A stretch of DNA of 64,000 nt from Sphingomonadaceae bacterium (GTDB taxonomy: Bacteria > Chloroflexota > UBA6077). Numbering within the stretch: position 1 is the first letter of the stretch; each line of letters opens with the position of its first letter. The stretch spans positions 1 to 64,000 of the forward strand of contig JBLNDL010000042.1 in the NCBI GenBank assembly GCA_050261575.1, read 5' to 3'. The notes under the pieces were generated by a model. The model was not told the DNA's origin, did no database searches, and worked only from the letters and a program-made list of their open reading frames with translations. Both the position numbers and the translations under genes were made by a program. Below, piece by piece: positions 1 through 64,000 of the stretch.

Positions 1-132
1 CCTGCCCCTTCGCCGTTGCTTTCCGCCTGCTCTCCCCCTCACACACCGCGACTCAGTCTTCAGACCCCTCATTTCACCATCCCCACGCCCTGCCCCTATC
101 CGAATCCACGGATTAGGGTCGGTCCACAGTTA

Positions 133-161
133 TTGACCTCCCTGCGGAGATCGGTTAGAAT
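133..161 (+). promoter_or_regulatory. sigma70-type promoter of tRNA-Glu
   Basis: TTGACC (133-138), 17-bp spacer, TAGAAT (156-161). Confidence 0.75.
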
Positions 162-185
162 AATCGTGTCCTGAGCGTAGCGTAA

Positions 186-262
186 GGCGCATTCGTCTAG
201 CGGCCTAGGACACCTCCCTCTCAAGGAGGAGATCACCGGTTCGAATCCGGTATGCGCTACCA
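186..262 (+). tRNA. tRNA-Glu (anticodon CTC), provirus integration target
   Basis: Cloverleaf; anticodon arm CCTCC-CTCTCAA-GGAGG; T-loop GGTTCGAATCC; encoded CCA. Confidence 0.97.
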
Positions 263-281
263 GACCTTACAACATTCGAAC
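239..281 (+). other. attL (B-O-P')
   Basis: tRNA T-loop GTTCGAA (239-245), core GCTACCA (256-262), phage arm ending TTCGAAC (275-281). Confidence 0.85.
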
Positions 282-329
282 AGATCGCGTTTCCCGGTAG
301 GGAGGCGCTGATCCGCTCGGGACTGATGG

Positions 330-353
330 ACCGGCTCAGTTGAGCCGGTTTTG
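330..353 (+). terminator. Intrinsic terminator on the phage side of attL
   Basis: ACCGGCTCA-GT-TGAGCCGGT followed by TTTG. Confidence 0.7.
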
Positions 354-400
354 TCGTTCAGCGTCGCGCCCTGTCGCGAGGCAGGGTGAGGATCGAAACC

Positions 401-428
401 CATGCAACAATCCCCCTATAATGTTGCA
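401..428. promoter_or_regulatory. dif/res-like inverted repeat overlapping a TATAAT upstream of the tyrosine recombinase
   Basis: TGCAACAATC-ccccta-TAATGTTGCA; CATGCAACA recurs at 497-505. Confidence 0.55.
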
Positions 429-454
429 AAGACCAGCTTCGAAAGGGATGTCTC

Positions 455-1126
455 ATGGCCGAAAATGGCGCGCCCGGGCTGCCCGTCCCGGCATCGCATG
501 CAACAGTAGTCGCGAAACGTGCTGGGCTGCCCGCCCGGCGGGGGCTGGATCGGCTGCCGGTCTACGTGACGGCCGAGGAGGCCCGGGCCATCATCAACGC
601 CACCCGGGGTTTCCGGGACCGGCTGCTCCTGGAGACCATCTGGCAGACGGGCGGTCGCATCAGCGAAGTTTTGCGGCTACGGCCGGCCGACGTGGACCCG
701 GCCGACGGCACGATCCGGCTGGCGAACCTGAAGCAGCGCCGGGGCGCGGAGAAGGTCGTCTACGTCTCCCTGGACCTGGCGGCGCAGCTGCGGGCGCTGG
801 CCCGGGATCTCCGGGTGCCCCTGAACGGCTACCTCTTCCAGGGCCGGAACCCCGGGCGGCCCATGACGCGGTTCCAGGCCTACCGGATCATCTCGGCGGC
901 CGCGCGGGCCGCGGGCGTCCTCAAGGTCCACCCCGAGAGCGGGCGGGTGATGCCGGCGTGGCCCCATACCTTTCGGCACGGCGCGGCGAAGCACCAGCTA
1001 GAGCAGACGCTGAGGCTCGATTTCGTGCAGGATCAGCTTGGCCACGCCAGCCTGGAGACGACGAAGGTCTATCTACGGTTGGCAGACGCGGACCGGCGAA
1101 GGCTCAGGGACCAGATCAGCTACTAG
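455..1126 (+). CDS. Tyrosine recombinase, catalytic domain only (probable resolvase)
   Basis: GGRISE (R), LKQR (K), HTFRH, LGHAS, TKVY (Y); no arm-binding N-terminal domain. Confidence 0.9.
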   Translation: MAENGAPGLPVPASHATVVAKRAGLPARRGLDRLPVYVTAEEARAIINATRGFRDRLLLETIWQTGGRISEVLRLRPADVDPADGTIRLANLKQRRGAEKVVYVSLDLAAQLRALARDLRVPLNGYLFQGRNPGRPMTRFQAYRIISAAARAAGVLKVHPESGRVMPAWPHTFRHGAAKHQLEQTLRLDFVQDQLGHASLETTKVYLRLADADRRRLRDQISY

Positions 1127-1245
1127 CGGGCTCAGGCCTGTGTCGCACCGCCTCTAGGTAGGCTGAGGCGTCGCGCTGGACGTTGATCTTCTGGGCCGTC
1201 AGCGGTCGAGCCCTCTCCACGCAGCGCGCCGGCACCGTGGCCATG

Positions 1246-1602
1246 TCATTGTTCCTTCGCCGGGGTCTTGGTGAGCGCCGGCGGTACCGGCAGTCCGAGC
1301 TGCTGGAGGTTCGCCGTCAGGTCGCCCACCAGGGCCGCCACGACCACCAGCCAGACGGCCGTGGAGTAGGGCTGCCATTCGGGCATCACCTCGGCCACCA
1401 GCCGCACGGCTCCATAGCCGAGGATGTATGGCACCACCTTGCTCCCCAGGAAGGCGGCCAGCCGGGAGAGCTGGAATTGGCCGGCTCGGATCGATGCCGC
1501 GATGCCGAGCAGAACGTCGGCCCCGATCAGGGCCAGGATCAGCCGCACCTGGTCGTTGGCCAGGGTGGCTGCCAGCAGGTCACGCAGTGCTAGATCAGTC
1601 AT
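1246..1602 (-). CDS. Putative holin / small multi-TM lysis protein
   Basis: 118 aa with about three hydrophobic segments, just downstream of the endolysin. Confidence 0.6.
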   Translation of the reverse strand: MTDLALRDLLAATLANDQVRLILALIGADVLLGIAASIRAGQFQLSRLAAFLGSKVVPYILGYGAVRLVAEVMPEWQPYSTAVWLVVVAALVGDLTANLQQLGLPVPPALTKTPAKEQ

Positions 1603-1792
1603 CGTATTGCCTCCAGATCATTAGGTCCCCGAGGGGCATGGGGCCGGCTGTCGATGCCTCGGTCTCCCGGGCGGCGAGCTCGGCCTCGCCGCCGGCGATC
1701 ATCGCGGCGGCGATGACGGCCGGCACCTCCACCAGCTCACCCCTCTTGCCCCTCCAGTGGTTCACGAGGAGCCGCACCGTCAGCCACTCCAT
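1595..1792 (-). CDS. Small hypothetical phage protein
   Basis: 65-aa ORF with upstream GGAAGGGAG, overlapping the next gene. Confidence 0.5.
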   Translation of the reverse strand: MEWLTVRLLVNHWRGKRGELVEVPAVIAAAMIAGGEAELAARETEASTAGPMPLGDLMIWRQYDD

Positions 1793-1907
1793 GGCTCCCT
1801 TCCTAAATCAGGGTCTTCAGCCCCAAATCGGCGGCGAGGGCCGCCTGGTTCACCAGTTCGCGAAGTATGGCCTCCATGGCCGGTCCTGTAGCTCCTCCTC
1901 GTCTGGA

Positions 1908-2726
1908 CTACCGGACGCCCAGCTGGGCAAGTTTGGCCATGATCCTGGATCGCAGCTCGTCCGCCCGCTGGTCCCCCTTCGGAAACACGTCGCTCTTGCC
2001 GTCGAACCAGCCGCCGTAGAGGGCGGTGCCGTCCACCTCGGCGTGGGTAGGGAACGCCAGCGGGACGGTCGGGAACACGGCGCGGACCTGCTGGACCACC
2101 CAGCAGAATGCCCTCACCTGGGCGTCGGTGATCGGGTCATCGGCCGTCCCCTGGGCGAACTCGCAGCCCACGTAGTAGCGGCTGCAGCCCCGCGCGTGCC
2201 AGCACCAATGGTCCCAAGGGAGGTGCTGTGCAACCACATCGTCGCCAACAGTGCACACGGCACCCAGCCCGTCGGTCCGGGTCATCTCGTACTGCGCCGC
2301 TCCGGGGAACTCGTCGGCCACCGGCCGCGAGACCCCAGACCTCGTGCCATGCAACAGGAAGCCCCTAGGCACGGTCAGGTAGGGGAATCGGTTGGAGATG
2401 GCGGCCAGCGGCATCTGTAGCACCCGCGGCGCGTATCCCGAGGCTGGGGGCACGTAATCGGCCTCCCAGGACCAGCGCTCGGTGTTCAGCCGCTCGTGCA
2501 CCTGCCCGTCCGGCCCCGTGACCCAAGTACGGTACCCATCGGTGAAGGCGGTCCAGTTGTCGGCCTTCCGCCACACCAGCAGGCCGTTGGTGGTGGCCTG
2601 CAGGCCGTCTCCGTTGGGGCTGTCGTGGTGCTCGTTCTCCAGGGGCGTCCCGACGATATCGGGGCCCAGTAGCCGGGCCAGCTCCGCGAATCCGAGCCGA
2701 AATACGGGTTGTTCCTGATCGCTCAT
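1908..2726 (-). CDS. Endolysin: N-terminal WRKADNWTAFT domain plus Amidase_2-type N-acetylmuramoyl-L-alanine amidase
   Basis: Start MSDQEQ at 2726 (ATGA overlap); FLLHGT...WHA...GCEF...THAEV...GKSD amidase-like motifs. Confidence 0.8.
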   Translation of the reverse strand: MSDQEQPVFRLGFAELARLLGPDIVGTPLENEHHDSPNGDGLQATTNGLLVWRKADNWTAFTDGYRTWVTGPDGQVHERLNTERWSWEADYVPPASGYAPRVLQMPLAAISNRFPYLTVPRGFLLHGTRSGVSRPVADEFPGAAQYEMTRTDGLGAVCTVGDDVVAQHLPWDHWCWHARGCSRYYVGCEFAQGTADDPITDAQVRAFCWVVQQVRAVFPTVPLAFPTHAEVDGTALYGGWFDGKSDVFPKGDQRADELRSRIMAKLAQLGVR

Positions 2727-3049
2727 TGGTTCATCTCCACTACAGTCTCGGGTATCTGTCGCTCCTGGGCCTTCAGCGCACCCAGGTCCTCGGCGGATCG
2801 GATGGCCATCCTGAGCGCCTTGCTCTCCGACTGCAGGGCTGCCACCACCACCCGCAGCGATTCCACTCGACCACGCAGCGAGTCCATCTCTGCCTGCAAC
2901 TTCTCCAGGCGGTCCCACATGGCGTCGGCTCGGGCGGCCCAGGCCAGCTCGGTCTGCTGCCGTATCTGCCGCATGCGCCACAGGGCTCCGGCCAGGGCAG
3001 CCATGCCGCCGGTGATGGTCGTGATAGCCGCGATCACCTCTGCCGTCAT
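2723..3049 (-). CDS. N-terminal TM plus coiled-coil protein (lysis accessory/holin-like)
   Basis: Hydrophobic N-terminus, heptad-rich C-terminus, coupled to ATPase and endolysin by overlaps. Confidence 0.6.
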   Translation of the reverse strand: MTAEVIAAITTITGGMAALAGALWRMRQIRQQTELAWAARADAMWDRLEKLQAEMDSLRGRVESLRVVVAALQSESKALRMAIRSAEDLGALKAQERQIPETVVEMNQ

Positions 3050-4020
3050 TCCACGTCCTCATCCCCGCATCTAGTGTCGCCCGGCACAGCTCGCACTTTG
3101 CCGGCCTGGTAGGGATCCTCCCGACCCGCCACGCCGTAGGGCATCATGCCCCGGTACCCCAGCTCCGGGGCATGCACGTACACCCAGCCCTGGATCGGTA
3201 GCCCTCGCAGCCCGGAGCGCCGGAGCTCCCGATAGGCCGCGGCCGCAGCCTGCCAGTAGCGGGCGTTGTCCTGGCGGTCCGCCTCCGCCTCGCCGCCGCT
3301 GGGCTCCTTGATCATCACGGCGTCGCACCAGGTCATCTGCACCGGCAGGTCCGCCCCCAGGTGGGCGATCACCACGATCAGCCAGTTCAGATGTCGCGCC
3401 TGCCGGATGGCCCGCTCCACGGCCAGGATGCCCTTCTGCGTGCCCCGGGGATGCAGGCTCAGGGACGCCTCGTCGATCAGAACGACCTTTCGGCGGATCT
3501 CACGGGGCGGGTCCTGCCCCTGGGAGAGTGCGTCGGCGAGCATGCCGACGGCATCGGCGAAGACCTCGATGGAGCGCCACTGGATCCACGGCCGCAGGTC
3601 GTCGCGGTACATGTTCACCGCGATCACGTCGTAGCCGTGGTCCCGGCGCCACGCCTCCGCCAGCCGCACGGCCAGCGTGCTCTTGCCCGATCCCCTTGGA
3701 CCGAGGATCAAGACCACGCCGGACCTGAGCCCCCGCAGCCTGCTCTGGAAGCTCCACCAGGGCCGGGCGTCGGGGTCGGATACTGGTGGGGTGGACTCGC
3801 CCTCGCCGGTGATCACGGCCTTGAGCTCGGTGAGGTCGATCCCCTCGGGCGTCAGCCTGACGCCCAGGTGACGGGCCAGCCGCTCCACGCTCTCCACCGC
3901 GGGGGCGTACTCGGGTGCCAGTAGCCGCACCGCCGCCTTGGCCAGCCGCGCGGCCGCGTCGTATTGGCCCGATCTCGCCGCCTGGATCTCCCTCAGCACG
4001 CTGGGGATATCGCCGATCAA
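3046..4020 (-). CDS. Genome-packaging ATPase, FtsK/HerA (A32-like) superfamily
   Basis: Walker A GPRGSGKS, Walker B VVLIDEA, arginine-finger RQARH then hydrophobic strand; TTG start at 4020 with GGAGGTG RBS. Confidence 0.8.
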   Translation of the reverse strand: MIGDIPSVLREIQAARSGQYDAAARLAKAAVRLLAPEYAPAVESVERLARHLGVRLTPEGIDLTELKAVITGEGESTPPVSDPDARPWWSFQSRLRGLRSGVVLILGPRGSGKSTLAVRLAEAWRRDHGYDVIAVNMYRDDLRPWIQWRSIEVFADAVGMLADALSQGQDPPREIRRKVVLIDEASLSLHPRGTQKGILAVERAIRQARHLNWLIVVIAHLGADLPVQMTWCDAVMIKEPSGGEAEADRQDNARYWQAAAAAYRELRRSGLRGLPIQGWVYVHAPELGYRGMMPYGVAGREDPYQAGKVRAVPGDTRCGDEDVE

Positions 4021-4667
4021 GTGGGCACCTCCGCCGTCATATGGTTCCCTAGCAGCCCCACAGCCAGGGTGAGGCCGCTCAGGAGCAGCACGTCGCGCCA
4101 AGGGCTTGACCTACCCTCCCGACTGTGGTATACAGAGTCGACGGTCCCTGGCGGGCGTCCCGACCGCGATGCGCCAGGCCGACCGACTAGGACAGGAGTC
4201 GGGTTCCTGACACCAGGGCTAGGGCGGGCATCCTTTTTGGGATTGCCCGCCGTTTCTTTCTGGCCGGGCGCTCCCCTTCTGGTCGGATAGGCGGTAACCC
4301 ATTTCTTGAATCTCGTCGACTTCCGGTCCGCGATTGTCTGTATGTGCTGCCTCCCCTTGCGGTTAGGCCGAACGATCTCCAGGGTGCTTAGATACGCTAC
4401 ACGTCCTTTGCGCCCGGGCACGGGCTCCCAGTCATCGGACTCCTGGATGGCGGGCACTATGGCTGGCACGTACTCCCACCGCCGATCTCTGTCATGGTCG
4501 ACGAAGAAATGCTGGTAGACCCAGTTGGAGTCAACCTCGACGACACTGTTGTCGGGCGCGTCAACGTATGCGTAGCCCTGCCTGTTCGCGCCTATCTCCT
4601 CGCGGATTCTCCCGAGTGCTTCCTCTCTTGACCCAGGGTAGTCGTCCCAAAGCCGAACGATCCTCAC
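4017..4667 (-). CDS. Putative BECR/PBECR-fold ribonuclease-like protein
   Basis: Pattern QHFF..DRRWEYVPAIVPAI..AYL..WVTAYP resembles PBECR domains (recognition only); visibly lower GC than flanks. Confidence 0.45.
   Translation of the reverse strand: MRIVRLWDDYPGSREEALGRIREEIGANRQGYAYVDAPDNSVVEVDSNWVYQHFFVDHDRDRRWEYVPAIVPAIQESDDWEPVPGRKGRVAYLSTLEIVRPNRKGRQHIQTIADRKSTRFKKWVTAYPTRRGAPGQKETAGNPKKDARPSPGVRNPTPVLVGRPGASRSGRPPGTVDSVYHSREGRSSPWRDVLLLSGLTLAVGLLGNHMTAEVPT
4106..4260 (+). ncRNA. Putative antisense sRNA unit (promoter, hairpins, terminator) inside the 3' end of the 4017-4667 gene
   Basis: TTGACC(4106)-17-TATACA(4129) with upstream TG; stems CCTGGCG/CGCCAGG and CCGACT/AGTCGG; GGCGGGCA..TGCCCGCC then GTTTCTTTC. 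Confidence 0.55.
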
Positions 4668-4873
4668 CGCCTCGGCTCCTGGTTGCTGTCCGGCACCCGC
4701 TGTACGTACATCCCCGCCATCTGGGCCACGGCCGCACCCTCTCCCACGGGCACCCCGTGCCGTTGCGCGGCCTCCACTATCCGCCGGGCTGCCGCCTGGG
4801 CGGCGGCCGCGTCGGGACGTCCGGACTCAGCTGCCTGGATCTCCCTCAGCACGCTGGGGATATCGCCGATCAC
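4664..4873 (-). CDS. 69-aa chimeric ORF (ATPase N-terminus plus fragment of the 5010-6164 protein)
   Basis: MIGDIPSVLREIQAA shared with ATPase; AAAQAAARRIVEAA..HGVPV..AVAQMAGMYV.RVP shared with 5010-6164. Confidence 0.55.
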   Translation of the reverse strand: MIGDIPSVLREIQAAESGRPDAAAAQAAARRIVEAAQRHGVPVGEGAAVAQMAGMYVQRVPDSNQEPRR

Positions 4874-5009
4874 GTGGGCACCTCCGCCACCATATAGTTC
4901 GCTCCGATCTCAGGCTTCATCTCCCCATCACTTTGTTGGGGACGTACCGGACTGCTATGGCCTTCCCGGTAGAGATCCGGAGCTTCGCGTCCTCCAGCCC
5001 TATGCGGCG

Positions 5010-6164
5010 TCATGCCCCATACAGGCTGTTGTCCCATCTGTACGCGATCTCTCGGCCGCGCTTGTCGGTGGTGAACGCGATCAGCATGGGGCGCTTGGGA
5101 TTATGGCGGCGCCGCCCGGCACCCTCGGCCAGTGCCTGGAGTAGGTCGTCCTCGGTCTCGATGCCGAGGTAGGGATACTCATAGGCTATGAGCTGGGCCA
5201 CCTCGTCGGCGGGCAGTCCACGCTTATTCTTGAGGTACAACGGGACGTCATGCCGATACTCCCAGCCCTCGCGTTTTCCAGCATGGGGAGCTATGCCGTA
5301 CTTGCTGACGCTTTTCACGGCTTGCCGAACCTGGTCCGCCCAGTCGTCCTCTTCCCACCCCTCGCGCCAGTCGTTCGCGGCGGCCACCCGCTTTCTCTGG
5401 TCGGCGAGGAACGCCCGGTGGCTCGCGGAGTCGTAGTAGCTGTCGTAGCCCTCGCTGCCGCGGATTGGGTGAATCACGCCGGCGTCGTCCGTGTAGGCAT
5501 CCAGGTTGCGCCAGCGCTCCGGGACGCGCTCGACGTACATCCCGGCCATTTGGGCCACGGCGGTTTTCTCGGAGACGGGCACGCCATGCTCTTTGGCCGC
5601 CTCCACTATCCGCCGGGCCGCCGCCTGGGCGGCGGCCTTGCTGGGGAAAACGGTCTGGCTGAATCGCCCCAGGGCGGCACGGATGTGGGCCGCGTCGTGG
5701 ACGGGGAGGGCCCGGATCTCCGGCGCGGCGAAAGCCGAATCCGGCAGGGCGGCCCGCTCAGCAGTGCTCAGCCTGGGGTTGCTGGCCATCATGCGACGCC
5801 TCAGCTCGTTCCGCTTGGTGGCCACCTGTTCCCTCTGCTTCATGAGCTTATCCATCTTGGCCTCCCACCGGGCCACGGCTCGCTCGAAGTCGTCGTAGCT
5901 TCGGTAGTCGCGCAGGTTCGGCACCTGCTCGCGAAGCCGCTCGTACTCCTCCGCCAGACGCCGGCCGGTGGTCCTCAACCGCTCCCAAGCCTGGTTCAGG
6001 TCGGTCGGGTTCACGACCCTCCAGCCTTGCCGCTGGAGGGAGCTGACCGCCTTGGAGCCCGGCGCGACCCGATATCGCTTGCCCCGCGGACTCTCGATGA
6101 CCACGTAACGCGCCGGTCTGCGCGCTGGCTTAGGCTTACCGAAGAGCCGGTCCCAGAATCCCAT
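5010..6164 (-). CDS. Basic multi-module protein containing a DUF6582-like domain; probable internal virion protein
   Basis: LSTAERAALPDSAFA..LPVHDAAHIRAALGRF resembles DUF6582; modules separated by NP motifs; frame stays open 30 codons past the TGA, to 4917. Confidence 0.65.
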   Translation of the reverse strand: MGFWDRLFGKPKPARRPARYVVIESPRGKRYRVAPGSKAVSSLQRQGWRVVNPTDLNQAWERLRTTGRRLAEEYERLREQVPNLRDYRSYDDFERAVARWEAKMDKLMKQREQVATKRNELRRRMMASNPRLSTAERAALPDSAFAAPEIRALPVHDAAHIRAALGRFSQTVFPSKAAAQAAARRIVEAAKEHGVPVSEKTAVAQMAGMYVERVPERWRNLDAYTDDAGVIHPIRGSEGYDSYYDSASHRAFLADQRKRVAAANDWREGWEEDDWADQVRQAVKSVSKYGIAPHAGKREGWEYRHDVPLYLKNKRGLPADEVAQLIAYEYPYLGIETEDDLLQALAEGAGRRRHNPKRPMLIAFTTDKRGREIAYRWDNSLYGA

Positions 6165-6166
6165 GG

Positions 6167-6352
6167 CTACCTCCTAGCAGGGTTGTTGACGCGCGTGACC
6201 CGATCGGCGGGTAGCACCCGTGCCACCACCCCCGCGTTGCGGATCCCCGTGGCCACAGCCTTGGCCACGGGCCGGTGGGGCGTGCGGTACAGCTCCACCA
6301 ACTCGCCCGTCTGCGTGGTCGCCACCACCACGTAGCCGGCCTGTCTGGCCAT
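6167..6352 (-). CDS. Small basic protein ending in NNPARR
   Basis: ATG at 6352, tightly packed in operon. Confidence 0.55.
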   Translation of the reverse strand: MARQAGYVVVATTQTGELVELYRTPHRPVAKAVATGIRNAGVVARVLPADRVTRVNNPARR

Positions 6353-6353
6353 G

Positions 6354-6689
6354 CTAGCCCACCACCTCGAACTCGCCGCCGCAGGCACCACACCGGCCTA
6401 TCTGGCCGGCTGCCTGCGCCGGGATCTCCAGCAGCTCCCCGCAGTGCGGGCAGGACGCCCGCTCGACCTCATCCTCGCCCGCGGCCGAGAAATCGTGGCT
6501 GCCCTCCACCATGTCGATGTGCAGGTTCAGCTCCGGGAACGGGTTGTGCCCCCGCCGGGCTCTCTGCCATGCGCGACCAGCCTCCTTCATCAGCTCCTGG
6601 AGCTGCTCCTTGCTCATGCCGGGGCGGCTCCTGGCCCGCAGGAAGCTCGTGGCGAAGAGCTGATATGTGCTCATCTTGCGTCTGGCCAT
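6354..6689 (-). CDS. Basic protein with C-terminal zinc ribbon
   Basis: MARRKM start with GGAGGTG RBS; RRGHNP; CPHC...CGAC. Confidence 0.65.
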   Translation of the reverse strand: MARRKMSTYQLFATSFLRARSRPGMSKEQLQELMKEAGRAWQRARRGHNPFPELNLHIDMVEGSHDFSAAGEDEVERASCPHCGELLEIPAQAAGQIGRCGACGGEFEVVG

Positions 6690-6700
6690 GTCATCACCTC

Positions 6701-7207
6701 CTAGCCGACCAGGCCGCGGTCGGGATCTAGCTTCATCTTGCTGCCGGCGGGCACCGTGTACACCTTGCCATCGGCGTCGGCCACCAGCAGTCGCCGTCCC
6801 CGCAGTCGGGGCAGCCCCGGGCCCCGGTCGCCGGCCTCGTGCTGCCACTCCACACCGCCGCGACGGCTGTGGCGGTCCGGCCGATAGACCGTCTCCACCT
6901 CCTCGCCGATCACCACCACCTCCCGGGGCGGGCGCTGGTCCTCGTCCAGGATTGCCGTCTCAGCGGGCGTGCCGTGGAACCGCTCGGAGATCGCCTCCAG
7001 CCTGGGGTCGTGGACCGGGGCATGGACGTGGGCCGGGTTCCGCCGCCTCACGTACTCGCCGATGTCCCTGTAGGCGGGCGGCGGGTCGCCCACGACGGCG
7101 GCGGGCAGCTCCCGCAGCTGGTGCGGGCTGAACGCCAGCATCTGGGCGGCGGCGAGGAGAGCCCGCCGCGCCCGATCCCCCAGCTCCCGATGCTTCGCCC
7201 TGGCCAT
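6701..7207 (-). CDS. Hypothetical virion-associated protein (RRRNP, then FHG...QHE domain)
   Basis: 168-aa ORF in the structural operon. Confidence 0.65.
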   Translation of the reverse strand: MARAKHRELGDRARRALLAAAQMLAFSPHQLRELPAAVVGDPPPAYRDIGEYVRRRNPAHVHAPVHDPRLEAISERFHGTPAETAILDEDQRPPREVVVIGEEVETVYRPDRHSRRGGVEWQHEAGDRGPGLPRLRGRRLLVADADGKVYTVPAGSKMKLDPDRGLVG

Positions 7208-7209
7208 GG

Positions 7210-7302
7210 TTACCGCTTCCTGCGGTGGGTCTTGCGCCGGTGGGTCTTGTGTCCGGCCTTCACGAACCGGCCGGTCTTGGGATCGCGCTTGGGTAGTGCC
7301 AT
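7210..7302 (-). CDS. 30-aa protamine-like microprotein MALPKRDPKTGRFVKAGHKTHRRKTHRRKR
   Basis: Below ORF-track cutoff; AAAGGAG RBS; fills the gap between two operon genes. Confidence 0.75.
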   Translation of the reverse strand: MALPKRDPKTGRFVKAGHKTHRRKTHRRKR

Positions 7303-7323
7303 GGGGTTCGCTCCTTTCTGGCG

Positions 7324-7818
7324 CTAAACGGCCTTGAAGAACGCGCGTATGTCGAAGGTTTCATTCGTGGTCAGGTCCTCCACGTAGCCATTCGGCTGGA
7401 GGGCCATATGATGTCCATTGTCGTTGACGAACACGTCGCCGGGCTTGTACACGTTGCTGCCGGGTCCGTTCTGTACGATCGTCTGGAGCTGGGTGTCCCA
7501 CCAGACCGGCTGCCCTCCCAGGTCCACCATGCTGGTGGGTATCCGGGTCGGGTTTCCGGGTGCAGCGCCGACGCCGGCGGAGCCACTCCCCCTACCGCTC
7601 GCCACCCCTCCCGACCCGGCGGGTATGGAGGCGGCCGTGTAGCTCTTCCCCGGGTGCAGCGCCTTCCACACCTCCATGGCCTGCCGCTGGGCATTGGTGC
7701 CGAGAGAGCCCTGGAGGGCCATGCGGTACAGGATCACCGTGGCGCCGCCTACCACCAGGTAGTAGGCGAGGGCATCGATGCTGCTGGATCCTCGGGGGTT
7801 GCGCTGGCGGCTGGCCAT
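7324..7818 (-). CDS. Virion membrane protein (N-terminal TM)
   Basis: MASRQRNP, then hydrophobic helix and Gly/Ser linker. Confidence 0.65.
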   Translation of the reverse strand: MASRQRNPRGSSSIDALAYYLVVGGATVILYRMALQGSLGTNAQRQAMEVWKALHPGKSYTAASIPAGSGGVASGRGSGSAGVGAAPGNPTRIPTSMVDLGGQPVWWDTQLQTIVQNGPGSNVYKPGDVFVNDNGHHMALQPNGYVEDLTTNETFDIRAFFKAV

Positions 7819-7821
7819 GGT

Positions 7822-8298
7822 CTACCTCCGCTTCTTGCCGGACATCAGGTACCAGACCAGGACCAACCCGCCCAGCACTATCCCCGTCGAAACGCTGTGG
7901 GGATCGTCGGGCCAGATGGGCCGCTTCAGGAACTTGACCACCTGGTCCATGGTGGTCTCCGTGGCCCTGGCGGCGCTGACGGCGGGTGTGTCGGCCGCGC
8001 TGGAGGCGGTCGTGGTGCTGCCCGGCACGGTGGTGGCGGATGGACGTGCCGTCTGCTGTTGGCTGATGGCGCGCGCGAGGTCAGATTGGGATAGCGCCAT
8101 AGCCAGGGCCTCGTGGTAGTCCACGGTGCGCCCGTCGGGGGCGCGGAACACGTCCGCCGGACCGTAGACGTTGGGCAGGTAGCCCGGCCGCGCGTAGGCA
8201 GCCACCCACGCCGGGTCCTGCATGATCTCCACGAGGCTGGTGTCGTACACCAGGGGCACCCCGCCCAGGTCCTTCAGGCTCAGTTTGATGACGCTCAT
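7822..8298 (-). CDS. Virion membrane protein (C-terminal TM)
   Basis: Thr/Ala linker then GIVLGGLVLVWYLMSGKKRR. Confidence 0.65.
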   Translation of the reverse strand: MSVIKLSLKDLGGVPLVYDTSLVEIMQDPAWVAAYARPGYLPNVYGPADVFRAPDGRTVDYHEALAMALSQSDLARAISQQQTARPSATTVPGSTTTASSAADTPAVSAARATETTMDQVVKFLKRPIWPDDPHSVSTGIVLGGLVLVWYLMSGKKRR

Positions 8299-8300
8299 GA

Positions 8301-8564
8301 CTACCTCCCTAGCACGGCCACCAGCAGTACGGCCCCGCCCAGCAGCAGTATCCCGCCGCCCATGTTGCCGGCATCCTTCGCCAGATTTCCGGCACCCTCG
8401 GCAACGTTGCCGGCGGCCCGGGTAATCTGCTGGGCGCTGGTCGCCGCTGCCTCGGATAGCTCCGGGCCGTGCTGGTACAGGGTGTAGCCGACGACCCCGA
8501 GTCCAAGGGCCTGGATGAGGAGCTGGATAATGGCCCGCAGTCCGGCGATGATGGCCATGGTCAT
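8301..8564 (-). CDS. Small two-TM virion membrane protein
   Basis: Start MTMAII (ATGA overlap); two hydrophobic segments. Confidence 0.6.
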   Translation of the reverse strand: MTMAIIAGLRAIIQLLIQALGLGVVGYTLYQHGPELSEAAATSAQQITRAAGNVAEGAGNLAKDAGNMGGGILLLGGAVLLVAVLGR

Positions 8565-8809
8565 GCCTCCCAGACGACCGACAGGACGTTGCCGGATATG
8601 CTCACCGAGATCAGCCGCTGCACGTGCGGCCGGATGGCTCCTGCGATGGCGTCCGCGACGTTGATCGGCCCGATCCACTCGGGCCACGGCACCGGCAGCG
8701 TAAGCTGTAGCTCCAGAACTTCGCCGGCCCCAGCGGAGTCGATGGCGGCCCCCAGGCCGGACATGTCGCCGTCGGCACCCACGGAACCGGACGAAAGTAC
8801 CGTGCTCAT
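8561..8809 (-). CDS. Hypothetical structural protein
   Basis: Start MSTVLS with GGAGG RBS. Confidence 0.5.
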   Translation of the reverse strand: MSTVLSSGSVGADGDMSGLGAAIDSAGAGEVLELQLTLPVPWPEWIGPINVADAIAGAIRPHVQRLISVSISGNVLSVVWEA

Positions 8810-8813
8810 ATGG

Positions 8814-9416
8814 CTACCTCCTCCCCAGCAGCGCCAGCAACACGATGGCCGCGACGCCGTACAACAGCAGCTTGTCGTTGTTGGTCGCCGGCACCGACAC
8901 CGGGGCACTGGCGCCACCAGCACCGGACGGCGCGGTCGGGCCGCCGCCGAGAATCGGGCAGGCCGCGCGGTTGAAGGCCGCGATCATGCTGGCCGTGTCC
9001 CAGGGGCCGGGGTATCCCGCGCCCTGGAGCTGCGACCGCAGGAAGGCGACGGTCATGGCGCCCTTGCAGGTGCTCACCAGTTGGTCGTCGGGGTTCGAGG
9101 CCGTGGCGGGCCCCGTGTTGGTGGAGGGCGCCGTGGCCGGCGGCTGCTGGATTGGCTGGGCCGGCTGGTTGATCCAGGTGACGGTGCCCTGGGCCGGATA
9201 GTACGGCCCGCGCTGGCCGGTATTCGTATCCACCACCTGGCCGTTCACAATTTGTAGCCCTTGGTTTGATTCGGAGCGGGCCGACTGTGGCTCCGCGGCC
9301 ACGCTGACGTACCCCGTGATGTTGCCGGAGCTGTCGCGGGTTGGGGCGTTATAGTCCGGGGCTCCGGCGGCGATCCACGCCGCACGCCGTGCCGCAGCAT
9401 CCTCTTCCGCACTCAT
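8814..9416 (-). CDS. Virion membrane protein (C-terminal TM anchor)
   Basis: Pro/Thr linkers; KLLLYGVAAIVLLALLGRR. Confidence 0.65.
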   Translation of the reverse strand: MSAEEDAAARRAAWIAAGAPDYNAPTRDSSGNITGYVSVAAEPQSARSESNQGLQIVNGQVVDTNTGQRGPYYPAQGTVTWINQPAQPIQQPPATAPSTNTGPATASNPDDQLVSTCKGAMTVAFLRSQLQGAGYPGPWDTASMIAAFNRAACPILGGGPTAPSGAGGASAPVSVPATNNDKLLLYGVAAIVLLALLGRR

Positions 9417-9418
9417 GC

Positions 9419-9886
9419 CTATCCCTCCACTAGCGCTATGATCACCAGGGCCGCGAGGGCGAGCAGCACCAGCCCGTCGGCCCCGGCCCCGGCGGGCGGT
9501 GCTGCGACACTGGCCCCTAGGGCGGCCGCAGCATCGGGGAGCCCGGCCATAGCAGCGTCCCGGGTGCTCCAGGGCGATATGGCCTCATACGGGGTGGCGC
9601 CCGCGTCCAGCCGTGACTGGATGTAGCGCATTGCTATCGCCAGGTTCTGCGCCGGGTGCAGCAGCACGCTCTCCGGGTAGCCGTTCCCCAGGCCTCCGCC
9701 GTCACCCAGGTTGTTGTTGTGCAGCTGCGTCAGCCCGAAGCTGCTGCCGTTATCGCCGACGGCCGACGGGTTATACCCGCTCTCCGGCCCGGCGATGGCC
9801 AGGGCCAGGGCGGCAGCGAGATCGCTCGCTCCCGTCTGTGCCTGGGCCTCACGAGCCCAGGCTATCGCCATTGCGGGTATCGCCAT
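9419..9886 (-). CDS. Membrane-anchored lytic transglycosylase (virion entry enzyme)
   Basis: AIAGPESGYNPSA (catalytic ES), GLTQ motif, C-terminal TM. Confidence 0.8.
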   Translation of the reverse strand: MAIPAMAIAWAREAQAQTGASDLAAALALAIAGPESGYNPSAVGDNGSSFGLTQLHNNNLGDGGGLGNGYPESVLLHPAQNLAIAMRYIQSRLDAGATPYEAISPWSTRDAAMAGLPDAAAALGASVAAPPAGAGADGLVLLALAALVIIALVEG

Positions 9887-9904
9887 TGGTCTCCACCCTC
9901 AGCC

Positions 9905-12331
9905 CTACGGCTGGGCCGTCCAGCTCCCCACCACATTGGTCACCACCCAGGTAGCTGTATCCTGCCTGCGGAGCGTCACGCTGGCCCCAATCTGGTTGCT
10001 CTGTATGTACTTGCCCGCCCCCGTGCCCAGCGGCCGGATAGTACTACCCGCGTCCGGCGCGATGGTCAGCGTCTGGGCCGCCAGAATTTCAAAGGTGATC
10101 TCTATGCCTACTGGGAACGTGCTCTCCAACGTGATGGTGGCAGCGTTGACATAGTTTCTGTTCGTGATCGTCCGATAGTACGCGGCAGGGCCAATGCTGG
10201 AGTTTGCAGCAGGTGGCTCCAACACCAGTATCCTGTACCTGTCCGTGAACGTGGCCTGTTTTGCGGCCAGCCAGACCGGATTCTGTCCTGCCATGACCTG
10301 CATGGCTATGGGGTCCATGACGGCGACTTTAGAGGGTTTATCCTGCGCCCCGGTGCGATAGTCGTTCACAAACACGGCCTGCGGGGGAAGGCTGCCGCTC
10401 GGCCCCACCACCGTGGGCTCGAAGATCGAGACATTCCCGAGTGGGTCTGTGCCCGTATCTGTAGACTCTGCCACTATGCAGAACGCCGAGGCCAAGTTGG
10501 GAGCCGAGCTGTTGGCCTGGTTAGGGTCTACGACCACCGGTTTATCGACGATCACCCGGGGGGCATTTATCCCCCAGGTAGCATAGAAGGCCGCGTAACG
10601 GGCCTGGATCCACATTGGCTCGCTAATGACGATACTGCCAGGCAGGGTTATCATTCCGCCGGTTAGCTGCACGGGCGCCCCCTGGCCGAGAACATTCACA
10701 TGCCCGCGTATCTGGATGCTCACCGTATGGCCACTGCCCCCAAGAGCATTGGGGTAGACCAGTATTCCGGCACCCGCGTTGAACGCCGTGTACGGCTCCT
10801 CGATCCAGATGTCCTCTAGGTAATGCGCGGTGCTGTAGGGCTCCAGGTCTATGCCCGCCTGCGGGTTGGTCCCGTTGGTGTTGGTCAGCCGCGGTCGGAC
10901 GATCCAGAGGCGCCGAGCGGAGCAGACAGAGATTCCCTGCCGCCGGTTGTTGTCGCAAACTGCGTCGATGATCGATACGTCATCGCTCCATGACTGGCCC
11001 CCGGTCGCGGAAGCATCGATGTAGATGCCGTCTCCCCAGCAGTTAGAGCAGGATGGGCGTACCACCCTGACTCTGGTGCTCCCGCAGATGGAGATACCCA
11101 TCCCCCACTCGCCGGTCGTGGCGGCGTTCAGGTCCCGCCGGCCATCTAGCGTGGCCCCCTCGATGACCACATTCTGACTGTCCCACACCCGCAGCATCTG
11201 ATAAGAGCCTAGATTGTGGGCTTTGTTCTGCAGCTTCGCGCCCGGGGCAAATACCACCCTGCTATTGCTGGCAACTGTCAGTCCCACCGCCGGGTCTATG
11301 ATATAGGTGCCAGGCGGCAACAGCAGGGTTGATCCAGCGGCCGCGTTGAGGGCCGCCTGCAGAGCTGCCGTATCGTCGGTAACCCCGTCTCCTTTTGCCC
11401 CGAACTCCCGCGCGTTGACTGTTTGCCCCGACAGACTGACCCACTGATAGCCGGTGTCCATCCAGACCCCGCGGGTCGTGTCGGTTACCCGGGCCAGGCG
11501 GCCGGCGGTCCCCGCAGCGGGCAGGGCTGCCGCAGCGTAGCCAGATAGCGGCAGGCCGGAGAGGTTGTCCAGGAGCTTAGAGGCGGCCCCGACCAGGCTC
11601 GCGGTGCCGGCCGCGTTGCCGTTCAGCGAGCCCGATATCAGGTTTCGGTCGCACCCGCTAGCCGCCACCTCCACAACGCCGTACTGCTGGGTCTTAGCCC
11701 CCTGGGTGTCGGTCGCGGCCACGGTGAGTGTCGCGTCGGTGGTAACGGCATCGAGGGTGACGCCGTTGCCGGCTACCCGCTGGCCATTGTTGATGGCGGT
11801 CACCATCCCGCTGGCGAAGGTGGACCCCGCCAGGTACACCCCATGGCGGCCGTTGGAGCTGGCCACCACATCCAGGACCGGGCGCTTGCAGGTGCTGAGC
11901 GCCAGCCCGTCGGTGTAGCAGTTCTGGATTGTCACAGCGAGCCGGGCATCGTCGCACTTCGACAGGTTGATCCCGTTCCCGCCGCTGGACTGGCTGGCTC
12001 GGTTCCCGTCTATCGTCCCGCCGCCGGTGATCCGTATCCCGGCGTTCCCGTTCGTCGGGTCGGCGTTGGCCACCACGTTGCAGTTGGCGCCGGCTGCCAG
12101 CATCAGGGTGCAGCCGGTGGGGATCACCAGCTCGCTGTTGCTCGGCATGAGGATGGATTGCCGGCACCACAGGGTCCCGACCGGCAGCAGGAGGGAGCCG
12201 CCTCCCGAGAGGCTGCCCCGGTTGAGGGCGTCGTTGATGCGCGCGGCGGCGTCCCCCTCGGGGTCGTTCACCGGGATTTCGAGCTCGTAGACCTGTCCGC
12301 CCGCTCGGAGCTGTGCCATACCGTCAGTCAT
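9905..12331 (-). CDS. Receptor-binding spike with two right-handed beta-helix (pectate lyase-like) domains
   Basis: DAAARINDAL...LLLPVGT and VNAREFGAKGDGVTDDTAALQAALN...LLLPPGTY starts; repeated beta-helix rungs. Confidence 0.8.
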   Translation of the reverse strand: MTDGMAQLRAGGQVYELEIPVNDPEGDAAARINDALNRGSLSGGGSLLLPVGTLWCRQSILMPSNSELVIPTGCTLMLAAGANCNVVANADPTNGNAGIRITGGGTIDGNRASQSSGGNGINLSKCDDARLAVTIQNCYTDGLALSTCKRPVLDVVASSNGRHGVYLAGSTFASGMVTAINNGQRVAGNGVTLDAVTTDATLTVAATDTQGAKTQQYGVVEVAASGCDRNLISGSLNGNAAGTASLVGAASKLLDNLSGLPLSGYAAAALPAAGTAGRLARVTDTTRGVWMDTGYQWVSLSGQTVNAREFGAKGDGVTDDTAALQAALNAAAGSTLLLPPGTYIIDPAVGLTVASNSRVVFAPGAKLQNKAHNLGSYQMLRVWDSQNVVIEGATLDGRRDLNAATTGEWGMGISICGSTRVRVVRPSCSNCWGDGIYIDASATGGQSWSDDVSIIDAVCDNNRRQGISVCSARRLWIVRPRLTNTNGTNPQAGIDLEPYSTAHYLEDIWIEEPYTAFNAGAGILVYPNALGGSGHTVSIQIRGHVNVLGQGAPVQLTGGMITLPGSIVISEPMWIQARYAAFYATWGINAPRVIVDKPVVVDPNQANSSAPNLASAFCIVAESTDTGTDPLGNVSIFEPTVVGPSGSLPPQAVFVNDYRTGAQDKPSKVAVMDPIAMQVMAGQNPVWLAAKQATFTDRYRILVLEPPAANSSIGPAAYYRTITNRNYVNAATITLESTFPVGIEITFEILAAQTLTIAPDAGSTIRPLGTGAGKYIQSNQIGASVTLRRQDTATWVVTNVVGSWTAQP

Positions 12332-12341
12332 CGCCCGCCCC

Positions 12342-13229
12342 CTACCGCCCCACCGTGCCCTGGGCCGAGACCTTGGTGGTCACGCCGGAGCCGCCGGCGG
12401 CCACCGTCACGCTCATGGCGGTGTTCACGGAGCCCCGCAGCGGCTGGGTGAACTCGTAGTCGTTCACTCCCTGGGTTCCGCCGGCCTGGCCGATGTAGGC
12501 GTCCCAGATGACCGTGGCGCCGTCCTTCACCTGGACGTTGGCGTCGGCTGCCGGCGCCCCGCCGCTCCAGCTCACCGTGAGTCCGGAGAGGTAGTTTCGC
12601 AGCCCCGCCCCGGCCGCGGCCTGGGTCACCGTCTGGGCGGTGTTGGCAGCCGAGGTCCCCACCAGGTTCCAGGTGGTCGGCTGGGGCTGCACCCGCAGCC
12701 ATCCCTGGGCCAGGTTAACGACGCCCGCCAGCAGCGCCACCAGCCCGCGCAATTTGGCGGAGATGGTACCGGGCGCATCCGAGGTGACGGCCGTATCGGT
12801 GGTAGATCCCTGGGCTACATCCTGCCCGTCGGCGATGGAGACCTGCGGGGAACCCGTGATGTTCACCACGGCGCTGGCCGCGGCGATGAAGGGCGTGAGG
12901 ATCACGGTGATCCCGCCGGATCCGCTGCCGCTGATGGAGGTGATGGCCGCCGTCACCACCTGGGCCACGTTCAGCACCGCGTAGCGGGTGGTGGCCGATA
13001 CGGCCTTGCTGGCGTTGGGGTCCGGCTCCCGCACCCAGGCCGAGCCGTTGTTGCCCCAGATCTCAACGACCCCGGTGTAGTTGTCGCAGATCACGTCCAC
13101 CAGCACGCCGTTGGCGTACTGGCAGGGCACCTGCAGAGCCGTACCCACCGGCACCAGCGACCGAGCCTGGCTGATCACCACCACGCTGTCCTGCTTGGCA
13201 TCGAGGCTGATGCTATCCGCCATCCGCAT
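12342..13229 (-). CDS. Beta-rich structural protein, candidate penton/spike base
   Basis: Two beta-strand-rich regions separated by a short helix; lies between capsid and spike genes. Confidence 0.5.
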   Translation of the reverse strand: MRMADSISLDAKQDSVVVISQARSLVPVGTALQVPCQYANGVLVDVICDNYTGVVEIWGNNGSAWVREPDPNASKAVSATTRYAVLNVAQVVTAAITSISGSGSGGITVILTPFIAAASAVVNITGSPQVSIADGQDVAQGSTTDTAVTSDAPGTISAKLRGLVALLAGVVNLAQGWLRVQPQPTTWNLVGTSAANTAQTVTQAAAGAGLRNYLSGLTVSWSGGAPAADANVQVKDGATVIWDAYIGQAGGTQGVNDYEFTQPLRGSVNTAMSVTVAAGGSGVTTKVSAQGTVGR

Positions 13230-13276
13230 CTCCCGTTTGCCCGGGGGTCACCTCGACCCCCGGGCCAGGAATGGGG

Positions 13277-14320
13277 CTAGCTAGCCAGGTCATAGAAGCG
13301 GTGCAGCATGAGCACCGTCCCCACGCTGGCTACACCCATGTCGATCACGATGTCGCCGGGATCGAACCCGCGCATGTCCAGACCGTAGAGCTGGTTGACC
13401 GCGCCGCCGATGGTCGTGAGGTCGATCCGCCCCACGCCTGCATCGACCCCCGCCGTGACCACCGGAGTTCCGAAGGTCGTGCCGTCGTCCTCGCAGATGC
13501 CCGTGGTCCTGCCCGTGTCCACCTCGAAGCTATCCCACGCCCAGCGGGCGATGCGGGCATTGCCATCCTTGGGGATGCGCACCCCGATATCGGTAAGTGC
13601 CGAGCTGGAACGGTTGTCCGCCGGCGCCGAACCGGCCAGGCTCAGCACCGTTGTGCTGTGCCAGAAGTGGCTCTGGGGCACCTGGTAGGGCGTCCCCTGG
13701 CTGCCTGAGGTGCTGGGCGGTATGAAGGCGTTGGTGGTGAGCAGCGGCAGCGCCGCCGGCACGATGGGCGCCTCGCCCGCCTTCGCCTGGATGCCATAGA
13801 GCGTCACACTGAGCTGGGTCCCGGCGTTCAACGTCCAGCCGCTCCCCAGGTTGGTCTGGGGCGCCCACGTGGGGATCAGCGTGAGCTGCGACTGCCCTGC
13901 CGGGATCCCGGCCGTGAGATCGAATGGGTTGTAGGTGCCGTCCGGACTCACCGGCCTGGATCCGAAGTGGAGCCGGATCTGGGCCTTCCGCGTGACGCCG
14001 GTCTGGCTGGCACCCGGGGCGGACTTGGCCACGTACTTGGAGCCATTCGGCAGGAAGATCTTGTTCTCGAAGTGCACCGGCCGCAGGTCGCCGATGGCGA
14101 CGTAGTTGCGCCCGCCGTCGCCCACCAGCATCAGGCTGGAGAGGCAGCGGTAGTACGGGTCCTGGGTGGTGCCGGGGCTCGCCGTGGTGGTGATGTTGAA
14201 GTCGAAATCCAGCAGCATGCTGGTGATCACGTAGGGCCTGGGCGAGAGCTCCAGCGGCGTCGCAATGCCGCTCGCGTAGCCCTTGGAGGTGGTTATCCGC
14301 TCAACGAATCTGCGTGGCAT
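13277..14320 (-). CDS. Major capsid protein, double jelly-roll (STIV-like)
   Basis: 347 aa, beta-rich; residue pattern parallels STIV B345 as recalled; GGGGAGGTG RBS; context of packaging ATPase and membrane proteins. Confidence 0.75.
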   Translation of the reverse strand: MPRRFVERITTSKGYASGIATPLELSPRPYVITSMLLDFDFNITTTASPGTTQDPYYRCLSSLMLVGDGGRNYVAIGDLRPVHFENKIFLPNGSKYVAKSAPGASQTGVTRKAQIRLHFGSRPVSPDGTYNPFDLTAGIPAGQSQLTLIPTWAPQTNLGSGWTLNAGTQLSVTLYGIQAKAGEAPIVPAALPLLTTNAFIPPSTSGSQGTPYQVPQSHFWHSTTVLSLAGSAPADNRSSSALTDIGVRIPKDGNARIARWAWDSFEVDTGRTTGICEDDGTTFGTPVVTAGVDAGVGRIDLTTIGGAVNQLYGLDMRGFDPGDIVIDMGVASVGTVLMLHRFYDLAS

Positions 14321-14334
14321 CTCTCACACCTCCC

Positions 14335-14808
14335 CTATAGCTGGCTCTGCACGGTGGGCTGTGCAGGCTGGAGTTGCTGCTGCTGGCTCCCCTCGGCCTT
14401 GGGGGCCGGCAGCGCGAACTTGCTGGAGACCGCCGGCAGCCCGGCAAAGGCGTCGAAACCGGGCACGAACGCTCCCACGCCCTGGTTCAGGGCGATGGCG
14501 AGGCCGCCCAGCCGCGCGTAGTCGCCGTAGTGGCGGCGCCACTTGCCAACGCCCCATCCGACCACCGCCGCCGAGACGGCCGACAGCGCGGCACGGCCCA
14601 GGCCGCTCTTCAGCTTGTCGATGGCGTTGGTGATGGGCGCGGCGACGCCGGACATGGCGCCGGCCACCTGGCTGGTGAGGTAGGCGCCGGCACCCACTGA
14701 GATGATGTTCTCCGCCGGGGTGCCCAGCACCTCGGGGTTGCGCCGGACCGCTCTGGCCCGGTGGTGTCCGCCGCGATGCCGGCGGACAGGTCTGAGGACG
14801 AATGCCAT
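14335..14808 (-). CDS. Virion membrane protein with Arg/His-rich N-terminus ending RRNP
   Basis: RPVRRHRGGHHRARAVRRNP, then Gly/Ala-rich hydrophobic helices; directly upstream of the capsid gene. Confidence 0.7.
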   Translation of the reverse strand: MAFVLRPVRRHRGGHHRARAVRRNPEVLGTPAENIISVGAGAYLTSQVAGAMSGVAAPITNAIDKLKSGLGRAALSAVSAAVVGWGVGKWRRHYGDYARLGGLAIALNQGVGAFVPGFDAFAGLPAVSSKFALPAPKAEGSQQQQLQPAQPTVQSQL

Positions 14809-14881
14809 ACGTCCCTCCGCTGTTCGTCGCCCGCAACGCGGCAGGCGGAAATCGTGGTCCCTCGCGGGGACCTACACCACG

Positions 14882-14911
14882 AACATACCAGAGGGACGCA
14901 AGGGTATACCC
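14882..14911 (-). promoter_or_regulatory. Putative late promoter 1 (palindrome plus extended -10)
   Basis: GGGTATACCC (14902-14911), 14-nt gap, TGgTATGTT on minus strand. Confidence 0.6.
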
Positions 14912-14935
14912 CCTGCAAAACTCGCCGAAAACTCG

Positions 14936-15757
14936 CTACCCGGCCACTCCGCCGGCCTCCACCAGCCGGCGCAGTTCGGACAGCAGCTGGAGGGTGTAGT
15001 CGCGGTGGGAGATCAGCCAGCCGATGACCGGCTCCCAGCCGGGCTCGTCCGCGAGCTCCCCCAGGATCGCCATGGCCTCCTCGTCACTCAGGGCGAGGGC
15101 CGTGTTCAGGACCTCCACCAGGGCCGGCATGCTCCCGGCGAGCCGGAGGAGCTGGCCGGCCATGTCCTCGGGGGATCGCCGCTCCAGCATCACCAGGATC
15201 GCCTTTGCCTGGAGGCGACCCAGGGGAGGCATCCTCGAACCCGGCTCCGGCTGCTGTGCGGGGGCGGCCAACTGCTCGGGGGCCGCGGGCGGCGCCACCT
15301 GGGGCTGGCCGGCCGTGGGGGCGGGGGTGGCCTGCTGCGTCTGCTGCTGCAGTATGGCCTGCTGGATGGCGGCCCCCACGCCGGCGCCGATCCCCTGGCC
15401 CAGGGGACTGTTCAGCAGCGCGGCCAACCACCCGGGGGTGTCGTCGGGCACCTCCACCGGCTCCACCGGCTCCGGCGCCAGCGCCTCCTGGAGCTTCCGC
15501 AGCGCCTCCGCCTGCTCCAGCACCTCCTGGAGGGCCGAGCCTCCTTGGCGGTCGCGCACGGCCACCAGCGCCCGGTATTTCTGGGGCCGCAGCAGCAAGA
15601 GCGCCCGCTCCGGATCCTGGGCCGCGATCTGGTTCAGCACCTCCTGCTCGGCCCTCGCCCTGGCGGTGCGGGCCTGTATCTCGGCCAGGCGAAGAGTCTC
15701 CTCCGCCTCGGCGATACGCTGGGTCATGGGCCGCTGCCTACGCCCGAACAGCTTCAT
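14936..15757 (-). CDS. Hypothetical helical protein with Pro/Gln-rich linker (morphogenesis region)
   Basis: Start MKLFGRR with AGGAGG RBS. Confidence 0.65.
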   Translation of the reverse strand: MKLFGRRQRPMTQRIAEAEETLRLAEIQARTARARAEQEVLNQIAAQDPERALLLLRPQKYRALVAVRDRQGGSALQEVLEQAEALRKLQEALAPEPVEPVEVPDDTPGWLAALLNSPLGQGIGAGVGAAIQQAILQQQTQQATPAPTAGQPQVAPPAAPEQLAAPAQQPEPGSRMPPLGRLQAKAILVMLERRSPEDMAGQLLRLAGSMPALVEVLNTALALSDEEAMAILGELADEPGWEPVIGWLISHRDYTLQLLSELRRLVEAGGVAG

Positions 15758-15788
15758 GGGAACCTCCTGGCTGGATCGGTGTGCACCT

Positions 15789-15837
15789 AGCCTATCACGG
15801 CAGGGGAAGGGTATACCCTTGCCGCCAATGCTAGACT
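15789..15837. promoter_or_regulatory. Putative divergent promoter pair around AAGGGTATACCCTT
   Basis: Palindrome 15807-15820; TGaTAGGCT on minus (14-nt gap); TGcTAGACT on plus. Confidence 0.6.
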
Positions 15838-15847
15838 GATCACGCAG

Positions 15848-16174
15848 ATGACAACTCAATCGGGGAGAAACACGGTGAGCACCCAAACCAAGCCCGATGT
15901 GCGGCTGCTCCGAACCGCTGCGGGCCTCACGCAGCAGCAACTTGCGTTCACTTTAGGCACTGCCATCGCCTCCATCGTGAGATGGGAGCATGGCGCCGCC
16001 ATCTCGCCCATGGGCCGGCGACTCCTGGAGACATGGGCGTCCCAGCCCCGCGTCCTGCGCCGGCTCCTCTCCCGCCTCACTCCCCAGGAGCTGGCGGCGG
16101 CACTGGGCTACCCGCCGCAGAGCCCCACCGACGGCGCGCCGCCGCCATCCTCATCGCCGCCTCCAGCCGGTTGA
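15848..16174 (+). CDS. Cro/XRE-type HTH regulator (candidate late regulator)
   Basis: VRLLRTAAGLTQQQLAFTLGTAIASIVRWEHG. Confidence 0.8.
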   Translation: MTTQSGRNTVSTQTKPDVRLLRTAAGLTQQQLAFTLGTAIASIVRWEHGAAISPMGRRLLETWASQPRVLRRLLSRLTPQELAAALGYPPQSPTDGAPPPSSSPPPAG

Positions 16175-16469
16175 CATGGGCGAGCGCCCGGTCGACGCTC
16201 TGGCGGATGACCTCCAGTTCCGCCTCGGCGCCGGGCGGCGCACCCACCTCGATGAGCCTAGTGGAGATACACATCAGGTGCCACCGAATTGCCTTCAGAT
16301 CATGGCTATTGAGCCGTGCCCTCACCGCCGCCAACTTCCACCCTCCAGACATGTTGCTTGATCGCAGGGTGTATGTCAGTCCCGCTCATCCGTGCCTCTT
16401 GCCGCTTGTCAATTGCATCTTCAACTCGCTAGCAGCTGGAGCAGCTGCGTGGCGTACCCTCCCCCGCGA

Positions 16470-16679
16470 CTACGCCCCCGCACGGGCTCTCCGGTGCTGC
16501 TCGCAGACCCAGGCCATCTCCCGCACGGCCGCCGTATCGACGATCTCGACCCGCAGCCCGCGCCTGATCCAGGGCGCGACCAATCGCGATGTGTCCGTCC
16601 TGTGAGCGGGGTTATCGACGGCCGCCCCGCGGATGCAGCCGCACTCCGCTATCGCGATGTAGCTCCGCGTATGCTCCAT
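16470..16679 (-). CDS. Small Cys-containing hypothetical phage protein
   Basis: GGAGG RBS; ECGC...VCEQH. Confidence 0.5.
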   Translation of the reverse strand: MEHTRSYIAIAECGCIRGAAVDNPAHRTDTSRLVAPWIRRGLRVEIVDTAAVREMAWVCEQHRRARAGA

Positions 16680-16682
16680 GGT

Positions 16683-17141
16683 TCAGACCCTCCGCTTGTC
16701 TAACACCTCGGCCATGCACGCCGGGCATATCCCGTGGGTCCATGCCCGCAGCTCCCACGTGCCCTCGCGCCAGATCAGAGCCCACCGCGTCAGCAGCCGC
16801 GGCCGCGATGGGGCGCGCAGCTCGCCCGTGCGGTGGTCCCTCACCCGGTGGCACCATGCACACTGCCACGAAAGCGACGTGTTGCCGCCGGCAAGGGCCA
16901 GCGCCACGTCCAGCCCGGCTGCGTCGTCGCCATGGGCCAGCACCAGGCCGCGCCCCGGTACGGCGTGCGACCCAGCGAGCAGCCGCAGGCCCCAGCGGAC
17001 GCGGTGGGCGTAGTAGGTCACCAGCCGCCGGTAGTCCCGCTCACGGCTGTACCGCGCCGGGTCGAGAGCTGCCAGCCGACGCCGGTCTCGCTCGATCTGT
17101 CTCACGATGCGCTCACTCGTCCTGGTTGTGGCTCTGTCCAC
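16683..17141 (-). CDS. Hypothetical zinc-finger phage protein
   Basis: CAWC...THGICPAC motif. Confidence 0.6.
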   Translation of the reverse strand: MDRATTRTSERIVRQIERDRRRLAALDPARYSRERDYRRLVTYYAHRVRWGLRLLAGSHAVPGRGLVLAHGDDAAGLDVALALAGGNTSLSWQCAWCHRVRDHRTGELRAPSRPRLLTRWALIWREGTWELRAWTHGICPACMAEVLDKRRV

Positions 17142-17418
17142 CCAACTCCTCCAGCCTCAATGCTCCCGGCGTGACCCAGCGCTCGGTGTAGCCCCCCGAG
17201 CGCAGCGGGACCCGCACCAGCACGCGCCGCCGGGACACGCGGAGCACGGTGACGGGGACGGGGATCACATAGCCGTACCCGCCGCGCGCCTCATACATCC
17301 ACGTGGCCCTGGCCCCGGGAACGATCTCCCTAGAGGGCAGCGCTTCGGAACTGGCCCCGTGGTACAGAATCACACCGTTCCTCCGATCCTTATCGTTGCT
17401 GTACTCGACCTCCCTCAT
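17113..17418 (-). CDS. Hypothetical phage protein
   Basis: 101-aa ORF in early operon. Confidence 0.5.
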   Translation of the reverse strand: MREVEYSNDKDRRNGVILYHGASSEALPSREIVPGARATWMYEARGGYGYVIPVPVTVLRVSRRRVLVRVPLRSGGYTERWVTPGALRLEELGGQSHNQDE

Positions 17419-17615
17419 GCCGATCGCCCTCGCCTACATCCCCACCAGTGGCAGCTGCATCCCCCAATCCGGCCGCTGTCGCTCCTGCCAGCACCCCTCG
17501 CACATGACGCCCGTGTCGTACCGCCCCGGCCCGTACCCGTAGATCGTGTGGTTGTAGTGCCACCCCTGCGGCCAGTGCGAGCCCGACAGGGAGTAGACCT
17601 GTGTCTCGCGCCGAC

Positions 17616-18038
17616 TCATGCCCCGGCTCCCATCAGCGCCATCTGCCGCGCCGGCGGCGAGGGGCGGAGCGGCAGCGCCTCCGCCAGCTCCTCCCAGGCC
17701 TCCCCAGCCAGCTCCCACCAGCGCTCCATCTGCTCCGCATAGCGTCCCTGGAGCCGGTCCAGACCCCCGTCAGCTGACGCCACCGCCGCCGCGTCTCCGG
17801 CCAGCTCCGCCATGGCCCGCCGCTCCCACGTGGCCATGATCTCCGCGTAGGTGGCCAGGACCTCCTCCTGGGCCTGGAGCAGCTGCCGGATCTCCCACTT
17901 CCGGATCGCGAGATCATCCCTGGTCGCTTGATCGACGGCCCCGGCCGGGGCAGCCACCCGCAGCACACCGTTCTCCACCCACAGGGCCGCACCCGACCGC
18001 CAAAGAGCCACCAGCAAACGCGCGTCCGACGTGCTCAT
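17616..18038 (-). CDS. Primase-associated protein with TubC-N-like domain
   Basis: LWVENGVLRVAAPAGAV...LAIRKWEIRQLL; ATGA overlap with primase. Confidence 0.55.
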   Translation of the reverse strand: MSTSDARLLVALWRSGAALWVENGVLRVAAPAGAVDQATRDDLAIRKWEIRQLLQAQEEVLATYAEIMATWERRAMAELAGDAAAVASADGGLDRLQGRYAEQMERWWELAGEAWEELAEALPLRPSPPARQMALMGAGA

Positions 18039-20623
18039 AGGTCGATGATCTCCATCTCAGCGTCGTTACTTGGTGACGCATCGGTGACGGGTGACGCAAG
18101 GTGACGCGGATTCCCGATTCCCCCCGCGAGAGATTTTTCATATGGCGTCAATCCGGAAACTGCGTCACTATGCGTCACCCTGGCGGATGCGTCACCCAAC
18201 GTCATATCCGCTGCATCATTATCTTTGACGGCATTAGGCAAGATTTTTTCGAGGGGTTTTTGACGTAATGTCGATAACTCGTCAACAATGCCCTCAATAT
18301 CAACTGTAGATCTACTGGCTCTCGGGTCATTTTTCGGACCCTGCCCCTCTATAAGCTGTCTAGATGAGCCATTCTCGAGGGGGTCAGGTTCGATTTTTTG
18401 GGGAGTCCGAGAAATAACGGGCATATGCTCGGAATCGGCGATTGTTATGGGCATAGGCTCGATACTAGCGGGCATGTGCTCGAAATCACCCTGGATAGGT
18501 CGGGGCCGGCCCTCCTCGTCCACCGTCAGCCGGAGACCGGTCCACTGGCGGACCCCGCCATGCCCACGACGGTCAGCGAATCCCCGCTCGGCGAGCCTGA
18601 GACCGAGGCTGCGCTGGCTCATCACCCGCTCGCCTGTTCGCTCCGCCCAGCCCTTGTACACACGGTAGATATCGGCGGCCTTCTCGGAGGCCCCGGGCTG
18701 GATCTGGCAGCACTCCTCCAGGAAACCGCCGATGGCGTCCATCTCGCTGCGGTATCCTTCGGTCGCCTCCCTGACCTCGCGGGGTGGCCGGAGGCCCTCC
18801 CGCTGCCACGTCAGGCACCCCTCCACGGCCCAGCGCAGGATACCCGGCATCTCCGACCGCAGCCTGGCGGGGAGCCCCGGGTCTTGCTCCTCGTCGGGGA
18901 TCCGCACCGTGAAGGGGACCAGCCGGATCCGATCCCAGATTGCCTTATCCGTCCCCGAGATCTGGGGCTTATGGTTGGTACCCAGCCAGAGCTTGAACTG
19001 GGGCCGGTACTCGAACCACTCGCCGCGCATGAAACGGGCGGCGATGGGTTCTCCACCTGTGACGTCCTTCACCAGCGACTCGTCGAGCCGTCGGCCTTGG
19101 GACGCCTCAGCCGCCGTCACATAGCGTGCGCCCTGGAGCCTCGCCAGGTCGTTGGGGATCGCCCCCTCGCCCTTGGTCATGAGGGTCTCAGTGGGGGTGC
19201 GCATGCCGTATTCTCCAAGGAGCTCGCGCACCGTGTTGAGGAACGTGCTCTTTCCGTTGCGGCCGACACCCCACAGGATGAACACAACCCGCTCGTGCGT
19301 CACGCCTGTCAGGCTGTAGCCCACCGCGCGCTGGAGGAAGGCAATCAGCTCCGCCTTCCCGTCCATGATCCGGTCGAGGAAGGCGTCCCAGGTGGGACAC
19401 CTGGCATCGGGGTCGTAGACGGTGGTCGCGACCTTGGTGATCCGGTCTTCTCGACGGTGGGGCCGCAACTCGGCGGTTCGCAGATCCAGGGTGCCGTTCA
19501 CCACGTTCAGCAGCCAGGGATCGCGGTCGAAGTCGTCTGGCGTCGCGATGAACTCGGGCTCGCTCTGGGCCCACTCCAGCATGGAGCGCAGCCGCCGCAC
19601 CTGCTGGCACTGGATCGCCCACTTGGCCAGCTCGGTGCGCTCATCGTCTGAGCTGGACTCCGCCGCCTCCACCAGAAGGTTTCGGATCACCTCCTTGCCG
19701 CGTCGCTCCACCTCGGCGGTGGCGTCGACCTGCCATCGGCGACCGTCCCACGCTATCCACTTGCCCCACAGATGGCAGTAGAGGAGGTCGGAGCCGTGGC
19801 GGGCGACCAGGCGCCGTGCGTTGCCCATGTCGGTTAGCGGTAGCCTCTCGTCCACTTGGTCCGTCCGCTCCAGGTCGTCCCTGGCGAGGGAGAGGAGGTC
19901 ATGGACTGTGTACCCGGCGGCGAGATAGTCGTCCAGGCCCATCTTGGCGCCGCCTTCCCCTGTGGGCAGGTAAATGATCCGCACCCGGGCGCCCCGCGAG
20001 CCGAGAAAAGAGCGGAGGCGGCGCAGGGCCGCGGCGACATCTGGCTTGGTGGTCACGTCGGAGTCGAAGGCGAGGTAGACCTGCCGGCCGTTCAGGGCGA
20101 TGCTCTCCCAGTCAGGTAGGGCGGTCTTGCCGCCGTCCTCGTTGGTGCCCCGCCAGTTCCAGACGCCCAGTATGTCGACGCAGCACAGACCCTTGCTGAC
20201 GGCCGCGTCTGCCTTGCGGACGCCCTCGGTGATGAAGAGGGGCCGCTTGGGATCGCCCAGCCACGGCCGTGCCGGCGGGGGAACGTCCAGCATCATCCTG
20301 GAGCCCTGGATCGTCTCGTACTTGATGGTCCGGACCTTGCCATCGTGCTGCCGCACCCTGGGCTGGTCGGGACGGAGTTGATAGCTGCCGATCTGGCCAT
20401 CGACGCCCCAGATGGGGATGAGGAGCCCGGGTACGTGGAGCTGGACGTCGCCGAAGCCGAGACGCTTCAGCTCGGCCTTTCGGGTCACGGAGCGATAGCC
20501 CCTGGCTGTTGCAACGCCGGGGGATATGGCTGATGCGCCTATGAGCTGTGCATGGTGCGGCAGGAGCAGCGCCGACGCGTCGCCACTGCCTGCCGAGATG
20601 GATCCGTTGCCGCCGTCTGGCAT
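18035..20623 (-). CDS. Primase-helicase (DUF3854 Toprim + D5_N + SF3 helicase; P4-family)
   Basis: ITEGVRKAD, AFDSD, GLDDYL Toprim motifs; TDMGNARR; Walker A GVGRNGKST; DKAIWDRI. Confidence 0.92.
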   Translation of the reverse strand: MPDGGNGSISAGSGDASALLLPHHAQLIGASAISPGVATARGYRSVTRKAELKRLGFGDVQLHVPGLLIPIWGVDGQIGSYQLRPDQPRVRQHDGKVRTIKYETIQGSRMMLDVPPPARPWLGDPKRPLFITEGVRKADAAVSKGLCCVDILGVWNWRGTNEDGGKTALPDWESIALNGRQVYLAFDSDVTTKPDVAAALRRLRSFLGSRGARVRIIYLPTGEGGAKMGLDDYLAAGYTVHDLLSLARDDLERTDQVDERLPLTDMGNARRLVARHGSDLLYCHLWGKWIAWDGRRWQVDATAEVERRGKEVIRNLLVEAAESSSDDERTELAKWAIQCQQVRRLRSMLEWAQSEPEFIATPDDFDRDPWLLNVVNGTLDLRTAELRPHRREDRITKVATTVYDPDARCPTWDAFLDRIMDGKAELIAFLQRAVGYSLTGVTHERVVFILWGVGRNGKSTFLNTVRELLGEYGMRTPTETLMTKGEGAIPNDLARLQGARYVTAAEASQGRRLDESLVKDVTGGEPIAARFMRGEWFEYRPQFKLWLGTNHKPQISGTDKAIWDRIRLVPFTVRIPDEEQDPGLPARLRSEMPGILRWAVEGCLTWQREGLRPPREVREATEGYRSEMDAIGGFLEECCQIQPGASEKAADIYRVYKGWAERTGERVMSQRSLGLRLAERGFADRRGHGGVRQWTGLRLTVDEEGRPRPIQGDFEHMPASIEPMPITIADSEHMPVISRTPQKIEPDPLENGSSRQLIEGQGPKNDPRASRSTVDIEGIVDELSTLRQKPLEKILPNAVKDNDAADMTLGDASARVTHSDAVSGLTPYEKSLAGGIGNPRHLASPVTDASPSNDAEMEIIDL
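18072..18330. repeat. Iteron cluster, candidate replication origin inside the primase 3' end
   Basis: GGTGACG x4 (18072-18107) facing TGCGTCAC x3 (18161-18195), followed by an AT-rich tract. Confidence 0.7.
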
Positions 20624-20669
20624 CGATCACCTCGCTGCAACAACCTCGTTGCTCTGGGCAAAAAAGGGG

Positions 20670-21017
20670 CTAGTTGCGGGGCCACGCGACCGTCATCGCG
20701 CGCCAGTCAAGGGACGGCCAGGCCAGCATCTCCGCGAGTCGGTAACGCCCGCGGCCGTCCACCCGGGCCATGAGCCCGGCCGTGTGGTCGATGCCGTGCA
20801 CCCTAGCCACGCACTCGGGGTCCAGCTCCAGGTGGAGCCAGTCCGGCGAGATCGGCTCCACCGGCGCCCGCGCCACCCGTCCGGCCCGCTGCTCTAGGCC
20901 CGGCGGTCGGGGCCGCCCCCGCCGCAGCACCACCATCCCTCGGCGCCGGCACCGGAGCACCAGCCCGGCCGCCAGCTGGCCCGCCGCCACGCCCAGTCGG
21001 ATCGCCTCCATCTCCAC
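20670..21017 (-). CDS. Hypothetical phage protein
   Basis: GAGGAG RBS; in early operon. Confidence 0.45.
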   Translation of the reverse strand: MEMEAIRLGVAAGQLAAGLVLRCRRRGMVVLRRGRPRPPGLEQRAGRVARAPVEPISPDWLHLELDPECVARVHGIDHTAGLMARVDGRGRYRLAEMLAWPSLDWRAMTVAWPRN

Positions 21018-21030
21018 GCTGCTCCTCCTC

Positions 21031-21528
21031 TCAGAGCCGGCCCTCGTCGAGCGCCTCGAGTACCAGACCCGCCCACGCGCGCATCGACCACGAGGGATTG
21101 CGGGCCGAGAACTCGCGCAGGTTGCGCTCGCCGGCCCAAGCCAGATACTCGTCCACGGTAACGCCCAGCCGGGCCAGCCAGCGTCGCATGCCGGCAGTGG
21201 TGACGGGCTGCCACGATGCGGGTAGCCTCAGCCGACGTCCGCGCGCGAGGCTCTCCCACACCTCCATGTCGGCCCAGTCCTGGCGGAGGGCCTCCCTGCC
21301 CGCCGCCATCTTGGCGGTCAGGGCGGCGCGCAGCGCTGGCATGCTCGGGGTGCCTGCCGTCCCGAACCGGCCCGATTCTGCGGGCCGAGGCCCCTCTTGC
21401 TGGGGCGATAACGGCTGTAGATTGGGCCTCTCGCGGGGCGACTGGCCTACCACACAGGGTAGGGGGTTGTACGGGCGTACATGGCTCCCCAAGTCCCGTG
21501 ATTCCGCGCTGACCGGTTCGGCCACCAT
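21031..21528 (-). CDS. Hypothetical protein, paralogue of 23293-23727
   Basis: ATG 21528 with GGAGG; shared W..LA...RLP...LG....LAWAGER.L.....PSW..RA..GL.LE. Confidence 0.65.
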   Translation of the reverse strand: MVAEPVSAESRDLGSHVRPYNPLPCVVGQSPRERPNLQPLSPQQEGPRPAESGRFGTAGTPSMPALRAALTAKMAAGREALRQDWADMEVWESLARGRRLRLPASWQPVTTAGMRRWLARLGVTVDEYLAWAGERNLREFSARNPSWSMRAWAGLVLEALDEGRL

Positions 21529-21532
21529 AGCG

Positions 21533-21951
21533 CTAGTCCTCCTGCGCCTGTGCCTGCCCGTCGCGCCAGGCCGCTGCAATGCCCGGGTGCGCGGCCTCGA
21601 ACTGGCGAACGGCCCTCTCCGCCTCCGTGGCCTCGGCCTCCAGCCGGTCGCACCGGGCCACGGGGCCGCGGCCGACCGCGGCCCCGTGGCCCGCGCGGCC
21701 ATGCGCTCCGCGATGGCGAGCCGCTGGTAGGCGACGTCCATCTCGGCATGGAGCTGCCCGTAGATGTCCAGGAGCGCCTGCTGGTCCTGGGCGGCGGCGC
21801 TCTCTCGCCGCGCCTCCTGCCGCTCCAGGGCCGCCGCGATCCGCTCGAGCGCCGCGGCGATCCGCTCCAGGGGGGATAGGGCCGGGTCACTGCCGGCGGA
21901 CAGTATGCGGAGATCGAGATCCGGTGCGGTGAGCGGAGATAGGTTGGTCAC
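21533..21951 (-). pseudogene. Coiled-coil protein, apparently frameshifted at a perfect hairpin
   Basis: GTG 21951 with GGAGGTG; coding-like frame switches at ~21660 to VARCDRLEAE...QED*. Confidence 0.5.
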
Positions 21952-22223
21952 GCTGTCACCTCCTGGGGGGCGTGGTCGGGGCAGCCGGCCACCAGGGCCA
22001 GCAGCTCCCGAGAGGGGTACGCGAGCTCGTGGTCGCTGTAGCGGCGGGGGGCGCCGGCCGGGCAATGGAGATGTCCCAGGGCGCAGGTGGATCGGCGAAA
22101 GCCCATGCGGACCTCCTCCGGGGCGAGGTAGCGACAGTCCAGGCAGGGCAGGACTGGCGCAGGAGAGGGCTGGCGTCGGACGGTCACGGTGTCGCGTGTG
22201 GACCATAGAACGACGCGCTTCAT
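21948..22223 (-). CDS. Cys/His-rich hypothetical protein
   Basis: MKRVVLW start by ATGA overlap; CLDC, CALGHLHC. Confidence 0.5.
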   Translation of the reverse strand: MKRVVLWSTRDTVTVRRQPSPAPVLPCLDCRYLAPEEVRMGFRRSTCALGHLHCPAGAPRRYSDHELAYPSRELLALVAGCPDHAPQEVTA

Positions 22224-22354
22224 CGTCGGCTCCTCGCGACCCGCCGACGGGCTGCGGCAAGCAGCTCCTGGACGCCGAAGAAGGCAATGCTGAACAACGC
22301 GCCAGACATGATCGAGAACAGGACGAGGCTCCAGAAGGGATCCTCCGCGTACAT
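22220..22354 (-). CDS. 44-aa single-TM protein
   Basis: MYAEDPFWSLVLFSIMSGALFSIAFFGVQELL..; GGAGGTG RBS; not in ORF track. Confidence 0.6.
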   Translation of the reverse strand: MYAEDPFWSLVLFSIMSGALFSIAFFGVQELLAAARRRVARSRR

Positions 22355-22472
22355 ATCCACCTCCAGGCGCGGCGCACTGCCGCGAGAGCTCCAACCAGGT
22401 GATGCGCTAGGGGTACTCGCGCCCAGGGGAGGCGGGGTGTCCCGGCTCCCCGTGGGCGGTCTGGGGGGCCCG

Positions 22473-22709
22473 CTAGGCGGGCCCCTGGGCGGGCCGACCG
22501 CTCCGGCCGGCCTGGAGGAGGGCCCTACGCCACCCCTCCACCATCTGCTGGACCTCCCGCTCCACGGCGCGTCTCGCGCGGTGGAGCTCCAGGGCCCGGT
22601 CGTCCAGCGTCGGCCGGGCCCGCTGCTCCTCGAGCTGCTGGAGCTCGCTGTCGATCGCCTGCAGCTCCAGGAGCGACTCTGACAGTCACATGAGCTGTTT
22701 CAGATCCAT
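22473..22709 (-). pseudogene. Coiled-coil ORF with in-frame TGA at codon 8
   Basis: MDLKQLM*LSESLLELQAIDSELQQLEEQR... Confidence 0.45.
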
Positions 22710-23292
22710 CACCCTGCCAGGCTCCCGATCCTTGGCTTCCGGTAGGCTCTCCCACCACCGCCTGCTTGCCGGCCGGTGCAGCCCCGGCCGCGGGTGTGCT
22801 GGCCGGCTCCGTCTCACCACCGTCCCCGGCCGCCGCGTCGATCTCGTGCACATCACCTCCCTCCAGACCATCCGGGAACACCTCCCTGACTATCCGCGCG
22901 AAGGGGACCAGGAACTGGCGCACGAAGAGCCGCAAGATCTCCTCGTCGGGGTATTCGGTTCCATGCCCTCCAGCATCGGGCTCTGGCAGCGCCATCCTGA
23001 TCTCCCCTAGCCGTTCGACTGTGAGTCTGCCAAGTCCATGGGAATCCAACCATTGCCGAGTGGGTGCTCGGCGCAGCGGTGTCGCACCGCCGGCACCGGG
23101 TAATAGCGAGGATCGGTCACGTACGTGACAGTGGCCGGGTTGTGACAGCGCCAATGTCGGGCGAGTTTCGGACCGTACGGCCAGGCCCGCTCCAACCACT
23201 CCCTCTTGTAGTCACACCGCTTCATAGCCCCTCCATAGCTCGCCCTGCGGCCCACCAGCTCTGCTGCGAGATCCTCACCGCATCCTTCCCCG

Positions 23293-23727
23293 CTAAGCCG
23301 GCTCGGCCATGTCGTCCGCGGGAACCAGCTGCCTGCCGTCCGGACCGTCGACCTCCACCAGCTCGCGGTGCCGCCGGCGGATGATGTCCTCGTGCTCCAG
23401 GGCCAGACCTATGCAAGCTCGCAGGCCCCAGCTGGGATCCCGCTGGATGTACTCATCCAGAGAGCGCTCCCCTGCCCAGGCGAGGAAGGCGGCGACGGGT
23501 ATCCCCAGGGCGTGGAGCCGGCGCTCCAGTCCGGCGGGTGTGGCCACCACGTCCGGACCCGGCAACCGGACCCCCTTCTGCTTCGCGAGGGCGACCCACT
23601 CGCGGTCGTTGGGGCCACCGTCGTAGAGTCGTATGCCAGCCGCCGCCTGAGCTCTCTTGTGGGTGAGCCGGGCCGCATGGCTCCTGGCCGCCAGATCCCG
23701 CATGCGATGGCTGCTCGTCTCCACCAT
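23293..23727 (-). CDS. Hypothetical protein, paralogue of 21031-21528
   Basis: Shared LAWAGER...PSW motif block. Confidence 0.65.
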   Translation of the reverse strand: MVETSSHRMRDLAARSHAARLTHKRAQAAAGIRLYDGGPNDREWVALAKQKGVRLPGPDVVATPAGLERRLHALGIPVAAFLAWAGERSLDEYIQRDPSWGLRACIGLALEHEDIIRRRHRELVEVDGPDGRQLVPADDMAEPA

Positions 23728-23862
23728 CCCCTAGTCTCCAGGTAGCCCTGCGCCCGCACGAACCCCGCTTATTGCGGCTGTGGCAGCAGATGGGGGCAGG
23801 GGTGCTACGTCTACACCTCGGGGCTATCTCACCACTCTCAGTCAGGCAGGGCGGCGCGTCCT

Positions 23863-24090
23863 TCACGCGGCACCGCTGCTGGCCGCGTCCTGCTGACTCT
23901 CTGCCCGGTGCCGTCGCAGGATCTCCTGGTCGCGGTCGTAGGACTCCACGCCCCGCGTCAGCAGGGCGATGATGGCGCCGTTCCTCTTCATCCCCGGTTC
24001 GTTGGCCGCGATCCGCTCGACGTCTCTCAAGAGGCGCTCGGGCAGAGCGATCGAGAATTTGATCAGGCCGCCGCTGCTTCGGCTGGTCAC
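23863..24090 (-). CDS. Ribbon-helix-helix regulator in the Cro position
   Basis: IKFSIALPERLLRDVERIA...RNGAIIALL; GGAGG RBS; first gene of the leftward operon. Confidence 0.7.
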   Translation of the reverse strand: MTSRSSGGLIKFSIALPERLLRDVERIAANEPGMKRNGAIIALLTRGVESYDRDQEILRRHRAESQQDAASSGAA

Positions 24091-24134
24091 GCCTGCAACC
24101 TCCCATCAGTCCGTGCATCTACGTCGATGGCGAG

Positions 24135-24201
24135 ATGCTACCAAATTGGATGCAACGTGTCAACCCTTTACAACACCAAAATGCACCCAATCCGGTACAC
24201 T
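24135..24201. promoter_or_regulatory. Immunity region: leftward promoter and operator-like palindromes
   Basis: Minus TTGACA(24163-24158)-17-TAGCAT(24140-24135); TGCTACCAAATTGGATGCA (24136-24154); related site TGCACCCAATCCGGTA (24182-24197); plus-strand TACACT at 24196. Confidence 0.7.
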
Positions 24202-24210
24202 TCCTGGCTG

Positions 24211-24720
24211 ATGATCAGAGAACGTCTCTCCCAACTGATGGAAGCCAAGAAATGGAACCAGAGCGATCTGGCTCGAGAGCTTGGTGAACACCGGAACTGG
24301 GTGAACAAGCGCATCACCGGCCAAACGGAGATCAAGGCCGACGAAATCCCCCGCCTCGCCGCCGCCTTGGGGGTGAGCCCCTGTGCCTTCTTCGAGGAGG
24401 AGCTGGCTGCGGTCGAGCCTGCGGTGGAGCAGGCAGCCGAGCGGGCGGCGAAGATCGCCGTGGAGCGCATGCGGCAGGAGCTTCGGGAGGAGCTGAGGGC
24501 GACGATGGCGGAACTGCTGCCCCGAGGGCAAACGCCCCCTGAGGAACCACGAGTGGCGGAGGGGGAGGGGCCCTACAAGCCCTCCCTGGCGGAGATCTGG
24601 GCCAGGGGCAGGGTCCGGCAGTGGGAACGGCTATCCGAGGCGAAGCAGCGGCGGATCCTGGAGATCCTGGAGGAGCCGGAGGGGGCGCCGGAGGAGGGCG
24701 GGGTGGGGCCCGGGCCCTAG
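24211..24720 (+). CDS. CI-like XRE HTH repressor without S24 autopeptidase domain
   Basis: RERLSQLMEAKKWNQSDLARELG...WVNKRITGQTEI...LAAALGVS. Confidence 0.85.
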   Translation: MIRERLSQLMEAKKWNQSDLARELGEHRNWVNKRITGQTEIKADEIPRLAAALGVSPCAFFEEELAAVEPAVEQAAERAAKIAVERMRQELREELRATMAELLPRGQTPPEEPRVAEGEGPYKPSLAEIWARGRVRQWERLSEAKQRRILEILEEPEGAPEEGGVGPGP

Positions 24721-24782
24721 AGCCGGCGCTGTAGCAGCCGGCGCTACCGGTCACCGGGGGCCGGCAGGCCGGACCAAAAGTG

Positions 24783-24811
24783 TTGACAATAGTCAAAGCC
24801 GCGGGTATAGT
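24783..24811 (+). promoter_or_regulatory. Near-consensus sigma70 promoter of the accessory region
   Basis: TTGACA-17-TATAGT. Confidence 0.85.
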
Positions 24812-24816
24812 AGGGA

Positions 24817-24886
24817 GCGTAACCCCCCCAGTCACTTCGGCGGCTGGGTTTTGGGACCGCTCACGTCTGAGCGGTCCCTGTCTTTT
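24817..24886 (+). ncRNA. Putative short structured RNA/attenuator upstream of the NYN gene
   Basis: CCCAGTCAC-TTCG-GCGGCTGGG hairpin; GGGACCGCTCA-CGTC-TGAGCGGTCCC followed by TGTCTTTT. Confidence 0.6.
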
Positions 24887-24897
24887 GTGAGCCTTCG

Positions 24898-25593
24898 ATG
24901 AGCACTCGGCGCACTTGCGTCTACATCGACGGGTTCAACCTGTATTACGGCTGCCTGAAGAAGAGCAAGTACAAGTGGCTCGACTTGTCCAAGCTCTGCA
25001 CTTTGCTTTTGCCCGACCACACCATAGTGGGCATCAAGTACTTCACAGCCCGCGTTCGTCCCCGGCCCCAGGATCCCACTCAGGGTGTTCGGCAAGCCAC
25101 CTACCTGCGTGCGTTGCAGACTCTTCCCAACCTCGAGATCTATGAGGGGCATTTCCTCTCTCACCCGGCCTGGAGGCTGTTGGCTCCGCCACCTGAAGGG
25201 CACACAAGCCTTGCGCGAACGGGCGGTAATGGGGAGCCTGAGTACCTTGATGTGCCTGACGGAGCCCAGCGGGCTTACGTATGGGAGACAGAGGAGAAAG
25301 GCTCCGACGTCAACCTGGCAGCCCACTTGCTTGTGGACGGCTTCAGTGGAAGGTATGAGTTCGCTGTTGTGATCTCTAACGATTCCGATCTGGCGTCCCC
25401 CATCGAGATGGTCCGCCGTGAACTGGACCTTCCAGTCGGGATATTCAATCCCCATCGGAACAGCCCCAGCGCGCAGTTGGGCAAGGTGGCAGTCTTCCAG
25501 CGACCAATTTGGCCCAGGTTGCTCAAAGCTAGTCAGTTTCCTCCTGTGCTCTCAGACAAAATCGGTCTCATCTCCAAACCTGCCGAGTGGTGA
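24898..25593 (+). CDS. NYN/LabA-DUF88 PIN-fold ribonuclease
   Basis: VYIDGFNLYYG, EEKGSDVNLA, ISNDSDL. Confidence 0.9.
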   Translation: MSTRRTCVYIDGFNLYYGCLKKSKYKWLDLSKLCTLLLPDHTIVGIKYFTARVRPRPQDPTQGVRQATYLRALQTLPNLEIYEGHFLSHPAWRLLAPPPEGHTSLARTGGNGEPEYLDVPDGAQRAYVWETEEKGSDVNLAAHLLVDGFSGRYEFAVVISNDSDLASPIEMVRRELDLPVGIFNPHRNSPSAQLGKVAVFQRPIWPRLLKASQFPPVLSDKIGLISKPAEW

Positions 25594-25809
25594 GAATCTG
25601 CGACCTTCGGTGGCGACAGCTCGCCAGGGAAGCGGCAGCCCGAGGGCAAGCGACGCCGGATCCCGGAGGAGCCGGAGGGGCGACGCGCGCCCAGGCAAAA
25701 AGAGCCACAGGAACGGCTCACCCTGCTTTCCTGCAGCGGCAGCTGCGGAGCCGGCCGCAGCCTGTAGTAGGGTGAGGGTGAACAAGACACCAAGGAAGGA
25801 GGACGAGCA

Positions 25810-27126
25810 ATGGCACCATACACAATTCTGGAAATCCCTCTGGCGAACTTGCTTGTGAACTGCGAGAACCCCCGGTATGACCCTCAGCCCAGCCAGAGAG
25901 AAGCCATCGCGGCCATTGCCACCGATGAGCCCTCGAAGCTGGTTGCTCTCGCGGAGGATATCCTGGAGAAGGGCTTAAACCCTTCCGAGCTGATCATGGT
26001 GGCGCCCGCAGAGCAGCCCGGAATGTACAACGTGCAGGAGGGCAATCGCCGGATAGTCGCCCTGAAGCTGGCAGCGTGCCCACAGTTACTGGATTCGATT
26101 GATCTTCCCGGTAAGGTGAGGACTCGGTTCAAAGCGATCGTTAAGAATGCCAACGGAGAGGTGCCGTCGACTATTGCCTGCGCCCTCGTTCCCGAGGAGG
26201 ACGCGAAACATTGGATCCGGCTGAAACACACCGGTCAGAATGACGGTGTGGGTGTCGTTCCGTGGAATGGCGCTGCTAGGCACCGGTTTCGAGGTAATTC
26301 CGTAGCTCTCCAGGCTATAGAACTGGTGGACAAGCACAAGCTCCTGGATGAGGAGACGCGCGCCAAGCTCCCGAAGATACCCATCACCAACATCGAGCGT
26401 GTTCTCAGCACGCCGGAGGCTAGGCAGCTCATCGGCGTGGAGTGGAAAGACAAGCGCCTGTCATTGGTGGGGGCAGAGGATGAAGTGTTGGGCCGGCTGG
26501 CGATAATCATTACCCAAGTGGCCAACATGACGATTCGGGTCTCCGATCTGGACACCAAGCAGCAGCGCGTGGAGTATGCCGAGAGGATCGCCGCCATGCC
26601 ACTTCCGCCGGAAGGAGGCCAAGCCGTCGCGGGGGGAAAAGTCGCCTCGGCGACACCGGCAGCTGGGGAGCGTCGGCGAATAGGCGTTGAACGCAAGACC
26701 TTGATACCCCGCAGCTTGAAGCTGAGGATCCCCTCTCAAAGGATCAACCGCATCTACGACGAGCTGCAGAAGCTGAAAGTGGATGACTTCGTCAATTGCT
26801 GCGCCGTGATGTTTCGCGTGTTCATCGAATTGAGTGCCGACCACTATGGCCAAGCCCACGGTGTTTCGCTAATATCTACACAGGGCAAAGAGATGAGCCT
26901 GAAGGAAAAGATCCGAGCCGTGGCCGACGATCTTGAAAAGAGGGGCGTCTGCAACAAGGCACAGCTGAAGGGGATCCGCGCTCTTGCAGCTAACAAGGAT
27001 CATGTCCTTTCAGTCGATGCGCTCAATGCCTACGTCCACAACATGTACTACAATCCTACGGCCAGAGATCTAAAGGCGGACTGGGACACCATTCAGCCAT
27101 TCGTGGAAGGTGTCTGGGCCGACTGA
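25810..27126 (+). CDS. ParB/Srx-like N-terminal plus HEPN-like C-terminal protein (candidate defence effector)
   Basis: NPR...VQEGNRRIVALK; C-terminal AVMFRVFIELS...LNAYVHN. Confidence 0.65.
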   Translation: MAPYTILEIPLANLLVNCENPRYDPQPSQREAIAAIATDEPSKLVALAEDILEKGLNPSELIMVAPAEQPGMYNVQEGNRRIVALKLAACPQLLDSIDLPGKVRTRFKAIVKNANGEVPSTIACALVPEEDAKHWIRLKHTGQNDGVGVVPWNGAARHRFRGNSVALQAIELVDKHKLLDEETRAKLPKIPITNIERVLSTPEARQLIGVEWKDKRLSLVGAEDEVLGRLAIIITQVANMTIRVSDLDTKQQRVEYAERIAAMPLPPEGGQAVAGGKVASATPAAGERRRIGVERKTLIPRSLKLRIPSQRINRIYDELQKLKVDDFVNCCAVMFRVFIELSADHYGQAHGVSLISTQGKEMSLKEKIRAVADDLEKRGVCNKAQLKGIRALAANKDHVLSVDALNAYVHNMYYNPTARDLKADWDTIQPFVEGVWAD

Positions 27127-27132
27127 GGCGGG

Positions 27133-28038
27133 GTGAGTATGGCTAGCCAACAGAACCACAGCTTCCTGAGCCCCCTTCGCTATCCGGGCGGCAAGGGTCC
27201 CCTGGCCAATTTCGTGAAGCTGGTTGTTGCGCACAACGGCCTGAGCGACGGCGACTATGTGGAGGTGTTCGCTGGGGGAGCGAGCGTGGCCTGGGCACTC
27301 CTGTTCGAGGAGTATGTGCGGCATGTTCATCTGAACGACCTGGACGTCAGCGTGATAGCGTTCTGGCGCTCCGTCTTGGAGGACACCGAGGGTCTGTGCC
27401 GTCTGATCCGGGACACGCCGGTCACGATGGAGCAATGGCACCTGCAGCGAGCTGTACAAACCAATCCAGAGGGACACTCCAGGCTCGAGGTCGGGTTTAG
27501 CACCTTCTTCCTCAATCGGACTAACCGATCTGGCATCCTCAAAGGCGGGGTTATCGGGGGCAAAAACCAGGCCGGCCCGTGGAAAATGGACGCGCGCTAC
27601 AACAAGGTGGACCTGATCCAGCGGATCCAGCGCATTGCGCGGTACGCCGGCCGGATCCATATCTATAATCAGGATGCTGCTCACTTCATCAAGACTGTTC
27701 TCCCCCGGCTACCTGACGCGACCCTTGTCTACCTAGATCCGCCCTATTTCACCAAAGGGCAGGGGCTCTACGAGAACCATTATTCGGCGCGTGATCACAG
27801 GGCCATCGCAGACCTCGTCCTCAATGAGGTGAGGCAGCCGTGGATCGTGTCCTACGACGCAGCTGCTGAGATTCTAAGCCTCTATGAAGGCCATCCGCGC
27901 ATTCTCTACAACATCGTTTACAGTGCGCAGGCCCCATATCAGGGGTGCGAGGTGCTTTTCTGCCGGAGAGATCTCGCCGTGCCTCAGGTGGCCACGCCTC
28001 TGGGGTTGAAGCGGCCAGCCTACTCGCGACCAGCCTGA
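27133..28038 (+). CDS. DNA adenine methyltransferase (Dam/D12 class)
   Basis: SPLRYPGGKG, EVFAGGA, LNRTNRSG, YLDPPY. Confidence 0.93.
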   Translation: MSMASQQNHSFLSPLRYPGGKGPLANFVKLVVAHNGLSDGDYVEVFAGGASVAWALLFEEYVRHVHLNDLDVSVIAFWRSVLEDTEGLCRLIRDTPVTMEQWHLQRAVQTNPEGHSRLEVGFSTFFLNRTNRSGILKGGVIGGKNQAGPWKMDARYNKVDLIQRIQRIARYAGRIHIYNQDAAHFIKTVLPRLPDATLVYLDPPYFTKGQGLYENHYSARDHRAIADLVLNEVRQPWIVSYDAAAEILSLYEGHPRILYNIVYSAQAPYQGCEVLFCRRDLAVPQVATPLGLKRPAYSRPA

Positions 28039-28081
28039 ACCGCCGGCCTTCCTGTTCTGCTCGATAGTAAGAGATGGGGTG

Positions 28082-28110
28082 TTGCTATAGAACTAGCGTT
28101 CTAGTATCAT
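28082..28110 (+). promoter_or_regulatory. Promoter with a LexA-type box (GAAC-N4-GTTC) in the spacer
   Basis: TTGCTA(28082)-17-TATCAT(28105); GAACtagcGTTC at 28090-28101. Confidence 0.75.
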
Positions 28111-28137
28111 CAACCAAATTCCGTTGGGGGTGTCTGG

Positions 28138-28824
28138 ATGGTGGTTCATGAGCCTCCTCTTCGCTCTTTCATCCAGGAAGGCCAGTTGGTTCAGGAGGTA
28201 GTGGAGTACGCCATCACCGAGCACAGGGAGAGTTGCCCCTGGAGGGCGATCCTGGAAGCGTCGCCCGCCCTAGCCTGCATGGTGGCCTGCTGCCGGCCGT
28301 CGCCGCGGCCGGAGGGCGAGCTGTTGCGGCAGCCCCAGCTGCTGGTAGTGGCGGACCTGGCGGCGGTCCATGAGCTGGCGGCTCGGGCGCTGCGCCAGGG
28401 TGGGGCGGCGAAGCCACCGGTGGCCACCAACCTGGTAGCCCTCCTGGACCCGGAGCGGCTGGTGTACATTCGGGACGCCACCATGGAGGCTCGCGCGGAG
28501 CATCTGCTCGCCGGGGATAGCTGGGTGATCCGGGTGAACAGGGTCCTGGGGCGCAACGCCCGACGCTTCGCCATCATGAGCCAGGGCTTTCACCTGATGC
28601 GGGCGGCCCGGGGCCTGGAGCTGCAAAGCCACGGGACGGCAGCCCTGAACTGGCTGGCCGATCGCTTCGCCGCTTACGTGCTGATGCCGGAAGAGTGGGT
28701 GAGGGAGCTCCACGCCAAGACGGAGAACCTGGCCAGCCTGGCGGGGATCTTCCAGGTAAGCCAGACGGCCATGAGGATCCGGCTGCGGGAGCTGGGGCTC
28801 GCCGACTTTCCCGCCGAGCGGTAG
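28138..28824 (+). CDS. ImmA/IrrE (Peptidase_M78)-like protein with degenerate zinc site
   Basis: RRFAIMSQGFH replaces RRFTIAHELGH; ADRFAAYVLMP; LAGIFQVS..AMRIRL C-terminal HTH. Confidence 0.8.
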   Translation: MVVHEPPLRSFIQEGQLVQEVVEYAITEHRESCPWRAILEASPALACMVACCRPSPRPEGELLRQPQLLVVADLAAVHELAARALRQGGAAKPPVATNLVALLDPERLVYIRDATMEARAEHLLAGDSWVIRVNRVLGRNARRFAIMSQGFHLMRAARGLELQSHGTAALNWLADRFAAYVLMPEEWVRELHAKTENLASLAGIFQVSQTAMRIRLRELGLADFPAER

Positions 28825-28970
28825 CCCGGCCTCCGACGCGACCGACGTCGATCAAATCCAGTGATCCAAAGTGTTCCCATCGGGCTATAATGTCGCCATC
28901 CTAGATGGTTGTTGATGAAGGCTCGACTAGTGCGTGCTAGCGCACAGCTGTGCGAGGGAGGTTCGATCCG

Positions 28971-30464
28971 ATGAAGCGGCTACTCGTCGGTCTAACCGTG
29001 GTGGTTGGTGTCGTCTTCCTGGGACTCGGCTCAGCCATGGCCGAGTCAAAGCCCGAATTCAGGCTGGGCTTCAAGGCCCTTTCCGATCAGATTCCCGATG
29101 TCGTCGGCGATCCCCTTGAGAACGAGCACTGGGGTACGAATGGGGATTCGCTGCAGCGCACCAGCAAGGGCCTGATGGTGTGGCGGAAGGCCGACAACTG
29201 GACCGCCTTCACCAACGGTGCGGAGACCTGGATCAACGGGCCAGAAGGACTGCAGAGCCGGCCGAACGATCAGCGGTTTCCATGGGAGAATGACCCGGTG
29301 TCTCCACAGGGCACTGAATACGCGCCGGTCATCATCAACGGCATTCAGGCACGCGATGGTAGCAAGCCCTTGGTCTGGATAAACGGATTGCCTTGCCAGG
29401 ACCCGAGCCAGGGCGGAACAAACTGCTACTCGCTGGCTGGCGGGACCATGGTGAGGGCTGGTGGCCGCAACTATCGATGGTTAGGCGGCACCAGTTTTGT
29501 AGATGCAGGCCCATACCCTACTGCTTCTCAGCCCTCGGGCCAACAACCGCCAGTCCCACAGGCGGTTCCGCCTGTTTCGCCCGCCCCCGCTGCAGCAACG
29601 CTCCAGGAAGCTGCACAGTTGATGCGCAGCTACACCATCGCCATCACAACCAACAATGGTAAGGGTAGCGGAGTGTCTCTGGGCAGCGGCCGAATCCTAA
29701 CCGCAGCCCACGTTGTCACTGGCGCGACCAACATCACCATCTGGTCAGTCGATGGGCAGCCTATCCGCGCGCAACTCGCTGGGATCGATCTTGCGCGCGA
29801 TCTGGCACTTCTCCTGGCACCTAGTCTTCGTGCGCCAGCGGCACCCATCGGCGATTCCTCCGGTTTGAAGTTGGGAGACACGATCTTGGTCCTTGGCTAT
29901 CCAAGACCAGATGCTATCGGGATGGGCGAGCCGACGCTCACACAGGGGATACTCTCCTCTCGCAAGAACAGAGCAGGAGTAGAGGTTCTGCAAACCGATG
30001 CCGCCATCAATCCTGGCAACTCTGGCGGACCAGTTGCTGACGGAGCGGGGCGCCTGGTGGGAATCGCCGACTTCATAATCACGGAGGCCGAAGGGCTAAA
30101 CTTCGCCGTGGCGGGCACCGCGATCAAAGACTTCCTGTCAGGCCCACAGGGACTGGCCAACTCGTCTGTGCCCTATCAGATGCAGTCCTTCGGTGTTCCG
30201 GCGGACAAATGGGCAGCCTACACGTGGAGGCTGGCAACGACCGGAGCAGCCTTGGAGGGATACTTCACGGTATCCGGTGACAAAGATGTGGGGTTCCGGA
30301 TCACCGGGCCATCTGACAGCATACTGCTCGACCCTGGGCGTGTTGAGGGGCCCTATGCCTTCGGGATCAGATCGACATCGCCTGGTCCCCATACGCTGTA
30401 CTTCGACAACACCTATTCCATCTTTACCACGAAGAACATCACCCTGTTCTACAGGGTTCACTAG
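28971..30464 (+). CDS. Secreted trypsin-like serine protease with WRKADNWTAFT domain and C-terminal GOLD-like domain
   Basis: Signal peptide; TAAHV / DLALL / GNSGG triad; YFDNTYSIFTTK. Confidence 0.85.
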   Translation: MKRLLVGLTVVVGVVFLGLGSAMAESKPEFRLGFKALSDQIPDVVGDPLENEHWGTNGDSLQRTSKGLMVWRKADNWTAFTNGAETWINGPEGLQSRPNDQRFPWENDPVSPQGTEYAPVIINGIQARDGSKPLVWINGLPCQDPSQGGTNCYSLAGGTMVRAGGRNYRWLGGTSFVDAGPYPTASQPSGQQPPVPQAVPPVSPAPAAATLQEAAQLMRSYTIAITTNNGKGSGVSLGSGRILTAAHVVTGATNITIWSVDGQPIRAQLAGIDLARDLALLLAPSLRAPAAPIGDSSGLKLGDTILVLGYPRPDAIGMGEPTLTQGILSSRKNRAGVEVLQTDAAINPGNSGGPVADGAGRLVGIADFIITEAEGLNFAVAGTAIKDFLSGPQGLANSSVPYQMQSFGVPADKWAAYTWRLATTGAALEGYFTVSGDKDVGFRITGPSDSILLDPGRVEGPYAFGIRSTSPGPHTLYFDNTYSIFTTKNITLFYRVH

Positions 30465-30482
30465 CGCGGTTGCCGGTAGCAG

Positions 30483-32204
30483 GTGGAGCGGATGCCCAAA
30501 CGCCCCAGATGCAAGTGCCAGGATCCCACCGCCGTGGCGATCCTGGCCAGGATCAGCGACAAGGAAAAGCAGGGACAGGCCAGCCTGGAGGAGCAGGTCC
30601 GGCAGACGCGGGAGCTGCTGGTGGAGCCCCAGGGCTGGCATGTGGTGGCCGAGTACCTAGTGCGGCACCGGGGCTCGGACCTCTCGCGGGATCCGACCTA
30701 TATGACCATGGTCCGGGACGCGCGGGCCGGCAAGTTCGCTCGCCTCTGCCTGCATAAGTTCGACCGCTTCGCCCGTCGGGCCTACGACCGGGAGGTGTTC
30801 GAGCATATCCTGACCCGAGAGTGCGGCATTGCCCTGCACGCGGCCCTGGAGCCGTACGATCTCAGCACGCGAGCCGGGAAGCTGACCAAGAAGACCTCCG
30901 CCTTCATCAGCGATATCTTCCTGGACAACCTGGCGGAGGAGACGGTGAAGGGAATGGTGGCCAAGGTCACCCGCGGCGGCTGGGTTGCCCGAGCGCCCTT
31001 TGGGTACGTGAACAAGCGCGAGGAGATCGGCCACAACAAGTTCCGTCGGTGGGTGGAGGTCGATCCGATCCATGGTCCCGTGGCGCGCCTGGTTTTCGAG
31101 ATGTTCGCCAGCGGCCAGTACACCCTGGACGGACTGGCCGATTGGCTGAACCGTCACGGCTACACATGGCACAATGGCCGACAGTGGCGCCGGGATCGCG
31201 TCCACAGGTTGCTCTTGAACCCCTTCTATGCCGGCCTCATCCGCTGGAACGGGATCGAGGCCCAGGGTGCCCATGAGCCGCTGGTGGATCCCCAGACGCG
31301 GCAGGCATGTCTGTCCATACTGCGGGAGCACGATCAGGATCGCGAGAGACGGTCCCGGCACACCTATGTGCTAAATCGACTGCTGTACTGGGCAGAGCTG
31401 GGCTGCCGCTCGCACGCCGAACACCAGGCCCACGCCGGCGCCAGCTATTACCGATCAATCAAGCCGGGTCCGGATGGATCGCGAATATGCATCCGCTGTG
31501 AGGTTGTCGATGACCAGGTGGGTGTGATCCTGGACGAGCTCGAGATACCACCGTCGCTGCACCCGGCCCTGCGACGCGCCTATAGGCGGGAGATATCCGA
31601 GGCAGCGGCCCCCTACCGGTCTCGAGCCGCGGAGCTCCGGCGTCGTCTTGTAGAGCTGGAGGAGGAGAGCCGGGGCTACGTGAGACTGGCGGCTCAGGGG
31701 CGCATCACCGAGGAGGAGTTCGACGCCGAGCGGCGGCGCGTACAGGGGGCGGTTGCGGCTGTGCGGGAAGATCTCGCCGCCATCGAATCGGGCGGACAGA
31801 GCCAGGTATCGGACCTGGACCTGGCGCTGGCATTCTCGGCCAGGCTGGGTTGCCTGTGGGAGCGCGCCGATGCGGCCCACCGGCGGGCGATAGCTCACCT
31901 GGTGTTCAAGCGGGTATCCATCGACAGCAGCGGAACCGTGGTCGACTATCAGTTGGCGCCTCCCTTCGGATACCTCGCTGCGCTGAAAAGGGCCTGCTAC
32001 CCCGCCCAAGGGGGGCCGTCCCGTTCGAAACACGTCGCAGGTGGGCTACCAATCGGGACACCGGTGGGCCGGCTCGCTCGAGCCGGCCCGTTGTTGTCTG
32101 GGGGGCGGCGCGCTAGGGCAGGCTCGACAGCAACTCCTGCAGGGCTTGCGCGGAGGCTGCCAGCACCACGAGGATCAGGATGGCGTAGGCAACGATCAGG
32201 GTAA
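30483..32204 (+). CDS. Large serine integrase (C-terminus crosses attR)
   Basis: ARISD catalytic Ser, KFDRFAR, APFGY, LLLNPFYAG, HEPLVD; coiled coil. Confidence 0.93.
   Translation: MERMPKRPRCKCQDPTAVAILARISDKEKQGQASLEEQVRQTRELLVEPQGWHVVAEYLVRHRGSDLSRDPTYMTMVRDARAGKFARLCLHKFDRFARRAYDREVFEHILTRECGIALHAALEPYDLSTRAGKLTKKTSAFISDIFLDNLAEETVKGMVAKVTRGGWVARAPFGYVNKREEIGHNKFRRWVEVDPIHGPVARLVFEMFASGQYTLDGLADWLNRHGYTWHNGRQWRRDRVHRLLLNPFYAGLIRWNGIEAQGAHEPLVDPQTRQACLSILREHDQDRERRSRHTYVLNRLLYWAELGCRSHAEHQAHAGASYYRSIKPGPDGSRICIRCEVVDDQVGVILDELEIPPSLHPALRRAYRREISEAAAPYRSRAAELRRRLVELEEESRGYVRLAAQGRITEEEFDAERRRVQGAVAAVREDLAAIESGGQSQVSDLDLALAFSARLGCLWERADAAHRRAIAHLVFKRVSIDSSGTVVDYQLAPPFGYLAALKRACYPAQGGPSRSKHVAGGLPIGTPVGRLARAGPLLSGGRRARAGSTATPAGLARRLPAPRGSGWRRQRSG
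32023..32065 (+). other. attR (P-O-B')
   Basis: GTTCGAA (32023-32029) and core GCTACCA (32045-32051). Confidence 0.85.
32066..32098 (+). terminator. Hairpin, probably the original tRNA-Glu terminator displaced by integration
   Basis: GGGCCGGCTCG-CT-CGAGCCGGCCC then GTTGTTGTC. Confidence 0.6.
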
Positions 32205-32482
32205 GCAGGTTGACACCGTGGGTCATGACACGCCTCCCGCACCTCGGATTCGATACCGATCGGCCAGGGACCGTAGCTGTACTGTGCCTTGGGCACGCTC
32301 CATTCCACTTCCGGTGCCCACTCAGGCCTCATTGGGCGGGCTTTCCTGCTCATACGGCGGGGCCGTTCCACGTACCGGTTCGCCCCCGCCGAATTGGCTT
32401 GATGGCCCACACCAGGAAGCCCAAGAGCCCTGCTGCTCCAATCATTGACGCTCTACGAGAGGTCAGCTAGAATCTCTGTGAC

Positions 32483-32632
32483 TCAAGGGGAGTAGCGTCG
32501 GAACGCGTCGCGCCGGCGCGACGCGGCGACGGGATCGACACACCGGCCTCGGCCCGGTCCCGTCGCTTGGCCTCACCGCCAAGTCGCGAGACCTTCGGTC
32601 CTGGGTGACGCCCGACCGGGGTCTCTTTTTTG
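32483..32632 (+). ncRNA. yybP-ykoY manganese riboswitch with terminator
   Basis: AAGGGGAGTAGC...GACAC...GAGACCTT; hairpin plus T-run; upstream of mntP. Confidence 0.85.
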
Positions 32633-32663
32633 TTGCCCAGCAATCCCACTGAGGAGTGAGGCG

Positions 32664-33218
32664 ATGGAGTTCTTTCCCCTGCTGGGCATAGCTTTCGGTC
32701 TGGCGATGGATGCCTTCTCCGTCGCGGTGGCCAGCGGCATTATGCTGGGCACGGTGACTCACCGCCAGGCGTTCCGCCTCTCCTTCCACTTCGGCCTGTT
32801 TCAAGCCGGCATGCCTGTCCTCGGCTGGCTGGCCGGATCTCTGGTGGCCCAGCAGATCGGCGCCTTCGACCACTGGGTAGCCTTCGGCCTCCTCGGGTAC
32901 GTGGGCGGGAAGATGCTGTGGGAGGCCTTTCGCTCGGAGGCGGAGTGCGTGCGCGGCGACCCGACCAGGGGCTCCACTCTCATCATGCTCTCCCTCGCCA
33001 CCAGCATTGACGCGCTCGCCATCGGCCTCAGCCTCGCTTTGCTGAGGGTACCCGTGCTGTTCCCCGCCCTGGTGATCGGCCTCGTCGCCTGCACGATGAC
33101 AGGGGTGGGCCTGCAACTCGGCAAGCGGGCGGGCCACCTGCTGGGGAACAAGATGGAGATCCTCGGGGGCCTGGTGCTGATAGGGATTGGCTTCAAGATC
33201 CTCCTCTCCCACTTGTGA
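32664..33218 (+). CDS. mntP: Manganese efflux pump MntP
   Basis: [28 protein letters not shown]. Confidence 0.95.
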
Positions 33219-33354
33219 GCGGTGCGACCGCGCACGTAGCGGGAAACGCAGCCTCGTTGACAATGTCCCGAACAGGGAATATCCTTCCTTATGTCGCCGG
33301 TCGTTGGCGACACCAGCGGCTCGTGCCCGTCACGCCAACCTTTTGGAGGTGCAG

Positions 33355-33537
33355 ATGCCTTCGTTTGGCCCTTGGGAACTGATCCTCATCCTCGGTATCG
33401 TCGTCATCGTGTTCGGGGTCGGGAAGCTTCCGGAGGTTGGTGGCGCTCTTGGAAAGGGCATCAAGGAGTTCCGGAAGGCCACGGCCGACGATAGCAGCGC
33501 GGCGCCCAAAGAGGCCCCCGAGAAGGAATCGAAGTAG
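33355..33537 (+). CDS. tatA: Twin-arginine translocase TatA/E
   Basis: [31 protein letters not shown]. Confidence 0.95.
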
Positions 33538-33615
33538 GCCGGATCCTGTGCGGCCTCTTGCATTCTCCGACTGGATCGACCCGCGTCGATCCAGTCTGCT
33601 GTTTCAGGACGAACG

Positions 33616-34227
33616 ATGGATAGCTACAGTGCGGTGGTGCTCGCTGGGGGGAGGGCCACGCGGTTGGGGGGTGCGAACAAGGCTCGCCTCGAGGTCGGTG
33701 GCGTGCCCCTCATAGATCGGGTCATCGCCGCGCTGCGACCCCTGGCAGATCAAATCGTAGTCGTCGGTCACCTGGCGGGCGAGGTCGCCCGGCCGGGGGT
33801 CGAGGTCGTGCCGGACGCCTTCCCCTCCGGTAGCACGCTGGTGGGGATCTACAGCGGGCTCCGCGCCGCGCGCAACGACCTGGCGTTGGTGGTCGGCTGC
33901 GATATGCCATTCCTCTCCACTCCGATGCTGCGCATGATCGCCCGAATGGCCGAGGGCTACGATCTGGCGGTCCCAAGGGTGGGGACTATGCTGGAGGCGC
34001 TCCACGCCGCCTACCGGCGCTCGTGCCTTCCGGCGATGGAGTTGGCCATCGAGCGGCAACAGTTCAAGATCGTCGACCTCTACCCTCTGGTCAGGGTACG
34101 CGAGGTCGGCGAGGAGGATCTGAGGGCTGTGGACCCGAACCTCAGGTCCTTCTTCAACGTCAACACCCCCTCCGATCTGGAGAGGGCCCGCGCCCTGGTG
34201 GCGCAACGAGAAACGGGCATACCCTAA
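33616..34227 (+). CDS. mobA: Molybdenum cofactor guanylyltransferase
   Basis: VLAGGRATRLGG.NK, GCDMP, FFNVNTP. Confidence 0.92.
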   Translation: MDSYSAVVLAGGRATRLGGANKARLEVGGVPLIDRVIAALRPLADQIVVVGHLAGEVARPGVEVVPDAFPSGSTLVGIYSGLRAARNDLALVVGCDMPFLSTPMLRMIARMAEGYDLAVPRVGTMLEALHAAYRRSCLPAMELAIERQQFKIVDLYPLVRVREVGEEDLRAVDPNLRSFFNVNTPSDLERARALVAQRETGIP

Positions 34228-34237
34228 GGAGGCTGCG

Positions 34238-34744
34238 ATGCCGCCCATCATCTCGGTTGTCGGACGCTCGGATTCCGGGAAGACCACCTTCCTCGAGAAG
34301 CTGATCCCTGCCCTCAAGTCCCGAGGGCTGCGCGTCGCCGTGGTCAAGCACGACTCCCACGGGTTCGAGATGGACCGCCCGGGCAAGGATACCTGGCGAC
34401 TGCGGCAAGCCGGCGCGGACGCGGTCATGATCTCCTCGCCGACCCAGATGGCCCTGATTAGGTCCGGCCTGGAGCGAGAGATGTCCCTGGACGAGCTGGC
34501 GGAGCTGGTGGGCGATGCAGTCGACTTGGTACTCACCGAGGGATACAAGTCGGGCGACAAGATCAAGATCGAGGTGTCCAGGCAGCCCATCGCGGGGGGG
34601 GAGCTGCTGTGCAGCCGCGAGGAGCTGCTTGCGGTGGTGGCCGACGGACCCAGGCCGGTGGACGTCCCGCGGTACGACCTGGAGGATGCCGCCGGCGTGG
34701 CGGACCTGATCGTTTCCTACCTCGAGCGTCGGCGAAGAGAGTAG
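34238..34744 (+). CDS. mobB: Molybdopterin-guanine dinucleotide biosynthesis protein B
   Basis: GRSDSGKTT, VKH...D.PGKDT, EGYK. Confidence 0.93.
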   Translation: MPPIISVVGRSDSGKTTFLEKLIPALKSRGLRVAVVKHDSHGFEMDRPGKDTWRLRQAGADAVMISSPTQMALIRSGLEREMSLDELAELVGDAVDLVLTEGYKSGDKIKIEVSRQPIAGGELLCSREELLAVVADGPRPVDVPRYDLEDAAGVADLIVSYLERRRRE

Positions 34745-34895
34745 GAGCGCCCTACCGGTGGCGAGCCGTTGGAGCCACGCGGTGGCGGGCGCGGCGTCTC
34801 GTCGCGCTGAGGCTCTGGGGCTGGCACGCCAGAGTTCCTCATGGTTCCAGAGGAAAACGCGGCCCGTCCCGTGACGAAGACGTTGGAGCGGTTTC

Positions 34896-35423
34896 GTGCT
34901 CTACCTGCGGGTGGCGCTGCTGGCGCCGGGCGTGATCCTCCACGAGTTCTCCCATCACATACTCTGCCTCCTCTCCGGTGTGCGGGTGCACCGGGTGGTC
35001 TACTTCCGCCTGGGCAACCCGGCCGGTTTCGTGATCCACGAGGAGCCGGAGCTGTACCGGCAGATCTTCGCCATCGTGGCCGGACCCTTCTTTCTCAACT
35101 CCGCCTGCTCCGTGGCCTTCCTAAACCTGGCGTTGCGGCGATGGGCCACCGCCGAGGAGGTGCTGGGCTTCCTGCTGGCGGGCGTCATGACGTGGCTGGG
35201 CATCTCTGTTGGACTCCAGGCCATCCCGAGCCGAGCCGACGCCGCGAACCTGTTTCACAGCTCCAACTGGCATCTGCTCCACGGAAACCCATTCGCCCTC
35301 ATCGGCTACCCTGTGGCGCTCGCGATCTACCTGGTCCAACTGGCGAGACCCCTTGGCTCCGAGTGGTACTACACGGTGCTGATGGCCTACCTTGCCCAGA
35401 GGGGCTTCGCCGGCCTTGCCTGA
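34896..35423 (+). CDS. Membrane zinc metalloprotease-like protein
   Basis: PGVILHEFSH, AGPFF, several TM segments. Confidence 0.75.
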   Translation: MLYLRVALLAPGVILHEFSHHILCLLSGVRVHRVVYFRLGNPAGFVIHEEPELYRQIFAIVAGPFFLNSACSVAFLNLALRRWATAEEVLGFLLAGVMTWLGISVGLQAIPSRADAANLFHSSNWHLLHGNPFALIGYPVALAIYLVQLARPLGSEWYYTVLMAYLAQRGFAGLA

Positions 35424-35540
35424 GTTCGGCGCTCTGGCCCCGATCAGGTGGCCCGCTTCGCGTGGCACCTCCCCCACGCCTGGGATATAATTTGCAGTAG
35501 AGCAAGCAGAAGGAAGGTGGGACTGTTGTTGGAGGATCCA

Positions 35541-36257
35541 ATGAGGCCGATGGGGGAAAGCGACGCTACTCGCCTCCCTGCCGAGGGGGCTGAGGGGGAC
35601 CACGCCAGCGCCGCGCCCGAAGCTCGCAAGCAGCAGGAAGCGCAACGCCGTTCGAACGTCAAGCCCGTGGTCGTCGAAATCCTTCAGACGATCCTGTTGA
35701 CGCTGCTGATATTCGTTGCCGTTCGTTCGGTGGTCCAGAACTTCAAGGTGGACGGCGCCAGCATGGAGCCCACCCTCCACTCCGGCCAGTACCTGCTGAT
35801 CAACAAAGCGGCCTATCTCAAGCTCCAGGGGCTGCCTCTTCGGATCGCCCAGAGTCTCAACCTTGCCGACGGAGACAGCGACGGATACTTCCCCTTCGGA
35901 GGGCCCCAGCGGGGCGACATCGCGGTATTCCGCTACCCCGGGCGTCCCGACAGGGACTACATCAAGCGGATCATTGCGATGCCGGGGGACACCGTCCAAA
36001 TCGATCGTGGGCGGGTGTACGTGAACGGGGAGCTGCTCCAGGAGGACTACATCCGGGCGGTCCCGACGTATAGCCTTCCGGCCCAACAGGTGCCGGAGGG
36101 CCACTACTTCGTCCTGGGAGACAACCGGCCAAACAGCAGCGACTCTCACATTTGGGGCTTCGTGCCCGAGGAGAACCTGATCGGCAATGCCTGGCTCTCC
36201 TACTGGCCACCCAACGAGTGGGGTATGGTTGCCAGTCGAGGTCTCGCAGGCAACTGA
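35541..36257 (+). CDS. lepB: Signal peptidase I
   Basis: GASMEPTL, YIKRII, LGDNRPNSSDSH; start uncertain. Confidence 0.92.
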   Translation: MRPMGESDATRLPAEGAEGDHASAAPEARKQQEAQRRSNVKPVVVEILQTILLTLLIFVAVRSVVQNFKVDGASMEPTLHSGQYLLINKAAYLKLQGLPLRIAQSLNLADGDSDGYFPFGGPQRGDIAVFRYPGRPDRDYIKRIIAMPGDTVQIDRGRVYVNGELLQEDYIRAVPTYSLPAQQVPEGHYFVLGDNRPNSSDSHIWGFVPEENLIGNAWLSYWPPNEWGMVASRGLAGN

Positions 36258-36297
36258 GACGGTGCGGGGCGGATCCGTGGACCCGCCCCGTCAGATT

Positions 36298-38028
36298 CTA
36301 CCCCTCCAGGATCATGTCAGACAGTGCGGATCCGGGGGGCACCATGGGAAACACGTTCTCCTCCGGCTCGACCGCGAACTCGACTAAGTAGGGTCCCGGG
36401 TAGTCCATCGCCCGCTGGACGGCGTCCCGCACCTCCGAGGAGTTGGTGACCCTGCACCCCTCGATCCCGTGGGCCCTGGCGAGGCTCACGAAGTCAGGCC
36501 CGGGTATGGGGCTGTGCGAGTAGTTCCCATCGAAGAAGAACTGCTGCCACTGCCTGACCATTCCCAGGTAGCCGTTGTTCACTATGGCCACCTTCACCCC
36601 GATGCCGTGCTGAGCCAGGGTGGACAGTTCCGGGGCCGACATCTGGAAGCCACCGTCGCCCACCACCGCCCAGACGGTCTCGTGGGGCATACCCACCTTG
36701 GCGCCCATCGCAGCGGGCAGGCCGTACCCCATGGACCCGAGGCCGCCGGAGCAGAAGAAGCTGGCCGGCTTATCGAAGCCGAAGTGCTGGGCCACCCACA
36801 TGAGGTGCTGTCCCACGTCGCTCGCGACCAGGGTATCGCCGCCCGTGACCTCGCGGATCGCCCGGATGACCTCGGTCACCAGAGGGAGTTGGCGTCCGGC
36901 AGGCTCGACGATCGCGGGCACCTCTCCTTGCCACTCCCTCAACTGTGCCAGCCATGCTGGCCGCCGCACCGGGCTGGCGTGTCGCAGGAGGAAGCCCAAG
37001 ACGGTGCGCGCATCGCCCACGATCGGCACGTCGACCCGTACGTTGCGGCCCAACTCGTTCAGGTCGATGTCCACGTGGACTATCCTGGCCCTTGGCGCGA
37101 AGGCGGCGGGCTTGCCGGCGACCCGGTCGTCGAACCTCATCCCGATCGCCACCACCAGGTCAGCCTCCTCCACGGCTTTGTTGGCACAGTACTGACCGTG
37201 CATCCCAACCATGCCAAAGGAGAGGGGATGGGACTCGGGTATCGCGCTGATGCCCAGCAGGGTGGTCAATACCGGCGTGTCGGTCCTTTCGGCCAGCTCG
37301 CGCAGCTCGCGGAAGGCTCCAGACTGCACCACCCCGTGGCCCACCAGCAGCACCGGGCGCTCGGCCTGGGTCAGCAGCTCGGCAGCCTTCACCACCGCAG
37401 GGTCGTCGGAGGCCGGAGACTTCGGCAACCGGCTCACGAGGCCGTTGGCCGGCCGCTGGTAAACCGTTCGCGCGTTCTGGACATCCTTCGGCAGGTCCAC
37501 CACCACGGGACCCGGCCTGCCGTCCAGTGCCACGTGGAATGCCTCGTGCAGGATTGCCGCCAGCTCGTCGACGTGACGGGCGAAGTAGGAGCGCTTGGTG
37601 ACGGGCTTGGTCATCCCGACGATGTCGACCTCCTGAAAGGCCATCCGCCCGATGGAGGCCGTCGCGACCTGTCCGGTGAGCGCGACCATGGGCACGGAGT
37701 CCATGAAGGCGTTGGCGATGCCGGTGACCAGGTTAGTGGCGCCCGGGCCCGAGGTGGCCAGGCATACCCCCACGCGACCGGTGGCGCGTGCGTAGCCGTC
37801 CGCCGCCATCGCCGCATTCTGTTCGTGGCGCACCAGTATGTGGTTGAGGGCAGGATAGGAGGGCAGGACGTGGTAGAGTGGAAGCAGGCTGCCACCAGGG
37901 TAGCCAAAGATCGTGTCCACCCCTTCGGCAAGCAGGGTCTCGCAGACGATCTGCGCGCCGGAGAGCAGGGTCCCCTCGGCAGAGCCAGCGGCTCGGGTGG
38001 ATGGCCTCTCGCCAGTCTCGACAGTCAT
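36298..38028 (-). CDS. ilvB: Acetolactate synthase large subunit
   Basis: FGYPGG, RHEQ, TSGPGATN, GDGGFQM. Confidence 0.95.
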   Translation of the reverse strand: MTVETGERPSTRAAGSAEGTLLSGAQIVCETLLAEGVDTIFGYPGGSLLPLYHVLPSYPALNHILVRHEQNAAMAADGYARATGRVGVCLATSGPGATNLVTGIANAFMDSVPMVALTGQVATASIGRMAFQEVDIVGMTKPVTKRSYFARHVDELAAILHEAFHVALDGRPGPVVVDLPKDVQNARTVYQRPANGLVSRLPKSPASDDPAVVKAAELLTQAERPVLLVGHGVVQSGAFRELRELAERTDTPVLTTLLGISAIPESHPLSFGMVGMHGQYCANKAVEEADLVVAIGMRFDDRVAGKPAAFAPRARIVHVDIDLNELGRNVRVDVPIVGDARTVLGFLLRHASPVRRPAWLAQLREWQGEVPAIVEPAGRQLPLVTEVIRAIREVTGGDTLVASDVGQHLMWVAQHFGFDKPASFFCSGGLGSMGYGLPAAMGAKVGMPHETVWAVVGDGGFQMSAPELSTLAQHGIGVKVAIVNNGYLGMVRQWQQFFFDGNYSHSPIPGPDFVSLARAHGIEGCRVTNSSEVRDAVQRAMDYPGPYLVEFAVEPEENVFPMVPPGSALSDMILEG

Positions 38029-38109
38029 CGTGACACTCTCCCCAAGATTACTCTCCACCTGCCCGAAAGCTCTTGGGTAACGGGTCCTGTCGTCGCTGGG
38101 TGGCTCTGA

Positions 38110-38385
38110 CAAACAGAAATCCCGTCCCAGATAGGGACGGGATGCGCTTCTAGAAGGCTCCCGCGGTACCACCCTAATTAGCGAACCGCTCACTCGTTGG
38201 GGTACGTGTTCATACCCCCGTCTTCGTAACGGCGGACGAGGCCGGCCAAGTCTACTCGCGCCAGCGTGAGGCTTGCGCTTTCGGTTGGCAGCTCGGGAAG
38301 GATTTTCAGCGAGCGCACCACATCCGGTCGCACCAACCCCGGACTCTCTGGGTGGAGGCTGCCCGCCTACTCGTTTCCGTCAAAG
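38110..38385 (-). ncRNA. T-box riboswitch upstream of ilvB (specifier possibly AUC/Ile)
   Basis: AGGGTGGTACCGCG T-box (38175-38162); terminator ATCCCGTCCC..GGGACGGGAT; stem I AGAGA/GGTG motifs; ATC at 38303-38301. Confidence 0.88.
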
Positions 38386-38606
38386 CCTTTGGGCAAGTGG
38401 TATTTGATTGGGTAAGATATTAGTGACTATCGGCAGCCTTGTCAATACTCTTGATGGGCAATCCCGCTCGATTCCCCTTGGCCGTCCATCCAGCTTCCCC
38501 CCACTCCCTTGACATCGCCATCCCCGCGGGGGGATATTCTCTTCAGAGGCCAACGTCGGCAGGCTGAACACTCAGCCGGCCCACTTCTTTGTGTGAGGAG
38601 TCACCG

Positions 38607-41600
38607 GTGCAGCAGAGAAGCCGCTACCTCCAGTTGCTTGAGGAAAGGGTCCTCGTGTTCGATGGCGCCATGGGCACCAACATTCAGGGCAACGAATTGA
38701 CCGCACAAGACTACGGCGGCAAGGAAGGGTGCAACGAGTACCTGGTGCTGGTGCGGCCGCAGGTGATCGAGGAGATCCACCGCGGCTTCCTCGAAGCGGG
38801 CTGCGACGTCCTGGAGACCGATAGCTTCGGCGGCAACCGGCTGAAGCTCGCGGAGTACGGCCTGGAGGAACGGGTGTACGAGGTGAACTACGCCGCGGCG
38901 CGGCTGGCGCGACGGGTGGCAGACGAGTACGCCACGCCCAGCCGCCCGCGCTTCGTCGCTGGGTCCATGGGGCCGACCGGCAAGCTCCCTTCCTCCGATG
39001 ACCCTGTGCTGAGCGACATCACCTTCAGCGAGCTGGCCGAGGTGTACTGCGAGCAGGCGAGGGCCCTCACGGAGGGCGGATGCGACCTGCTCCTGATCGA
39101 GACGAGTCAGGACATCTTGGAGGTGAGGGCGGCGATTCTGGGGATACGGCGCTATTTCAGGGAGTCGGGGCGGTGGTTGCCGATCCAGGCGCAGGTGACG
39201 CTGGACTCCAACGGGCGGATGCTGCTGGGCACGGACATAGCCGCCGCGCTCACCACCATAGAGTCGTTGGGCGTGCAGGTGGTTGGGCTGAACTGCAGCA
39301 CCGGACCGGAGCAGATGCGGGAGCCGCTCCGCTACCTGGCGGAGCACTCGCGGCTGAAGGTCTCCGTGATGCCGAACGCGGGCATACCCCAGAACGTGGG
39401 GGGGCGGGCAGTCTACCCCCTTGACCCGGATGGGCTGGCCAGCGCCCTCCGGACCTTCGTCCAGGACTTGGGCGTGGAGGTGGTGGGTGGCTGCTGCGGC
39501 ACGACCCACGAGCACTTGCAGAGGGTGGTGCAGGCGCTCGCCGGAACGCGACCGCGGCAGCGCGAGGTCGTGAGCGGGCCTGCCATCTCGAGCGCGCTGC
39601 GGTCTGTTGCCCTCAGGCAGGACCCTCCTCCGCTGCTGGTGGGCGAGCGGGTGAACACGCAGGGGAGCCGGGCGGTCAAGCGGCTGCTGCTGTCGGAGGA
39701 CTACGACGCGGTGCTGCAGATTGCGCGGGACCAGGTGGATGGAGGCGCCCACGCTCTCGACCTGTGCGTGGCCCTCACGGAGCGGAGCGACGAGGCCGCG
39801 ATGATGCGCACGCTCGTCCACCGGATCGCCGTGAGCCTGGAGGCGCCCTTGATGATCGATTCCACTGAGCCGTCGGTGATCCAGGAGGCGTTGGAGGCCA
39901 ACCCCGGTCGCGCAATCGTCAACTCCATCAACCTGGAGAACGGTCGAGCCCGCATCGACGCGGTGGTTCCGCTCGTCAAGGAGCACGGGGCCGTCGTGGT
40001 CGCCCTCGCAATCGACGAGGACGGTATGGCGAAGACGGCCGACCGAAAGGTGGAGATAGCGCGACGGATCCACGACATCTGCGTCGGCGAGTACGGGCTG
40101 GCGCCAGACGCCCTTATCTTCGATCCCCTCACCTTCACCCTGGCGACGGGCGACGCCGGGTACGCCGACTCGGCGGCGGAGACGGTGAACGCGGTCCGTC
40201 GCATCAAGGCGGAGCTTCCGGGTGTCCTCTGCAGCCTGGGGGTTAGCAACCTCTCGTTCGGACTCGCGCAGCACGCGCGGGGTCCGCTCAACAGCGTCTT
40301 CCTCTACCATGCGGTTCAGGCCGGGCTGGACGTGGCGATAGTCAACCCGGCCCACATCACCCCCTACGCAGAGATCCCCGAGGAGCCCCGCTCGCTCGCG
40401 GAGGACCTTATCTTCAACCGGCGCCCGGACGCGCTGGCCCGCTACATTGCCTACTTCGAGCAGCACGCTCCGGCCCAGCAGGAGGCAATGAGCGAGGACC
40501 CGACGGCTGGAATGAGCGTGGAGGAGCGAATCCACTATCGCATCTTGCATCGAAAGAGAGACGGCATCGAGGAATTGCTGGACGAGGCGCTGAAGCGCCA
40601 CACACCGGTGGAGCTTCTGAACGACGTCCTGCTACCCGCCATGAAGGAGGTGGGTGACCGTTTTGGGGCGGGAGAGCTGATACTCCCGTTCGTCCTGCAG
40701 TCGGCCGAGGTTATGAAGCGGGCCGTGGCCCACTTGGAGCGCTTCCTGGAGAGGAAAGAGGGGTACGCCAAGGGGAAGGTGGTGCTGGCTACGGTGTACG
40801 GCGACGTGCACGACATAGGCAAGAACCTGGTGGCGACCATCCTGGGGAACAACGGCTACACCGTGTACGACCTGGGAAAGCAGACACCCATCAACCAGAT
40901 CGTGGACAAGGCGGTGGAGGTGGGCGCGGACGCCATCGGGTTGAGCGCGCTGCTCGTCTCCACCTCTAAGCAGATGCCGCTTTGCGTTCAGGAGCTGGAT
41001 AGGCGTGGGCTGCGGATACCGGTGATCGTGGGGGGAGCGGCGATCAATCCGGCATTCGCGCGACGCGCCCTCTTCCTGGAGGGGGGGCGCGCCTACGAAG
41101 GCGGGGTGTTCTACGCGAAGGACGCGTTCCAGGGCCTGGACCTGATGGACCGGCTGACGGATCTGGAGGGGCGGGAGGACTTCGTGGCTGGCCACCTGGA
41201 GCGATCCACGCAGGCTTCCAGGCGGGACGCTGAGCTGGCAGGCCTGCGCACCGCGCCCGGGCGAGGCCAGGTCCGGCGGTCCGACGTCTCCACGGAGGTG
41301 CCGAGCCCCGCGCCGCCGTTCTGGGGCAACCGCGTGCTAACGTCCGAGATCGACCTCTCCGAGGTGTACGATCTCCTCGATCTGAACACCCTCTTCCGGC
41401 TGCATTGGGGTGGAAAGAACCTCCACGGGGAGGACTGGGAGCGCCACATCGAGAGTGACTTCCTCCCGCGCCTGCAGCGGATGAGGCGGGAGTCGATGGA
41501 GGAGGGCTACATCCGGCCAGCGGCGGTGTACGGCTATTACCCCTGCGGCTCGGATGGAGACGACCTGGTGGTGTTCCATCCCGGGGATCCCTCTCGGGAG

Positions 41601-42071
41601 TTGGCGCGCTTCAGCTTCCCACGGCAGCCCAACGGCGACCGCCTCTGTCTTGCCGACTACTTTGTCCCCCTGGAGACCGGGCGCCGCGACGTAGTGGCCT
41701 TCCAGTTGGTCACGGCGGGCCATGCGGCGAGCGATCTGGTTCAGCGGCTGCAGCAGTCGGGCGACTACAGCCGGTCCTACTACGTTCACGGCCTGAGCGT
41801 ATCGACGGCGGAGGCGCTGGCGGAGTACGTCCATCGGCGGATCCGGCGGGAGTTGGGTCTCGCGCCGGATCGGGGAAAGCGGTATAGCTGGGGCTATCCG
41901 GCCTGTCCGGACCTGCAGCAGCAGGAGCGAGTGGTGGAACTCCTAGGGGCGCGGGAAGCGATTGGGATCACCCTCACGGCAGCCTACCTGCTGGTGCCGG
42001 AGCAGTCGACCGCGGCGCTGGTCGTGCACCACCCGGAGGCTCGTTACTTCTCCACGCATCCCCACCCATAG
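38607..42071 (+). CDS. metH: Cobalamin-dependent methionine synthase
   Basis: DGAMGT, GGCCGT, GERVN, GDVHDIGKNLV, RYSWGYPACP. Confidence 0.97.
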   Translation: MQQRSRYLQLLEERVLVFDGAMGTNIQGNELTAQDYGGKEGCNEYLVLVRPQVIEEIHRGFLEAGCDVLETDSFGGNRLKLAEYGLEERVYEVNYAAARLARRVADEYATPSRPRFVAGSMGPTGKLPSSDDPVLSDITFSELAEVYCEQARALTEGGCDLLLIETSQDILEVRAAILGIRRYFRESGRWLPIQAQVTLDSNGRMLLGTDIAAALTTIESLGVQVVGLNCSTGPEQMREPLRYLAEHSRLKVSVMPNAGIPQNVGGRAVYPLDPDGLASALRTFVQDLGVEVVGGCCGTTHEHLQRVVQALAGTRPRQREVVSGPAISSALRSVALRQDPPPLLVGERVNTQGSRAVKRLLLSEDYDAVLQIARDQVDGGAHALDLCVALTERSDEAAMMRTLVHRIAVSLEAPLMIDSTEPSVIQEALEANPGRAIVNSINLENGRARIDAVVPLVKEHGAVVVALAIDEDGMAKTADRKVEIARRIHDICVGEYGLAPDALIFDPLTFTLATGDAGYADSAAETVNAVRRIKAELPGVLCSLGVSNLSFGLAQHARGPLNSVFLYHAVQAGLDVAIVNPAHITPYAEIPEEPRSLAEDLIFNRRPDALARYIAYFEQHAPAQQEAMSEDPTAGMSVEERIHYRILHRKRDGIEELLDEALKRHTPVELLNDVLLPAMKEVGDRFGAGELILPFVLQSAEVMKRAVAHLERFLERKEGYAKGKVVLATVYGDVHDIGKNLVATILGNNGYTVYDLGKQTPINQIVDKAVEVGADAIGLSALLVSTSKQMPLCVQELDRRGLRIPVIVGGAAINPAFARRALFLEGGRAYEGGVFYAKDAFQGLDLMDRLTDLEGREDFVAGHLERSTQASRRDAELAGLRTAPGRGQVRRSDVSTEVPSPAPPFWGNRVLTSEIDLSEVYDLLDLNTLFRLHWGGKNLHGEDWERHIESDFLPRLQRMRRESMEEGYIRPAAVYGYYPCGSDGDDLVVFHPGDPSRELARFSFPRQPNGDRLCLADYFVPLETGRRDVVAFQLVTAGHAASDLVQRLQQSGDYSRSYYVHGLSVSTAEALAEYVHRRIRRELGLAPDRGKRYSWGYPACPDLQQQERVVELLGAREAIGITLTAAYLLVPEQSTAALVVHHPEARYFSTHPHP

Positions 42072-42354
42072 GAGCCGCGTCGTACGGGTCGCAACGATCA
42101 GTGGTGCGTGCGTGACGCTGCGCGTGCTCGCCTCACGCGTGCCGAACAGACCTGCAGAGCCCCGGCGTGGGGGACGGGGCGGGCGTCCCGCCCCGCGCTC
42201 CCGGGACGCTAAGCAGTATCTCTGGATAGAGTGCACGTTTCCCGTCGGGGAAGTTGGCATGAACCAGAGACAGGTGCTCAGGGGCTGAGCTGCCCGGCGG
42301 AAGGGATCAGCCGCGCGTACCCCCACGTGGCAGGTTTCAGACCGGCCCCCCACG

Positions 42355-43413
42355 TCAGGACGAGAATGGCTGAGTGCTAGGAGAGTCCTCGTCCGCCAGA
42401 TCGAAGTGGGAGAGCAGTTCCTCGAAGATCTGCGGCACTGACTCGATCTTGTCGCAGCGCCAGGCGTTCTCGCCTGCGAAGATGATCCCCTGCTCCACCC
42501 TTCCCTGGTAGGAGTTGATCAGGGCCTCGGCGATGCAGTAGTTGGCGTCCTTCGCCTTGCAGGTCTTCAGGCAGAGGAGCGGGCACTTGAACTTCATCCT
42601 CTCGCCGCTCTCTGTGCGGGCGACGAAGCTGTTCCGGATCGCCCTCCCCGGCAGCCCGACCGGGCTCTTTATGATGGTCACGTCCCCCTTGGAGGCGTCC
42701 AGGTATGCCTGCTTGAACTCCGGGGCCACCTCGCACTCGTGGGTGGTGACGAAGCGGGTTGCCATCTGAACGCCGCTGGCGCCCAGCCGGAACATCTCCT
42801 CCATGTCCTCGCCAGTCCAGATGCCCCCCGCAGCGATTACGGGGATGGAGACGGCGTCGACGACGGCGGGCAGGATCTCCCTGGTGGGCTTGTCCGTGCC
42901 GAGGTGGCCACCCGCCTCCTTCCCCTCCACGACGATCGCGGCGGCGCCCAGACGCTCGGCGATCCTGGCCAGTCCCGGATTGTCGCAGATGCTGATGACC
43001 GGCATGCCGAAGTCGCGCACGTACCCGAAGATGTCGCGGGAGAAGCCCGCGCCGGTTACGATGAAGTCGGCGCCGGCATCGACGCAGGTCATGACCAGGT
43101 CGTAGAAGTCGGTGAGGGCGTACATTATGTTAACTCCCACGATCCCCGAGGTCATCGACCGGGCCCGACGGATCTCCTCGGCCATCGCGGGCGCGTATAG
43201 GTACGGCCGGGGCACCGTCCTTCCGCAGCACTGGTCAGTCTTGGGCGCCTTCCGGTCCTTGTTGTGGTACTCCGCGGCCGAGAGGGTCCCGACGCCGCCG
43301 CAGTTGGCGACGGCGGCCGCCAGGGGAGCGGTGGACACGCGGACGCCCATTCCGCCCTGCACGATGGGGTAACGCGGCTCGAGGTGGCCGATGCGCAGCT
43401 TTGGTAGTCTCAT
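42355..43413 (-). CDS. Nitronate monooxygenase / FabK-like flavin oxidoreductase
   Basis: PIVQGGMGV, EAGGH, AAGGI, GVQMATRF. Confidence 0.88.
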   Translation of the reverse strand: MRLPKLRIGHLEPRYPIVQGGMGVRVSTAPLAAAVANCGGVGTLSAAEYHNKDRKAPKTDQCCGRTVPRPYLYAPAMAEEIRRARSMTSGIVGVNIMYALTDFYDLVMTCVDAGADFIVTGAGFSRDIFGYVRDFGMPVISICDNPGLARIAERLGAAAIVVEGKEAGGHLGTDKPTREILPAVVDAVSIPVIAAGGIWTGEDMEEMFRLGASGVQMATRFVTTHECEVAPEFKQAYLDASKGDVTIIKSPVGLPGRAIRNSFVARTESGERMKFKCPLLCLKTCKAKDANYCIAEALINSYQGRVEQGIIFAGENAWRCDKIESVPQIFEELLSHFDLADEDSPSTQPFSS

Positions 43414-43732
43414 GCGCGCTCCGATCTACGAAGTGAGTGCTGTGTGGCAAGCGACGGATTCTTGGTGGCGCGTTTCGGGTGCCGACGGACGATTGCTGGG
43501 GTGACCGCGGCGAGCAGTCTGGTGGGGTGCCCATCGCGAGCCCTACTGCCGGACGTCGGCGAGACATTATCCCTTATGTGCAGCCAGCCACACAAGCACC
43601 CGATTGGCTTCCATCGGGGCTTTGTCAGGCACGTGGAAACCCTTCGCGCGTGGCTCAGGGTGACGATGGGAAGATCCCGCTGCCTTCCTTCAGAGCGCAG
43701 GGCGGCGGGATTTGGTATAATGCCCGCGAAGT

Positions 43733-43804
43733 GGGCGGATAGCTCAGTGGTAGAGCAACGGACTTTTAATCCGCAGGCCGAGGGTTCGAATCCCTCTCCG
43801 CTCA
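43733..43804 (+). tRNA. tRNA-Lys (anticodon TTT)
   Basis: GGGCGGA/TCCGCTC acceptor stem; CT-TTT-AA loop; GGTTCGAATCC; CCA not fully encoded. Confidence 0.95.
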
Positions 43805-43835
43805 CCGGGTCTCCAGCCCCACCTCCCGGTGCGTC

Positions 43836-45677
43836 TCAGTCCTCAGGCCACTGTCCGGAGCCCTCGCTGTGCTCAACCCCATCGTGGGCGGAGCCGAAGG
43901 GCGGCGAGATCCGTCCCCTCAGCACGGTGAGGGTGCGGGCTCCCTTCCTAATCCCGGTCTGCAGCTCCTCCACGATCCGCCCAGCGGCAACCGCCGCTGT
44001 GGTGGCGGTCTTCCCCGCGTGGCGCCATCGCGCGTACCGCTTCTGCAGCAGCCGCCTCGTGGGCTCCGCGGCGAGAGCGGCTAGATGCTCCCGCACGGCG
44101 ACCCGGAGCAACAGCGCCGCTCGCTCGTGGTCCGCGTGAGCGCCGCCCTCGGGCTCCGGAACGATCGAGTCCACCAGTCCCAGATCCAGTAGGTCGCGCG
44201 AAGTGAGCTTGAGAGCCTCAGCGACGCTGGGCGCCCGGCCGGGATCCCGGTAGAGAATCGCCGCGGCACCTTCAGGGGCGATGATGGAGAAGATGGCGTT
44301 CTCCATCATGAGGACCCTGTCGGCGACGCCGAGGGCCAAGGCTCCCCCGCTCCCCCCTTCTCCGATCACCACGGCCAGGATCGGGGTGGGGAGACTGGAC
44401 ATCAGCGCCATGGTGTGGGAGATGCTGTCGCCGAGGCCGCTGGATTCCGACTCCACGCTGGGGTCGGCCCCGGGTGTGTCGATCAGCGTGAGCAGCGGTA
44501 GACGCCACTTCGCCGCCAGGCGCATGGCCCGCTGAGCCTTGCGGTATCCTGCCGGCCGCGCCCTTCCCCCGCGTCTCTCGTCGCGGTCCGGGCGGCCTCG
44601 CTCCTGCGCCACGACCATCACCGCCTGGCCGTCCAGATCCGCCACGGCGCACACGATCGCGGGGTCGTCGCCGGTGGCGCGGTCTCCATGGATCTCCACG
44701 AACGACGAGGCTAGACGCCGCAGGAAATCCATCGACGTCGGTCGCTCGCCGTGCCTCGCGGTCTCCACGGCCGACCACGCGTTGGCTATCTCGGCGGAGG
44801 CTGCAGGCAGTGGGGCGTGGGCGGCAGCGGATGGCCTACCCCTGCTCGCCAACCGCAGCAGTTCCCCGATCTCGGCCTTGATCCTCGGACGGGGAAGAAC
44901 CGCGTCGATCAGGCCATCCCGCGCCAGGTCCTCCGCCCGGCGGGCCTGTTCGCCGCCGCCCGGGCCTCCCATCGCGCGCGCCACCCGGGGCCCGGCAAAC
45001 CCCACCAGCGCGCCAGGCTCCGCCAACAGGATGTCCCCGAGTGTGGCGAAGCTGGCAAAGACCCCGCCCGTGGTGGGGTGGGTGAGCAGCACGACGAAGG
45101 ACACCCCTCGGGTGTGCAGCCGCTGTACCGCCGCCGCCGTCTTCGCCATCTGCGCCAGCGCCAGCATTCCCTCCTGCATGCGAGCCCCGCCGCTGGCAGT
45201 CACCACCAAGAGCGGCAGCCGCCTCCTGGCCGCCAGCTCGCACGCGCCTGCGATCTTCTCTCCCACGACGGAGCCCATGCTACCCCCGAGGAAGCGGAAG
45301 TCCATCACTGCCAGCACGACGGCGATGCCGTTGATCAGGCAGGTGCCCGTAACTGCCGCCTCCCTGAGTCCCGTGGCCCGTTGTGCCTCGGCCAGGCGCT
45401 GCGGATAGGGAATGCGATCGACGAAACCGAGGGGATCGGTGGGGTGGAGGTTGCCATGAGTCTCCTTGAATGTGCCGTGGTCCGCCAGAAGGGCGATCCG
45501 TTCCGGGGCGGAGAGGAGATGGTGATGTCCGCACTCCGCACACACCTTGTATCGGGCGAAAAGCGGATCGCCCGCCAGCGGCCGACCGCACCCGTCGCAC
45601 GTACGGTCGGGCACCCCGCCTGTTCGGCTGGGAGTCTCCGATCCGGTTCCCCGTAAGCCCTTCAACAGCCTTGCCAT
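43836..45677 (-). CDS. accDA: Fused acetyl-CoA carboxylase carboxyltransferase beta/alpha (AccD-AccA)
   Basis: CDGC..CAEC zinc finger, GGSMG, SGGARMQEG; then IDTPGA, GEGGSGGA, PEGAAAIL. Confidence 0.9.
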   Translation of the reverse strand: MARLLKGLRGTGSETPSRTGGVPDRTCDGCGRPLAGDPLFARYKVCAECGHHHLLSAPERIALLADHGTFKETHGNLHPTDPLGFVDRIPYPQRLAEAQRATGLREAAVTGTCLINGIAVVLAVMDFRFLGGSMGSVVGEKIAGACELAARRRLPLLVVTASGGARMQEGMLALAQMAKTAAAVQRLHTRGVSFVVLLTHPTTGGVFASFATLGDILLAEPGALVGFAGPRVARAMGGPGGGEQARRAEDLARDGLIDAVLPRPRIKAEIGELLRLASRGRPSAAAHAPLPAASAEIANAWSAVETARHGERPTSMDFLRRLASSFVEIHGDRATGDDPAIVCAVADLDGQAVMVVAQERGRPDRDERRGGRARPAGYRKAQRAMRLAAKWRLPLLTLIDTPGADPSVESESSGLGDSISHTMALMSSLPTPILAVVIGEGGSGGALALGVADRVLMMENAIFSIIAPEGAAAILYRDPGRAPSVAEALKLTSRDLLDLGLVDSIVPEPEGGAHADHERAALLLRVAVREHLAALAAEPTRRLLQKRYARWRHAGKTATTAAVAAGRIVEELQTGIRKGARTLTVLRGRISPPFGSAHDGVEHSEGSGQWPED

Positions 45678-46153
45678 CGCGGTCCTCCTCACCCACGCCG
45701 AGCCCATGCTGTTCGCGACGTCGACGCCGACAGTGTGCAGCGCATGCCGGACGCAAACCATCTACCTGGCAGGCGGGGCCGCTCCCAGCGGCAGCAAAGC
45801 GCCCACGACCGCTACTGCGGACGCGAAGATGAGTGCAACCCCCACCATCCGCACCTGGTCGTCCGTCGCCGGGAGCTTCGCTACGTTCAAGACGAACGCG
45901 AGGCGCGCCCGCACCCCCGCGGGATCGTTGATGGCGAAGGCTCCCAGGGCGATGAACACGGCACCGCAGAAGACGACTAGAAGACGGTCGAAGACCGGCA
46001 GCCACATGGCGTTGCGTCCCATTCGCACTGAGCGGTCCCTGCCCGCGATCGAGTCTACGAAACACCATGCTAAGGCAAGTCGTTGGGAGCGTGCATGACT
46101 GATGCGTCAGAACGAACGCCGCGAGCGCGAGATCGGTCATGCCGACCCTGCTC

Positions 46154-47719
46154 CTACCTCACCCAGTACTCGACCACCACGGGAACCTCCGTGAGCGCTA
46201 CTTCGACGCGGGCCGATGTAGTGCCGGGATCCGCCAGCGAAAGGGACGTTCTCCTCCCCGTCGTGCTGTCGGCGGTTAGAGAGATCGCGTCTGCCTTCCA
46301 GGCGTTGGGCACCGAGACCTCGTAGCTCGGGATCCTGCTGCCGTCGTCGCGCCCCGCGTGGGCATTGCGCACCCAGCCAACCACCGCTCCCCCGCTGCCA
46401 TCCGGCCGTGCCAGTCTGTAGAGGTAGACCGCCGGATTTCCCTCGCCCTGCCGGTCGACCGATGCCATCACCATCGACCCCAGCAGACGCGAGATCGTCG
46501 CGAGGTAGTACCATCCAGCCTTCTTACGAGCGTCGAGGCCCTCGTCGACGGAGCTGTTTTCCACCAGCCCGGCTGTGGCGTACAGGCCCGGGCTCTCGCT
46601 GTCGTGATCGCGGTACGAGAAGAGGAACAGCTTGTCCACGCCGTTCGCCAGGGAGAGAAAGACGGACCTCACGAGGTACGCTCCCGCCGTCGGCTCCGGA
46701 GCGTACAGCTCGGAATGCGATCGCGAGACCCGAGAATTGGTGTCCCACCCCAGCTCGGTCAGCCAGATGGGGACGCCCGGCGCGAAGCTGTCCCTCCACT
46801 GCCTAACCTTCCTCACGGCGTCCACCAGCCCGGCCGCCTCGGGCGATCTCCCTCCCCGCCGCGAGTCGCCCTTGGCGTACCAATGGAAGCTGAGCACGTC
46901 GAAGGGGAGTCTGTCGCCCCTCGTACGGTTGGCCAGAGTCGCTTCTAGATAGGCGATGTCAGGGCCGGCGAGGCCGGGCAAAACCACGAGAATGGTGGGG
47001 TCTCCCGACTTGACCCCAACGAATGAGGACGCAGCGGCACCTCGAGTGCCCGCACCGTCGTAGTCGACTTCGAGCATTCTCGCGAAGTGGGCGGCCGGAA
47101 ACCGGGGATCGGTCCAGTCCTGGTTCGGCTCGTTCCACCCCTCGATTGCCTGCACCCACCCGAGCCCCGTCAGCTTATCGGCGGAGGATATCCCTTCTCG
47201 ATGGTGGGTCGCCCCGTATCGAGCGGCTAGCTGCGCCAGGTACTCGCCGTGGGCGACGTAGTCATCGAGTGCCGTCCCGCTCCGGCCACGCGGGTAGGGG
47301 AGCCCGCTAGTCTTCCCGTTGCTGGACGCCCAGGAGGGCACCATCCCCACGCTCACCAGCAGCTTGACCCCCAGTCTACTCAAGTGAGAGTAGAACTGGT
47401 CGATACGCTGCCTCCCGCTGGACCACGTGAGCCTTCCCCGCTCGGGTTCGTACCAGTACCACCTGTGGTAGTCGCGCGCCCATCCGGCCACCCTGGCGAC
47501 CTCGTCTGGGTCGTTCGCGTGCACCACGTTCACCCCGATCCGCTCGCGCAGCGGTGATGGAGAGGGCGTCTCCGGTGCGAGGGCGGGCGGCGGACCATGC
47601 TCGACCTGTGGGTATCGGGGCAGCCCCAGGGCCGAGACCGCGACCAACGCAAGAACGGTGGCCAAGTAGCTGGCGGAACGTCTCAAGGCGTCACCCCGGC
47701 ATCGCTGGAACCGCCCCAT
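46154..47719 (-). CDS. Secreted clan GH-A glycoside hydrolase
   Basis: EGWNEPN acid/base, WLTELGW nucleophile; N-terminal hydrophobic segment; start uncertain. Confidence 0.75.
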   Translation of the reverse strand: MGRFQRCRGDALRRSASYLATVLALVAVSALGLPRYPQVEHGPPPALAPETPSPSPLRERIGVNVVHANDPDEVARVAGWARDYHRWYWYEPERGRLTWSSGRQRIDQFYSHLSRLGVKLLVSVGMVPSWASSNGKTSGLPYPRGRSGTALDDYVAHGEYLAQLAARYGATHHREGISSADKLTGLGWVQAIEGWNEPNQDWTDPRFPAAHFARMLEVDYDGAGTRGAAASSFVGVKSGDPTILVVLPGLAGPDIAYLEATLANRTRGDRLPFDVLSFHWYAKGDSRRGGRSPEAAGLVDAVRKVRQWRDSFAPGVPIWLTELGWDTNSRVSRSHSELYAPEPTAGAYLVRSVFLSLANGVDKLFLFSYRDHDSESPGLYATAGLVENSSVDEGLDARKKAGWYYLATISRLLGSMVMASVDRQGEGNPAVYLYRLARPDGSGGAVVGWVRNAHAGRDDGSRIPSYEVSVPNAWKADAISLTADSTTGRRTSLSLADPGTTSARVEVALTEVPVVVEYWVR

Positions 47720-47745
47720 CGCCGCGTGCTATAATCGGCTCGCTC

Positions 47746-48588
47746 ATGACTGAACATCTCGATCCATCTATTACGCTCCTCGCGGAGACGGCGGTTTCCG
47801 CCGCACAGACGGCCGGCTCCATCCTGCGGGACCGATGGAGACTTGCTCGCCAAATCCAGTACAAGGGCGAGATCAACCTCGTCACCGACGCCGATCGCCA
47901 GGCCGAAGAGGCTATCGTCTCCCTGCTGCGTTCTCGATTCCCAGATCACCAGATCCTTGCGGAGGAGGGCTCCACGGGGGGCGATTCCCACAGCCATCGC
48001 TGGATCATCGACCCCCTCGACGGTACAACGAACTACGCCCACGGGTATCCTCATTTCGCGGTCTCCATAGCGCTGGAGCGAGACGGCTCCATCGTGCTCG
48101 GCGTGGTCTACGATCCGATCCTGAACGAGCTGTTCCTTGCCAAGGCCGGTGAGGGCGCCTGGCTGAATGGCGAGCCTCTGAGAGTGTCCACGGTGGATCG
48201 ACTGGTGAGATCCCTGCTCTGCACGGGGTTTCCCTACGACCGCAGCCTGTTCACCGAGAACCTTCGCAGGTGGAACTACTTCGTTCGTCGCGCGCAAGGC
48301 GTGAGGCGCGACGGCTCGGCGGCCCTCGACATCTGCTACGTTGCCGCCGGCAGATTCGATGCCTTCTGGGAGAATCACCTCTTCCCATGGGATGCCGCTG
48401 CTGCCATCCTCCTGGTGCGCGAGGCAGGCGGCACCGTCACAGACTACAGCGGCGGCGAACCAGACATCTACCGGGGTGAGATCGTGGCAAGCAACGGGCT
48501 GGTGCACGCCGCGATGCTGGAGGGCTTGGTCACCCGACACCGTGAGCATCGACGCCGCGCCAGCACGGAAGAGAAGGCCAGAAGATGA
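47746..48588 (+). CDS. suhB: Inositol monophosphatase family protein
   Basis: WIIDPLDGTTNY, GSAALD, WDAAAAILLVREAGG. Confidence 0.92.
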   Translation: MTEHLDPSITLLAETAVSAAQTAGSILRDRWRLARQIQYKGEINLVTDADRQAEEAIVSLLRSRFPDHQILAEEGSTGGDSHSHRWIIDPLDGTTNYAHGYPHFAVSIALERDGSIVLGVVYDPILNELFLAKAGEGAWLNGEPLRVSTVDRLVRSLLCTGFPYDRSLFTENLRRWNYFVRRAQGVRRDGSAALDICYVAAGRFDAFWENHLFPWDAAAAILLVREAGGTVTDYSGGEPDIYRGEIVASNGLVHAAMLEGLVTRHREHRRRASTEEKARR

Positions 48589-48662
48589 CGCTTCCCTTTC
48601 TACTGCTGCCGATTCCGTCGCGGTTTCCCCGTGCGCTTCCGCCCACAGCAGCGGGGGAGTGG

Positions 48663-49046
48663 CTATGCGACACTCTCCCGCGGACTGAGGGCCCTATCGA
48701 CCGTATCCAGGAACTGATCGACGTGGAACGGCTTGGGCAGCACCCGGTGCCCCTGCTGTGCCAGTTCCTGGCGCAGGAACTCAGGTGCGGCGGTAACCAG
48801 CACCACCGACGGACCGGCGTCGCCCGATCGTTCCCGCAGAAGGCGCAGAAACTCCACCCCGTCCATAGAAGGCATGGCCAGGTCCAGAGTGATGAGGACT
48901 GGGCGGACGGAGTCGATGCAGGAGAGCGCCTCCTCGGCGCTGGCGTACCCCGACACTTCGTATCCAGCGTCCTGGAGGATGTCAGTCATAAGGTTCCGGA
49001 TCGTGGTGTCGTCCTCGACCACCATTATTCGTTTGCGAGCAGTCAT
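48663..49046 (-). CDS. Single-domain response regulator
   Basis: VVEDD, LDLAMPSMDG, KPF. Confidence 0.9.
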   Translation of the reverse strand: MTARKRIMVVEDDTTIRNLMTDILQDAGYEVSGYASAEEALSCIDSVRPVLITLDLAMPSMDGVEFLRLLRERSGDAGPSVVLVTAAPEFLRQELAQQGHRVLPKPFHVDQFLDTVDRALSPRESVA

Positions 49047-49128
49047 CGTCACAAACTCCCAGCGGTAGCCTAGTAGTTGGCTTGCAAGATGTAGACCAAC
49101 TACGATCCCGTCAGAACGAGGAGGAATC

Positions 49129-49974
49129 ATGTCCAGAGAGGTATTGCTGAACGGCAAGTTCGTTCCCTACGAAGAGGCCATGGTGCGCATCGACGACCGT
49201 GGATTCCAGTTCTCAGAGGGCGTGTACGAGGTGATACGGGTCTACCACGGCAAGCCGTTCGAGATGGAACGCCACATGGCTCGCATGAGGAGCAGCGTCG
49301 AGGCGGTTGGCCTGGATGTTGGGTCGGTGCTGGACGGCGTGGAAGAGCAGTCCCTGGAACTGCTGCGCAGAAGCGGCCTGCAGGAAGCCTACATCTACAT
49401 CCAGGTCACCTCCGGCGCGGCGCCCCGCGTCCACCTGGCCCCCTCGGGTCTCACCCCGACGGTTATCGCCATCGTCGGTCCCGCCTCACCTCCTTCGGCC
49501 GAGGTTCGGAGTAGGGGTATCAGGGTCATGACCGTTCCGGACCAGCGGTGGGCAATGTGCTTCGCCAAGACTACCATGCTTCTCCCCAACACCACCGCCA
49601 AGAAGCGCGCGCTGGCCGAGGGGTACGACGACGCGATCTTCGTGCGAGATGGCTTCGCCATGGAGGGCACAGCCGCCAACATGTTCGCCGTCTTCGACGG
49701 TGTCCTCACCACGCCCCCGGCGACCAACTACATACTCCACGGGGTGACTCGGGCAGTCGTCCTGGATCTCGCCAAGCAGATCGGGATGCCTCACGCGGAG
49801 GCACCCATCCCGGCGGCCAAGCTGGGCACCGCCGAGGAGGTGTTCCTGACCGGTACCGTCGGCGAGTTGATCCCGGTCGTCAGCGTAGACGGCAAGACCA
49901 TCGGAACCGGCAAGCCTGGCCCCGTGTACGCCCGGATGTACGACGCTCTGCAGCGCCGCATCGCCGAACTGTAG
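49129..49974 (+). CDS. Class IV aminotransferase (D-amino-acid aminotransferase-like)
   Basis: DRGFQFSEGVYEV, EGTAAN, ILHGVTR. Confidence 0.9.
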   Translation: MSREVLLNGKFVPYEEAMVRIDDRGFQFSEGVYEVIRVYHGKPFEMERHMARMRSSVEAVGLDVGSVLDGVEEQSLELLRRSGLQEAYIYIQVTSGAAPRVHLAPSGLTPTVIAIVGPASPPSAEVRSRGIRVMTVPDQRWAMCFAKTTMLLPNTTAKKRALAEGYDDAIFVRDGFAMEGTAANMFAVFDGVLTTPPATNYILHGVTRAVVLDLAKQIGMPHAEAPIPAAKLGTAEEVFLTGTVGELIPVVSVDGKTIGTGKPGPVYARMYDALQRRIAEL

Positions 49975-50173
49975 TCAGACGAATCGGGCGCCGGGCTTCG
50001 CTCGAGAGGATCCGGGTCCGTCGAGCACGCCGTAGCGCCCCGTTGGGGACAGGGGCTGCAAGTCTACCGGCTTGCGGCCCCTTTTCCATGCCTCCGCCAC
50101 CGTATATAATGAGTTTTACAGCTATTCGCTGCCCAAACCGTGTAATCCGCTTCGCCCAGGTCTGGAGGTTCCA

Positions 50174-51454
50174 TTGCCCAGTAGATACCACCTGTGGGTC
50201 AGCGGCTGCCAGATGAACGCCTCCGATGCTCGCTGGCTCGCCGATGCCCTGGACGGCGCCGGGATGGCACCCGCCGACCGGTTCGACGATGCCGACGTCG
50301 CCATTCTATACACCTGCAGCGTCCGGCAGAGCGCCGAGGACCGGGTCCACGGACAACTGGGCCATCTCAAGTCGCTGAAGGCCCGCCGTCCGGACATGGT
50401 GCTCTGTGTCACCGGCTGCATGGCCGGCGCCGACACGGCCGACCTCCGGCGGCGGTACCCCTTCGTGGACCTGTTCGTGGCACCCACGGAACTCGAGAAG
50501 CTGCCCGATCTGATCCTCTCCGCTGCGGACGAAACGGAGGCCTGCGCGCCCGCATCCACCGACTACGCCGATCGGGTGCCCGTGTCCGCGGGCGTCACCG
50601 TGATCAGGGGCTGCGACAAGTATTGCAGCTACTGCGTCGTCCCGTTCCGCCGTGGGCCACAGCGGAGCAGGCCAGCGGAGGAGATCCTCGCCGAGGCCGG
50701 GAGTCTCCTCTCCCGCGGGTCCAGGGAGATCGTCCTGCTGGGTCAGACGGTGGATGCCTGGGGGCGGGACCTCACGCCCGAGGCCAGCCTGGCCGGCCTC
50801 CTGCGGCAGGTGGCCTCGCTGCCGGGGCTCGCGCGGCTGCGATTCCTGACGTCGCACCCCAACGACTTCACCCCGGACTTGATCGAGGCGATGGCAGAGA
50901 CGCCACAGGTGTGTGAGGAGCTGAACCTCCCGATTCAGGCCGGCGACGACGACGTGCTTCGCCGAATGGCCAGAAGGTACACCGTTCGCCAGTACCTCGA
51001 CCTGCTGGCCGAGATCCGAGCGCGGATTCCAGACATCGCCCTTTCCACCGACGTGATAGTGGGCTTCCCTGGCGAGACCGAGCGGCAATTCGCCAATACC
51101 ATGCGCGTGCTGCGGGAGGTGGAGTTCGACGTCGTCCACGTAGCTGCCTACTCCCCGAGGCCCGGCACGGCGGCAGCACGCAAGATGGCGGACGACGTCC
51201 CTCCAGAGGAGAAGAAGCGGCGTCTGCACGAGGTCGAGGTGTTGCAGACGGAGATCGCCAGTCGAAAGAACGGCGGGATGGTCGGGCGGCAAGTGGAGGT
51301 GCTGGTGGAACGTCGGGAAAAGGGAAAATGGTCCGGCCGGACCCGCTCCAACAAACTGGTGTTCTTCGAGAGCGAGCGCGACCTGAAGGGCGAACTAGTC
51401 ACCGTGGCCGTCGACGGAGCCGGCGCCTGGTCCCTGCGAGGGCAACTGGTGTAG
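50174..51454 (+). CDS. miaB: tRNA methylthiotransferase MiaB
   Basis: GCQMN, CDKYCSYC, IVGFPGET, C-terminal TRAM. Confidence 0.95.
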   Translation: MPSRYHLWVSGCQMNASDARWLADALDGAGMAPADRFDDADVAILYTCSVRQSAEDRVHGQLGHLKSLKARRPDMVLCVTGCMAGADTADLRRRYPFVDLFVAPTELEKLPDLILSAADETEACAPASTDYADRVPVSAGVTVIRGCDKYCSYCVVPFRRGPQRSRPAEEILAEAGSLLSRGSREIVLLGQTVDAWGRDLTPEASLAGLLRQVASLPGLARLRFLTSHPNDFTPDLIEAMAETPQVCEELNLPIQAGDDDVLRRMARRYTVRQYLDLLAEIRARIPDIALSTDVIVGFPGETERQFANTMRVLREVEFDVVHVAAYSPRPGTAAARKMADDVPPEEKKRRLHEVEVLQTEIASRKNGGMVGRQVEVLVERREKGKWSGRTRSNKLVFFESERDLKGELVTVAVDGAGAWSLRGQLV

Positions 51455-51549
51455 CTGCCCTCCACATCTGGTGGCCGGGACCCAGCGGCTCCCGCTTCCT
51501 CCGCCACGACGTTCACGTGCCGAAGGGCACGTTACGGGAGCGGGAGCCA

Positions 51550-51987
51550 TCACACCTCCAGGCAGATTGTCACCGGACCGTCGTTGATCAGACTCACCTC
51601 CATGTGAGCCCCGAACCGCCCCGTCCGCACGCTCAGGTCGTATCCCCTCAACAGTTCCGCGAATCGCTCCACCAACTTCTCGGCCTTCGATGGTTCCGCG
51701 GCGGCGACGAAGCTGGGCCGGCGGCCCCGGCTGGTGTCGGCGTACAGGGTGAACTGCGATACCACCAGCATCTCGGCCCCGACGTCGAGCGCGGAGAGGT
51801 TGAACTTGCCCTCGGCGTCGCTGAACATTCGGAGGCGCACTACCTTGTCCACCAGCTTCCTGGCAGCCTCTTCGTCGTCGTCGTGGCCCACGCCCAGAAG
51901 CACGAGCCAGCCGCGACCGATCTCGCCGACGGTTGCGCCGTCGACTCGCACTGCCGCCTGCGACACCCTCTGCAGCACCGCTCGCAC
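51550..51987 (-). CDS. dtd: D-aminoacyl-tRNA deacylase
   Basis: LQRV, VSQFTL, NDGPVT. Confidence 0.96.
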   Translation of the reverse strand: MRAVLQRVSQAAVRVDGATVGEIGRGWLVLLGVGHDDDEEAARKLVDKVVRLRMFSDAEGKFNLSALDVGAEMLVVSQFTLYADTSRGRRPSFVAAAEPSKAEKLVERFAELLRGYDLSVRTGRFGAHMEVSLINDGPVTICLEV

Positions 51988-52090
51988 CTGTGACCTCCTT
52001 GTGGCCGCGGGCCCCGGCCTGCGCGCATCCGCCAGCGCTCCTCCGGGCCGCGGCCCTAGGGGATGCACCGAGAGCACGCCGACCGGCGCG

Positions 52091-52390
52091 CTACGAGCCC
52101 GACTTGTCCGCTGAGGCGGTGGTGGTAGTGGTGCTCTCTTTCGAGGCTTCGGAGGAGGGCTTGCTCTCTTCCTTGTGGCCGGAGCCGTTTCTTCCGTTGC
52201 TTCCGCCCGACGACGAGCGATTGTCGGTGCAGTAGAAGCCCGACCCCTTGAAGACGATGGCCGTCGGTTGCAGGACCTTGTGCAGCCGGCCGTGGCACGA
52301 TTCGCATTCGGTCAGCGGCGCGTCGGAGAAGGACTGGCGCTTCTCGATCAGGGCACCGCAGTCCTCACACTCGTAAACGTAGACAGGCAA
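52091..52390 (-). CDS. FmdB-family zinc-ribbon protein
   Basis: P.Y.YEC..CG...C..C...FKGSGFY.TD. Confidence 0.9.
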   Translation of the reverse strand: MPVYVYECEDCGALIEKRQSFSDAPLTECESCHGRLHKVLQPTAIVFKGSGFYCTDNRSSSGGSNGRNGSGHKEESKPSSEASKESTTTTTASADKSGS

Positions 52391-52628
52391 GACCGATCAC
52401 CCTTTCCATTCGATGAATCCTAAGCAAGTATCTCTAGGTAGAGCACACGTATTCCGCCGTAAGAGTTGTCACGAACTAGAGATACCTGCTGAGCGTCCAC
52501 ACCGACGGCTAGCCGAAGGCTCGTTCGAACCGCGACTAGCCGCTGTTGGGAGCTATCCGTATTGGCAGGGTAGAATATATCAGAAATCCGCGCAGCGCGC
52601 AGCCCGCGGGCAGCAGGGGCCCTGTCGT

Positions 52629-52696
52629 TGTCACCCCGAGCCGCGGCGAAGGGTCTCCCACTGCGGAGAGGGATGCATCGCTTTGCTCAGCATGAC
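52629..52696. repeat. Degenerate palindromic extragenic repeat
   Basis: TGTCACCCCGAGC..GCGAAGGGTCT ... ATCGCTTTGCTCAGCATGAC. Confidence 0.65.
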
Positions 52697-52747
52697 GGCT
52701 GTGCCGACCTCGAAAAGCCCTGGTCGCGCAGCACTGTTGAGGGGGGA

Positions 52748-53446
52748 ATGAATGCCAAACAGGAGGCCTCCGTGACCGACCGAGACGGACTAGACAGGCT
52801 AATGCAGGAGCTACAACGGGAGGGGATCCGCGACCCCCGAGTGCTGGCCGCCCTGCGGAAGGTGCCCCGCGAGCTGTTCGTTCCGCCAGAGTACCGTGCG
52901 CAGGCTCTTCGCAACGTGCCCTTGCCGATCGGAGAGGGCCAGACCATCTCCCAGCCCTACGTAGTCGCGTTGATGACTCAGACGCTGGCCCTGGCCGGCA
53001 CGGAGAAGGTGCTGGAGGTCGGGACAGGGTCGGGCTACCAATGCGCCATCCTGGCGGAGTTGAGCAGGAAGGTGGTCTCCATAGAGAGGATCGCCTCGCT
53101 TGCCGAGGAAGCCCGCCACCGCCTGGTCTCGTTGGGGTACGGCAACGTGGAACTGGTAGTAGGAGACGGCAGCCTCGGTTACCCGGAGGAGGCGCCCTAC
53201 GACGCCATCGTGGTCACTGCGGGCAGCCCGCGGGTCCCGCAACCCCTGGTGGAGCAGCTCGGCGAGGGAGGCCGGCTGATCCTCCCGGTGGGCTCTCCCG
53301 GCTCCCAGGAGCTACTCCTGTATCGGAAGATAGGAGGGACGACGGTATTCCAGCGGCACGGTGCCGTTCGCTTCGTTCCCTTGCTGGGAAGGGAGGGCTG
53401 GCGGGAACGGGAGGCGAGCTTGTTCCGTGATGAGCCCAGGTGGTGA
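52748..53446 (+). CDS. pcm: Protein-L-isoaspartate O-methyltransferase
   Basis: IGEGQTISQPY, LEVGTGSGY, APYDAI, VRFVPL. Confidence 0.95.
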   Translation: MNAKQEASVTDRDGLDRLMQELQREGIRDPRVLAALRKVPRELFVPPEYRAQALRNVPLPIGEGQTISQPYVVALMTQTLALAGTEKVLEVGTGSGYQCAILAELSRKVVSIERIASLAEEARHRLVSLGYGNVELVVGDGSLGYPEEAPYDAIVVTAGSPRVPQPLVEQLGEGGRLILPVGSPGSQELLLYRKIGGTTVFQRHGAVRFVPLLGREGWREREASLFRDEPRW

Positions 53447-53489
53447 CCGGCGGGTCGCGCGGATGTCCGCGAGGCCCGCCGTCCGTCCT

Positions 53490-54572
53490 CTACCGGGTCC
53501 AGTCGATGTCCGGGACCGGCGACGTGACGTCGTAGTAGGACACCAGCACCATCAGAGCGATCAGGACCATCAGACCGACGAAGTGGAGTGCTCCCTCCCG
53601 CTCCGGCGCGATTCGGCGGCGACGTATCGCCTCTACGCCAATCAGCAACAGCCGGCCGCCATCCAGCGCGGGGAACGGGAGGAGGTTCGCGACGGCCAGG
53701 CCGGCGCTGATCGTTGCGGTAATGGTGATCAGGGGGAACCACCACCCCTCCGCGGCAGCCATGTCCGCCGCCTGAGTCGTCACCTGGTAGATCCCGACCG
53801 GACCGATGGGACGTGCTAGCTCCACCGGAAGCACCCCCTGCAGTATCATGACTGGCACCGCCAGTGTGAACGCCACCATCTGCCACGCCTGGCCGAAACC
53901 CATGGACAGCGATTCGTGGATGGGGTAGGCCATCGGCTTTACCTGGACGTTCCTGCTCTGCAGACCGATCCCCAGCGGCCCCTCCCCCTCGGGCCATTGG
54001 GTCCTCGGCACCACGGCCTTCTGGATCTCGGTGCCGTTCCGCTGCAGCGTCACGACTATCTCCTTCCCAAGCGAGGAGCGCGTTTCCTTCACGAACTCGT
54101 CGGCGGTCTGCATCCGGCGGCCGTCTATGGCCACGAGACGGTCCCCCTCCTGTAGACCGACGCTCTCGGCCGGCGAGCCGGGGCTCACCTTGTAGATGTA
54201 CACCTCCGCGGAGGTGGGGGTGGGCCAACCCATGGCGAAGGCTGCTGCGAAGAGGAGCGCGGCGGTGACGAAGTTCATCGCCGGGCCGGCGAAGAGGACC
54301 CCAGCGCGCGCCAACTTGCCCTTGCTCGGAAAGCTGTCCTCGTCGGACGCATCGCCATCCTCTCCTCTCATCTTCACGAAGGCCCCGAGTGGGATGAGGT
54401 TGAGGGAGTAGATGACCTCGCCCCGCCTGATGCCGAACAATCGCGGAGGGAGGCCGAAACCGAACTCGTCCACCCGTATTCCCGCCAGCCGGGCTGCTAC
54501 GAAGTGTCCAAGCTCGTGCACGAGCAGCAACAAGCTCAGTATCGGGATTACCGCCAATTGGCTCCAACTCAT
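53490..54572 (-). CDS. rseP: Site-2 zinc metalloprotease RseP
   Basis: HELGH, PDZ domain, NLLPFPALDGG. Confidence 0.92.
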   Translation of the reverse strand: MSWSQLAVIPILSLLLLVHELGHFVAARLAGIRVDEFGFGLPPRLFGIRRGEVIYSLNLIPLGAFVKMRGEDGDASDEDSFPSKGKLARAGVLFAGPAMNFVTAALLFAAAFAMGWPTPTSAEVYIYKVSPGSPAESVGLQEGDRLVAIDGRRMQTADEFVKETRSSLGKEIVVTLQRNGTEIQKAVVPRTQWPEGEGPLGIGLQSRNVQVKPMAYPIHESLSMGFGQAWQMVAFTLAVPVMILQGVLPVELARPIGPVGIYQVTTQAADMAAAEGWWFPLITITATISAGLAVANLLPFPALDGGRLLLIGVEAIRRRRIAPEREGALHFVGLMVLIALMVLVSYYDVTSPVPDIDWTR

Positions 54573-54575
54573 GGG

Positions 54576-55751
54576 CTAGTTCCTTTTATAGTTCTGCGCC
54601 AGCGCCAGGCATTCCCTCCGCGCCCAGGAATCGACCTCGAGGACGACCTCCAGGCTATCAATCGCCACGGGCTCGTGGCGCGACAACACCTCTTCCACCA
54701 GGGAAGGGATCGCACCGAACGGGATCTCCTCTGCCAGGAAGAGGTCCACTGCGCATTCGTTGGCCACGCTCAGGGCGGCCGGATAGCTGGCGTCGCGCCA
54801 GGCCGCGTCTAGCGCCAGTCGCAAACAAGGATACCTCTTGAAGTCGATTTCCTCAAAGGTCAGCGAGCCCACTTTCGAGAGGTCCAGAGGCTCCACCTTG
54901 GTCTCGAGCCGCTGCGGGTAGGCCAGCGCGTACTGGATCGGCAAGTGCATGTCGGGCGATCCCAACTGCGCCTTCACAGATCCGTCCACGAACTCCACCA
55001 TCGAGTGGACGATGCTCTCCCGATGGAGGAGTATCCTGATCCGGTCGAGAGGGAGGCCGAACAGCCAGTACGCCTCTATGACCTCCAACCCCTTATTCAT
55101 CAAGGTGGCAGAGTCGACTGTCACCTTGGGTCCCATCTGCCACGTAGGGTGGTTCAGAACCTGTGCGGGCGTGACGCCCTCGAGTTCCCCCAGCGGCAGA
55201 TCGCGCAACGCACCGCCAGAGGCGGTGAGGATGAGGGACCGAACCGTGGCCCGCCACTCCGGCAGCTCACCCTCGCCTCTCAAGCACTGCCAGATGGCGC
55301 TGTGCTCACTATCGATTGGCAGAATCCGGGCCCCAGAGCGGCGGGCTCGCTCCGTGACGAGTCTTCCGGCCATCACCAGGGATTCCTTGTTTGCCAGGGC
55401 GACGCTCTTGCCCTTCTCGACGGCAGCGAGGGTTGGGCTCACCCCCGAGCCTCCCGCCGTGGCGACCACCACGAGATCGGCATCGGGTTCGGTCGCCAAC
55501 TCGATCAGCCCTTCTATGCCACGGCGCAGGCTGGAGGGCCAACCGGTAGCCTCTCGTTCGGTGGCCGTTCCCACTGCAGCCAGCCGCGGCCGGAACTCCT
55601 CTAGCTGTGCCCTGAAGGACTCGCTCCAGTGTCCGGCAGCCAGCCCCACCACCTGGAAGTGGTCGGGGTGCCATCGAACCACGTCGAGGGTTTGCCGGCC
55701 TATCGATCCCGTGCTGCCTAGCACGACTATTCGTTTGGGTCTCGGACTCAT
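54576..55751 (-). CDS. dxr: 1-deoxy-D-xylulose-5-phosphate reductoisomerase
   Basis: LGSTGSIG, LANKES, PIDSEH, DSATLMNKGLE. Confidence 0.97.
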   Translation of the reverse strand: MSPRPKRIVVLGSTGSIGRQTLDVVRWHPDHFQVVGLAAGHWSESFRAQLEEFRPRLAAVGTATEREATGWPSSLRRGIEGLIELATEPDADLVVVATAGGSGVSPTLAAVEKGKSVALANKESLVMAGRLVTERARRSGARILPIDSEHSAIWQCLRGEGELPEWRATVRSLILTASGGALRDLPLGELEGVTPAQVLNHPTWQMGPKVTVDSATLMNKGLEVIEAYWLFGLPLDRIRILLHRESIVHSMVEFVDGSVKAQLGSPDMHLPIQYALAYPQRLETKVEPLDLSKVGSLTFEEIDFKRYPCLRLALDAAWRDASYPAALSVANECAVDLFLAEEIPFGAIPSLVEEVLSRHEPVAIDSLEVVLEVDSWARRECLALAQNYKRN

Positions 55752-56545
55752 GGTGTCGTACCTACCCAAATGGCCCAGTAGTACGCCAGCACCCCCACGA
55801 ACAGCAGGCTATCCATTCGGTCCAGCAACCCGCCGTGACCCGGAATCAGGTGGCTGGCATCCTTGGTGCGCAACTGTCGCTTCATGAGGGACTCCGCGAG
55901 GTCCCCGGCCTCCGCCGCCATCGCCGCTATCACCGAGAAGGCCAGCAGACGAAGTACGTCCAAGCCAAAGAGCCAGGCCAGCAACGCCCCACACGCCACT
56001 CCCGCGATGAAGCCAGCGACCGCGCCCTCAACGGTCTTGCGTGGACTGATGCGAGCGAAGAACCTTCGTCTTCCGAACGCATGCCCCACGAAGTACGCCG
56101 CGATGTCGGTAGCCCAGGTCACTCCGACCACGAGCAGGACCCACCGCTCGCCCGACGGCAGCAGCCGAAGCGACACCCAGTAGGCGCCGAGAAACGCCAC
56201 GTAGAGGGGCGGCACCCAGGTAAGAGCCCAGTCGACCAACACCGTGTCCAGGCGTTGGCGGCCAACCAGCCACAGCAGGGAAACCAGCAGGGAGAAAGCC
56301 AGGAAGACCGGAGCTATGCGTCCTGGCAGCAGGTAGGCATCCAGCAAGAAGCCGATGCTCAAGAGGAACCCGAACGGGACCAGGGGGGAGTGGCCGGCCC
56401 GTCGCAGCAAGGAGTAGAACTCCCAGTTGGCGATCAGCACCACCACCGCGGAGACCGCGGCGAACCACTCCGCGCCGAGGACGATTGCGATGATGACCAG
56501 AGGCGCGAGCACCAGGGCACTCAGGACCCGCTGAACCAGCAATTC
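55748..56545 (-). CDS. cdsA: Phosphatidate cytidylyltransferase
   Basis: ISPRKTVEG, GDLAES.MKR, PGHGGLLDR.D; start approximate. Confidence 0.93.
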   Translation of the reverse strand, partial: ELLVQRVLSALVLAPLVIIAIVLGAEWFAAVSAVVVLIANWEFYSLLRRAGHSPLVPFGFLLSIGFLLDAYLLPGRIAPVFLAFSLLVSLLWLVGRQRLDTVLVDWALTWVPPLYVAFLGAYWVSLRLLPSGERWVLLVVGVTWATDIAAYFVGHAFGRRRFFARISPRKTVEGAVAGFIAGVACGALLAWLFGLDVLRLLAFSVIAAMAAEAGDLAESLMKRQLRTKDASHLIPGHGGLLDRMDSLLFVGVLAYYWAIWVGTTP

Positions 56546-56625
56546 AGTCTCCCACAACGAGTGATGAGCAACGAGCGATGAGTAACGAGGACACTCATCA
56601 CTCATTACCCGTCAGTCGTCACTCA

Positions 56626-57366
56626 TTACTGGCTTAGTGCCCCGAACTTTCGCCGTCTTCGTCCGTATTCCAGTATCGCCTCGTGGAACTGCTCCTTGCC
56701 GAAATCGGGCCAAAGGGTCGGCGTGGACCAGTACTCGGCGTAGGCCGCCTGCCAGATCAGGAAGTTGCTGAGCCGCATCTCTCCGGCGGTGCGGATGATC
56801 AGGTCTGGGTCCGGGGCTCCACTCGTGTACAGCCTGGAAGCGAACAGATCCTCGGTGATCTGATCCGGGTCTATCCCCTCCCGGACGAGCCGTCGCGCGG
56901 CCTCCACGATCTCCGCTCGGCCGCCGTAATTGAAGGCCACGTTGACGACGATGCGGTCGTTATTGCGGGTCAGATCCACCGCGTACCGGATCCGCTCGAG
57001 GACGTGACTATCGAGCCCTTCGCTGCTGCCCAGGTGGCGAAGCTGTACACCGTTCCGGTTCAGGGCTGCGGCCTCGCGATCGATGACGTTCAGCAGCAGG
57101 CTCATCAGCCCCCGCACCTCCTCCCTGGGTCTCTTCCAGTTCTCGGTGGAGAAGGCGTAAAGGGTCAGGATCTTCACGTTGTGCTCGACAGCGGTCTCGA
57201 TGATCCGTCGGATGTTCTCGGTGCCGGCCTTGTGTCCTGCCTGCCTAGGCAGCCCACGCTGCCGGGCCCAACGACCGTTGCCGTCCATGATGATGGCAAC
57301 GTGGGTCGGGACCTTCTCGGGCACCACGCTCTCCGTCGCACCCGAGCCCGATGGGGCAGTGGTCAT
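56626..57366 (-). CDS. uppS: Isoprenyl (undecaprenyl-PP synthase) transferase
   Basis: [28 protein letters not shown]. Confidence 0.96.
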
Positions 57367-57379
57367 GTCCTGCTCTTTT

Positions 57380-57946
57380 CTAGAACTCCATGATCTCCTG
57401 CTCCTTGTGCTGGCCCACCTCATCCGCCTTCGAGATGTAGCTGTCGGTCAGCTTCTGGAGCCGCTCCTGCCCGCGCTTCAGGTCGTCCTCGGAGATCAGC
57501 TTGTCCTTCTCAGCCTTCTTCAGTTCCTCGAGGGCATCTCGACGCAGGTTGCGCAGGGCAACCCGCCCCTCCTCCGTCCTCTTCTTGACTATCTTGGTCA
57601 TCTCCCGCCGCCGCTCCTCCGTGAGCTGCGGGATGGCCAGCCGGATTACCTTCCCATCGTTCGTGGGGGTGAGCCCCAGGTCCGACTTCAGGATGGCCTT
57701 CTCGATCGCGCCCAACGTGCTCTTGTCCCACGGCGCGATGACCAGCAAGCGGGGCTCGGGAGCACTGATGTTGGCCAAAGCGTTGATCTGCGTCGGAACC
57801 CCGAAGTAGTCCACGGTGACTCTGTCCAACAGACTGGGAGATGCCCTCCCTGTCCTGACCGAGGCAAGTTCCCGCTTCAGGTTCTCGATCGCCTTCTGCA
57901 TCTTCGACTCGAGCCTGGTCAGAATGTCGTTCACTTTGTCAGACAT
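57380..57946 (-). CDS. frr: Ribosome recycling factor
   Basis: VRTGRA, LTEERR, RNLRRD. Confidence 0.97.
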
Positions 57947-57976
57947 CGTAGGTGACCTTTCTCGACTGAACGGGTT

Positions 57977-59237
<1,261 letters not shown>

Positions 59238-59373
59238 CTACCGTCCTCCTGTCTGCCCTGTGGTCCCTGGCTCTGACTCGTAACCGCTCCGATGCGCACG
59301 CGGGGACGAGTCTCGCCGCCTTTGAGCAGAGACCGCGCCCCCACGTCGTCGTGGCCAGTGATTCTCTACTTCT

Positions 59374-60321
59374 CTACTTCTCTTCCTCTTCGGCCGCGCC
59401 CTCGGCAGTCTCCGCAGCCTCGTCGGGGGTCTCGGGAGCCTCCGCGGCTTCGGGCTTGGCCTCCTCCTCGGCTGCCGGCGCTGGCTGCTCCGTGGCCGGT
59501 GCCGCCTGCTCGGCTGCCATCATCTCCATCTCAGGCATCTCGACGAAGGGTTTGGCTTCCTCGCCCTCCTCGACCGCTTCACCCTCTGCCGCGGCCATCT
59601 CCGCCTCAGCCTCAGCCTTGGAGAGCTCCGCCTCCCGCTTCTGCAGCCCCTCAAGCACAGCGTCCGCGATCTTGCCGGTGAGCAGGCGTATGGCGCGGAT
59701 GGCGTCGTCGTTGGATGGGATCGGGTAGTCGATGATGTCCGGATTGCAGTTGGTGTCCACCATGGCGACTATCGGCAGCTCGAGCCGGCGCGCCTCCGCG
59801 ACGGCGATCGTCTCGCGGTTCGGGTCGACGATGAAAACCGCGTCGGGAAGCTTGGATAGGGTCTTCATGCCGCCCAACAGCCGGTTGAGCCTGGTGATCT
59901 CTTCCTCGAGGGCGTTGGCCTCGGTCTTGGGAAGCCGCTCGAAGTCGCCGCGATCCTTCATCGCCTCGAGTTCCGCCAGCCGCCGAATCCGGCTCTGGAT
60001 GGTCTGGAAGTTCGTGAGCATCCCGCCCATCCACCGCTGGTTCACCCAGGGCATGTTGCAGCGAGATGCTTCCTGCTCGATCGTCTCCTGGGCCTGCTTC
60101 TTGGTACCCACGAAGAGCAGGACGCCGCCGCCTGCCGCCAGATCGCGGACGAAGTTCATCGCTTCGGATAGACGGCCAACAGTCTGCTGAAGGTCGATGA
60201 TGTGGATGCCGTTGCGCTCGGTGAAGATGAAGGGCTTCATCTTCGGGTCCCACCTGCGGGTTTGATGCCCGAAGTGAACACCCGCCTCAAGGAGCGTCTT
60301 CATGGATACTGGGGCTGGCAT
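59374..60321 (-). CDS. rpsB: 30S ribosomal protein S2 with acidic C-terminal tail
   Basis: [25 protein letters not shown]. Confidence 0.97.
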
Positions 60322-60574
60322 AGGGATGTCTGTTCCTCCGTTCTCTCTTCCGCTACCTTCCACCCGGCGAAGAGCCGACGGGCATCAACCGTCAGGCACG
60401 GCTCCGCAGGTCCGGTAGCGTGACAAATAATATGGGCGCGCTCGCCCTGAGGGCATTCTAGCACGCCCACGGCCGCAGCGGCAACTTCGCCTTCGGCCAT
60501 CGGCTTTCAGCGGTCAGCGGTCAGCCGATGCCCCGGGCGAATTGGTCGTGGTGGGGCGGGGTAACGGATCCCTG

Positions 60575-62092
60575 TCAGAGGATATACCGGCTCAGGTCCT
60601 CGTCGCTCACGATCCTCTCCATCCGGCGCCGCACGTAGGCGGCGTCGATCTCCACCACCTTGCCCTTCATCGAGGGCGCACTGAACGAGATCTCTTCCAG
60701 GACGTACTCCATGATCGTCTGCAGCCGCCGTGCCCCGATGTCCTCCATCTGCCGGTTCATCCGCACGGCCATCTCGGCTATCTCGGCGACCGCGTCGTCG
60801 GTGAAGCGCAGATCGACCCCCTCCGTGGCCAGGAGCGCGGTGTACTGCCTGACGAGGGAGTTCCTTGGCTGCGTCAGGATCTGGATGAGATCCTGCAGGC
60901 TGAGGCTCCTCAACTCGACGCGAAGGGGGAATCGCCCCTGCAACTCCGGGATGAGATCGGAGGGCTTCGACTTGCTGAAGCTGCCGGCCGCGATGAACAG
61001 TACGTGATCGCTCTTCACGGGGCCGAACCGGGTCATCACCGTGCTGCCCTCGATGATCGGGAGAAGGTCCCGCTGGACCCCCTCCCCGGAGATGTCCGAC
61101 CCGATCTCCATGCCGGAACCCGCGATTTTGTCTATCTCGTCGATGAACACGATGCCGCTTTGTTCGGCCTGCTGGATGGCCTGGTCCACGATGCCGTCGT
61201 AGTCGACCAGCTTGTTGGCCTCTTCCCTCGTGAGGATGCGGCGCGCATCCCGGACCGACACCTTCTTCGACTTTCGGCGCGAGGTCGTGTAGTTCTCTAT
61301 GAACTCCCTGATCCCCTCGTTGACCTCTTCCTGGCTCATGCCGGTGGAGAACTCCCAGACCGACTCGTAGCTGTCGTTTTCCGCCGACACCTCGATCTCG
61401 ATTATGGTGTCCTCTAGCCGTCGACTGCGAAGCAGCCTGGCAAGTCGGGATCTGAGCCGGTTCGATGTGTCCGGGTCCGAAGCATTTGCCTCAGCCGAGC
61501 CAGGGCCAGATTGCTCCTCCTTCGACACCTCCGCGGACGTCGCGGTCTGGGGCTTCCCCGCTGCCACCGCGGACGCCATCTGTCCTCGCCTGAGCCCCTT
61601 CCTCTTCGGATTCGCGGGCACCTGCTGGCACAGGTAGTCGATGATTCGCTCGTTCGCGAGCTTCTCGGCCTCCGACTGCACCTCTTGCAGCTTCTGCTCG
61701 GACAGCCGGTTGACCGCAGCCTCCACCAGATCCTGCAGGATGCTCTCCACATCCTTGCCCACGTACCCAACTTCAGTGAACCGGGTGGCCTCCACCTTCA
61801 CGAACGGGGCTCCGGCCAGCGCGGCGACGCGACGAGCTATCTCGGTCTTGCCCACTCCTGTCGCGCCGATCATCAAGATATTCTTCGGAGCTACGTCCTC
61901 CCTCACTTCGGAAGCCAGCAATCGGCGACGGTAGCGGTTTCGCAGGGCGATGGCCACCGCCTTCTTCGCCTCCTGCTGCCCCACGATGTATTCGTCCAAC
62001 TGCTCGACGACCTGAGCCGGGGTGAGATCTTCCATTTGTCGAGCCTCGTGAGCGAGAGTTTCCTTCGGTTCGGCAGGGGATACTTGAGTCAT
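60575..62092 (-). CDS. hslU: ATP-dependent protease ATPase subunit HslU
   Basis: [36 protein letters not shown]. Confidence 0.96.
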
Positions 62093-62643
62093 GGCTCGAG
62101 GACGTCCACGGTGATGGAGGTGTTGGTAAAGATGCACAGGCCGGCAGCGATCTCCAGCGCGGTCCGAGCGATCTCGGCTGCGGACAATCCGCTGTGCTGC
62201 AGTAGCGCGATCGCCGCGGCCTGGGCGTAGGCGCCACCCGAACCTATGGCGACTATCCCCATGTCGGGCTCGATGACCTCCCCGTCGCCGGACACCAGCA
62301 ACAGGTCATGGGCATCGGCGACTATCAACTGGGCTTCCAACCGCCGGAGGTACTTGTCTGTGCGCCACTCCTTGGCGACCTCGACCGCTGCCTTTCGCAG
62401 GTTGCCGGCATGCTGCTCGAGTCGAGCTTCGAAGCGCTCGAAGAGGGTAATCGCGTCAGCCACGGCTCCCGCGAAGCCTCCCAGAACCCTCCCTCCGTAG
62501 AGCCGCCTCGTCTTCCGGGCGGTATGCTTCATCACCACGTCACCCACCGTGATCTGCCCGTCAGCGGCGATCGCGACTGTGCCGTCCCGCCTCACCGCAA
62601 GCACGGTGGTTCCGTGCATCTTGCTGTCCTGCACTGTCTTCAC
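62089..62643 (-). CDS. hslV: ATP-dependent protease subunit HslV
   Basis: [29 protein letters not shown]. Confidence 0.96.
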
Positions 62644-62686
62644 CTATGTGAACTGGGTGGTCCATTCAACAGCCCAACGGTGCAGC

Positions 62687-62774
62687 GTAGCCGCAGGCTT
62701 TAGACTGCGCGTCTCTCGTTGTGAGCGGCAAGAGGGCCGCGCGAGACCACGCGCACTCTAAAGCCTGCGGCTAC
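62687..62774. repeat. GTAG-type REP doublet
   Basis: GTAGCCGCAGGCTTTAGACTGCG ... CGCACTCTAAAGCCTGCGGCTAC. Confidence 0.75.
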
Positions 62775-62899
62775 CATCGTGAACACCATTCGCTGAATGC
62801 ACCACGTAGAGCGAAACTCGCTGCCTGAAGCGGCATTATAGCACACGGTTTGGTCCCTCCCCTGGAGCCGGTGCCATCGGCAGGGCAGGCGCGCTCCTC

Positions 62900-63991
62900 T
62901 CAGCGGCTGTACGTGGCCACGTTGGCGTTGTGCTCGTCCAGCGTTGCCGCGAAGGCGTGGGAGCCGTCGGGCTTCGCTACGAAGTAGAGAAAGTCGGTGC
63001 TCTCAGGCTCGACGGCCGCCCGAAGTGACGCCAGCCCTGGGTTGCAGATGGGTCCGGCCGGCAGGCCGGGGTACCGGTAGGTGTTGTAAGGAGAGTCTAT
63101 CTCCAGATCCTGGACGGTCAACTCCCTCTTCCACCATCCGTGCTCCGCCCGAGACTGCGGATCGGCAGTGGCCAGGGCGTACTGGACGGTGGGATCCGAT
63201 TGCAGCGGCATTCCCTCCCGAAGCCGGTTGAAGAACACCCCTGCCATCAGCGGCCGCTCCGAGGGGATCACCGCCTCTCGCTCGATCACCGACGCCAGGA
63301 TGACGATCTGGTGGATCGTCATCCCCAGGCGATCCGCCTTCTCCCTCATCTCCGGGGTGAACTGCGACTCGAACTGCTCCACCATCCGGGCGACCATGCT
63401 CTCCGGCGTCGTCTTGTTGTCGATCGCGTAGGTCTCCGGAAACAGGTAGCCCTCCAGGCTGGCGCCGGGAGGGAGCCCAGCGAGCGCGGGAGAGGTGGAC
63501 TTCCCCTGCCGCACGACCGCCATGAACTGCTCCGCGCTGCCGATGCCCCTCGCGGCCATCCTCTCGGCGATCTCCTCGGCCCTCCAGCCCTCGGGCACGG
63601 TGACCAGAGGGGTTGGCCTGGTCTCCCCCGCGGCGATCCTCGCCAGGATCTCGCTGGGCTTCATTCCTGCTGATAACTCGTACTCACCAGCAGCCAAGTC
63701 CCCCGCGACTCCCCTCAGATCGGCCATGTATCTGAAGACTCGGGCGTCCCTTATCAGGCCTTCCGATTGGAGCCGCTCCCCTATCGTCGAGGCCGTCTCC
63801 CCGTTTTGCACCACGAAGACCCGTGCCGAGGTGTCGCCCGAGACGGCCGGCTCGTCGAGTCTGGACAATAGTTCATTCAACAGAGGCTCGGGATCCCTCA
63901 CCAGGTTCCATCCGACCGCCACGACGGTGGCAACGATCACCAAACCCGCCAGCACGGCCGAAAGCCTCAGCACCCACCTGACATCAGGCAT
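62900..63991 (-). CDS. mltG: Endolytic transglycosylase MltG
   Basis: VPEG, LEGYLFPETY, ASVIERE, LQSDPT, SPYNTY, PICNPG. Confidence 0.95.
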   Translation of the reverse strand: MPDVRWVLRLSAVLAGLVIVATVVAVGWNLVRDPEPLLNELLSRLDEPAVSGDTSARVFVVQNGETASTIGERLQSEGLIRDARVFRYMADLRGVAGDLAAGEYELSAGMKPSEILARIAAGETRPTPLVTVPEGWRAEEIAERMAARGIGSAEQFMAVVRQGKSTSPALAGLPPGASLEGYLFPETYAIDNKTTPESMVARMVEQFESQFTPEMREKADRLGMTIHQIVILASVIEREAVIPSERPLMAGVFFNRLREGMPLQSDPTVQYALATADPQSRAEHGWWKRELTVQDLEIDSPYNTYRYPGLPAGPICNPGLASLRAAVEPESTDFLYFVAKPDGSHAFAATLDEHNANVATYSR

Positions 63992-64000
63992 GACCCCCCC

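Follow-up and report, generated by a model that had tools for sequence, protein, structure and literature searches.

Probable integration of a prophage into tRNA-Glu by a large serine integrase, with the T-loop as proposed attB motif

Large serine integrases are in wide use in genome engineering. In the A118/LI-type enzymes attP is ~10 bp longer than attB, and a central dinucleotide sits at the pseudo-dyad. According to the model for the LI integrase, the zinc-domain (ZD) motif is found at positions 16-24 in attP and 11-19 in attB (Rutherford et al. 2013, PMC3783163), so that the outer motif is 5 bp further out in attP. The targets of these enzymes are protein-coding genes. A serine integrase at a tRNA gene is unusual, since it is tyrosine integrases that normally target such genes. 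Those of the Islander type insert in the 3' part of a tRNA gene, which the element restores, and a tRNA fragment marks the far end of the island (PMC4383910); the Islander paper describes serine-family integrases as not known to target tRNA genes.

A limited literature search returned only one precedent for serine recombinases at tRNA-like genes, the ssrA islands of Dehalococcoides (PMC3146451), and others may exist. DsiB, the ssrA-specific serine recombinase of these genomic islands, has ~540 aa and goes into a tRNA-like gene at its 3' end; the DsiB ORF extends over attP/attL, so that the integration state sets its stop codon (McMurdie et al. 2011, PMC3146451). The islands are not phages, have a 20-bp repeat, and encode a second, small serine recombinase, DsiA, which is co-transcribed, as well as a six-gene integration module (PMC3146451). 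McMurdie et al. placed the insertion in the T-loop and did not apply the zinc-domain offset model to the sites.

Here we describe a large serine integrase encoded in a prophage at a tRNA-Glu gene (Table 1), in a stretch of DNA of 64,000 nucleotides that was analysed as a whole (hereafter, the window). The enzyme shares with the A118/LI, SPbeta, Bxb1, and PhiC31 integrases the order of catalytic, recombinase, and zinc-ribbon-like domains with a long coiled-coil insertion, and its reconstructed attachment sites resemble those of the A118/LI type in the length difference, in the 5-bp displacement as far as the P, P', and B half-sites go, and in a putative central dinucleotide. Unlike the A118/LI-type enzymes, it appears to target a tRNA gene, the T-loop is the proposed outer motif of attB, the four zinc ligands are replaced, attP lies inside the ORF, and the B' half-site is without a motif. 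It resembles DsiB in size, in the position of the insertion, and in the dependence of its stop codon on integration, but here the repeat has 7 bp and belongs to a prophage; no DsiA-like partner or six-gene module was found at the integrase, and the gene upstream encodes a trypsin-like protease (Pfam). As with Islander-type tyrosine integrases, the insertion is in the 3' part of the tRNA and the gene is restored by the element, whereas only 7 bp are common to the two ends and the site architecture suits a serine integrase. The enzyme appears to use the tRNA T-loop as one of its docking motifs.

Table 1. Coordinates, in the window, of the prophage, its attachment sites, and the two recombinase genes.
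Feature	Position	Strand	Basis
tRNA-Glu(CTC), CCA encoded	186..262	+	ARAGORN; Rfam RF00005; sequence
Prophage-like insert, 31,789 bp	263..32051	.	Pfam, PHROGs; empty site; relatives' synteny of tRNA-Glu with mntP/tatA
attL core GCTACCA, 7 bp, tRNA positions 70-76	256..262	+	Empty-site junction inside core
attR core GCTACCA, codons L-P of the integrase ORF	32045..32051	+	Sequence; empty site
GTTCGAA, T-loop G53-A59; proposed zinc-domain motif of the attB left half-site, positions 13-19	239..245	+	Sequence; LI integrase model 11-19 zone
Putative crossover dinucleotide CT, C71 T72	257-258	+	Dyad; within 7-bp identity
P' arm of attP, in attL; TTCGAAC at 275-281 (positions 18-24)	263..281	+	Sequence
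P-arm GTTCGAA (positions 18-24); codons R-S-K in the disordered integrase tail	32023..32029	+	Sequence, AF2 model
B' arm and host flank; no GTTCGAA-like motif at positions 13-19	32052..32095	+	Sequence
Frame completing the integrase ORF in the excised form: LP plus 26 residues, TGA 341-343	257..343	+	Translation; P0004/P0005 tails
Large serine integrase ORF (P0001), 573 aa as integrated; crosses attR into host DNA	30483..32204	+	Pfam, profile, AF2, Foldseek
Short tyrosine recombinase (P0002), 223 aa, catalytic domain only	455..1126	+	PF00589 residues 38-211; PHROG integrase families

The insert encodes an endolysin-like amidase, a tailspike, a D5-type primase, repressor-like HTH proteins, a D12 methyltransferase, the trypsin-like protease, and two recombinases (Pfam, PHROGs). 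Its ends are located by metagenomic contigs that carry the empty attB, found in all four of the runs examined, which come from a single study. These contigs match the window from 32045 on and are preceded there by letters identical to window positions 226-255, in the tRNA body; the insertion is therefore bounded exactly by the two copies of GCTACCA. This is where the initial annotation had placed it, and in 4/4 runs the junction falls within the core rather than outside it. Of the two junctions expected, only the empty attB was recovered; no attP-spanning sequence was present among the contigs or reads examined. Identity between attL and attR stops at 7 bp, the matching strings in the flanks being at chance level, and we found neither a phage copy of the tRNA longer than 7 bp nor a longer repeat at the insert ends. 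The last bases of the tRNA in the lysogen (ACCA, plus CT if the cut is made there) are phage-derived. Among the 40 relatives searched, G008, G021, G027, and G030 have a tatA-like stretch at most ~300 nt from the tRNA-Glu gene, and in two genomes of the same family, G001 and G003, mntP/tatA is no more than 3 kb away from it; in the window, 33 kb separate the tRNA from mntP/tatA.

The integrase, P0001, matches PF00239 in its catalytic domain (E 1.3e-12, residues 19-167) and PF07508 in its Recombinase domain, and R23, S25, R95, and R98 are invariant in an alignment of 30 sequences. Its profile aligned to the C-terminal domain of the A118/LI integrase (4kis) over positions 203-473 (E 3.6e-18). The AF2 model (mean pLDDT 83.6) contains beta-hairpins at 301-338 and long helices at 357-452, and its top Foldseek matches are the full-length SPbeta, Bxb1, and PhiC31 integrases. 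Together, the Pfam, profile, model, and structural matches indicate that the Recombinase domain precedes a zinc-ribbon-like domain into which a coiled coil is inserted. None of the four zinc-ligand cysteines of the A118/LI integrase aligns with a cysteine in the P0001 family in the profile alignment, and Pfam did not find PF13408 in P0001. The zinc ribbon had been suspected to be degenerate, and the loss of all four ligands bears this out; the fold, predicted with confidence, appears to be kept, while metal binding is doubtful. Because the ligands are missing, carrying the zinc-domain model of the LI integrase over to this enzyme is an assumption. P0001 is predicted to be folded only to ~509; at residue 510 and beyond, pLDDT stays under 50. 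Apart from P0001, the genome gave a single resolvase-like match, which lies on a different contig (C19).

The attachment site is part of this gene. When the left side of attR is joined to the right side of attL, as had been proposed for attP, the ORF reads through in frame: translation of 257-341 continues the integrase with a 28-residue tail. The homologues P0004 and P0005 also end in tails of 28 residues, of which 15/28 and 17/28, respectively, are identical to the predicted tail, and this match in length and sequence argues that attP lies inside the integrase gene. P0011, which is 85% identical to the window integrase in the alignment, departs from it directly after LP, which marks a second junction there. 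Within the tails, the residue before S-K/N is R, S, or G and the residue after F-E is Q or R. As judged from codon tables, this variation is compatible with the 7-mers having been kept and may reflect selection at the DNA level. A hairpin and T-run at ~343-372, read by eye, follow the TGA of this frame.

The reconstructed attP has the inverted repeat that the initial annotation described, with 16 nt between 32029 and the CT at 32046-32047 in the P arm and 16 nt between the CT at 257-258 and position 275 in the P' arm. The T-loop copy at 239-245 was likewise said to be nearer the CT, and it is: 11 nt separate 245 from 257, which is 5 nt closer than in attP. Of the six central dinucleotides that the core allows, CT alone gave a long perfect inverted repeat (a run of 7), and the CT-centred attP is complementary at 12 of its first 24 positions; the next-best centre gave a perfect inverted run of 4. 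Such repeats are rare by chance: among 20000 shuffles of the flanks, 222 gave a run of at least 7 at any of the six centres, as did 1248 of 60000 pieces of 87 nt drawn at random from the window. That the same 7-mer should recur in attB exactly 5 nt closer has a chance of ~1e-4 (2 x 4^-7, for one fixed offset and two arms). The motif occupies 18-24 of either P arm and 13-19 of the B arm, which fits the published 16-24 and 11-19, and the offset rule cited in the initial annotation agrees with these published zones (PMC3783163). The right arm of attB is without the motif: in the same sense, positions 13-19 read ACCGGTG, with 1/7 matches to GTTCGAA, so the site is only three-quarters as the model predicts. 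Calling the T-loop "the recognition motif" was an overstatement: a sequence so nearly universal cannot on its own account for specificity for tRNA-Glu. The B' flank (32052..32095) consists of a hairpin and a T-rich run, like the 3' flank of tRNA-Glu in the relative G017.

A distant clade offers a comparison: 23 Dehalococcoidia loci, mutually related and hence not independent samples, encode integrases ~30% identical to P0001. A tRNA adjoins 11 of the 23 (Glu, Ala, Lys, Gln, Val, Leu, and one untyped). In 22/23, [GA]TTCGG stands exactly 17 nt before the dinucleotide at tRNA 71/72, with no indel; these 22 loci cover at least six tRNA types, the tRNA end being antisense in 18 and sense in 4 (a count that rests on reading L085 and L087 by eye, as both orientations fitted in the script). 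The integrase-proximal motif therefore keeps the same distance from 71/72 whichever way the tRNA reads, which lends independent support to the CT centre claimed for the window. The most conserved arm positions are 19-24, 17, and 12 (24 distinct arms). Both the window integrase and this clade have an ORF that overlaps the attachment site at a tRNA-like 3' end, and in the D. mccartyi recombinase that falls within the clade the tail reads antisense through the T-arm. The B'-side motif is absent from all four sense-type loci. In L071, L074, L081, L089, and L090 the integrase-distal arm is identical to the tRNA over 14-55 nt and places the T-loop at the spacing of an attB, which the simple model does not account for.

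The reading that we favor, and consider probable, is that a temperate phage of ~31.8 kb was integrated at the 3' end of tRNA-Glu(CTC) by its own serine integrase, with the T-loop as attB motif. The integrase would bind an attP of ~48 bp (GTTCGAA, 16 nt, CT, 16 nt, TTCGAAC) within its own gene, in the 3' stretch that encodes the disordered tail, and an attB of ~38 bp centred on C71-T72, the left half-site of which would present the T-loop GTTCGAA 5 bp nearer the centre. The zinc-ribbon-like domain would contact GTTCGAA; a 5-bp displacement of this kind is what lets large serine integrases distinguish attB from attP, through the position of their zinc-ribbon domain. Cleavage would fall at the CT; strand exchange there would join the host tRNA body to the phage ACCA and a phage terminator, leaving the tRNA intact, and would swap the C-terminal tail of the integrase for a different, host-encoded one. 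The tyrosine recombinase would be dispensable. That the serine integrase rather than the tyrosine recombinase was responsible, as first claimed, is supported, though not proven, by the boundaries and the empty site, the fold and catalytic residues of the integrase, the in-gene attP, the geometry, and its conservation in the relatives.

It is unlikely, in our estimate, that the serine integrase acted but that GTTCGAA/TTCGAAC is no zinc-ribbon contact, being instead a leftover of a tRNA or a constraint of coding for the tail, with a fortuitous 5-bp match. The P arm of L072 resembles a tRNA-Gln 3' end to which 5 bases have been added, which makes a tRNA ancestry of the arm plausible, but such an ancestry does not explain why the right-hand copy is inverted. 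The position of the motif in a coding frame conserved between the two clades could point to the protein; yet the tail is predicted to be disordered over the residues of low pLDDT, and its residues vary where the DNA motif can remain constant. The loss of the zinc ligands and the motif-less B' arm also suit a fortuitous match, whereas a spacing that is invariant in 22 of 23 distant loci, over at least six tRNA targets and in both orientations, argues for a contact.

We consider it quite improbable that the tyrosine recombinase, P0002, carried out the integration, with GCTACCA as its 7-bp overlap region and the serine recombinase serving another purpose. Its gene, 190 nt away from attL, would lie beside attP once the element is circular; 7 bp is the size of a tyrosine-type overlap region, and tyrosine integrases classically use tRNA genes (PMC4383910). 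The protein matches PF00589 (E 5.4e-24, residues 38-211) and PHROG integrase families, and its catalytic signature R-K-H-R-H/W-Y is apparently complete, with R68, K100, R174, H197, and Y206 invariant or nearly so in 21 sequences. Its relatives form a family of ~215-aa proteins, and in 3/5 viral contigs its homologues are near the contig ends, a usual position for an integrase. However, the longest possible ORF has only 223 aa and the catalytic domain begins at residue 38, so that a core-binding or arm-binding domain would not fit, and no N-terminal DNA-binding domain was found by Pfam or within the ORF limits. No inverted core sites accompany the 7-bp identity, perfect runs being at most 4 at centres other than CT, and the phage tRNA fragment does not exceed the 7 bp that such an overlap would occupy. 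The attP is moreover embedded in the serine integrase ORF and inherited along with it, and serine integrases related to P0001 adjoin tRNAs without it: a homologue of the tyrosine recombinase occurs within 3 kb in none of 25 loci (0/25).

To our knowledge, no tyrosine recombinase has been described that serves a serine integrase. We give very little credence to a requirement for both enzymes, the tyrosine recombinase being a directionality or accessory factor or the two acting at different steps (integration versus excision or multimer resolution): both genes flank attP in the circular form, each protein has about nine close homologues in the protein database, and two-protein serine systems such as DsiA/DsiB and CcrA/CcrB exist (PMC3146451), but the distant clade does without the tyrosine recombinase over the same 3 kb, and none of the five viral contigs with P0002 homologues has a serine integrase within 4 kb of them.

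Integration by the serine integrase may have a wider counterpart. Tentatively, an entire Chloroflexota clade of zinc-less large serine integrases could have a modular way of targeting tRNA and tmRNA genes at their 3' ends: the zinc-ribbon-like domain would always dock on the near-universal T-loop GTTCR (attB 13-19, with the attP copy 5 bp outward), exchange would always take place at tRNA 71/72, acceptor-stem bases read by the recombinase domain would choose the tRNA, and the integrase C-terminus would change upon integration. Taken jointly, we regard these propositions as possible rather than probable. With attP written into the disordered tail, integrase and site would then evolve as one unit; if true, this would be a naturally retargetable family, contradicting the older view that serine integrases spare tRNA genes. 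A fixed geometry around tRNA 71/72, over at least six tRNA types, joins a phage serine integrase to its distant relatives and offers a hypothesis for re-aiming a large serine integrase, in which the T-loop anchor is held constant and the inner half-site is changed. A constant outer and a variable inner motif, in a target gene that is repaired, would be a useful natural experiment in specificity. The att sites of such enzymes can be read from a single lysogen sequence where the pseudo-dyad is clean.

The window begins at a contig end and carries a prophage inserted at the 3' end of a tRNA-Glu gene; this is a true insertion with exact borders. The heptamer GCTACCA, which is tRNA positions 70-76, recurs at the far end of the prophage, and the 31,789 bp between the two copies hold genes of phage type (Pfam, PHROGs). 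Beyond these 7 bp the likeness of the two junctions is at chance level, and positions 1-33000 contain no direct repeat of the tRNA end that is longer. Each prophage end carries one recombinase, of the tyrosine type adjoining the tRNA and of the serine type at the other end. We compared positions 31400-32700 with Logan contigs from four soil-metagenome runs of one study. All four runs contain contigs, two of them 5423 and 3859 nt long, that match the window from 32045 on and are preceded by the letters of 226-255, the body of the tRNA-Glu; run X1 also has a contig across the prophage junction (31738-32074). Therefore, the empty attB is present in the same populations and its junction falls inside GCTACCA in every run, and not outside it, the outcome that the initial annotation had regarded as fatal to its reading; contig depth does not equal cell fraction here, nor do contigs tell excision from another origin of the empty sites. 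An attP junction was not found: in the matched contigs no loose end continues from the phage side, and the window's own assembly contains no second copy of either prophage end. Because contigs lose rare forms, neither result bears on excision.

Positions of prophage and host features in the window
Feature	Position	Strand	Context
tRNA-Glu(CTC), encoded CCA	186-262
GCTACCA, attL core	256-262		central CT at 257-258
tyrosine recombinase, 223 aa	455-1126		beside tRNA-Glu
amidase or endolysin	1908-3062	-	prophage gene
tailspike, pectate-lyase-type	9905-12331		prophage gene
primase/helicase, D5-type	18035-20623		prophage gene
repressor-like HTH proteins			prophage genes
D12 adenine methyltransferase			prophage gene
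IrrE/M78 peptidase			prophage gene
trypsin-like protease		+	prophage gene
large serine recombinase, 573 aa	30483-32204		far end of prophage
GCTACCA, attR core	32045-32051		central CT at 32046-32047
mntP (manganese efflux pump)	32664-33218		host, right of prophage
tatA	~33340-33537		host, right of prophage; stretch with conserved tRNA-Glu synteny in relatives
T-box leader (Rfam RF00230, 103.6 bits)	38130-38392	-	host part of window
tRNA-Lys(TTT)	43733-43806	+	host part of window

Synteny in relatives agrees with the insertion. Among 40 relatives (an unpublished genome, G037, was excluded from the comparison), four published genomes from the window's order (G008, G021, G027, G030) have the conserved tatA stretch of the window within ~300 nt of tRNA-Glu, and two of the same family (G001, G003) have an mntP/tatA homologue at most 3 kb from it. 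The 3' flank of tRNA-Glu in a further relative (G017) consists of a hairpin followed by a GTT-rich run, similar to the window from 32052 on. A faint likeness to the P' arm 3' of tRNA-Glu in G001 and G003 was dropped: downstream lie a membrane protein and toxin-antitoxin-like ORFs, and no phage genes.

The serine recombinase (P0001) has Resolvase and Recombinase domains, and its catalytic Ser25 and arginines are invariant in its family. A profile built from 30 members of the family aligns with the C-terminal domain of the A118/LI integrase, including the recombinase domain, zinc-ribbon region and coiled coil, and the best structural matches to its AF2 model (mean pLDDT 83.6) are the full-length SPbeta, Bxb1 and PhiC31 integrases. 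The zinc ribbon had been described as degenerate, correctly so: none of the four zinc-binding cysteines of the A118 integrase aligns with a cysteine in the family, and a beta-hairpin fold is still predicted.

With the CT of the core as centre, the attP reconstructed by joining the two prophage ends contains a perfect 7-bp inverted repeat, GTTCGAA, which occupies positions 18-24 in each arm; of 24 arm positions, 12 are complementary. About other centres within the core, no inverted run exceeds 4. A run of at least 7 at any of the six centres is rare, arising in 222 of 20000 shuffles and in 1248 of 60000 random pieces of the window. In the left arm of attB the same 7-mer is the tRNA T-loop, at positions 13-19. 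In Rutherford et al. (2013; PMC3783163) the zinc-domain motif occupies positions 16-24 of attP and 11-19 of attB, which is ~10 bp shorter, and the window's sites, of 48 and 38 bp, fit the zones given there closely. T12 is present in all four half-sites (our count). The main internal weakness of the site model is the right arm of attB (B'), where 1 of 7 bases matches at positions 13-19. ACCGGT, found in both attB arms, is symmetric about no core dinucleotide and was put down to chance.

The integrase gene itself contains attP. With no stop before attR, the ORF continues for 153 nt in host DNA; the left GTTCGAA corresponds to its codons R-S-K, and CTACCA to its codons L-P. In the integrase frame, positions 257-341 translate as LPDLTTFEQIAFPGREALIRSGLMDRLS, with a TGA stop at 341-343. 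P0004 and P0005, two homologues found in other metagenomes (64% and 67% identity over the alignment), end exactly 28 residues past their own LP, and 15 and 17 of these 28 residues, respectively, are identical to this tail. The continuation of the ORF and the similar tails bear out the attP that the initial annotation had reconstructed; by our arithmetic the phage form of the integrase has 549 residues, against 547 in P0004. A third homologue (P0011, 85% identical) shows unrelated sequence directly after LP, indicating a second junction there. In the AF2 model, confidence is good as far as about residue 509 and the chain is disordered from 510 on, so that the att-coding part is predicted to be outside the folded part of the protein. 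The homologue tails vary among R, S and G at the residue before S-K/N and between Q and R at the one after F-E, and all of these variants permit both 7-mers; this variation, judged by applying the codon table to protein sequences, points to selection at the DNA level.

On integration, the tail after LP changes from 26 phage-encoded to 48 host-encoded residues, and the gene is parted from its hairpin terminator (~343-372). Owing to this tail swap and loss of the terminator, the integrase may be expressed differently, or differ in stability, once the phage is integrated.

More distant relatives bear on the centre of the site. A clade in the Dehalococcoidia encodes proteins ~30% identical to P0001, and many of their C-terminal tails read like an antisense T-arm. 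Of 28 such loci retrieved, we analysed 23, those containing most of the integrase gene, the end of which abuts or overlaps a tRNA in 11 (Glu, Ala, Gln and Val, two each; Lys, Leu and one untyped, one each). In 22 of the 23, counts that are non-independent trials as the loci are related to one another, the 6-mer [GA]TTCGG is found exactly 17 nt before the dinucleotide corresponding to tRNA positions 71/72, a spacing common to both arms in the window; the exception, L088, ends early. The tRNA end is antisense in 18 of the 22 and sense, as in the window, in four (L072, L078, L085 and L087), of which L085 and L087 fit both orientations by script and were counted as sense on our own reading. As this distance does not change with orientation, the pseudo-dyad must sit at 71|72, which is the CT originally proposed as the centre and now backed by this constancy. 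Conservation over 24 distinct arms is highest at positions 19-24 (the motif), at A17 and T12, and at 3-5. The P arm of L072 resembles a tRNA-Gln 3' end in which five bases have been added between T-loop and acceptor stem, which is the attP/attB offset at its plainest.

Several of these loci contain additional tRNA-like sequence. In five of them the integrase-distal arm has long identity to a tRNA, with the T-loop at attB-type spacing. This identity covers 14 nt in L074 and L089; in the other three, what follows the integrase-proximal arm is a 24-nt partial tRNA-Val copy beside a complete tRNA-Val gene in L090 (4442-4613), a truncated tRNA-Glu of ~55 nt in L081 (4445-4530) and a diverged T-arm-like piece in L071 (4466-4520). 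By analogy with the ssrA islands as described in PMC3146451, the pieces in all five loci may be tandem-element junctions; those in L090, L081 and L071 may be either tandem-element remnants or attP arms that mimic a tRNA.

An improbable alternative is that the short tyrosine recombinase (P0002) integrated the prophage. Its catalytic signature is apparently intact, the catalytic domain spanning residues 38-211, and it belongs to a family of more than 150 database proteins (~212-225 aa, typically ~215) that are tyrosine recombinases with a catalytic domain only, lacking the core-binding domain. Chloroflexota metagenomes are the source of many members, and viral contigs carry some. P0002 may be an integrase in its own right elsewhere. 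No P0002 homologue is found within 3 kb in 25 Dehalococcoidia-clade loci, and five viral contigs with P0002 homologues (near a contig end in three) encode no serine integrase or tRNA within 4 kb of them. The site architecture of the window, as read from its sequence, does not fit P0002. We consider it very probable that the serine integrase was the integrating enzyme. The sequence features on which the initial annotation was built (the GCTACCA copies, the GTTCGAA repeat and a T-loop 5 bp closer to the centre) are all present, and its interpretation is supported in the borders, attP, CT centre and degenerate zinc ribbon, and weakened by the missing motif in B'. Serine-integrase integration with the T-loop motif geometry is likely as a full statement, and it is likely, if a shade less firmly so, that the GTTCGAA motifs are the outer recognition elements of this enzyme.

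Upstream of the tyrosine recombinase, 27 nt from its start, a palindrome (TGCAACA ... TGTTGCA; 403-428) surrounds a TATAAT-like box. It has no second copy in the window and is not supported as a recombination site; it is probably an operator or promoter.

An order-level genome search for DNA of closer homologues found the window's own genome only (1 of 39), and alignment scans of genome and metagenome contigs found no close-family relatives. Viral contigs yielded no close P0001 homologue in a single-protein scan, no match to the exact 29-nt P arm and none to the motif pattern. A looser pattern gave 25 loci in metagenome contigs, none with a close integrase homologue. Six of these (L046, L048, L058, L061, L064, L069) have a common locus with a facing pair of T-arm-like sequences, 34 nt between them; they look like convergent tRNA T-arms and were set aside as chance or unrelated, as was L048 as a homologue locus, its serine recombinase, ~500 nt from the facing sequences, being only 22% identical. 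The best tblastn matches in known phages (22-25% identical, 53-62% query coverage) are too distant for comparison of att sites.

The mechanism proposed is the one used by ordinary large serine integrases. Among described systems, DsiB of the Dehalococcoides ssrA islands comes closest: its gene, like the serine recombinase gene here, overlaps attP/attL where a tRNA-like gene has its 3' end (PMC3146451). According to the Islander paper (PMC4383910), serine-family integrases were not known to target tRNA genes, and a text search of the main text of a large recombinase survey (PMC10083194) lists no occurrence of "tRNA". New relative to these papers are a phage integrase of DsiB-like kind in a true tRNA gene, a site to which the zinc-domain offset model can be applied with the T-loop taken as attB motif, and a fixed, family-wide geometry at positions 71/72.

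Within the prophage, G+C content falls to 0.585-0.62 at 24000-31000, against 0.65-0.71 elsewhere. This block encodes an NYN-domain protein, a 438-aa PHROG 9592 protein, the D12 adenine methyltransferase, the IrrE/M78 peptidase, the trypsin-like protease and the integrase; it is possibly an accessory or moron-like module. Around the STAND/AAA-like ATPase and DUF6582 genes there are two direct-repeat pairs (3950-4050/4803-4903 and 4689-4808/5518-5637; 100-120 nt, 81-84% identical, spaced ~830-850 nt). An inverted repeat (2536-2663 and 29094-29218), of 68 nt at 90% and 36 nt at 83% complementarity, links the amidase/endolysin and trypsin-like protease genes, which are on opposite strands; the two proteins therefore have in common a short module of near identity, which may serve in wall binding or targeting.

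Follow-up and report, generated by a model that had tools for sequence, protein, structure and literature searches.

Short basic stretches presumed to neutralise nucleic acid are familiar from the Arg-rich N-terminal arms of small icosahedral coat proteins, from protamines and from the SPKK-type turns, in which Ser-Pro next to basic residues binds DNA. In adenovirus, the core precursors pVII and pX (the latter giving the Arg/His-rich Mu peptide) are cut by the viral cysteine protease. Can a protein also be divided without a protease? FlhB and YscU cleave themselves at an NPTH consensus in a conserved loop, and the uncatalysed scission of an Asn-Pro bond is slow at moderate temperature. Asn-Pro autocleavage has been documented for RsgI, a bacterial anti-sigma factor, in a report that cites the reovirus protein mu1 and aquareovirus VP5, at Asn42-Pro43 (PMC10328401), and Asn-Pro is among the hydrolysis-prone peptide sequences in Table 3 of PMC10056213. 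The polyvalent virion-delivered proteins described by Iyer et al. (2017, PMC5512222) are multi-domain proteins, mostly of portal-terminase phages, with metallopeptidase domains for processing.

The locus discussed here lies in a window of 64,000 nucleotides (the whole stretch of DNA analysed), where a group of late proteins carries an Arg-rich stretch followed by Asn-Pro (NP). These proteins belong to an integrated, membrane-type bacterial virus, a prophage-like element that lies next to tRNA-Glu and encodes a double jelly-roll capsid protein. Judging from its conservation among relatives, the Arg-rich stretch with NP is a real functional mark, for which a hinge, a docking point and a self-cutting site are the candidate roles.

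The element and its genes

The Atlas model of the major capsid protein (pTM 0.84) has as structural neighbours a PM2 P2 N/C cluster (TM 0.80), a PRD1 P3_N cluster (TM 0.77, a match that reaches the bar for naming) and a giant-virus capsid cluster (TM 0.71). A double jelly-roll-like fold is predicted from these neighbours, which agrees with the viral setting proposed earlier in a sequence-only reading of this DNA. The sequence profile of the capsid protein matches the PDB weakly (best match the STIV coat protein, E = 0.28), and 15 homologues were found. The Pfam scan assigned no specific packaging-ATPase family to the P-loop protein (P-loop/AAA matches below cut-offs only), and none of the three Asn residues of this protein is followed by Pro. 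The 69-aa chimeric ORF marks a recombination scar within the NP-bearing block: its product is 71% identical to residues 170-217 of the 384-aa protein, and there are two pairs of direct repeats (3950-4050 with 4803-4903, 84%; 4689-4808 with 5518-5637, 81%). A scaffold-like neighbour protein has DP in the window where its relatives have NP, which is ordinary behaviour for a cap. No peptidase family was found with Pfam at E <= 0.01 in 32 ORFs from the element and from its right flank (six of them rescanned at E <= 10), nor with PHROGs among 18 late ORFs; as no fold could be assigned to several of the proteins, one of them may yet be a novel protease.

Table 1. Genes of the element discussed in the text, with their NP sites (nt, nucleotide positions in the window).
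Feature	Position	Strand	NP sites and layout
P-loop ATPase, presumed genome-packaging	3046..4101	-	downstream of NP-bearing block; AAA-type Pfam matches, all under curated cut-offs
216-aa protein	4017..4667	-	tail with AGNP (nt 4239-4244) and GVRNP (nt 4200-4205); weakest instances
Chimeric ORF, 69 aa	4664..4873	-	no NP; copy of ATPase N-terminus joined to copy of DUF6582 second half
384-aa protein	5010..6164	-	RVVNP, N52-P53 (nt 6006-6011); RRMMASNP, N129-P130 (nt 5775-5780); RRRHNP, N355-P356 (nt 5097-5102)
61-aa protein	6167..6352	-	ends TRVNNPARR-stop, NP at nt 6179-6184; weak instance
111-aa protein	6354..6689	-	basic helical N-terminal half; RRGHNP, N49-P50 (nt 6540-6545); C-terminal zinc ribbon
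168-aa protein	6701..7207	-	variable N-terminal part; VRRRNP, N57-P58 (nt 7034-7039); conserved C-terminal domain
164-aa protein	7324..7818	-	starts MASRQRNP; SRQRNP, N7-P8 (nt 7795-7800); then borderline hydrophobic helix
Major capsid protein, 347 aa	13277..14320	-	double jelly-roll-like fold from structural neighbours of Atlas model
157-aa protein	14335..14808	-	immediately upstream of capsid gene; RAVRRNP, N24-P25 (nt 14734-14739)

The motif within the window

Eleven instances of the motif had been listed, spread over seven proteins. All eleven are found at the same coordinates; the ORFs that hold them lie on the minus strand and have a high GC3 as well as Shine-Dalgarno sites. Five of them are strong, with at least two basic residues before NP, but the remainder are weak and the number of seven proteins was overstated. 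Four instances are weak, AGNP, RVVNP, TRVNNP and GVRNP; basic residues are absent around AGNP, and only one is close to RVVNP. Both sites of the 216-aa protein fall in a tail of low GC3 (0.60-0.63), and what follows TRVNNP in the 61-aa protein (ARR-stop) is dictated at the DNA level, because the next gene has its AGGAGG ribosome-binding site across these codons. The NP sites share no DNA motif beyond AAC/AAT CCN, and the next residue varies (NPE, NPR, NPA, NPF, NPT, NPK); NPTH is absent from the window sites, NPT occurring three times and never with His next.

The carriers are diverse. The 164-aa protein, which has a second, non-basic GNP at nt 7549-7554 and a Kyte-Doolittle maximum of 1.56 at residue 17, shows no homology to the 157-aa family, and the zinc-ribbon Pfam matches of the 111-aa protein are under curated cut-offs. 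Residues 1-138 of the 216-aa protein may resemble a PBECR2-type nuclease domain, as a lead only: against one PBECR2 cluster the TM in the Atlas structure rows is 0.48/0.40, and by query it is 0.38-0.48 across PBECR2 clusters, the feature scores of 0.79 or less are below the tool's own lead threshold, and the protein has no Pfam match even at E <= 10.

Is NP more frequent here than in the host? In the host proteome Pro follows 8.8% of Asn residues (1801/20410), with an observed/expected ratio of 1.56 for NP; the rate is 6.7-9.5% in low-Asn, high-Arg or small proteins and 8.6% for Asn after at least two basic residues. The seven named proteins have NP at 11 of their 36 Asn (p = 2e-4), an excess for which composition does not account, given the 6.7-9.5% of the matched host controls. 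Among the seven consecutive ORFs at 4017-7818 the count is 10/33, NP being the top over-represented dipeptide of this block (10 observed, 2.3 expected); in a blind k-mer test of the block it ranks first of 302 (p = 1.5e-4; threshold, 1.7e-4) and is present in six of the seven proteins. The remaining 13 late proteins have NP at 5/111 Asn, all 20 together at 16/147 (p = 0.22, not significant) and eight early ORFs at 3/31, and over 21 late proteins the blind test places NP 36th of 381 dipeptides and RNP 25th of 2627 tripeptides, neither passing Bonferroni correction. The enrichment inside the window is real but modest.

Conservation in three protein families

The deciding evidence is from relatives, with NP conserved in the 157-, 168- and 384-aa families. 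The 157-aa protein consists of an Arg/His-rich N-terminal arm (residues 1-23), N24-P25 and a Gly/Ala-rich, moderately hydrophobic body, with a Kyte-Doolittle maximum of 1.31, under the usual 1.6 for a membrane helix. Its family comprises at least 283 representative clusters. When eight distant orthologues, encoded beside capsid genes that are 21-35% identical, are aligned (A3), no column apart from N24 and P25 is invariant. NP lies within the first 60 residues in 136 of 149 representatives and follows directly on at least two basic residues in 91 of them, figures to be read with two caveats: the family profile rests on NP-bearing sequences, so that its hits lean somewhat towards NP, and the representatives are not independent. 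When 109 sequences were anchored on a motif picked blind to NP, the dipeptide stood exactly at -3/-2 in 86 and slightly upstream of that, by a few residues, in another 14, and Asp, Ser or Thr never took the place of Asn. The conserved stretch reads R-x-N-P-x-[ILV]-[FL]-G-E-D. NP is retained where the arm is just 3-4 residues long (MAVNP, MGRSNP, MPGNP), and one relative, P0171, begins MPNILGED.

In the 168-aa family (alignment A4) NP is present in all 17 homologues covering this position, and Arg stands at -3 or -4. The 384-aa protein is built as an N-terminal module, N52-P53, a 75-residue coiled-coil cassette, N129-P130, DUF6582 with a conserved helical region, N355-P356 and a variable tail; DUF6582 (residues 141-200) scores 33.4 bits against a curated gathering cut-off of 27.3. 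N129 and P130 are invariant in five of five sequences (alignment A1), and the C-terminal HNP/YNP is kept in the three sequences that reach that region. With NP conserved in all three families tested, the motif is under selection.

Does the motif mark module boundaries, as had been proposed? Several observations say that it does. BLASTP of the 384-aa protein against its relative P0002 gives blocks 1-53 and 129-356, which start and end exactly on NP, and cellular DUF6582 proteins, present in 21 of 65 other genomes of the class, begin 1-2 residues past the position of the phage NP. In the AF2 model of the 168-aa protein, pLDDT stays below 50 over residues 40-57 and from residue 61 onwards is about 84, so that confidence jumps at N57-P58; a structure search gave no significant fold match for this protein. 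In that of the 384-aa protein, N52 is predicted to cap helix 53-79, and 128-134 and 349-367 have low pLDDT (<50). Both models are of low overall confidence (58 and 61), and one of the four modelled NP sites is a classical helix N-cap. The suggestion that modules are interchangeable also stood up: the coiled-coil segment 54-128, which has its own NP, is missing in P0002 and P0003.

The basic runs of the relatives likewise look like the DNA-condensing peptides that had been envisaged, with NP on both sides. Around runs of at least three R/K/H residues, NP is the commonest dipeptide both after the run (30; runner-up YR, 5) and before it (16; runner-up MA, 5), and in P0121 an Arg run is flanked by NP on either side (NP-R5HRGYR4-NP). 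P0199, P0202 and P0208 have long basic arms, and the protamine-like arms of relatives reach about 170 residues.

What could the motif be doing?

The reading we favour, at a little short of an even chance, is that selection maintains a short linear motif at junctions: an Arg/His run (Lys occasionally) followed by an invariant Asn-Pro, which ends a basic arm or separates modules. At the motif, a flexible basic arm or the preceding module would pass into the next folded module. The arms, to judge from their composition, would bind and neutralise packaged DNA, and Asn-Pro would act as an Asx-Pro turn or hinge, fixed and not subject to deamidation, which closes the arm and opens the next module, not necessarily being cut. 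Since each module brings its own NP, modules could be inserted or swapped without disturbing their neighbours. That these proteins reside in the virion is presumed from gene position only. A structural role also fits the retention of NP beside arms of 3-4 residues, and it is supported by the predicted N-cap at N52 and by the preference for NP in the host. Counting against the junction reading are the single classical N-cap among the modelled sites and the blind test over all late proteins, which singled out neither NP nor RNP. Where an Asn does no more than cap a helix or form a hinge, Ser, Thr or Asp will normally serve in its place; in the 157-aa family, by contrast, the Asn is without any replacement, so selection seems to be for something more specific than capping.

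Could the Asn then be chemically active? A less probable but serious alternative is that the sites are self-cleaving junctions, where Asn uses its side chain to attack its own peptide bond, by the succinimide route, and the Asn-Pro bond breaks without a virus protease. The multi-module proteins would be small polyproteins, the basic arms would be freed as protamine-like peptides and a warm habitat might speed the process; the IVYWREL fraction of the host proteome is 0.422, which, by a formula linking this fraction to growth temperature, would suggest growth near 60 C. The strict requirement for both Asn and Pro points this way, as do the NP sites on both sides of the Arg run in P0121 and the absence of any peptidase family from the Pfam and PHROGs scans. 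Homology blocks that end on NP and an inserted cassette with its own NP follow the logic of polyprotein sites, and free-standing relatives (the cellular DUF6582 proteins, P0171) start at the would-be cut. The chemistry has precedents (PMC10328401, PMC10056213), but the documented cases use a folded catalytic environment, whereas the sites here lie in low-confidence linkers with unrelated flanks, and no common catalytic context was seen around NP in these predicted flexible linkers. Sites at residues 4-8 would free tiny peptides only, NP persists without an arm to release, and uncatalysed scission would be slow at moderate temperature.

That the basic run and NP instead serve as a docking or packaging tag, which a part of the virion (the inner face of the capsid, a vertex or the packaging ATPase) would recognise and which would recruit unrelated proteins as capsid-targeting peptides do, is improbable. 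One short motif on non-homologous proteins of a single element is what such a tag would look like; several proteins carry it at the N-terminus (in the window MASRQRNP, in G203 MARTVRNP and MANRRRNP), the longer conserved stretch of the 157-aa family would suit a binding peptide and a strict Asn would suit specific recognition. Outside that family, however, only basic residues and NP are shared, which is little information for a specific receptor, and the motif is also found internally, up to six times in 70 residues (L032), or near the C-terminus. Still more remote is the view that there is no shared function, NP being common in an Asn-poor, Pro-rich proteome and coincidences having been picked out of Arg-rich proteins. 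It can draw on the late-protein count, which is no different from the host, on the blind ranks, on the weak instances and on the host's own excess of NP. Against it stand the matched controls, the lead of NP in the 4017-7818 block, the exact match with homology breakpoints and the conservation in three of three families, including the sole invariant columns of A3; by these alignments it appears already disfavoured.

Comparison with known systems

How does a junction motif of this kind relate to what has been described? As in mu1, VP5 and RsgI, the Asn-Pro is strictly conserved, and in mu1 and VP5 the site is in a virus particle protein, where cutting frees an N-terminal peptide. Those sites, however, lie in a folded domain with defined catalytic neighbours, such as an Asp that polarises the Asn or a beta-turn between strands, once per protein, whereas the ones described here are in predicted flexible linkers beside Arg runs, in many unrelated proteins and sometimes several per protein.

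Adenovirus cores share with this element a double jelly-roll capsid virus and short Arg/His-rich segments with a fixed short site on both sides, presumably for DNA condensation. They differ in their protease, as the Pfam and PHROGs scans found no adenain-like or other peptidase family here, and in their site, a Gly-containing adenain consensus where this element has Asn-Pro; the basic segments of the element are arms on proteins with hydrophobic bodies.

The disordered Arg-rich stretches, with a presumed role in nucleic acid neutralisation, recall coat-protein arms, protamines and SPKK turns, where a small polar residue and Pro beside basic residues can likewise turn. The punctuating residue in this element, however, is always Asn, not Ser/Thr, and the motif also divides non-basic modules (DUF6582, the C-terminal domain of the 168-aa protein). 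The polyvalent proteins, as described by Iyer et al. (PMC5512222), are much larger and have exchangeable accessory modules, such as PBECR-type nucleases, among virion genes, with processing into domains proposed; the present virus has small proteins and a double jelly-roll capsid, its PBECR2 likeness is a weak structural lead and the scans showed no peptidase family, and the exchangeable modules among presumed virion genes are what the two systems have in common.

The element and its capsid protein

A prophage-like element makes up the left 21 kb of the window; its late operon lies on the minus strand, after the integrase (see the table), and no repeats of at least 12 nt of the tRNA-Glu region were found elsewhere in the window. 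Is it a double jelly-roll (DJR) virus, as the sequence-only reading labelled it? The Atlas model of the capsid protein has as its structural neighbours a PM2 P2-like cluster (TM 0.80), a PRD1 P3 cluster (TM 0.77) and a cluster of giant-virus capsids (TM 0.71); as regards predicted fold, the label is therefore borne out. The capsid sequence profile gave a weak match to the STIV coat protein in the PDB (E = 0.28).

Searches turned up relatives of the capsid gene in G203, a single genome from the same class, and at 16 metagenome loci. In a phylum sample of 401 genomes, the window's own included, the capsid protein occurs in three and the family of the adjacent 157-aa protein in two; both proteins are single-copy in their own genome. 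A viral contig collection scanned with the single capsid protein and two further alignments (A2 and A5) yielded no relatives, a cultured phage collection searched with the capsid protein gave no match, and a genome collection scanned with it gave two spurious short matches only. Complex prediction for the capsid and 157-aa proteins scored 0.00, the fold of the latter being uncertain, a score that bears on binding in neither direction. A distant relative, locus L038, carries three tandem capsid paralogues, each with a DNP[FY]DL motif.

Two pairs of direct repeats flank the gene for the 216-aa PBECR2-like protein, which has a lower GC3 (0.71) than the genes around it. One pair duplicates the junction between the upstream gene end and the ATPase start, the other the second half of DUF6582, and both together give rise to a 69-aa chimeric ORF. 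The arrangement looks like a recent cassette insertion through recombination. In the early region, one ORF matches the Pfam TubC N-terminal docking domain (32.2 bits, cut-off 26), which is unexpected in a prophage replication module.

Features of the element and of related loci (window positions unless a locus is named)
Feature	Position	Strand	Remark
tRNA-Glu	186-262		directly beside integrase
Tyrosine integrase	455-1126		adjoins tRNA-Glu
Holin, amidase, coiled-coil protein		minus	first part of late operon, in this order
P-loop ATPase	3046-4101	minus	first part of late operon, after coiled-coil protein
Block of small Arg-rich ORFs	4017-7818	minus	after ATPase
216-aa protein	4017-4667	minus	
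384-aa protein	5010-6164	minus	
61-aa protein	6167-6352	minus	
111-aa protein	6354-6689	minus	
168-aa protein	6701-7207	minus	
164-aa protein	7324-7818	minus	
Direct repeats, first pair	3950-4050 / 4803-4903		84% identity
Direct repeats, second pair	4689-4808 / 5518-5637		81% identity
Chimeric ORF	4664-4873		
Small hydrophobic proteins, SLT lysozyme-like protein		minus	after Arg-rich block
Beta-helix spike	9905-12331	minus	after SLT lysozyme-like protein
295-aa protein		minus	end of late operon
347-aa capsid protein	13277-14320	minus	end of late operon
157-aa protein	14335-14808	minus	end of late operon
Scaffold-like protein	14936-15757; L026:345-1142; L029:8252-9205; L031:8613-9434; L032 near nt 643		two genes upstream of capsid gene
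TubC-domain ORF	17616-18038		early region
HTH regulator			beyond late operon
D5-type primase-helicase	18035-20623		beyond late operon
Tandem capsid paralogues	L038:9245-12316		distant relative
Second motif-bearing protein of G203	L026 near nt 5790-6038		

The motif within the window

The motif at issue is a basic (Arg/His) run ending in Asn-Pro (NP), flagged in seven late proteins. Every instance named by the sequence-only reading is present, in ORFs with a GC3 of 0.71-0.93 that each have a Shine-Dalgarno site. Five are strong, with at least two basic residues among the five before NP: RAVRRNP, SRQRNP, VRRRNP, RRGHNP and RRRHNP. Among the remaining, weaker instances, AGNP is non-basic, the codons after NP in TRVNNP double as the ribosome-binding site of the gene that follows, and both NP sites of the 216-aa ORF lie in a tail with a GC3 of 0.60-0.63.

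How often would such a motif arise by chance? In a crude host proteome (2343 long, high-GC3 ORFs called in the element's own genome) Pro follows 8.8% of Asn residues (observed/expected 1.56); the share is 6.7-9.5% across low-Asn, high-Arg or small proteins and 8.6% (195/2263) for Asn preceded by at least two basic residues. NP accounts for 11 of 36 Asn in the seven named proteins, 10/33 in the seven consecutive ORFs of the Arg-rich block, 5/111 in the other 13 late proteins, 16/147 in all 20 late proteins (p = 0.22) and 3/31 in eight early ORFs. Enrichment is found in the block, where NP heads the list of 302 dipeptides (10 occurrences, 2.3 expected; p = 1.5e-4) and occurs in six of the seven proteins, but not over the late proteins as a whole: a blind k-mer test on 21 of them ranked NP 36th of 381 and RNP 25th of 2627, neither significant after correction. 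Basic residues followed by NP occur eight times in the 20 late proteins, where residue shuffling gives 2.5 and arrives at eight in 12 of 5000 rounds, and late Asn preceded by at least two basic residues are followed by Pro in 5/16 cases (Fisher p = 0.01 versus host). The signal from the window by itself is moderate and hinges in part on how the proteins are grouped.

Several other origins were rejected. Composition is not the sole cause, since no comparable NP excess appears in matched host subsets; there is no DNA-level signal, since at the codon level the surroundings of the 16 NP sites have only AAC/AAT CCN in common; and the motif is not a paralogous domain, since among the window's proteins the 157-aa one alone is matched by the profile of its family. 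Nor is this 2A-like ribosome skipping, since the required NPGP is absent from every window site and present in two relatives only (P0096 and P0141). A host region rich in basic-plus-NP matches (C58) turned out to hold ordinary metabolism genes. In tblastn searches with 18 window proteins against the loci of relatives, partners were found only for the 157-aa protein, the 295-aa protein and the spike, and the block proteins are therefore untraceable in distant loci.

Conservation of the motif in relatives

Fourteen loci allow the N-terminus of the ORF directly upstream of the capsid gene, which encodes the 157-aa protein in the window, to be read. Eight of them (L026, L028-L033 and L036) show an Arg/His run ending in NP, which is absent at this N-terminus in six more distant ones (L034 and L038-L042). 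When the window protein is aligned with seven relatives at 21-35% identity to it, the sole invariant columns are N24 and P25. A search of 1.84 billion representatives, using a profile that was built from NP-bearing sequences and so favours NP somewhat, returned at least 283 mutually related representative proteins at E <= 0.001. The best 150 of these were examined, less one repetitive protein of 3290 residues: NP lies within the first 60 residues in 136 of the 149, and at least two basic residues directly precede an NP in 91. An anchor segment resembling [ILV][FL]G-x-[DE], picked after the NP position but blind to NP, could be placed in 109 sequences; NP stands exactly one residue ahead of it in 86 sequences and a few residues more to the N-terminal side in 14, and Asp, Ser or Thr replaces the motif Asn in none of the 109. 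The whole N-terminal segment is missing in about 13 examined representatives, and one member begins MPNILGED. Within the family 263 of 966 Asn belong to NP, which is the commonest dipeptide both after runs of at least three basic residues (30; runner-up 5) and before them (16; runner-up 5). Long protamine-like arms punctuated by NP are found in P0199, P0202, P0208, P0121, P0130 and P0131.

The 168-aa protein has 19 homologues. NP with Arg at -3 or -4 is present in 17/17 covering the site, the part N-terminal to it being variable, and the two remaining homologues begin downstream. In the AF2 model pLDDT jumps from below 50 at residues 40-57 to about 84 from residue 61, so N57-P58 marks where the confident domain begins. 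This C-terminal domain has invariant R76, F77, H78, G79, S114, R116, H123, D127 and D144 and a conserved C-terminal Gly. What is its fold? Foldseek found no PDB structure at E <= 0.001 (best TM 0.2), a wide VIA search gave SH3-like rows only (Z <= 3.5), and the family profile (A4) matched no PDB sequence; nothing resembling a protease came up.

The 384-aa protein shows the junctions most directly. N129-P130 is invariant in all five close homologues, and the C-terminal (H/Y)NP in all three that reach it. BLASTP against the homologue P0002 gives two blocks: 1-53, which ends on N52-P53, and 129-356, which starts on N129-P130 and ends on N355-P356. N52-P53 and N129-P130 both correspond to one site in P0002, N44-P45, and the coiled-coil segment between them (54-128, 75 residues) is thus an insertion with its own NP. 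Module exchange at a fixed junction is thereby documented. Cellular DUF6582 proteins, which occur in 21 of 65 further genomes from this class, start 1-2 residues after the phage NP position. In the AF2 model, of low confidence (mean 58), N52 caps a helix at 53-79 and the other two NP sites lie in low-confidence linkers. P0057 was dropped as a clean NP-bracketed insertion, its BLASTP homology extending further upstream; the NP flanks of a private insert in P0004 are approximate only.

A second N-terminal signature, MG[FL]-x-D-x-LFG-x-PKP, begins all five members of the 384-aa family, and also an unrelated scaffold-like protein in G203, whose counterpart in the window begins MKLFGRRQRP. This scaffold-like protein has NP in relatives (RKTNPVKW, RRENPTEF, EANPELL, QNQNPDLY) and DP in the window (AAQDPERA); the exchange is ordinary helix-cap behaviour, unlike the junction motif with its strict Asn. 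In G203 another protein of the element begins MANRRRNPSQA (GC3 0.94 downstream), so the N-terminal motif stands on more than one protein in a second genome.

The motif observation is confirmed, and conservation in relatives strengthens it considerably. The element common to these proteins is a basic run plus Asn-Pro at a junction. Of the interpretation first offered, the boundary motif, the exchangeable modules and the basic peptides are supported, by NP conservation, junction-exact BLASTP blocks and NP-bracketed arms; cleavage and docking are weighed below.

What does the junction do?

Arm composition and the extreme arms of relatives suggest that the basic arms would bind nucleic acid, and gene position suggests that the proteins bearing the motif would be virion proteins. 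But is the NP bond cut? NP may be a turn or hinge that stays uncleaved and delimits the DNA-binding arms, a reading to which we give nearly even chances: NP persists where the arm is vestigial, one modelled helix is apparently capped by N52, and the scaffold-like protein exchanges NP for DP. That NP is a self-cleaving bond is possible, if short of probable. The strict Asn of the 157-aa family, the Arg runs bracketed by NP, the exactness of the homology blocks at the junctions (384-aa protein versus P0002), the free-standing relatives that begin at the Pro position and the failure to find a peptidase family in the element all speak for it, as does precedent: Asn-Pro autocleavage is documented in RsgI and, as cited there, in mu1/VP5 (PMC10328401). 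Against self-cleavage, the documented cases have folded catalytic surroundings, which are not evident in the models of the present proteins. A recognition site or docking tag, also envisaged by the sequence-only reading, seems unlikely, and chance occurrence with no shared function more unlikely still.

Pursued further, self-cleavage leads to a tentative and rather doubtful picture: protease-free Asn-Pro junctions in a bacterial double jelly-roll virus lineage would split small multi-module late proteins into separate cargo and genome-condensing, protamine-like Arg/His peptides, and in a host from a warm habitat temperature may tune the process. In the crude host proteome Asn makes up only 2.2% and the IVYWREL fraction is 0.422, a rough index that hints, as side evidence only, at a moderately thermophilic, warm-habitat host. 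A warm habitat would speed spontaneous Asn chemistry.

Relation to known systems

Literature searches found nothing on DUF6582, nothing joining double jelly-roll, prophage and arginine-rich, and nothing relevant by title or abstract linking Asn-Pro to bacteriophage virions; no description of the basic-run plus Asn-Pro junction was found in the literature searched. The junction, carried by a capsid-adjacent family of at least 283 representative clusters and by several accessory proteins, is a practical signature for virion-internal proteins in a group with no cultured member in the collection searched. If the bond is cut, this would be a new polyprotein-processing route in phages; if uncut, it is still an unusually strict linear motif.

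We know of no proteolytic maturation and no dedicated DNA-condensing peptides in bacterial or archaeal double jelly-roll viruses. Their eukaryotic relatives mature by proteolysis and carry DNA-condensing peptides, and the adenovirus core contains site-delimited Arg/His peptides. It is these core peptides, or the Asn-Pro sites of the reovirus outer capsid, that the motif most resembles in its working. Of the features that define the reovirus autocleavage sites it shares the dipeptide only, and the defining protease of adenovirus has no counterpart found here; were the junctions cleaved, they would do the work of adenovirus core maturation by a different chemistry.
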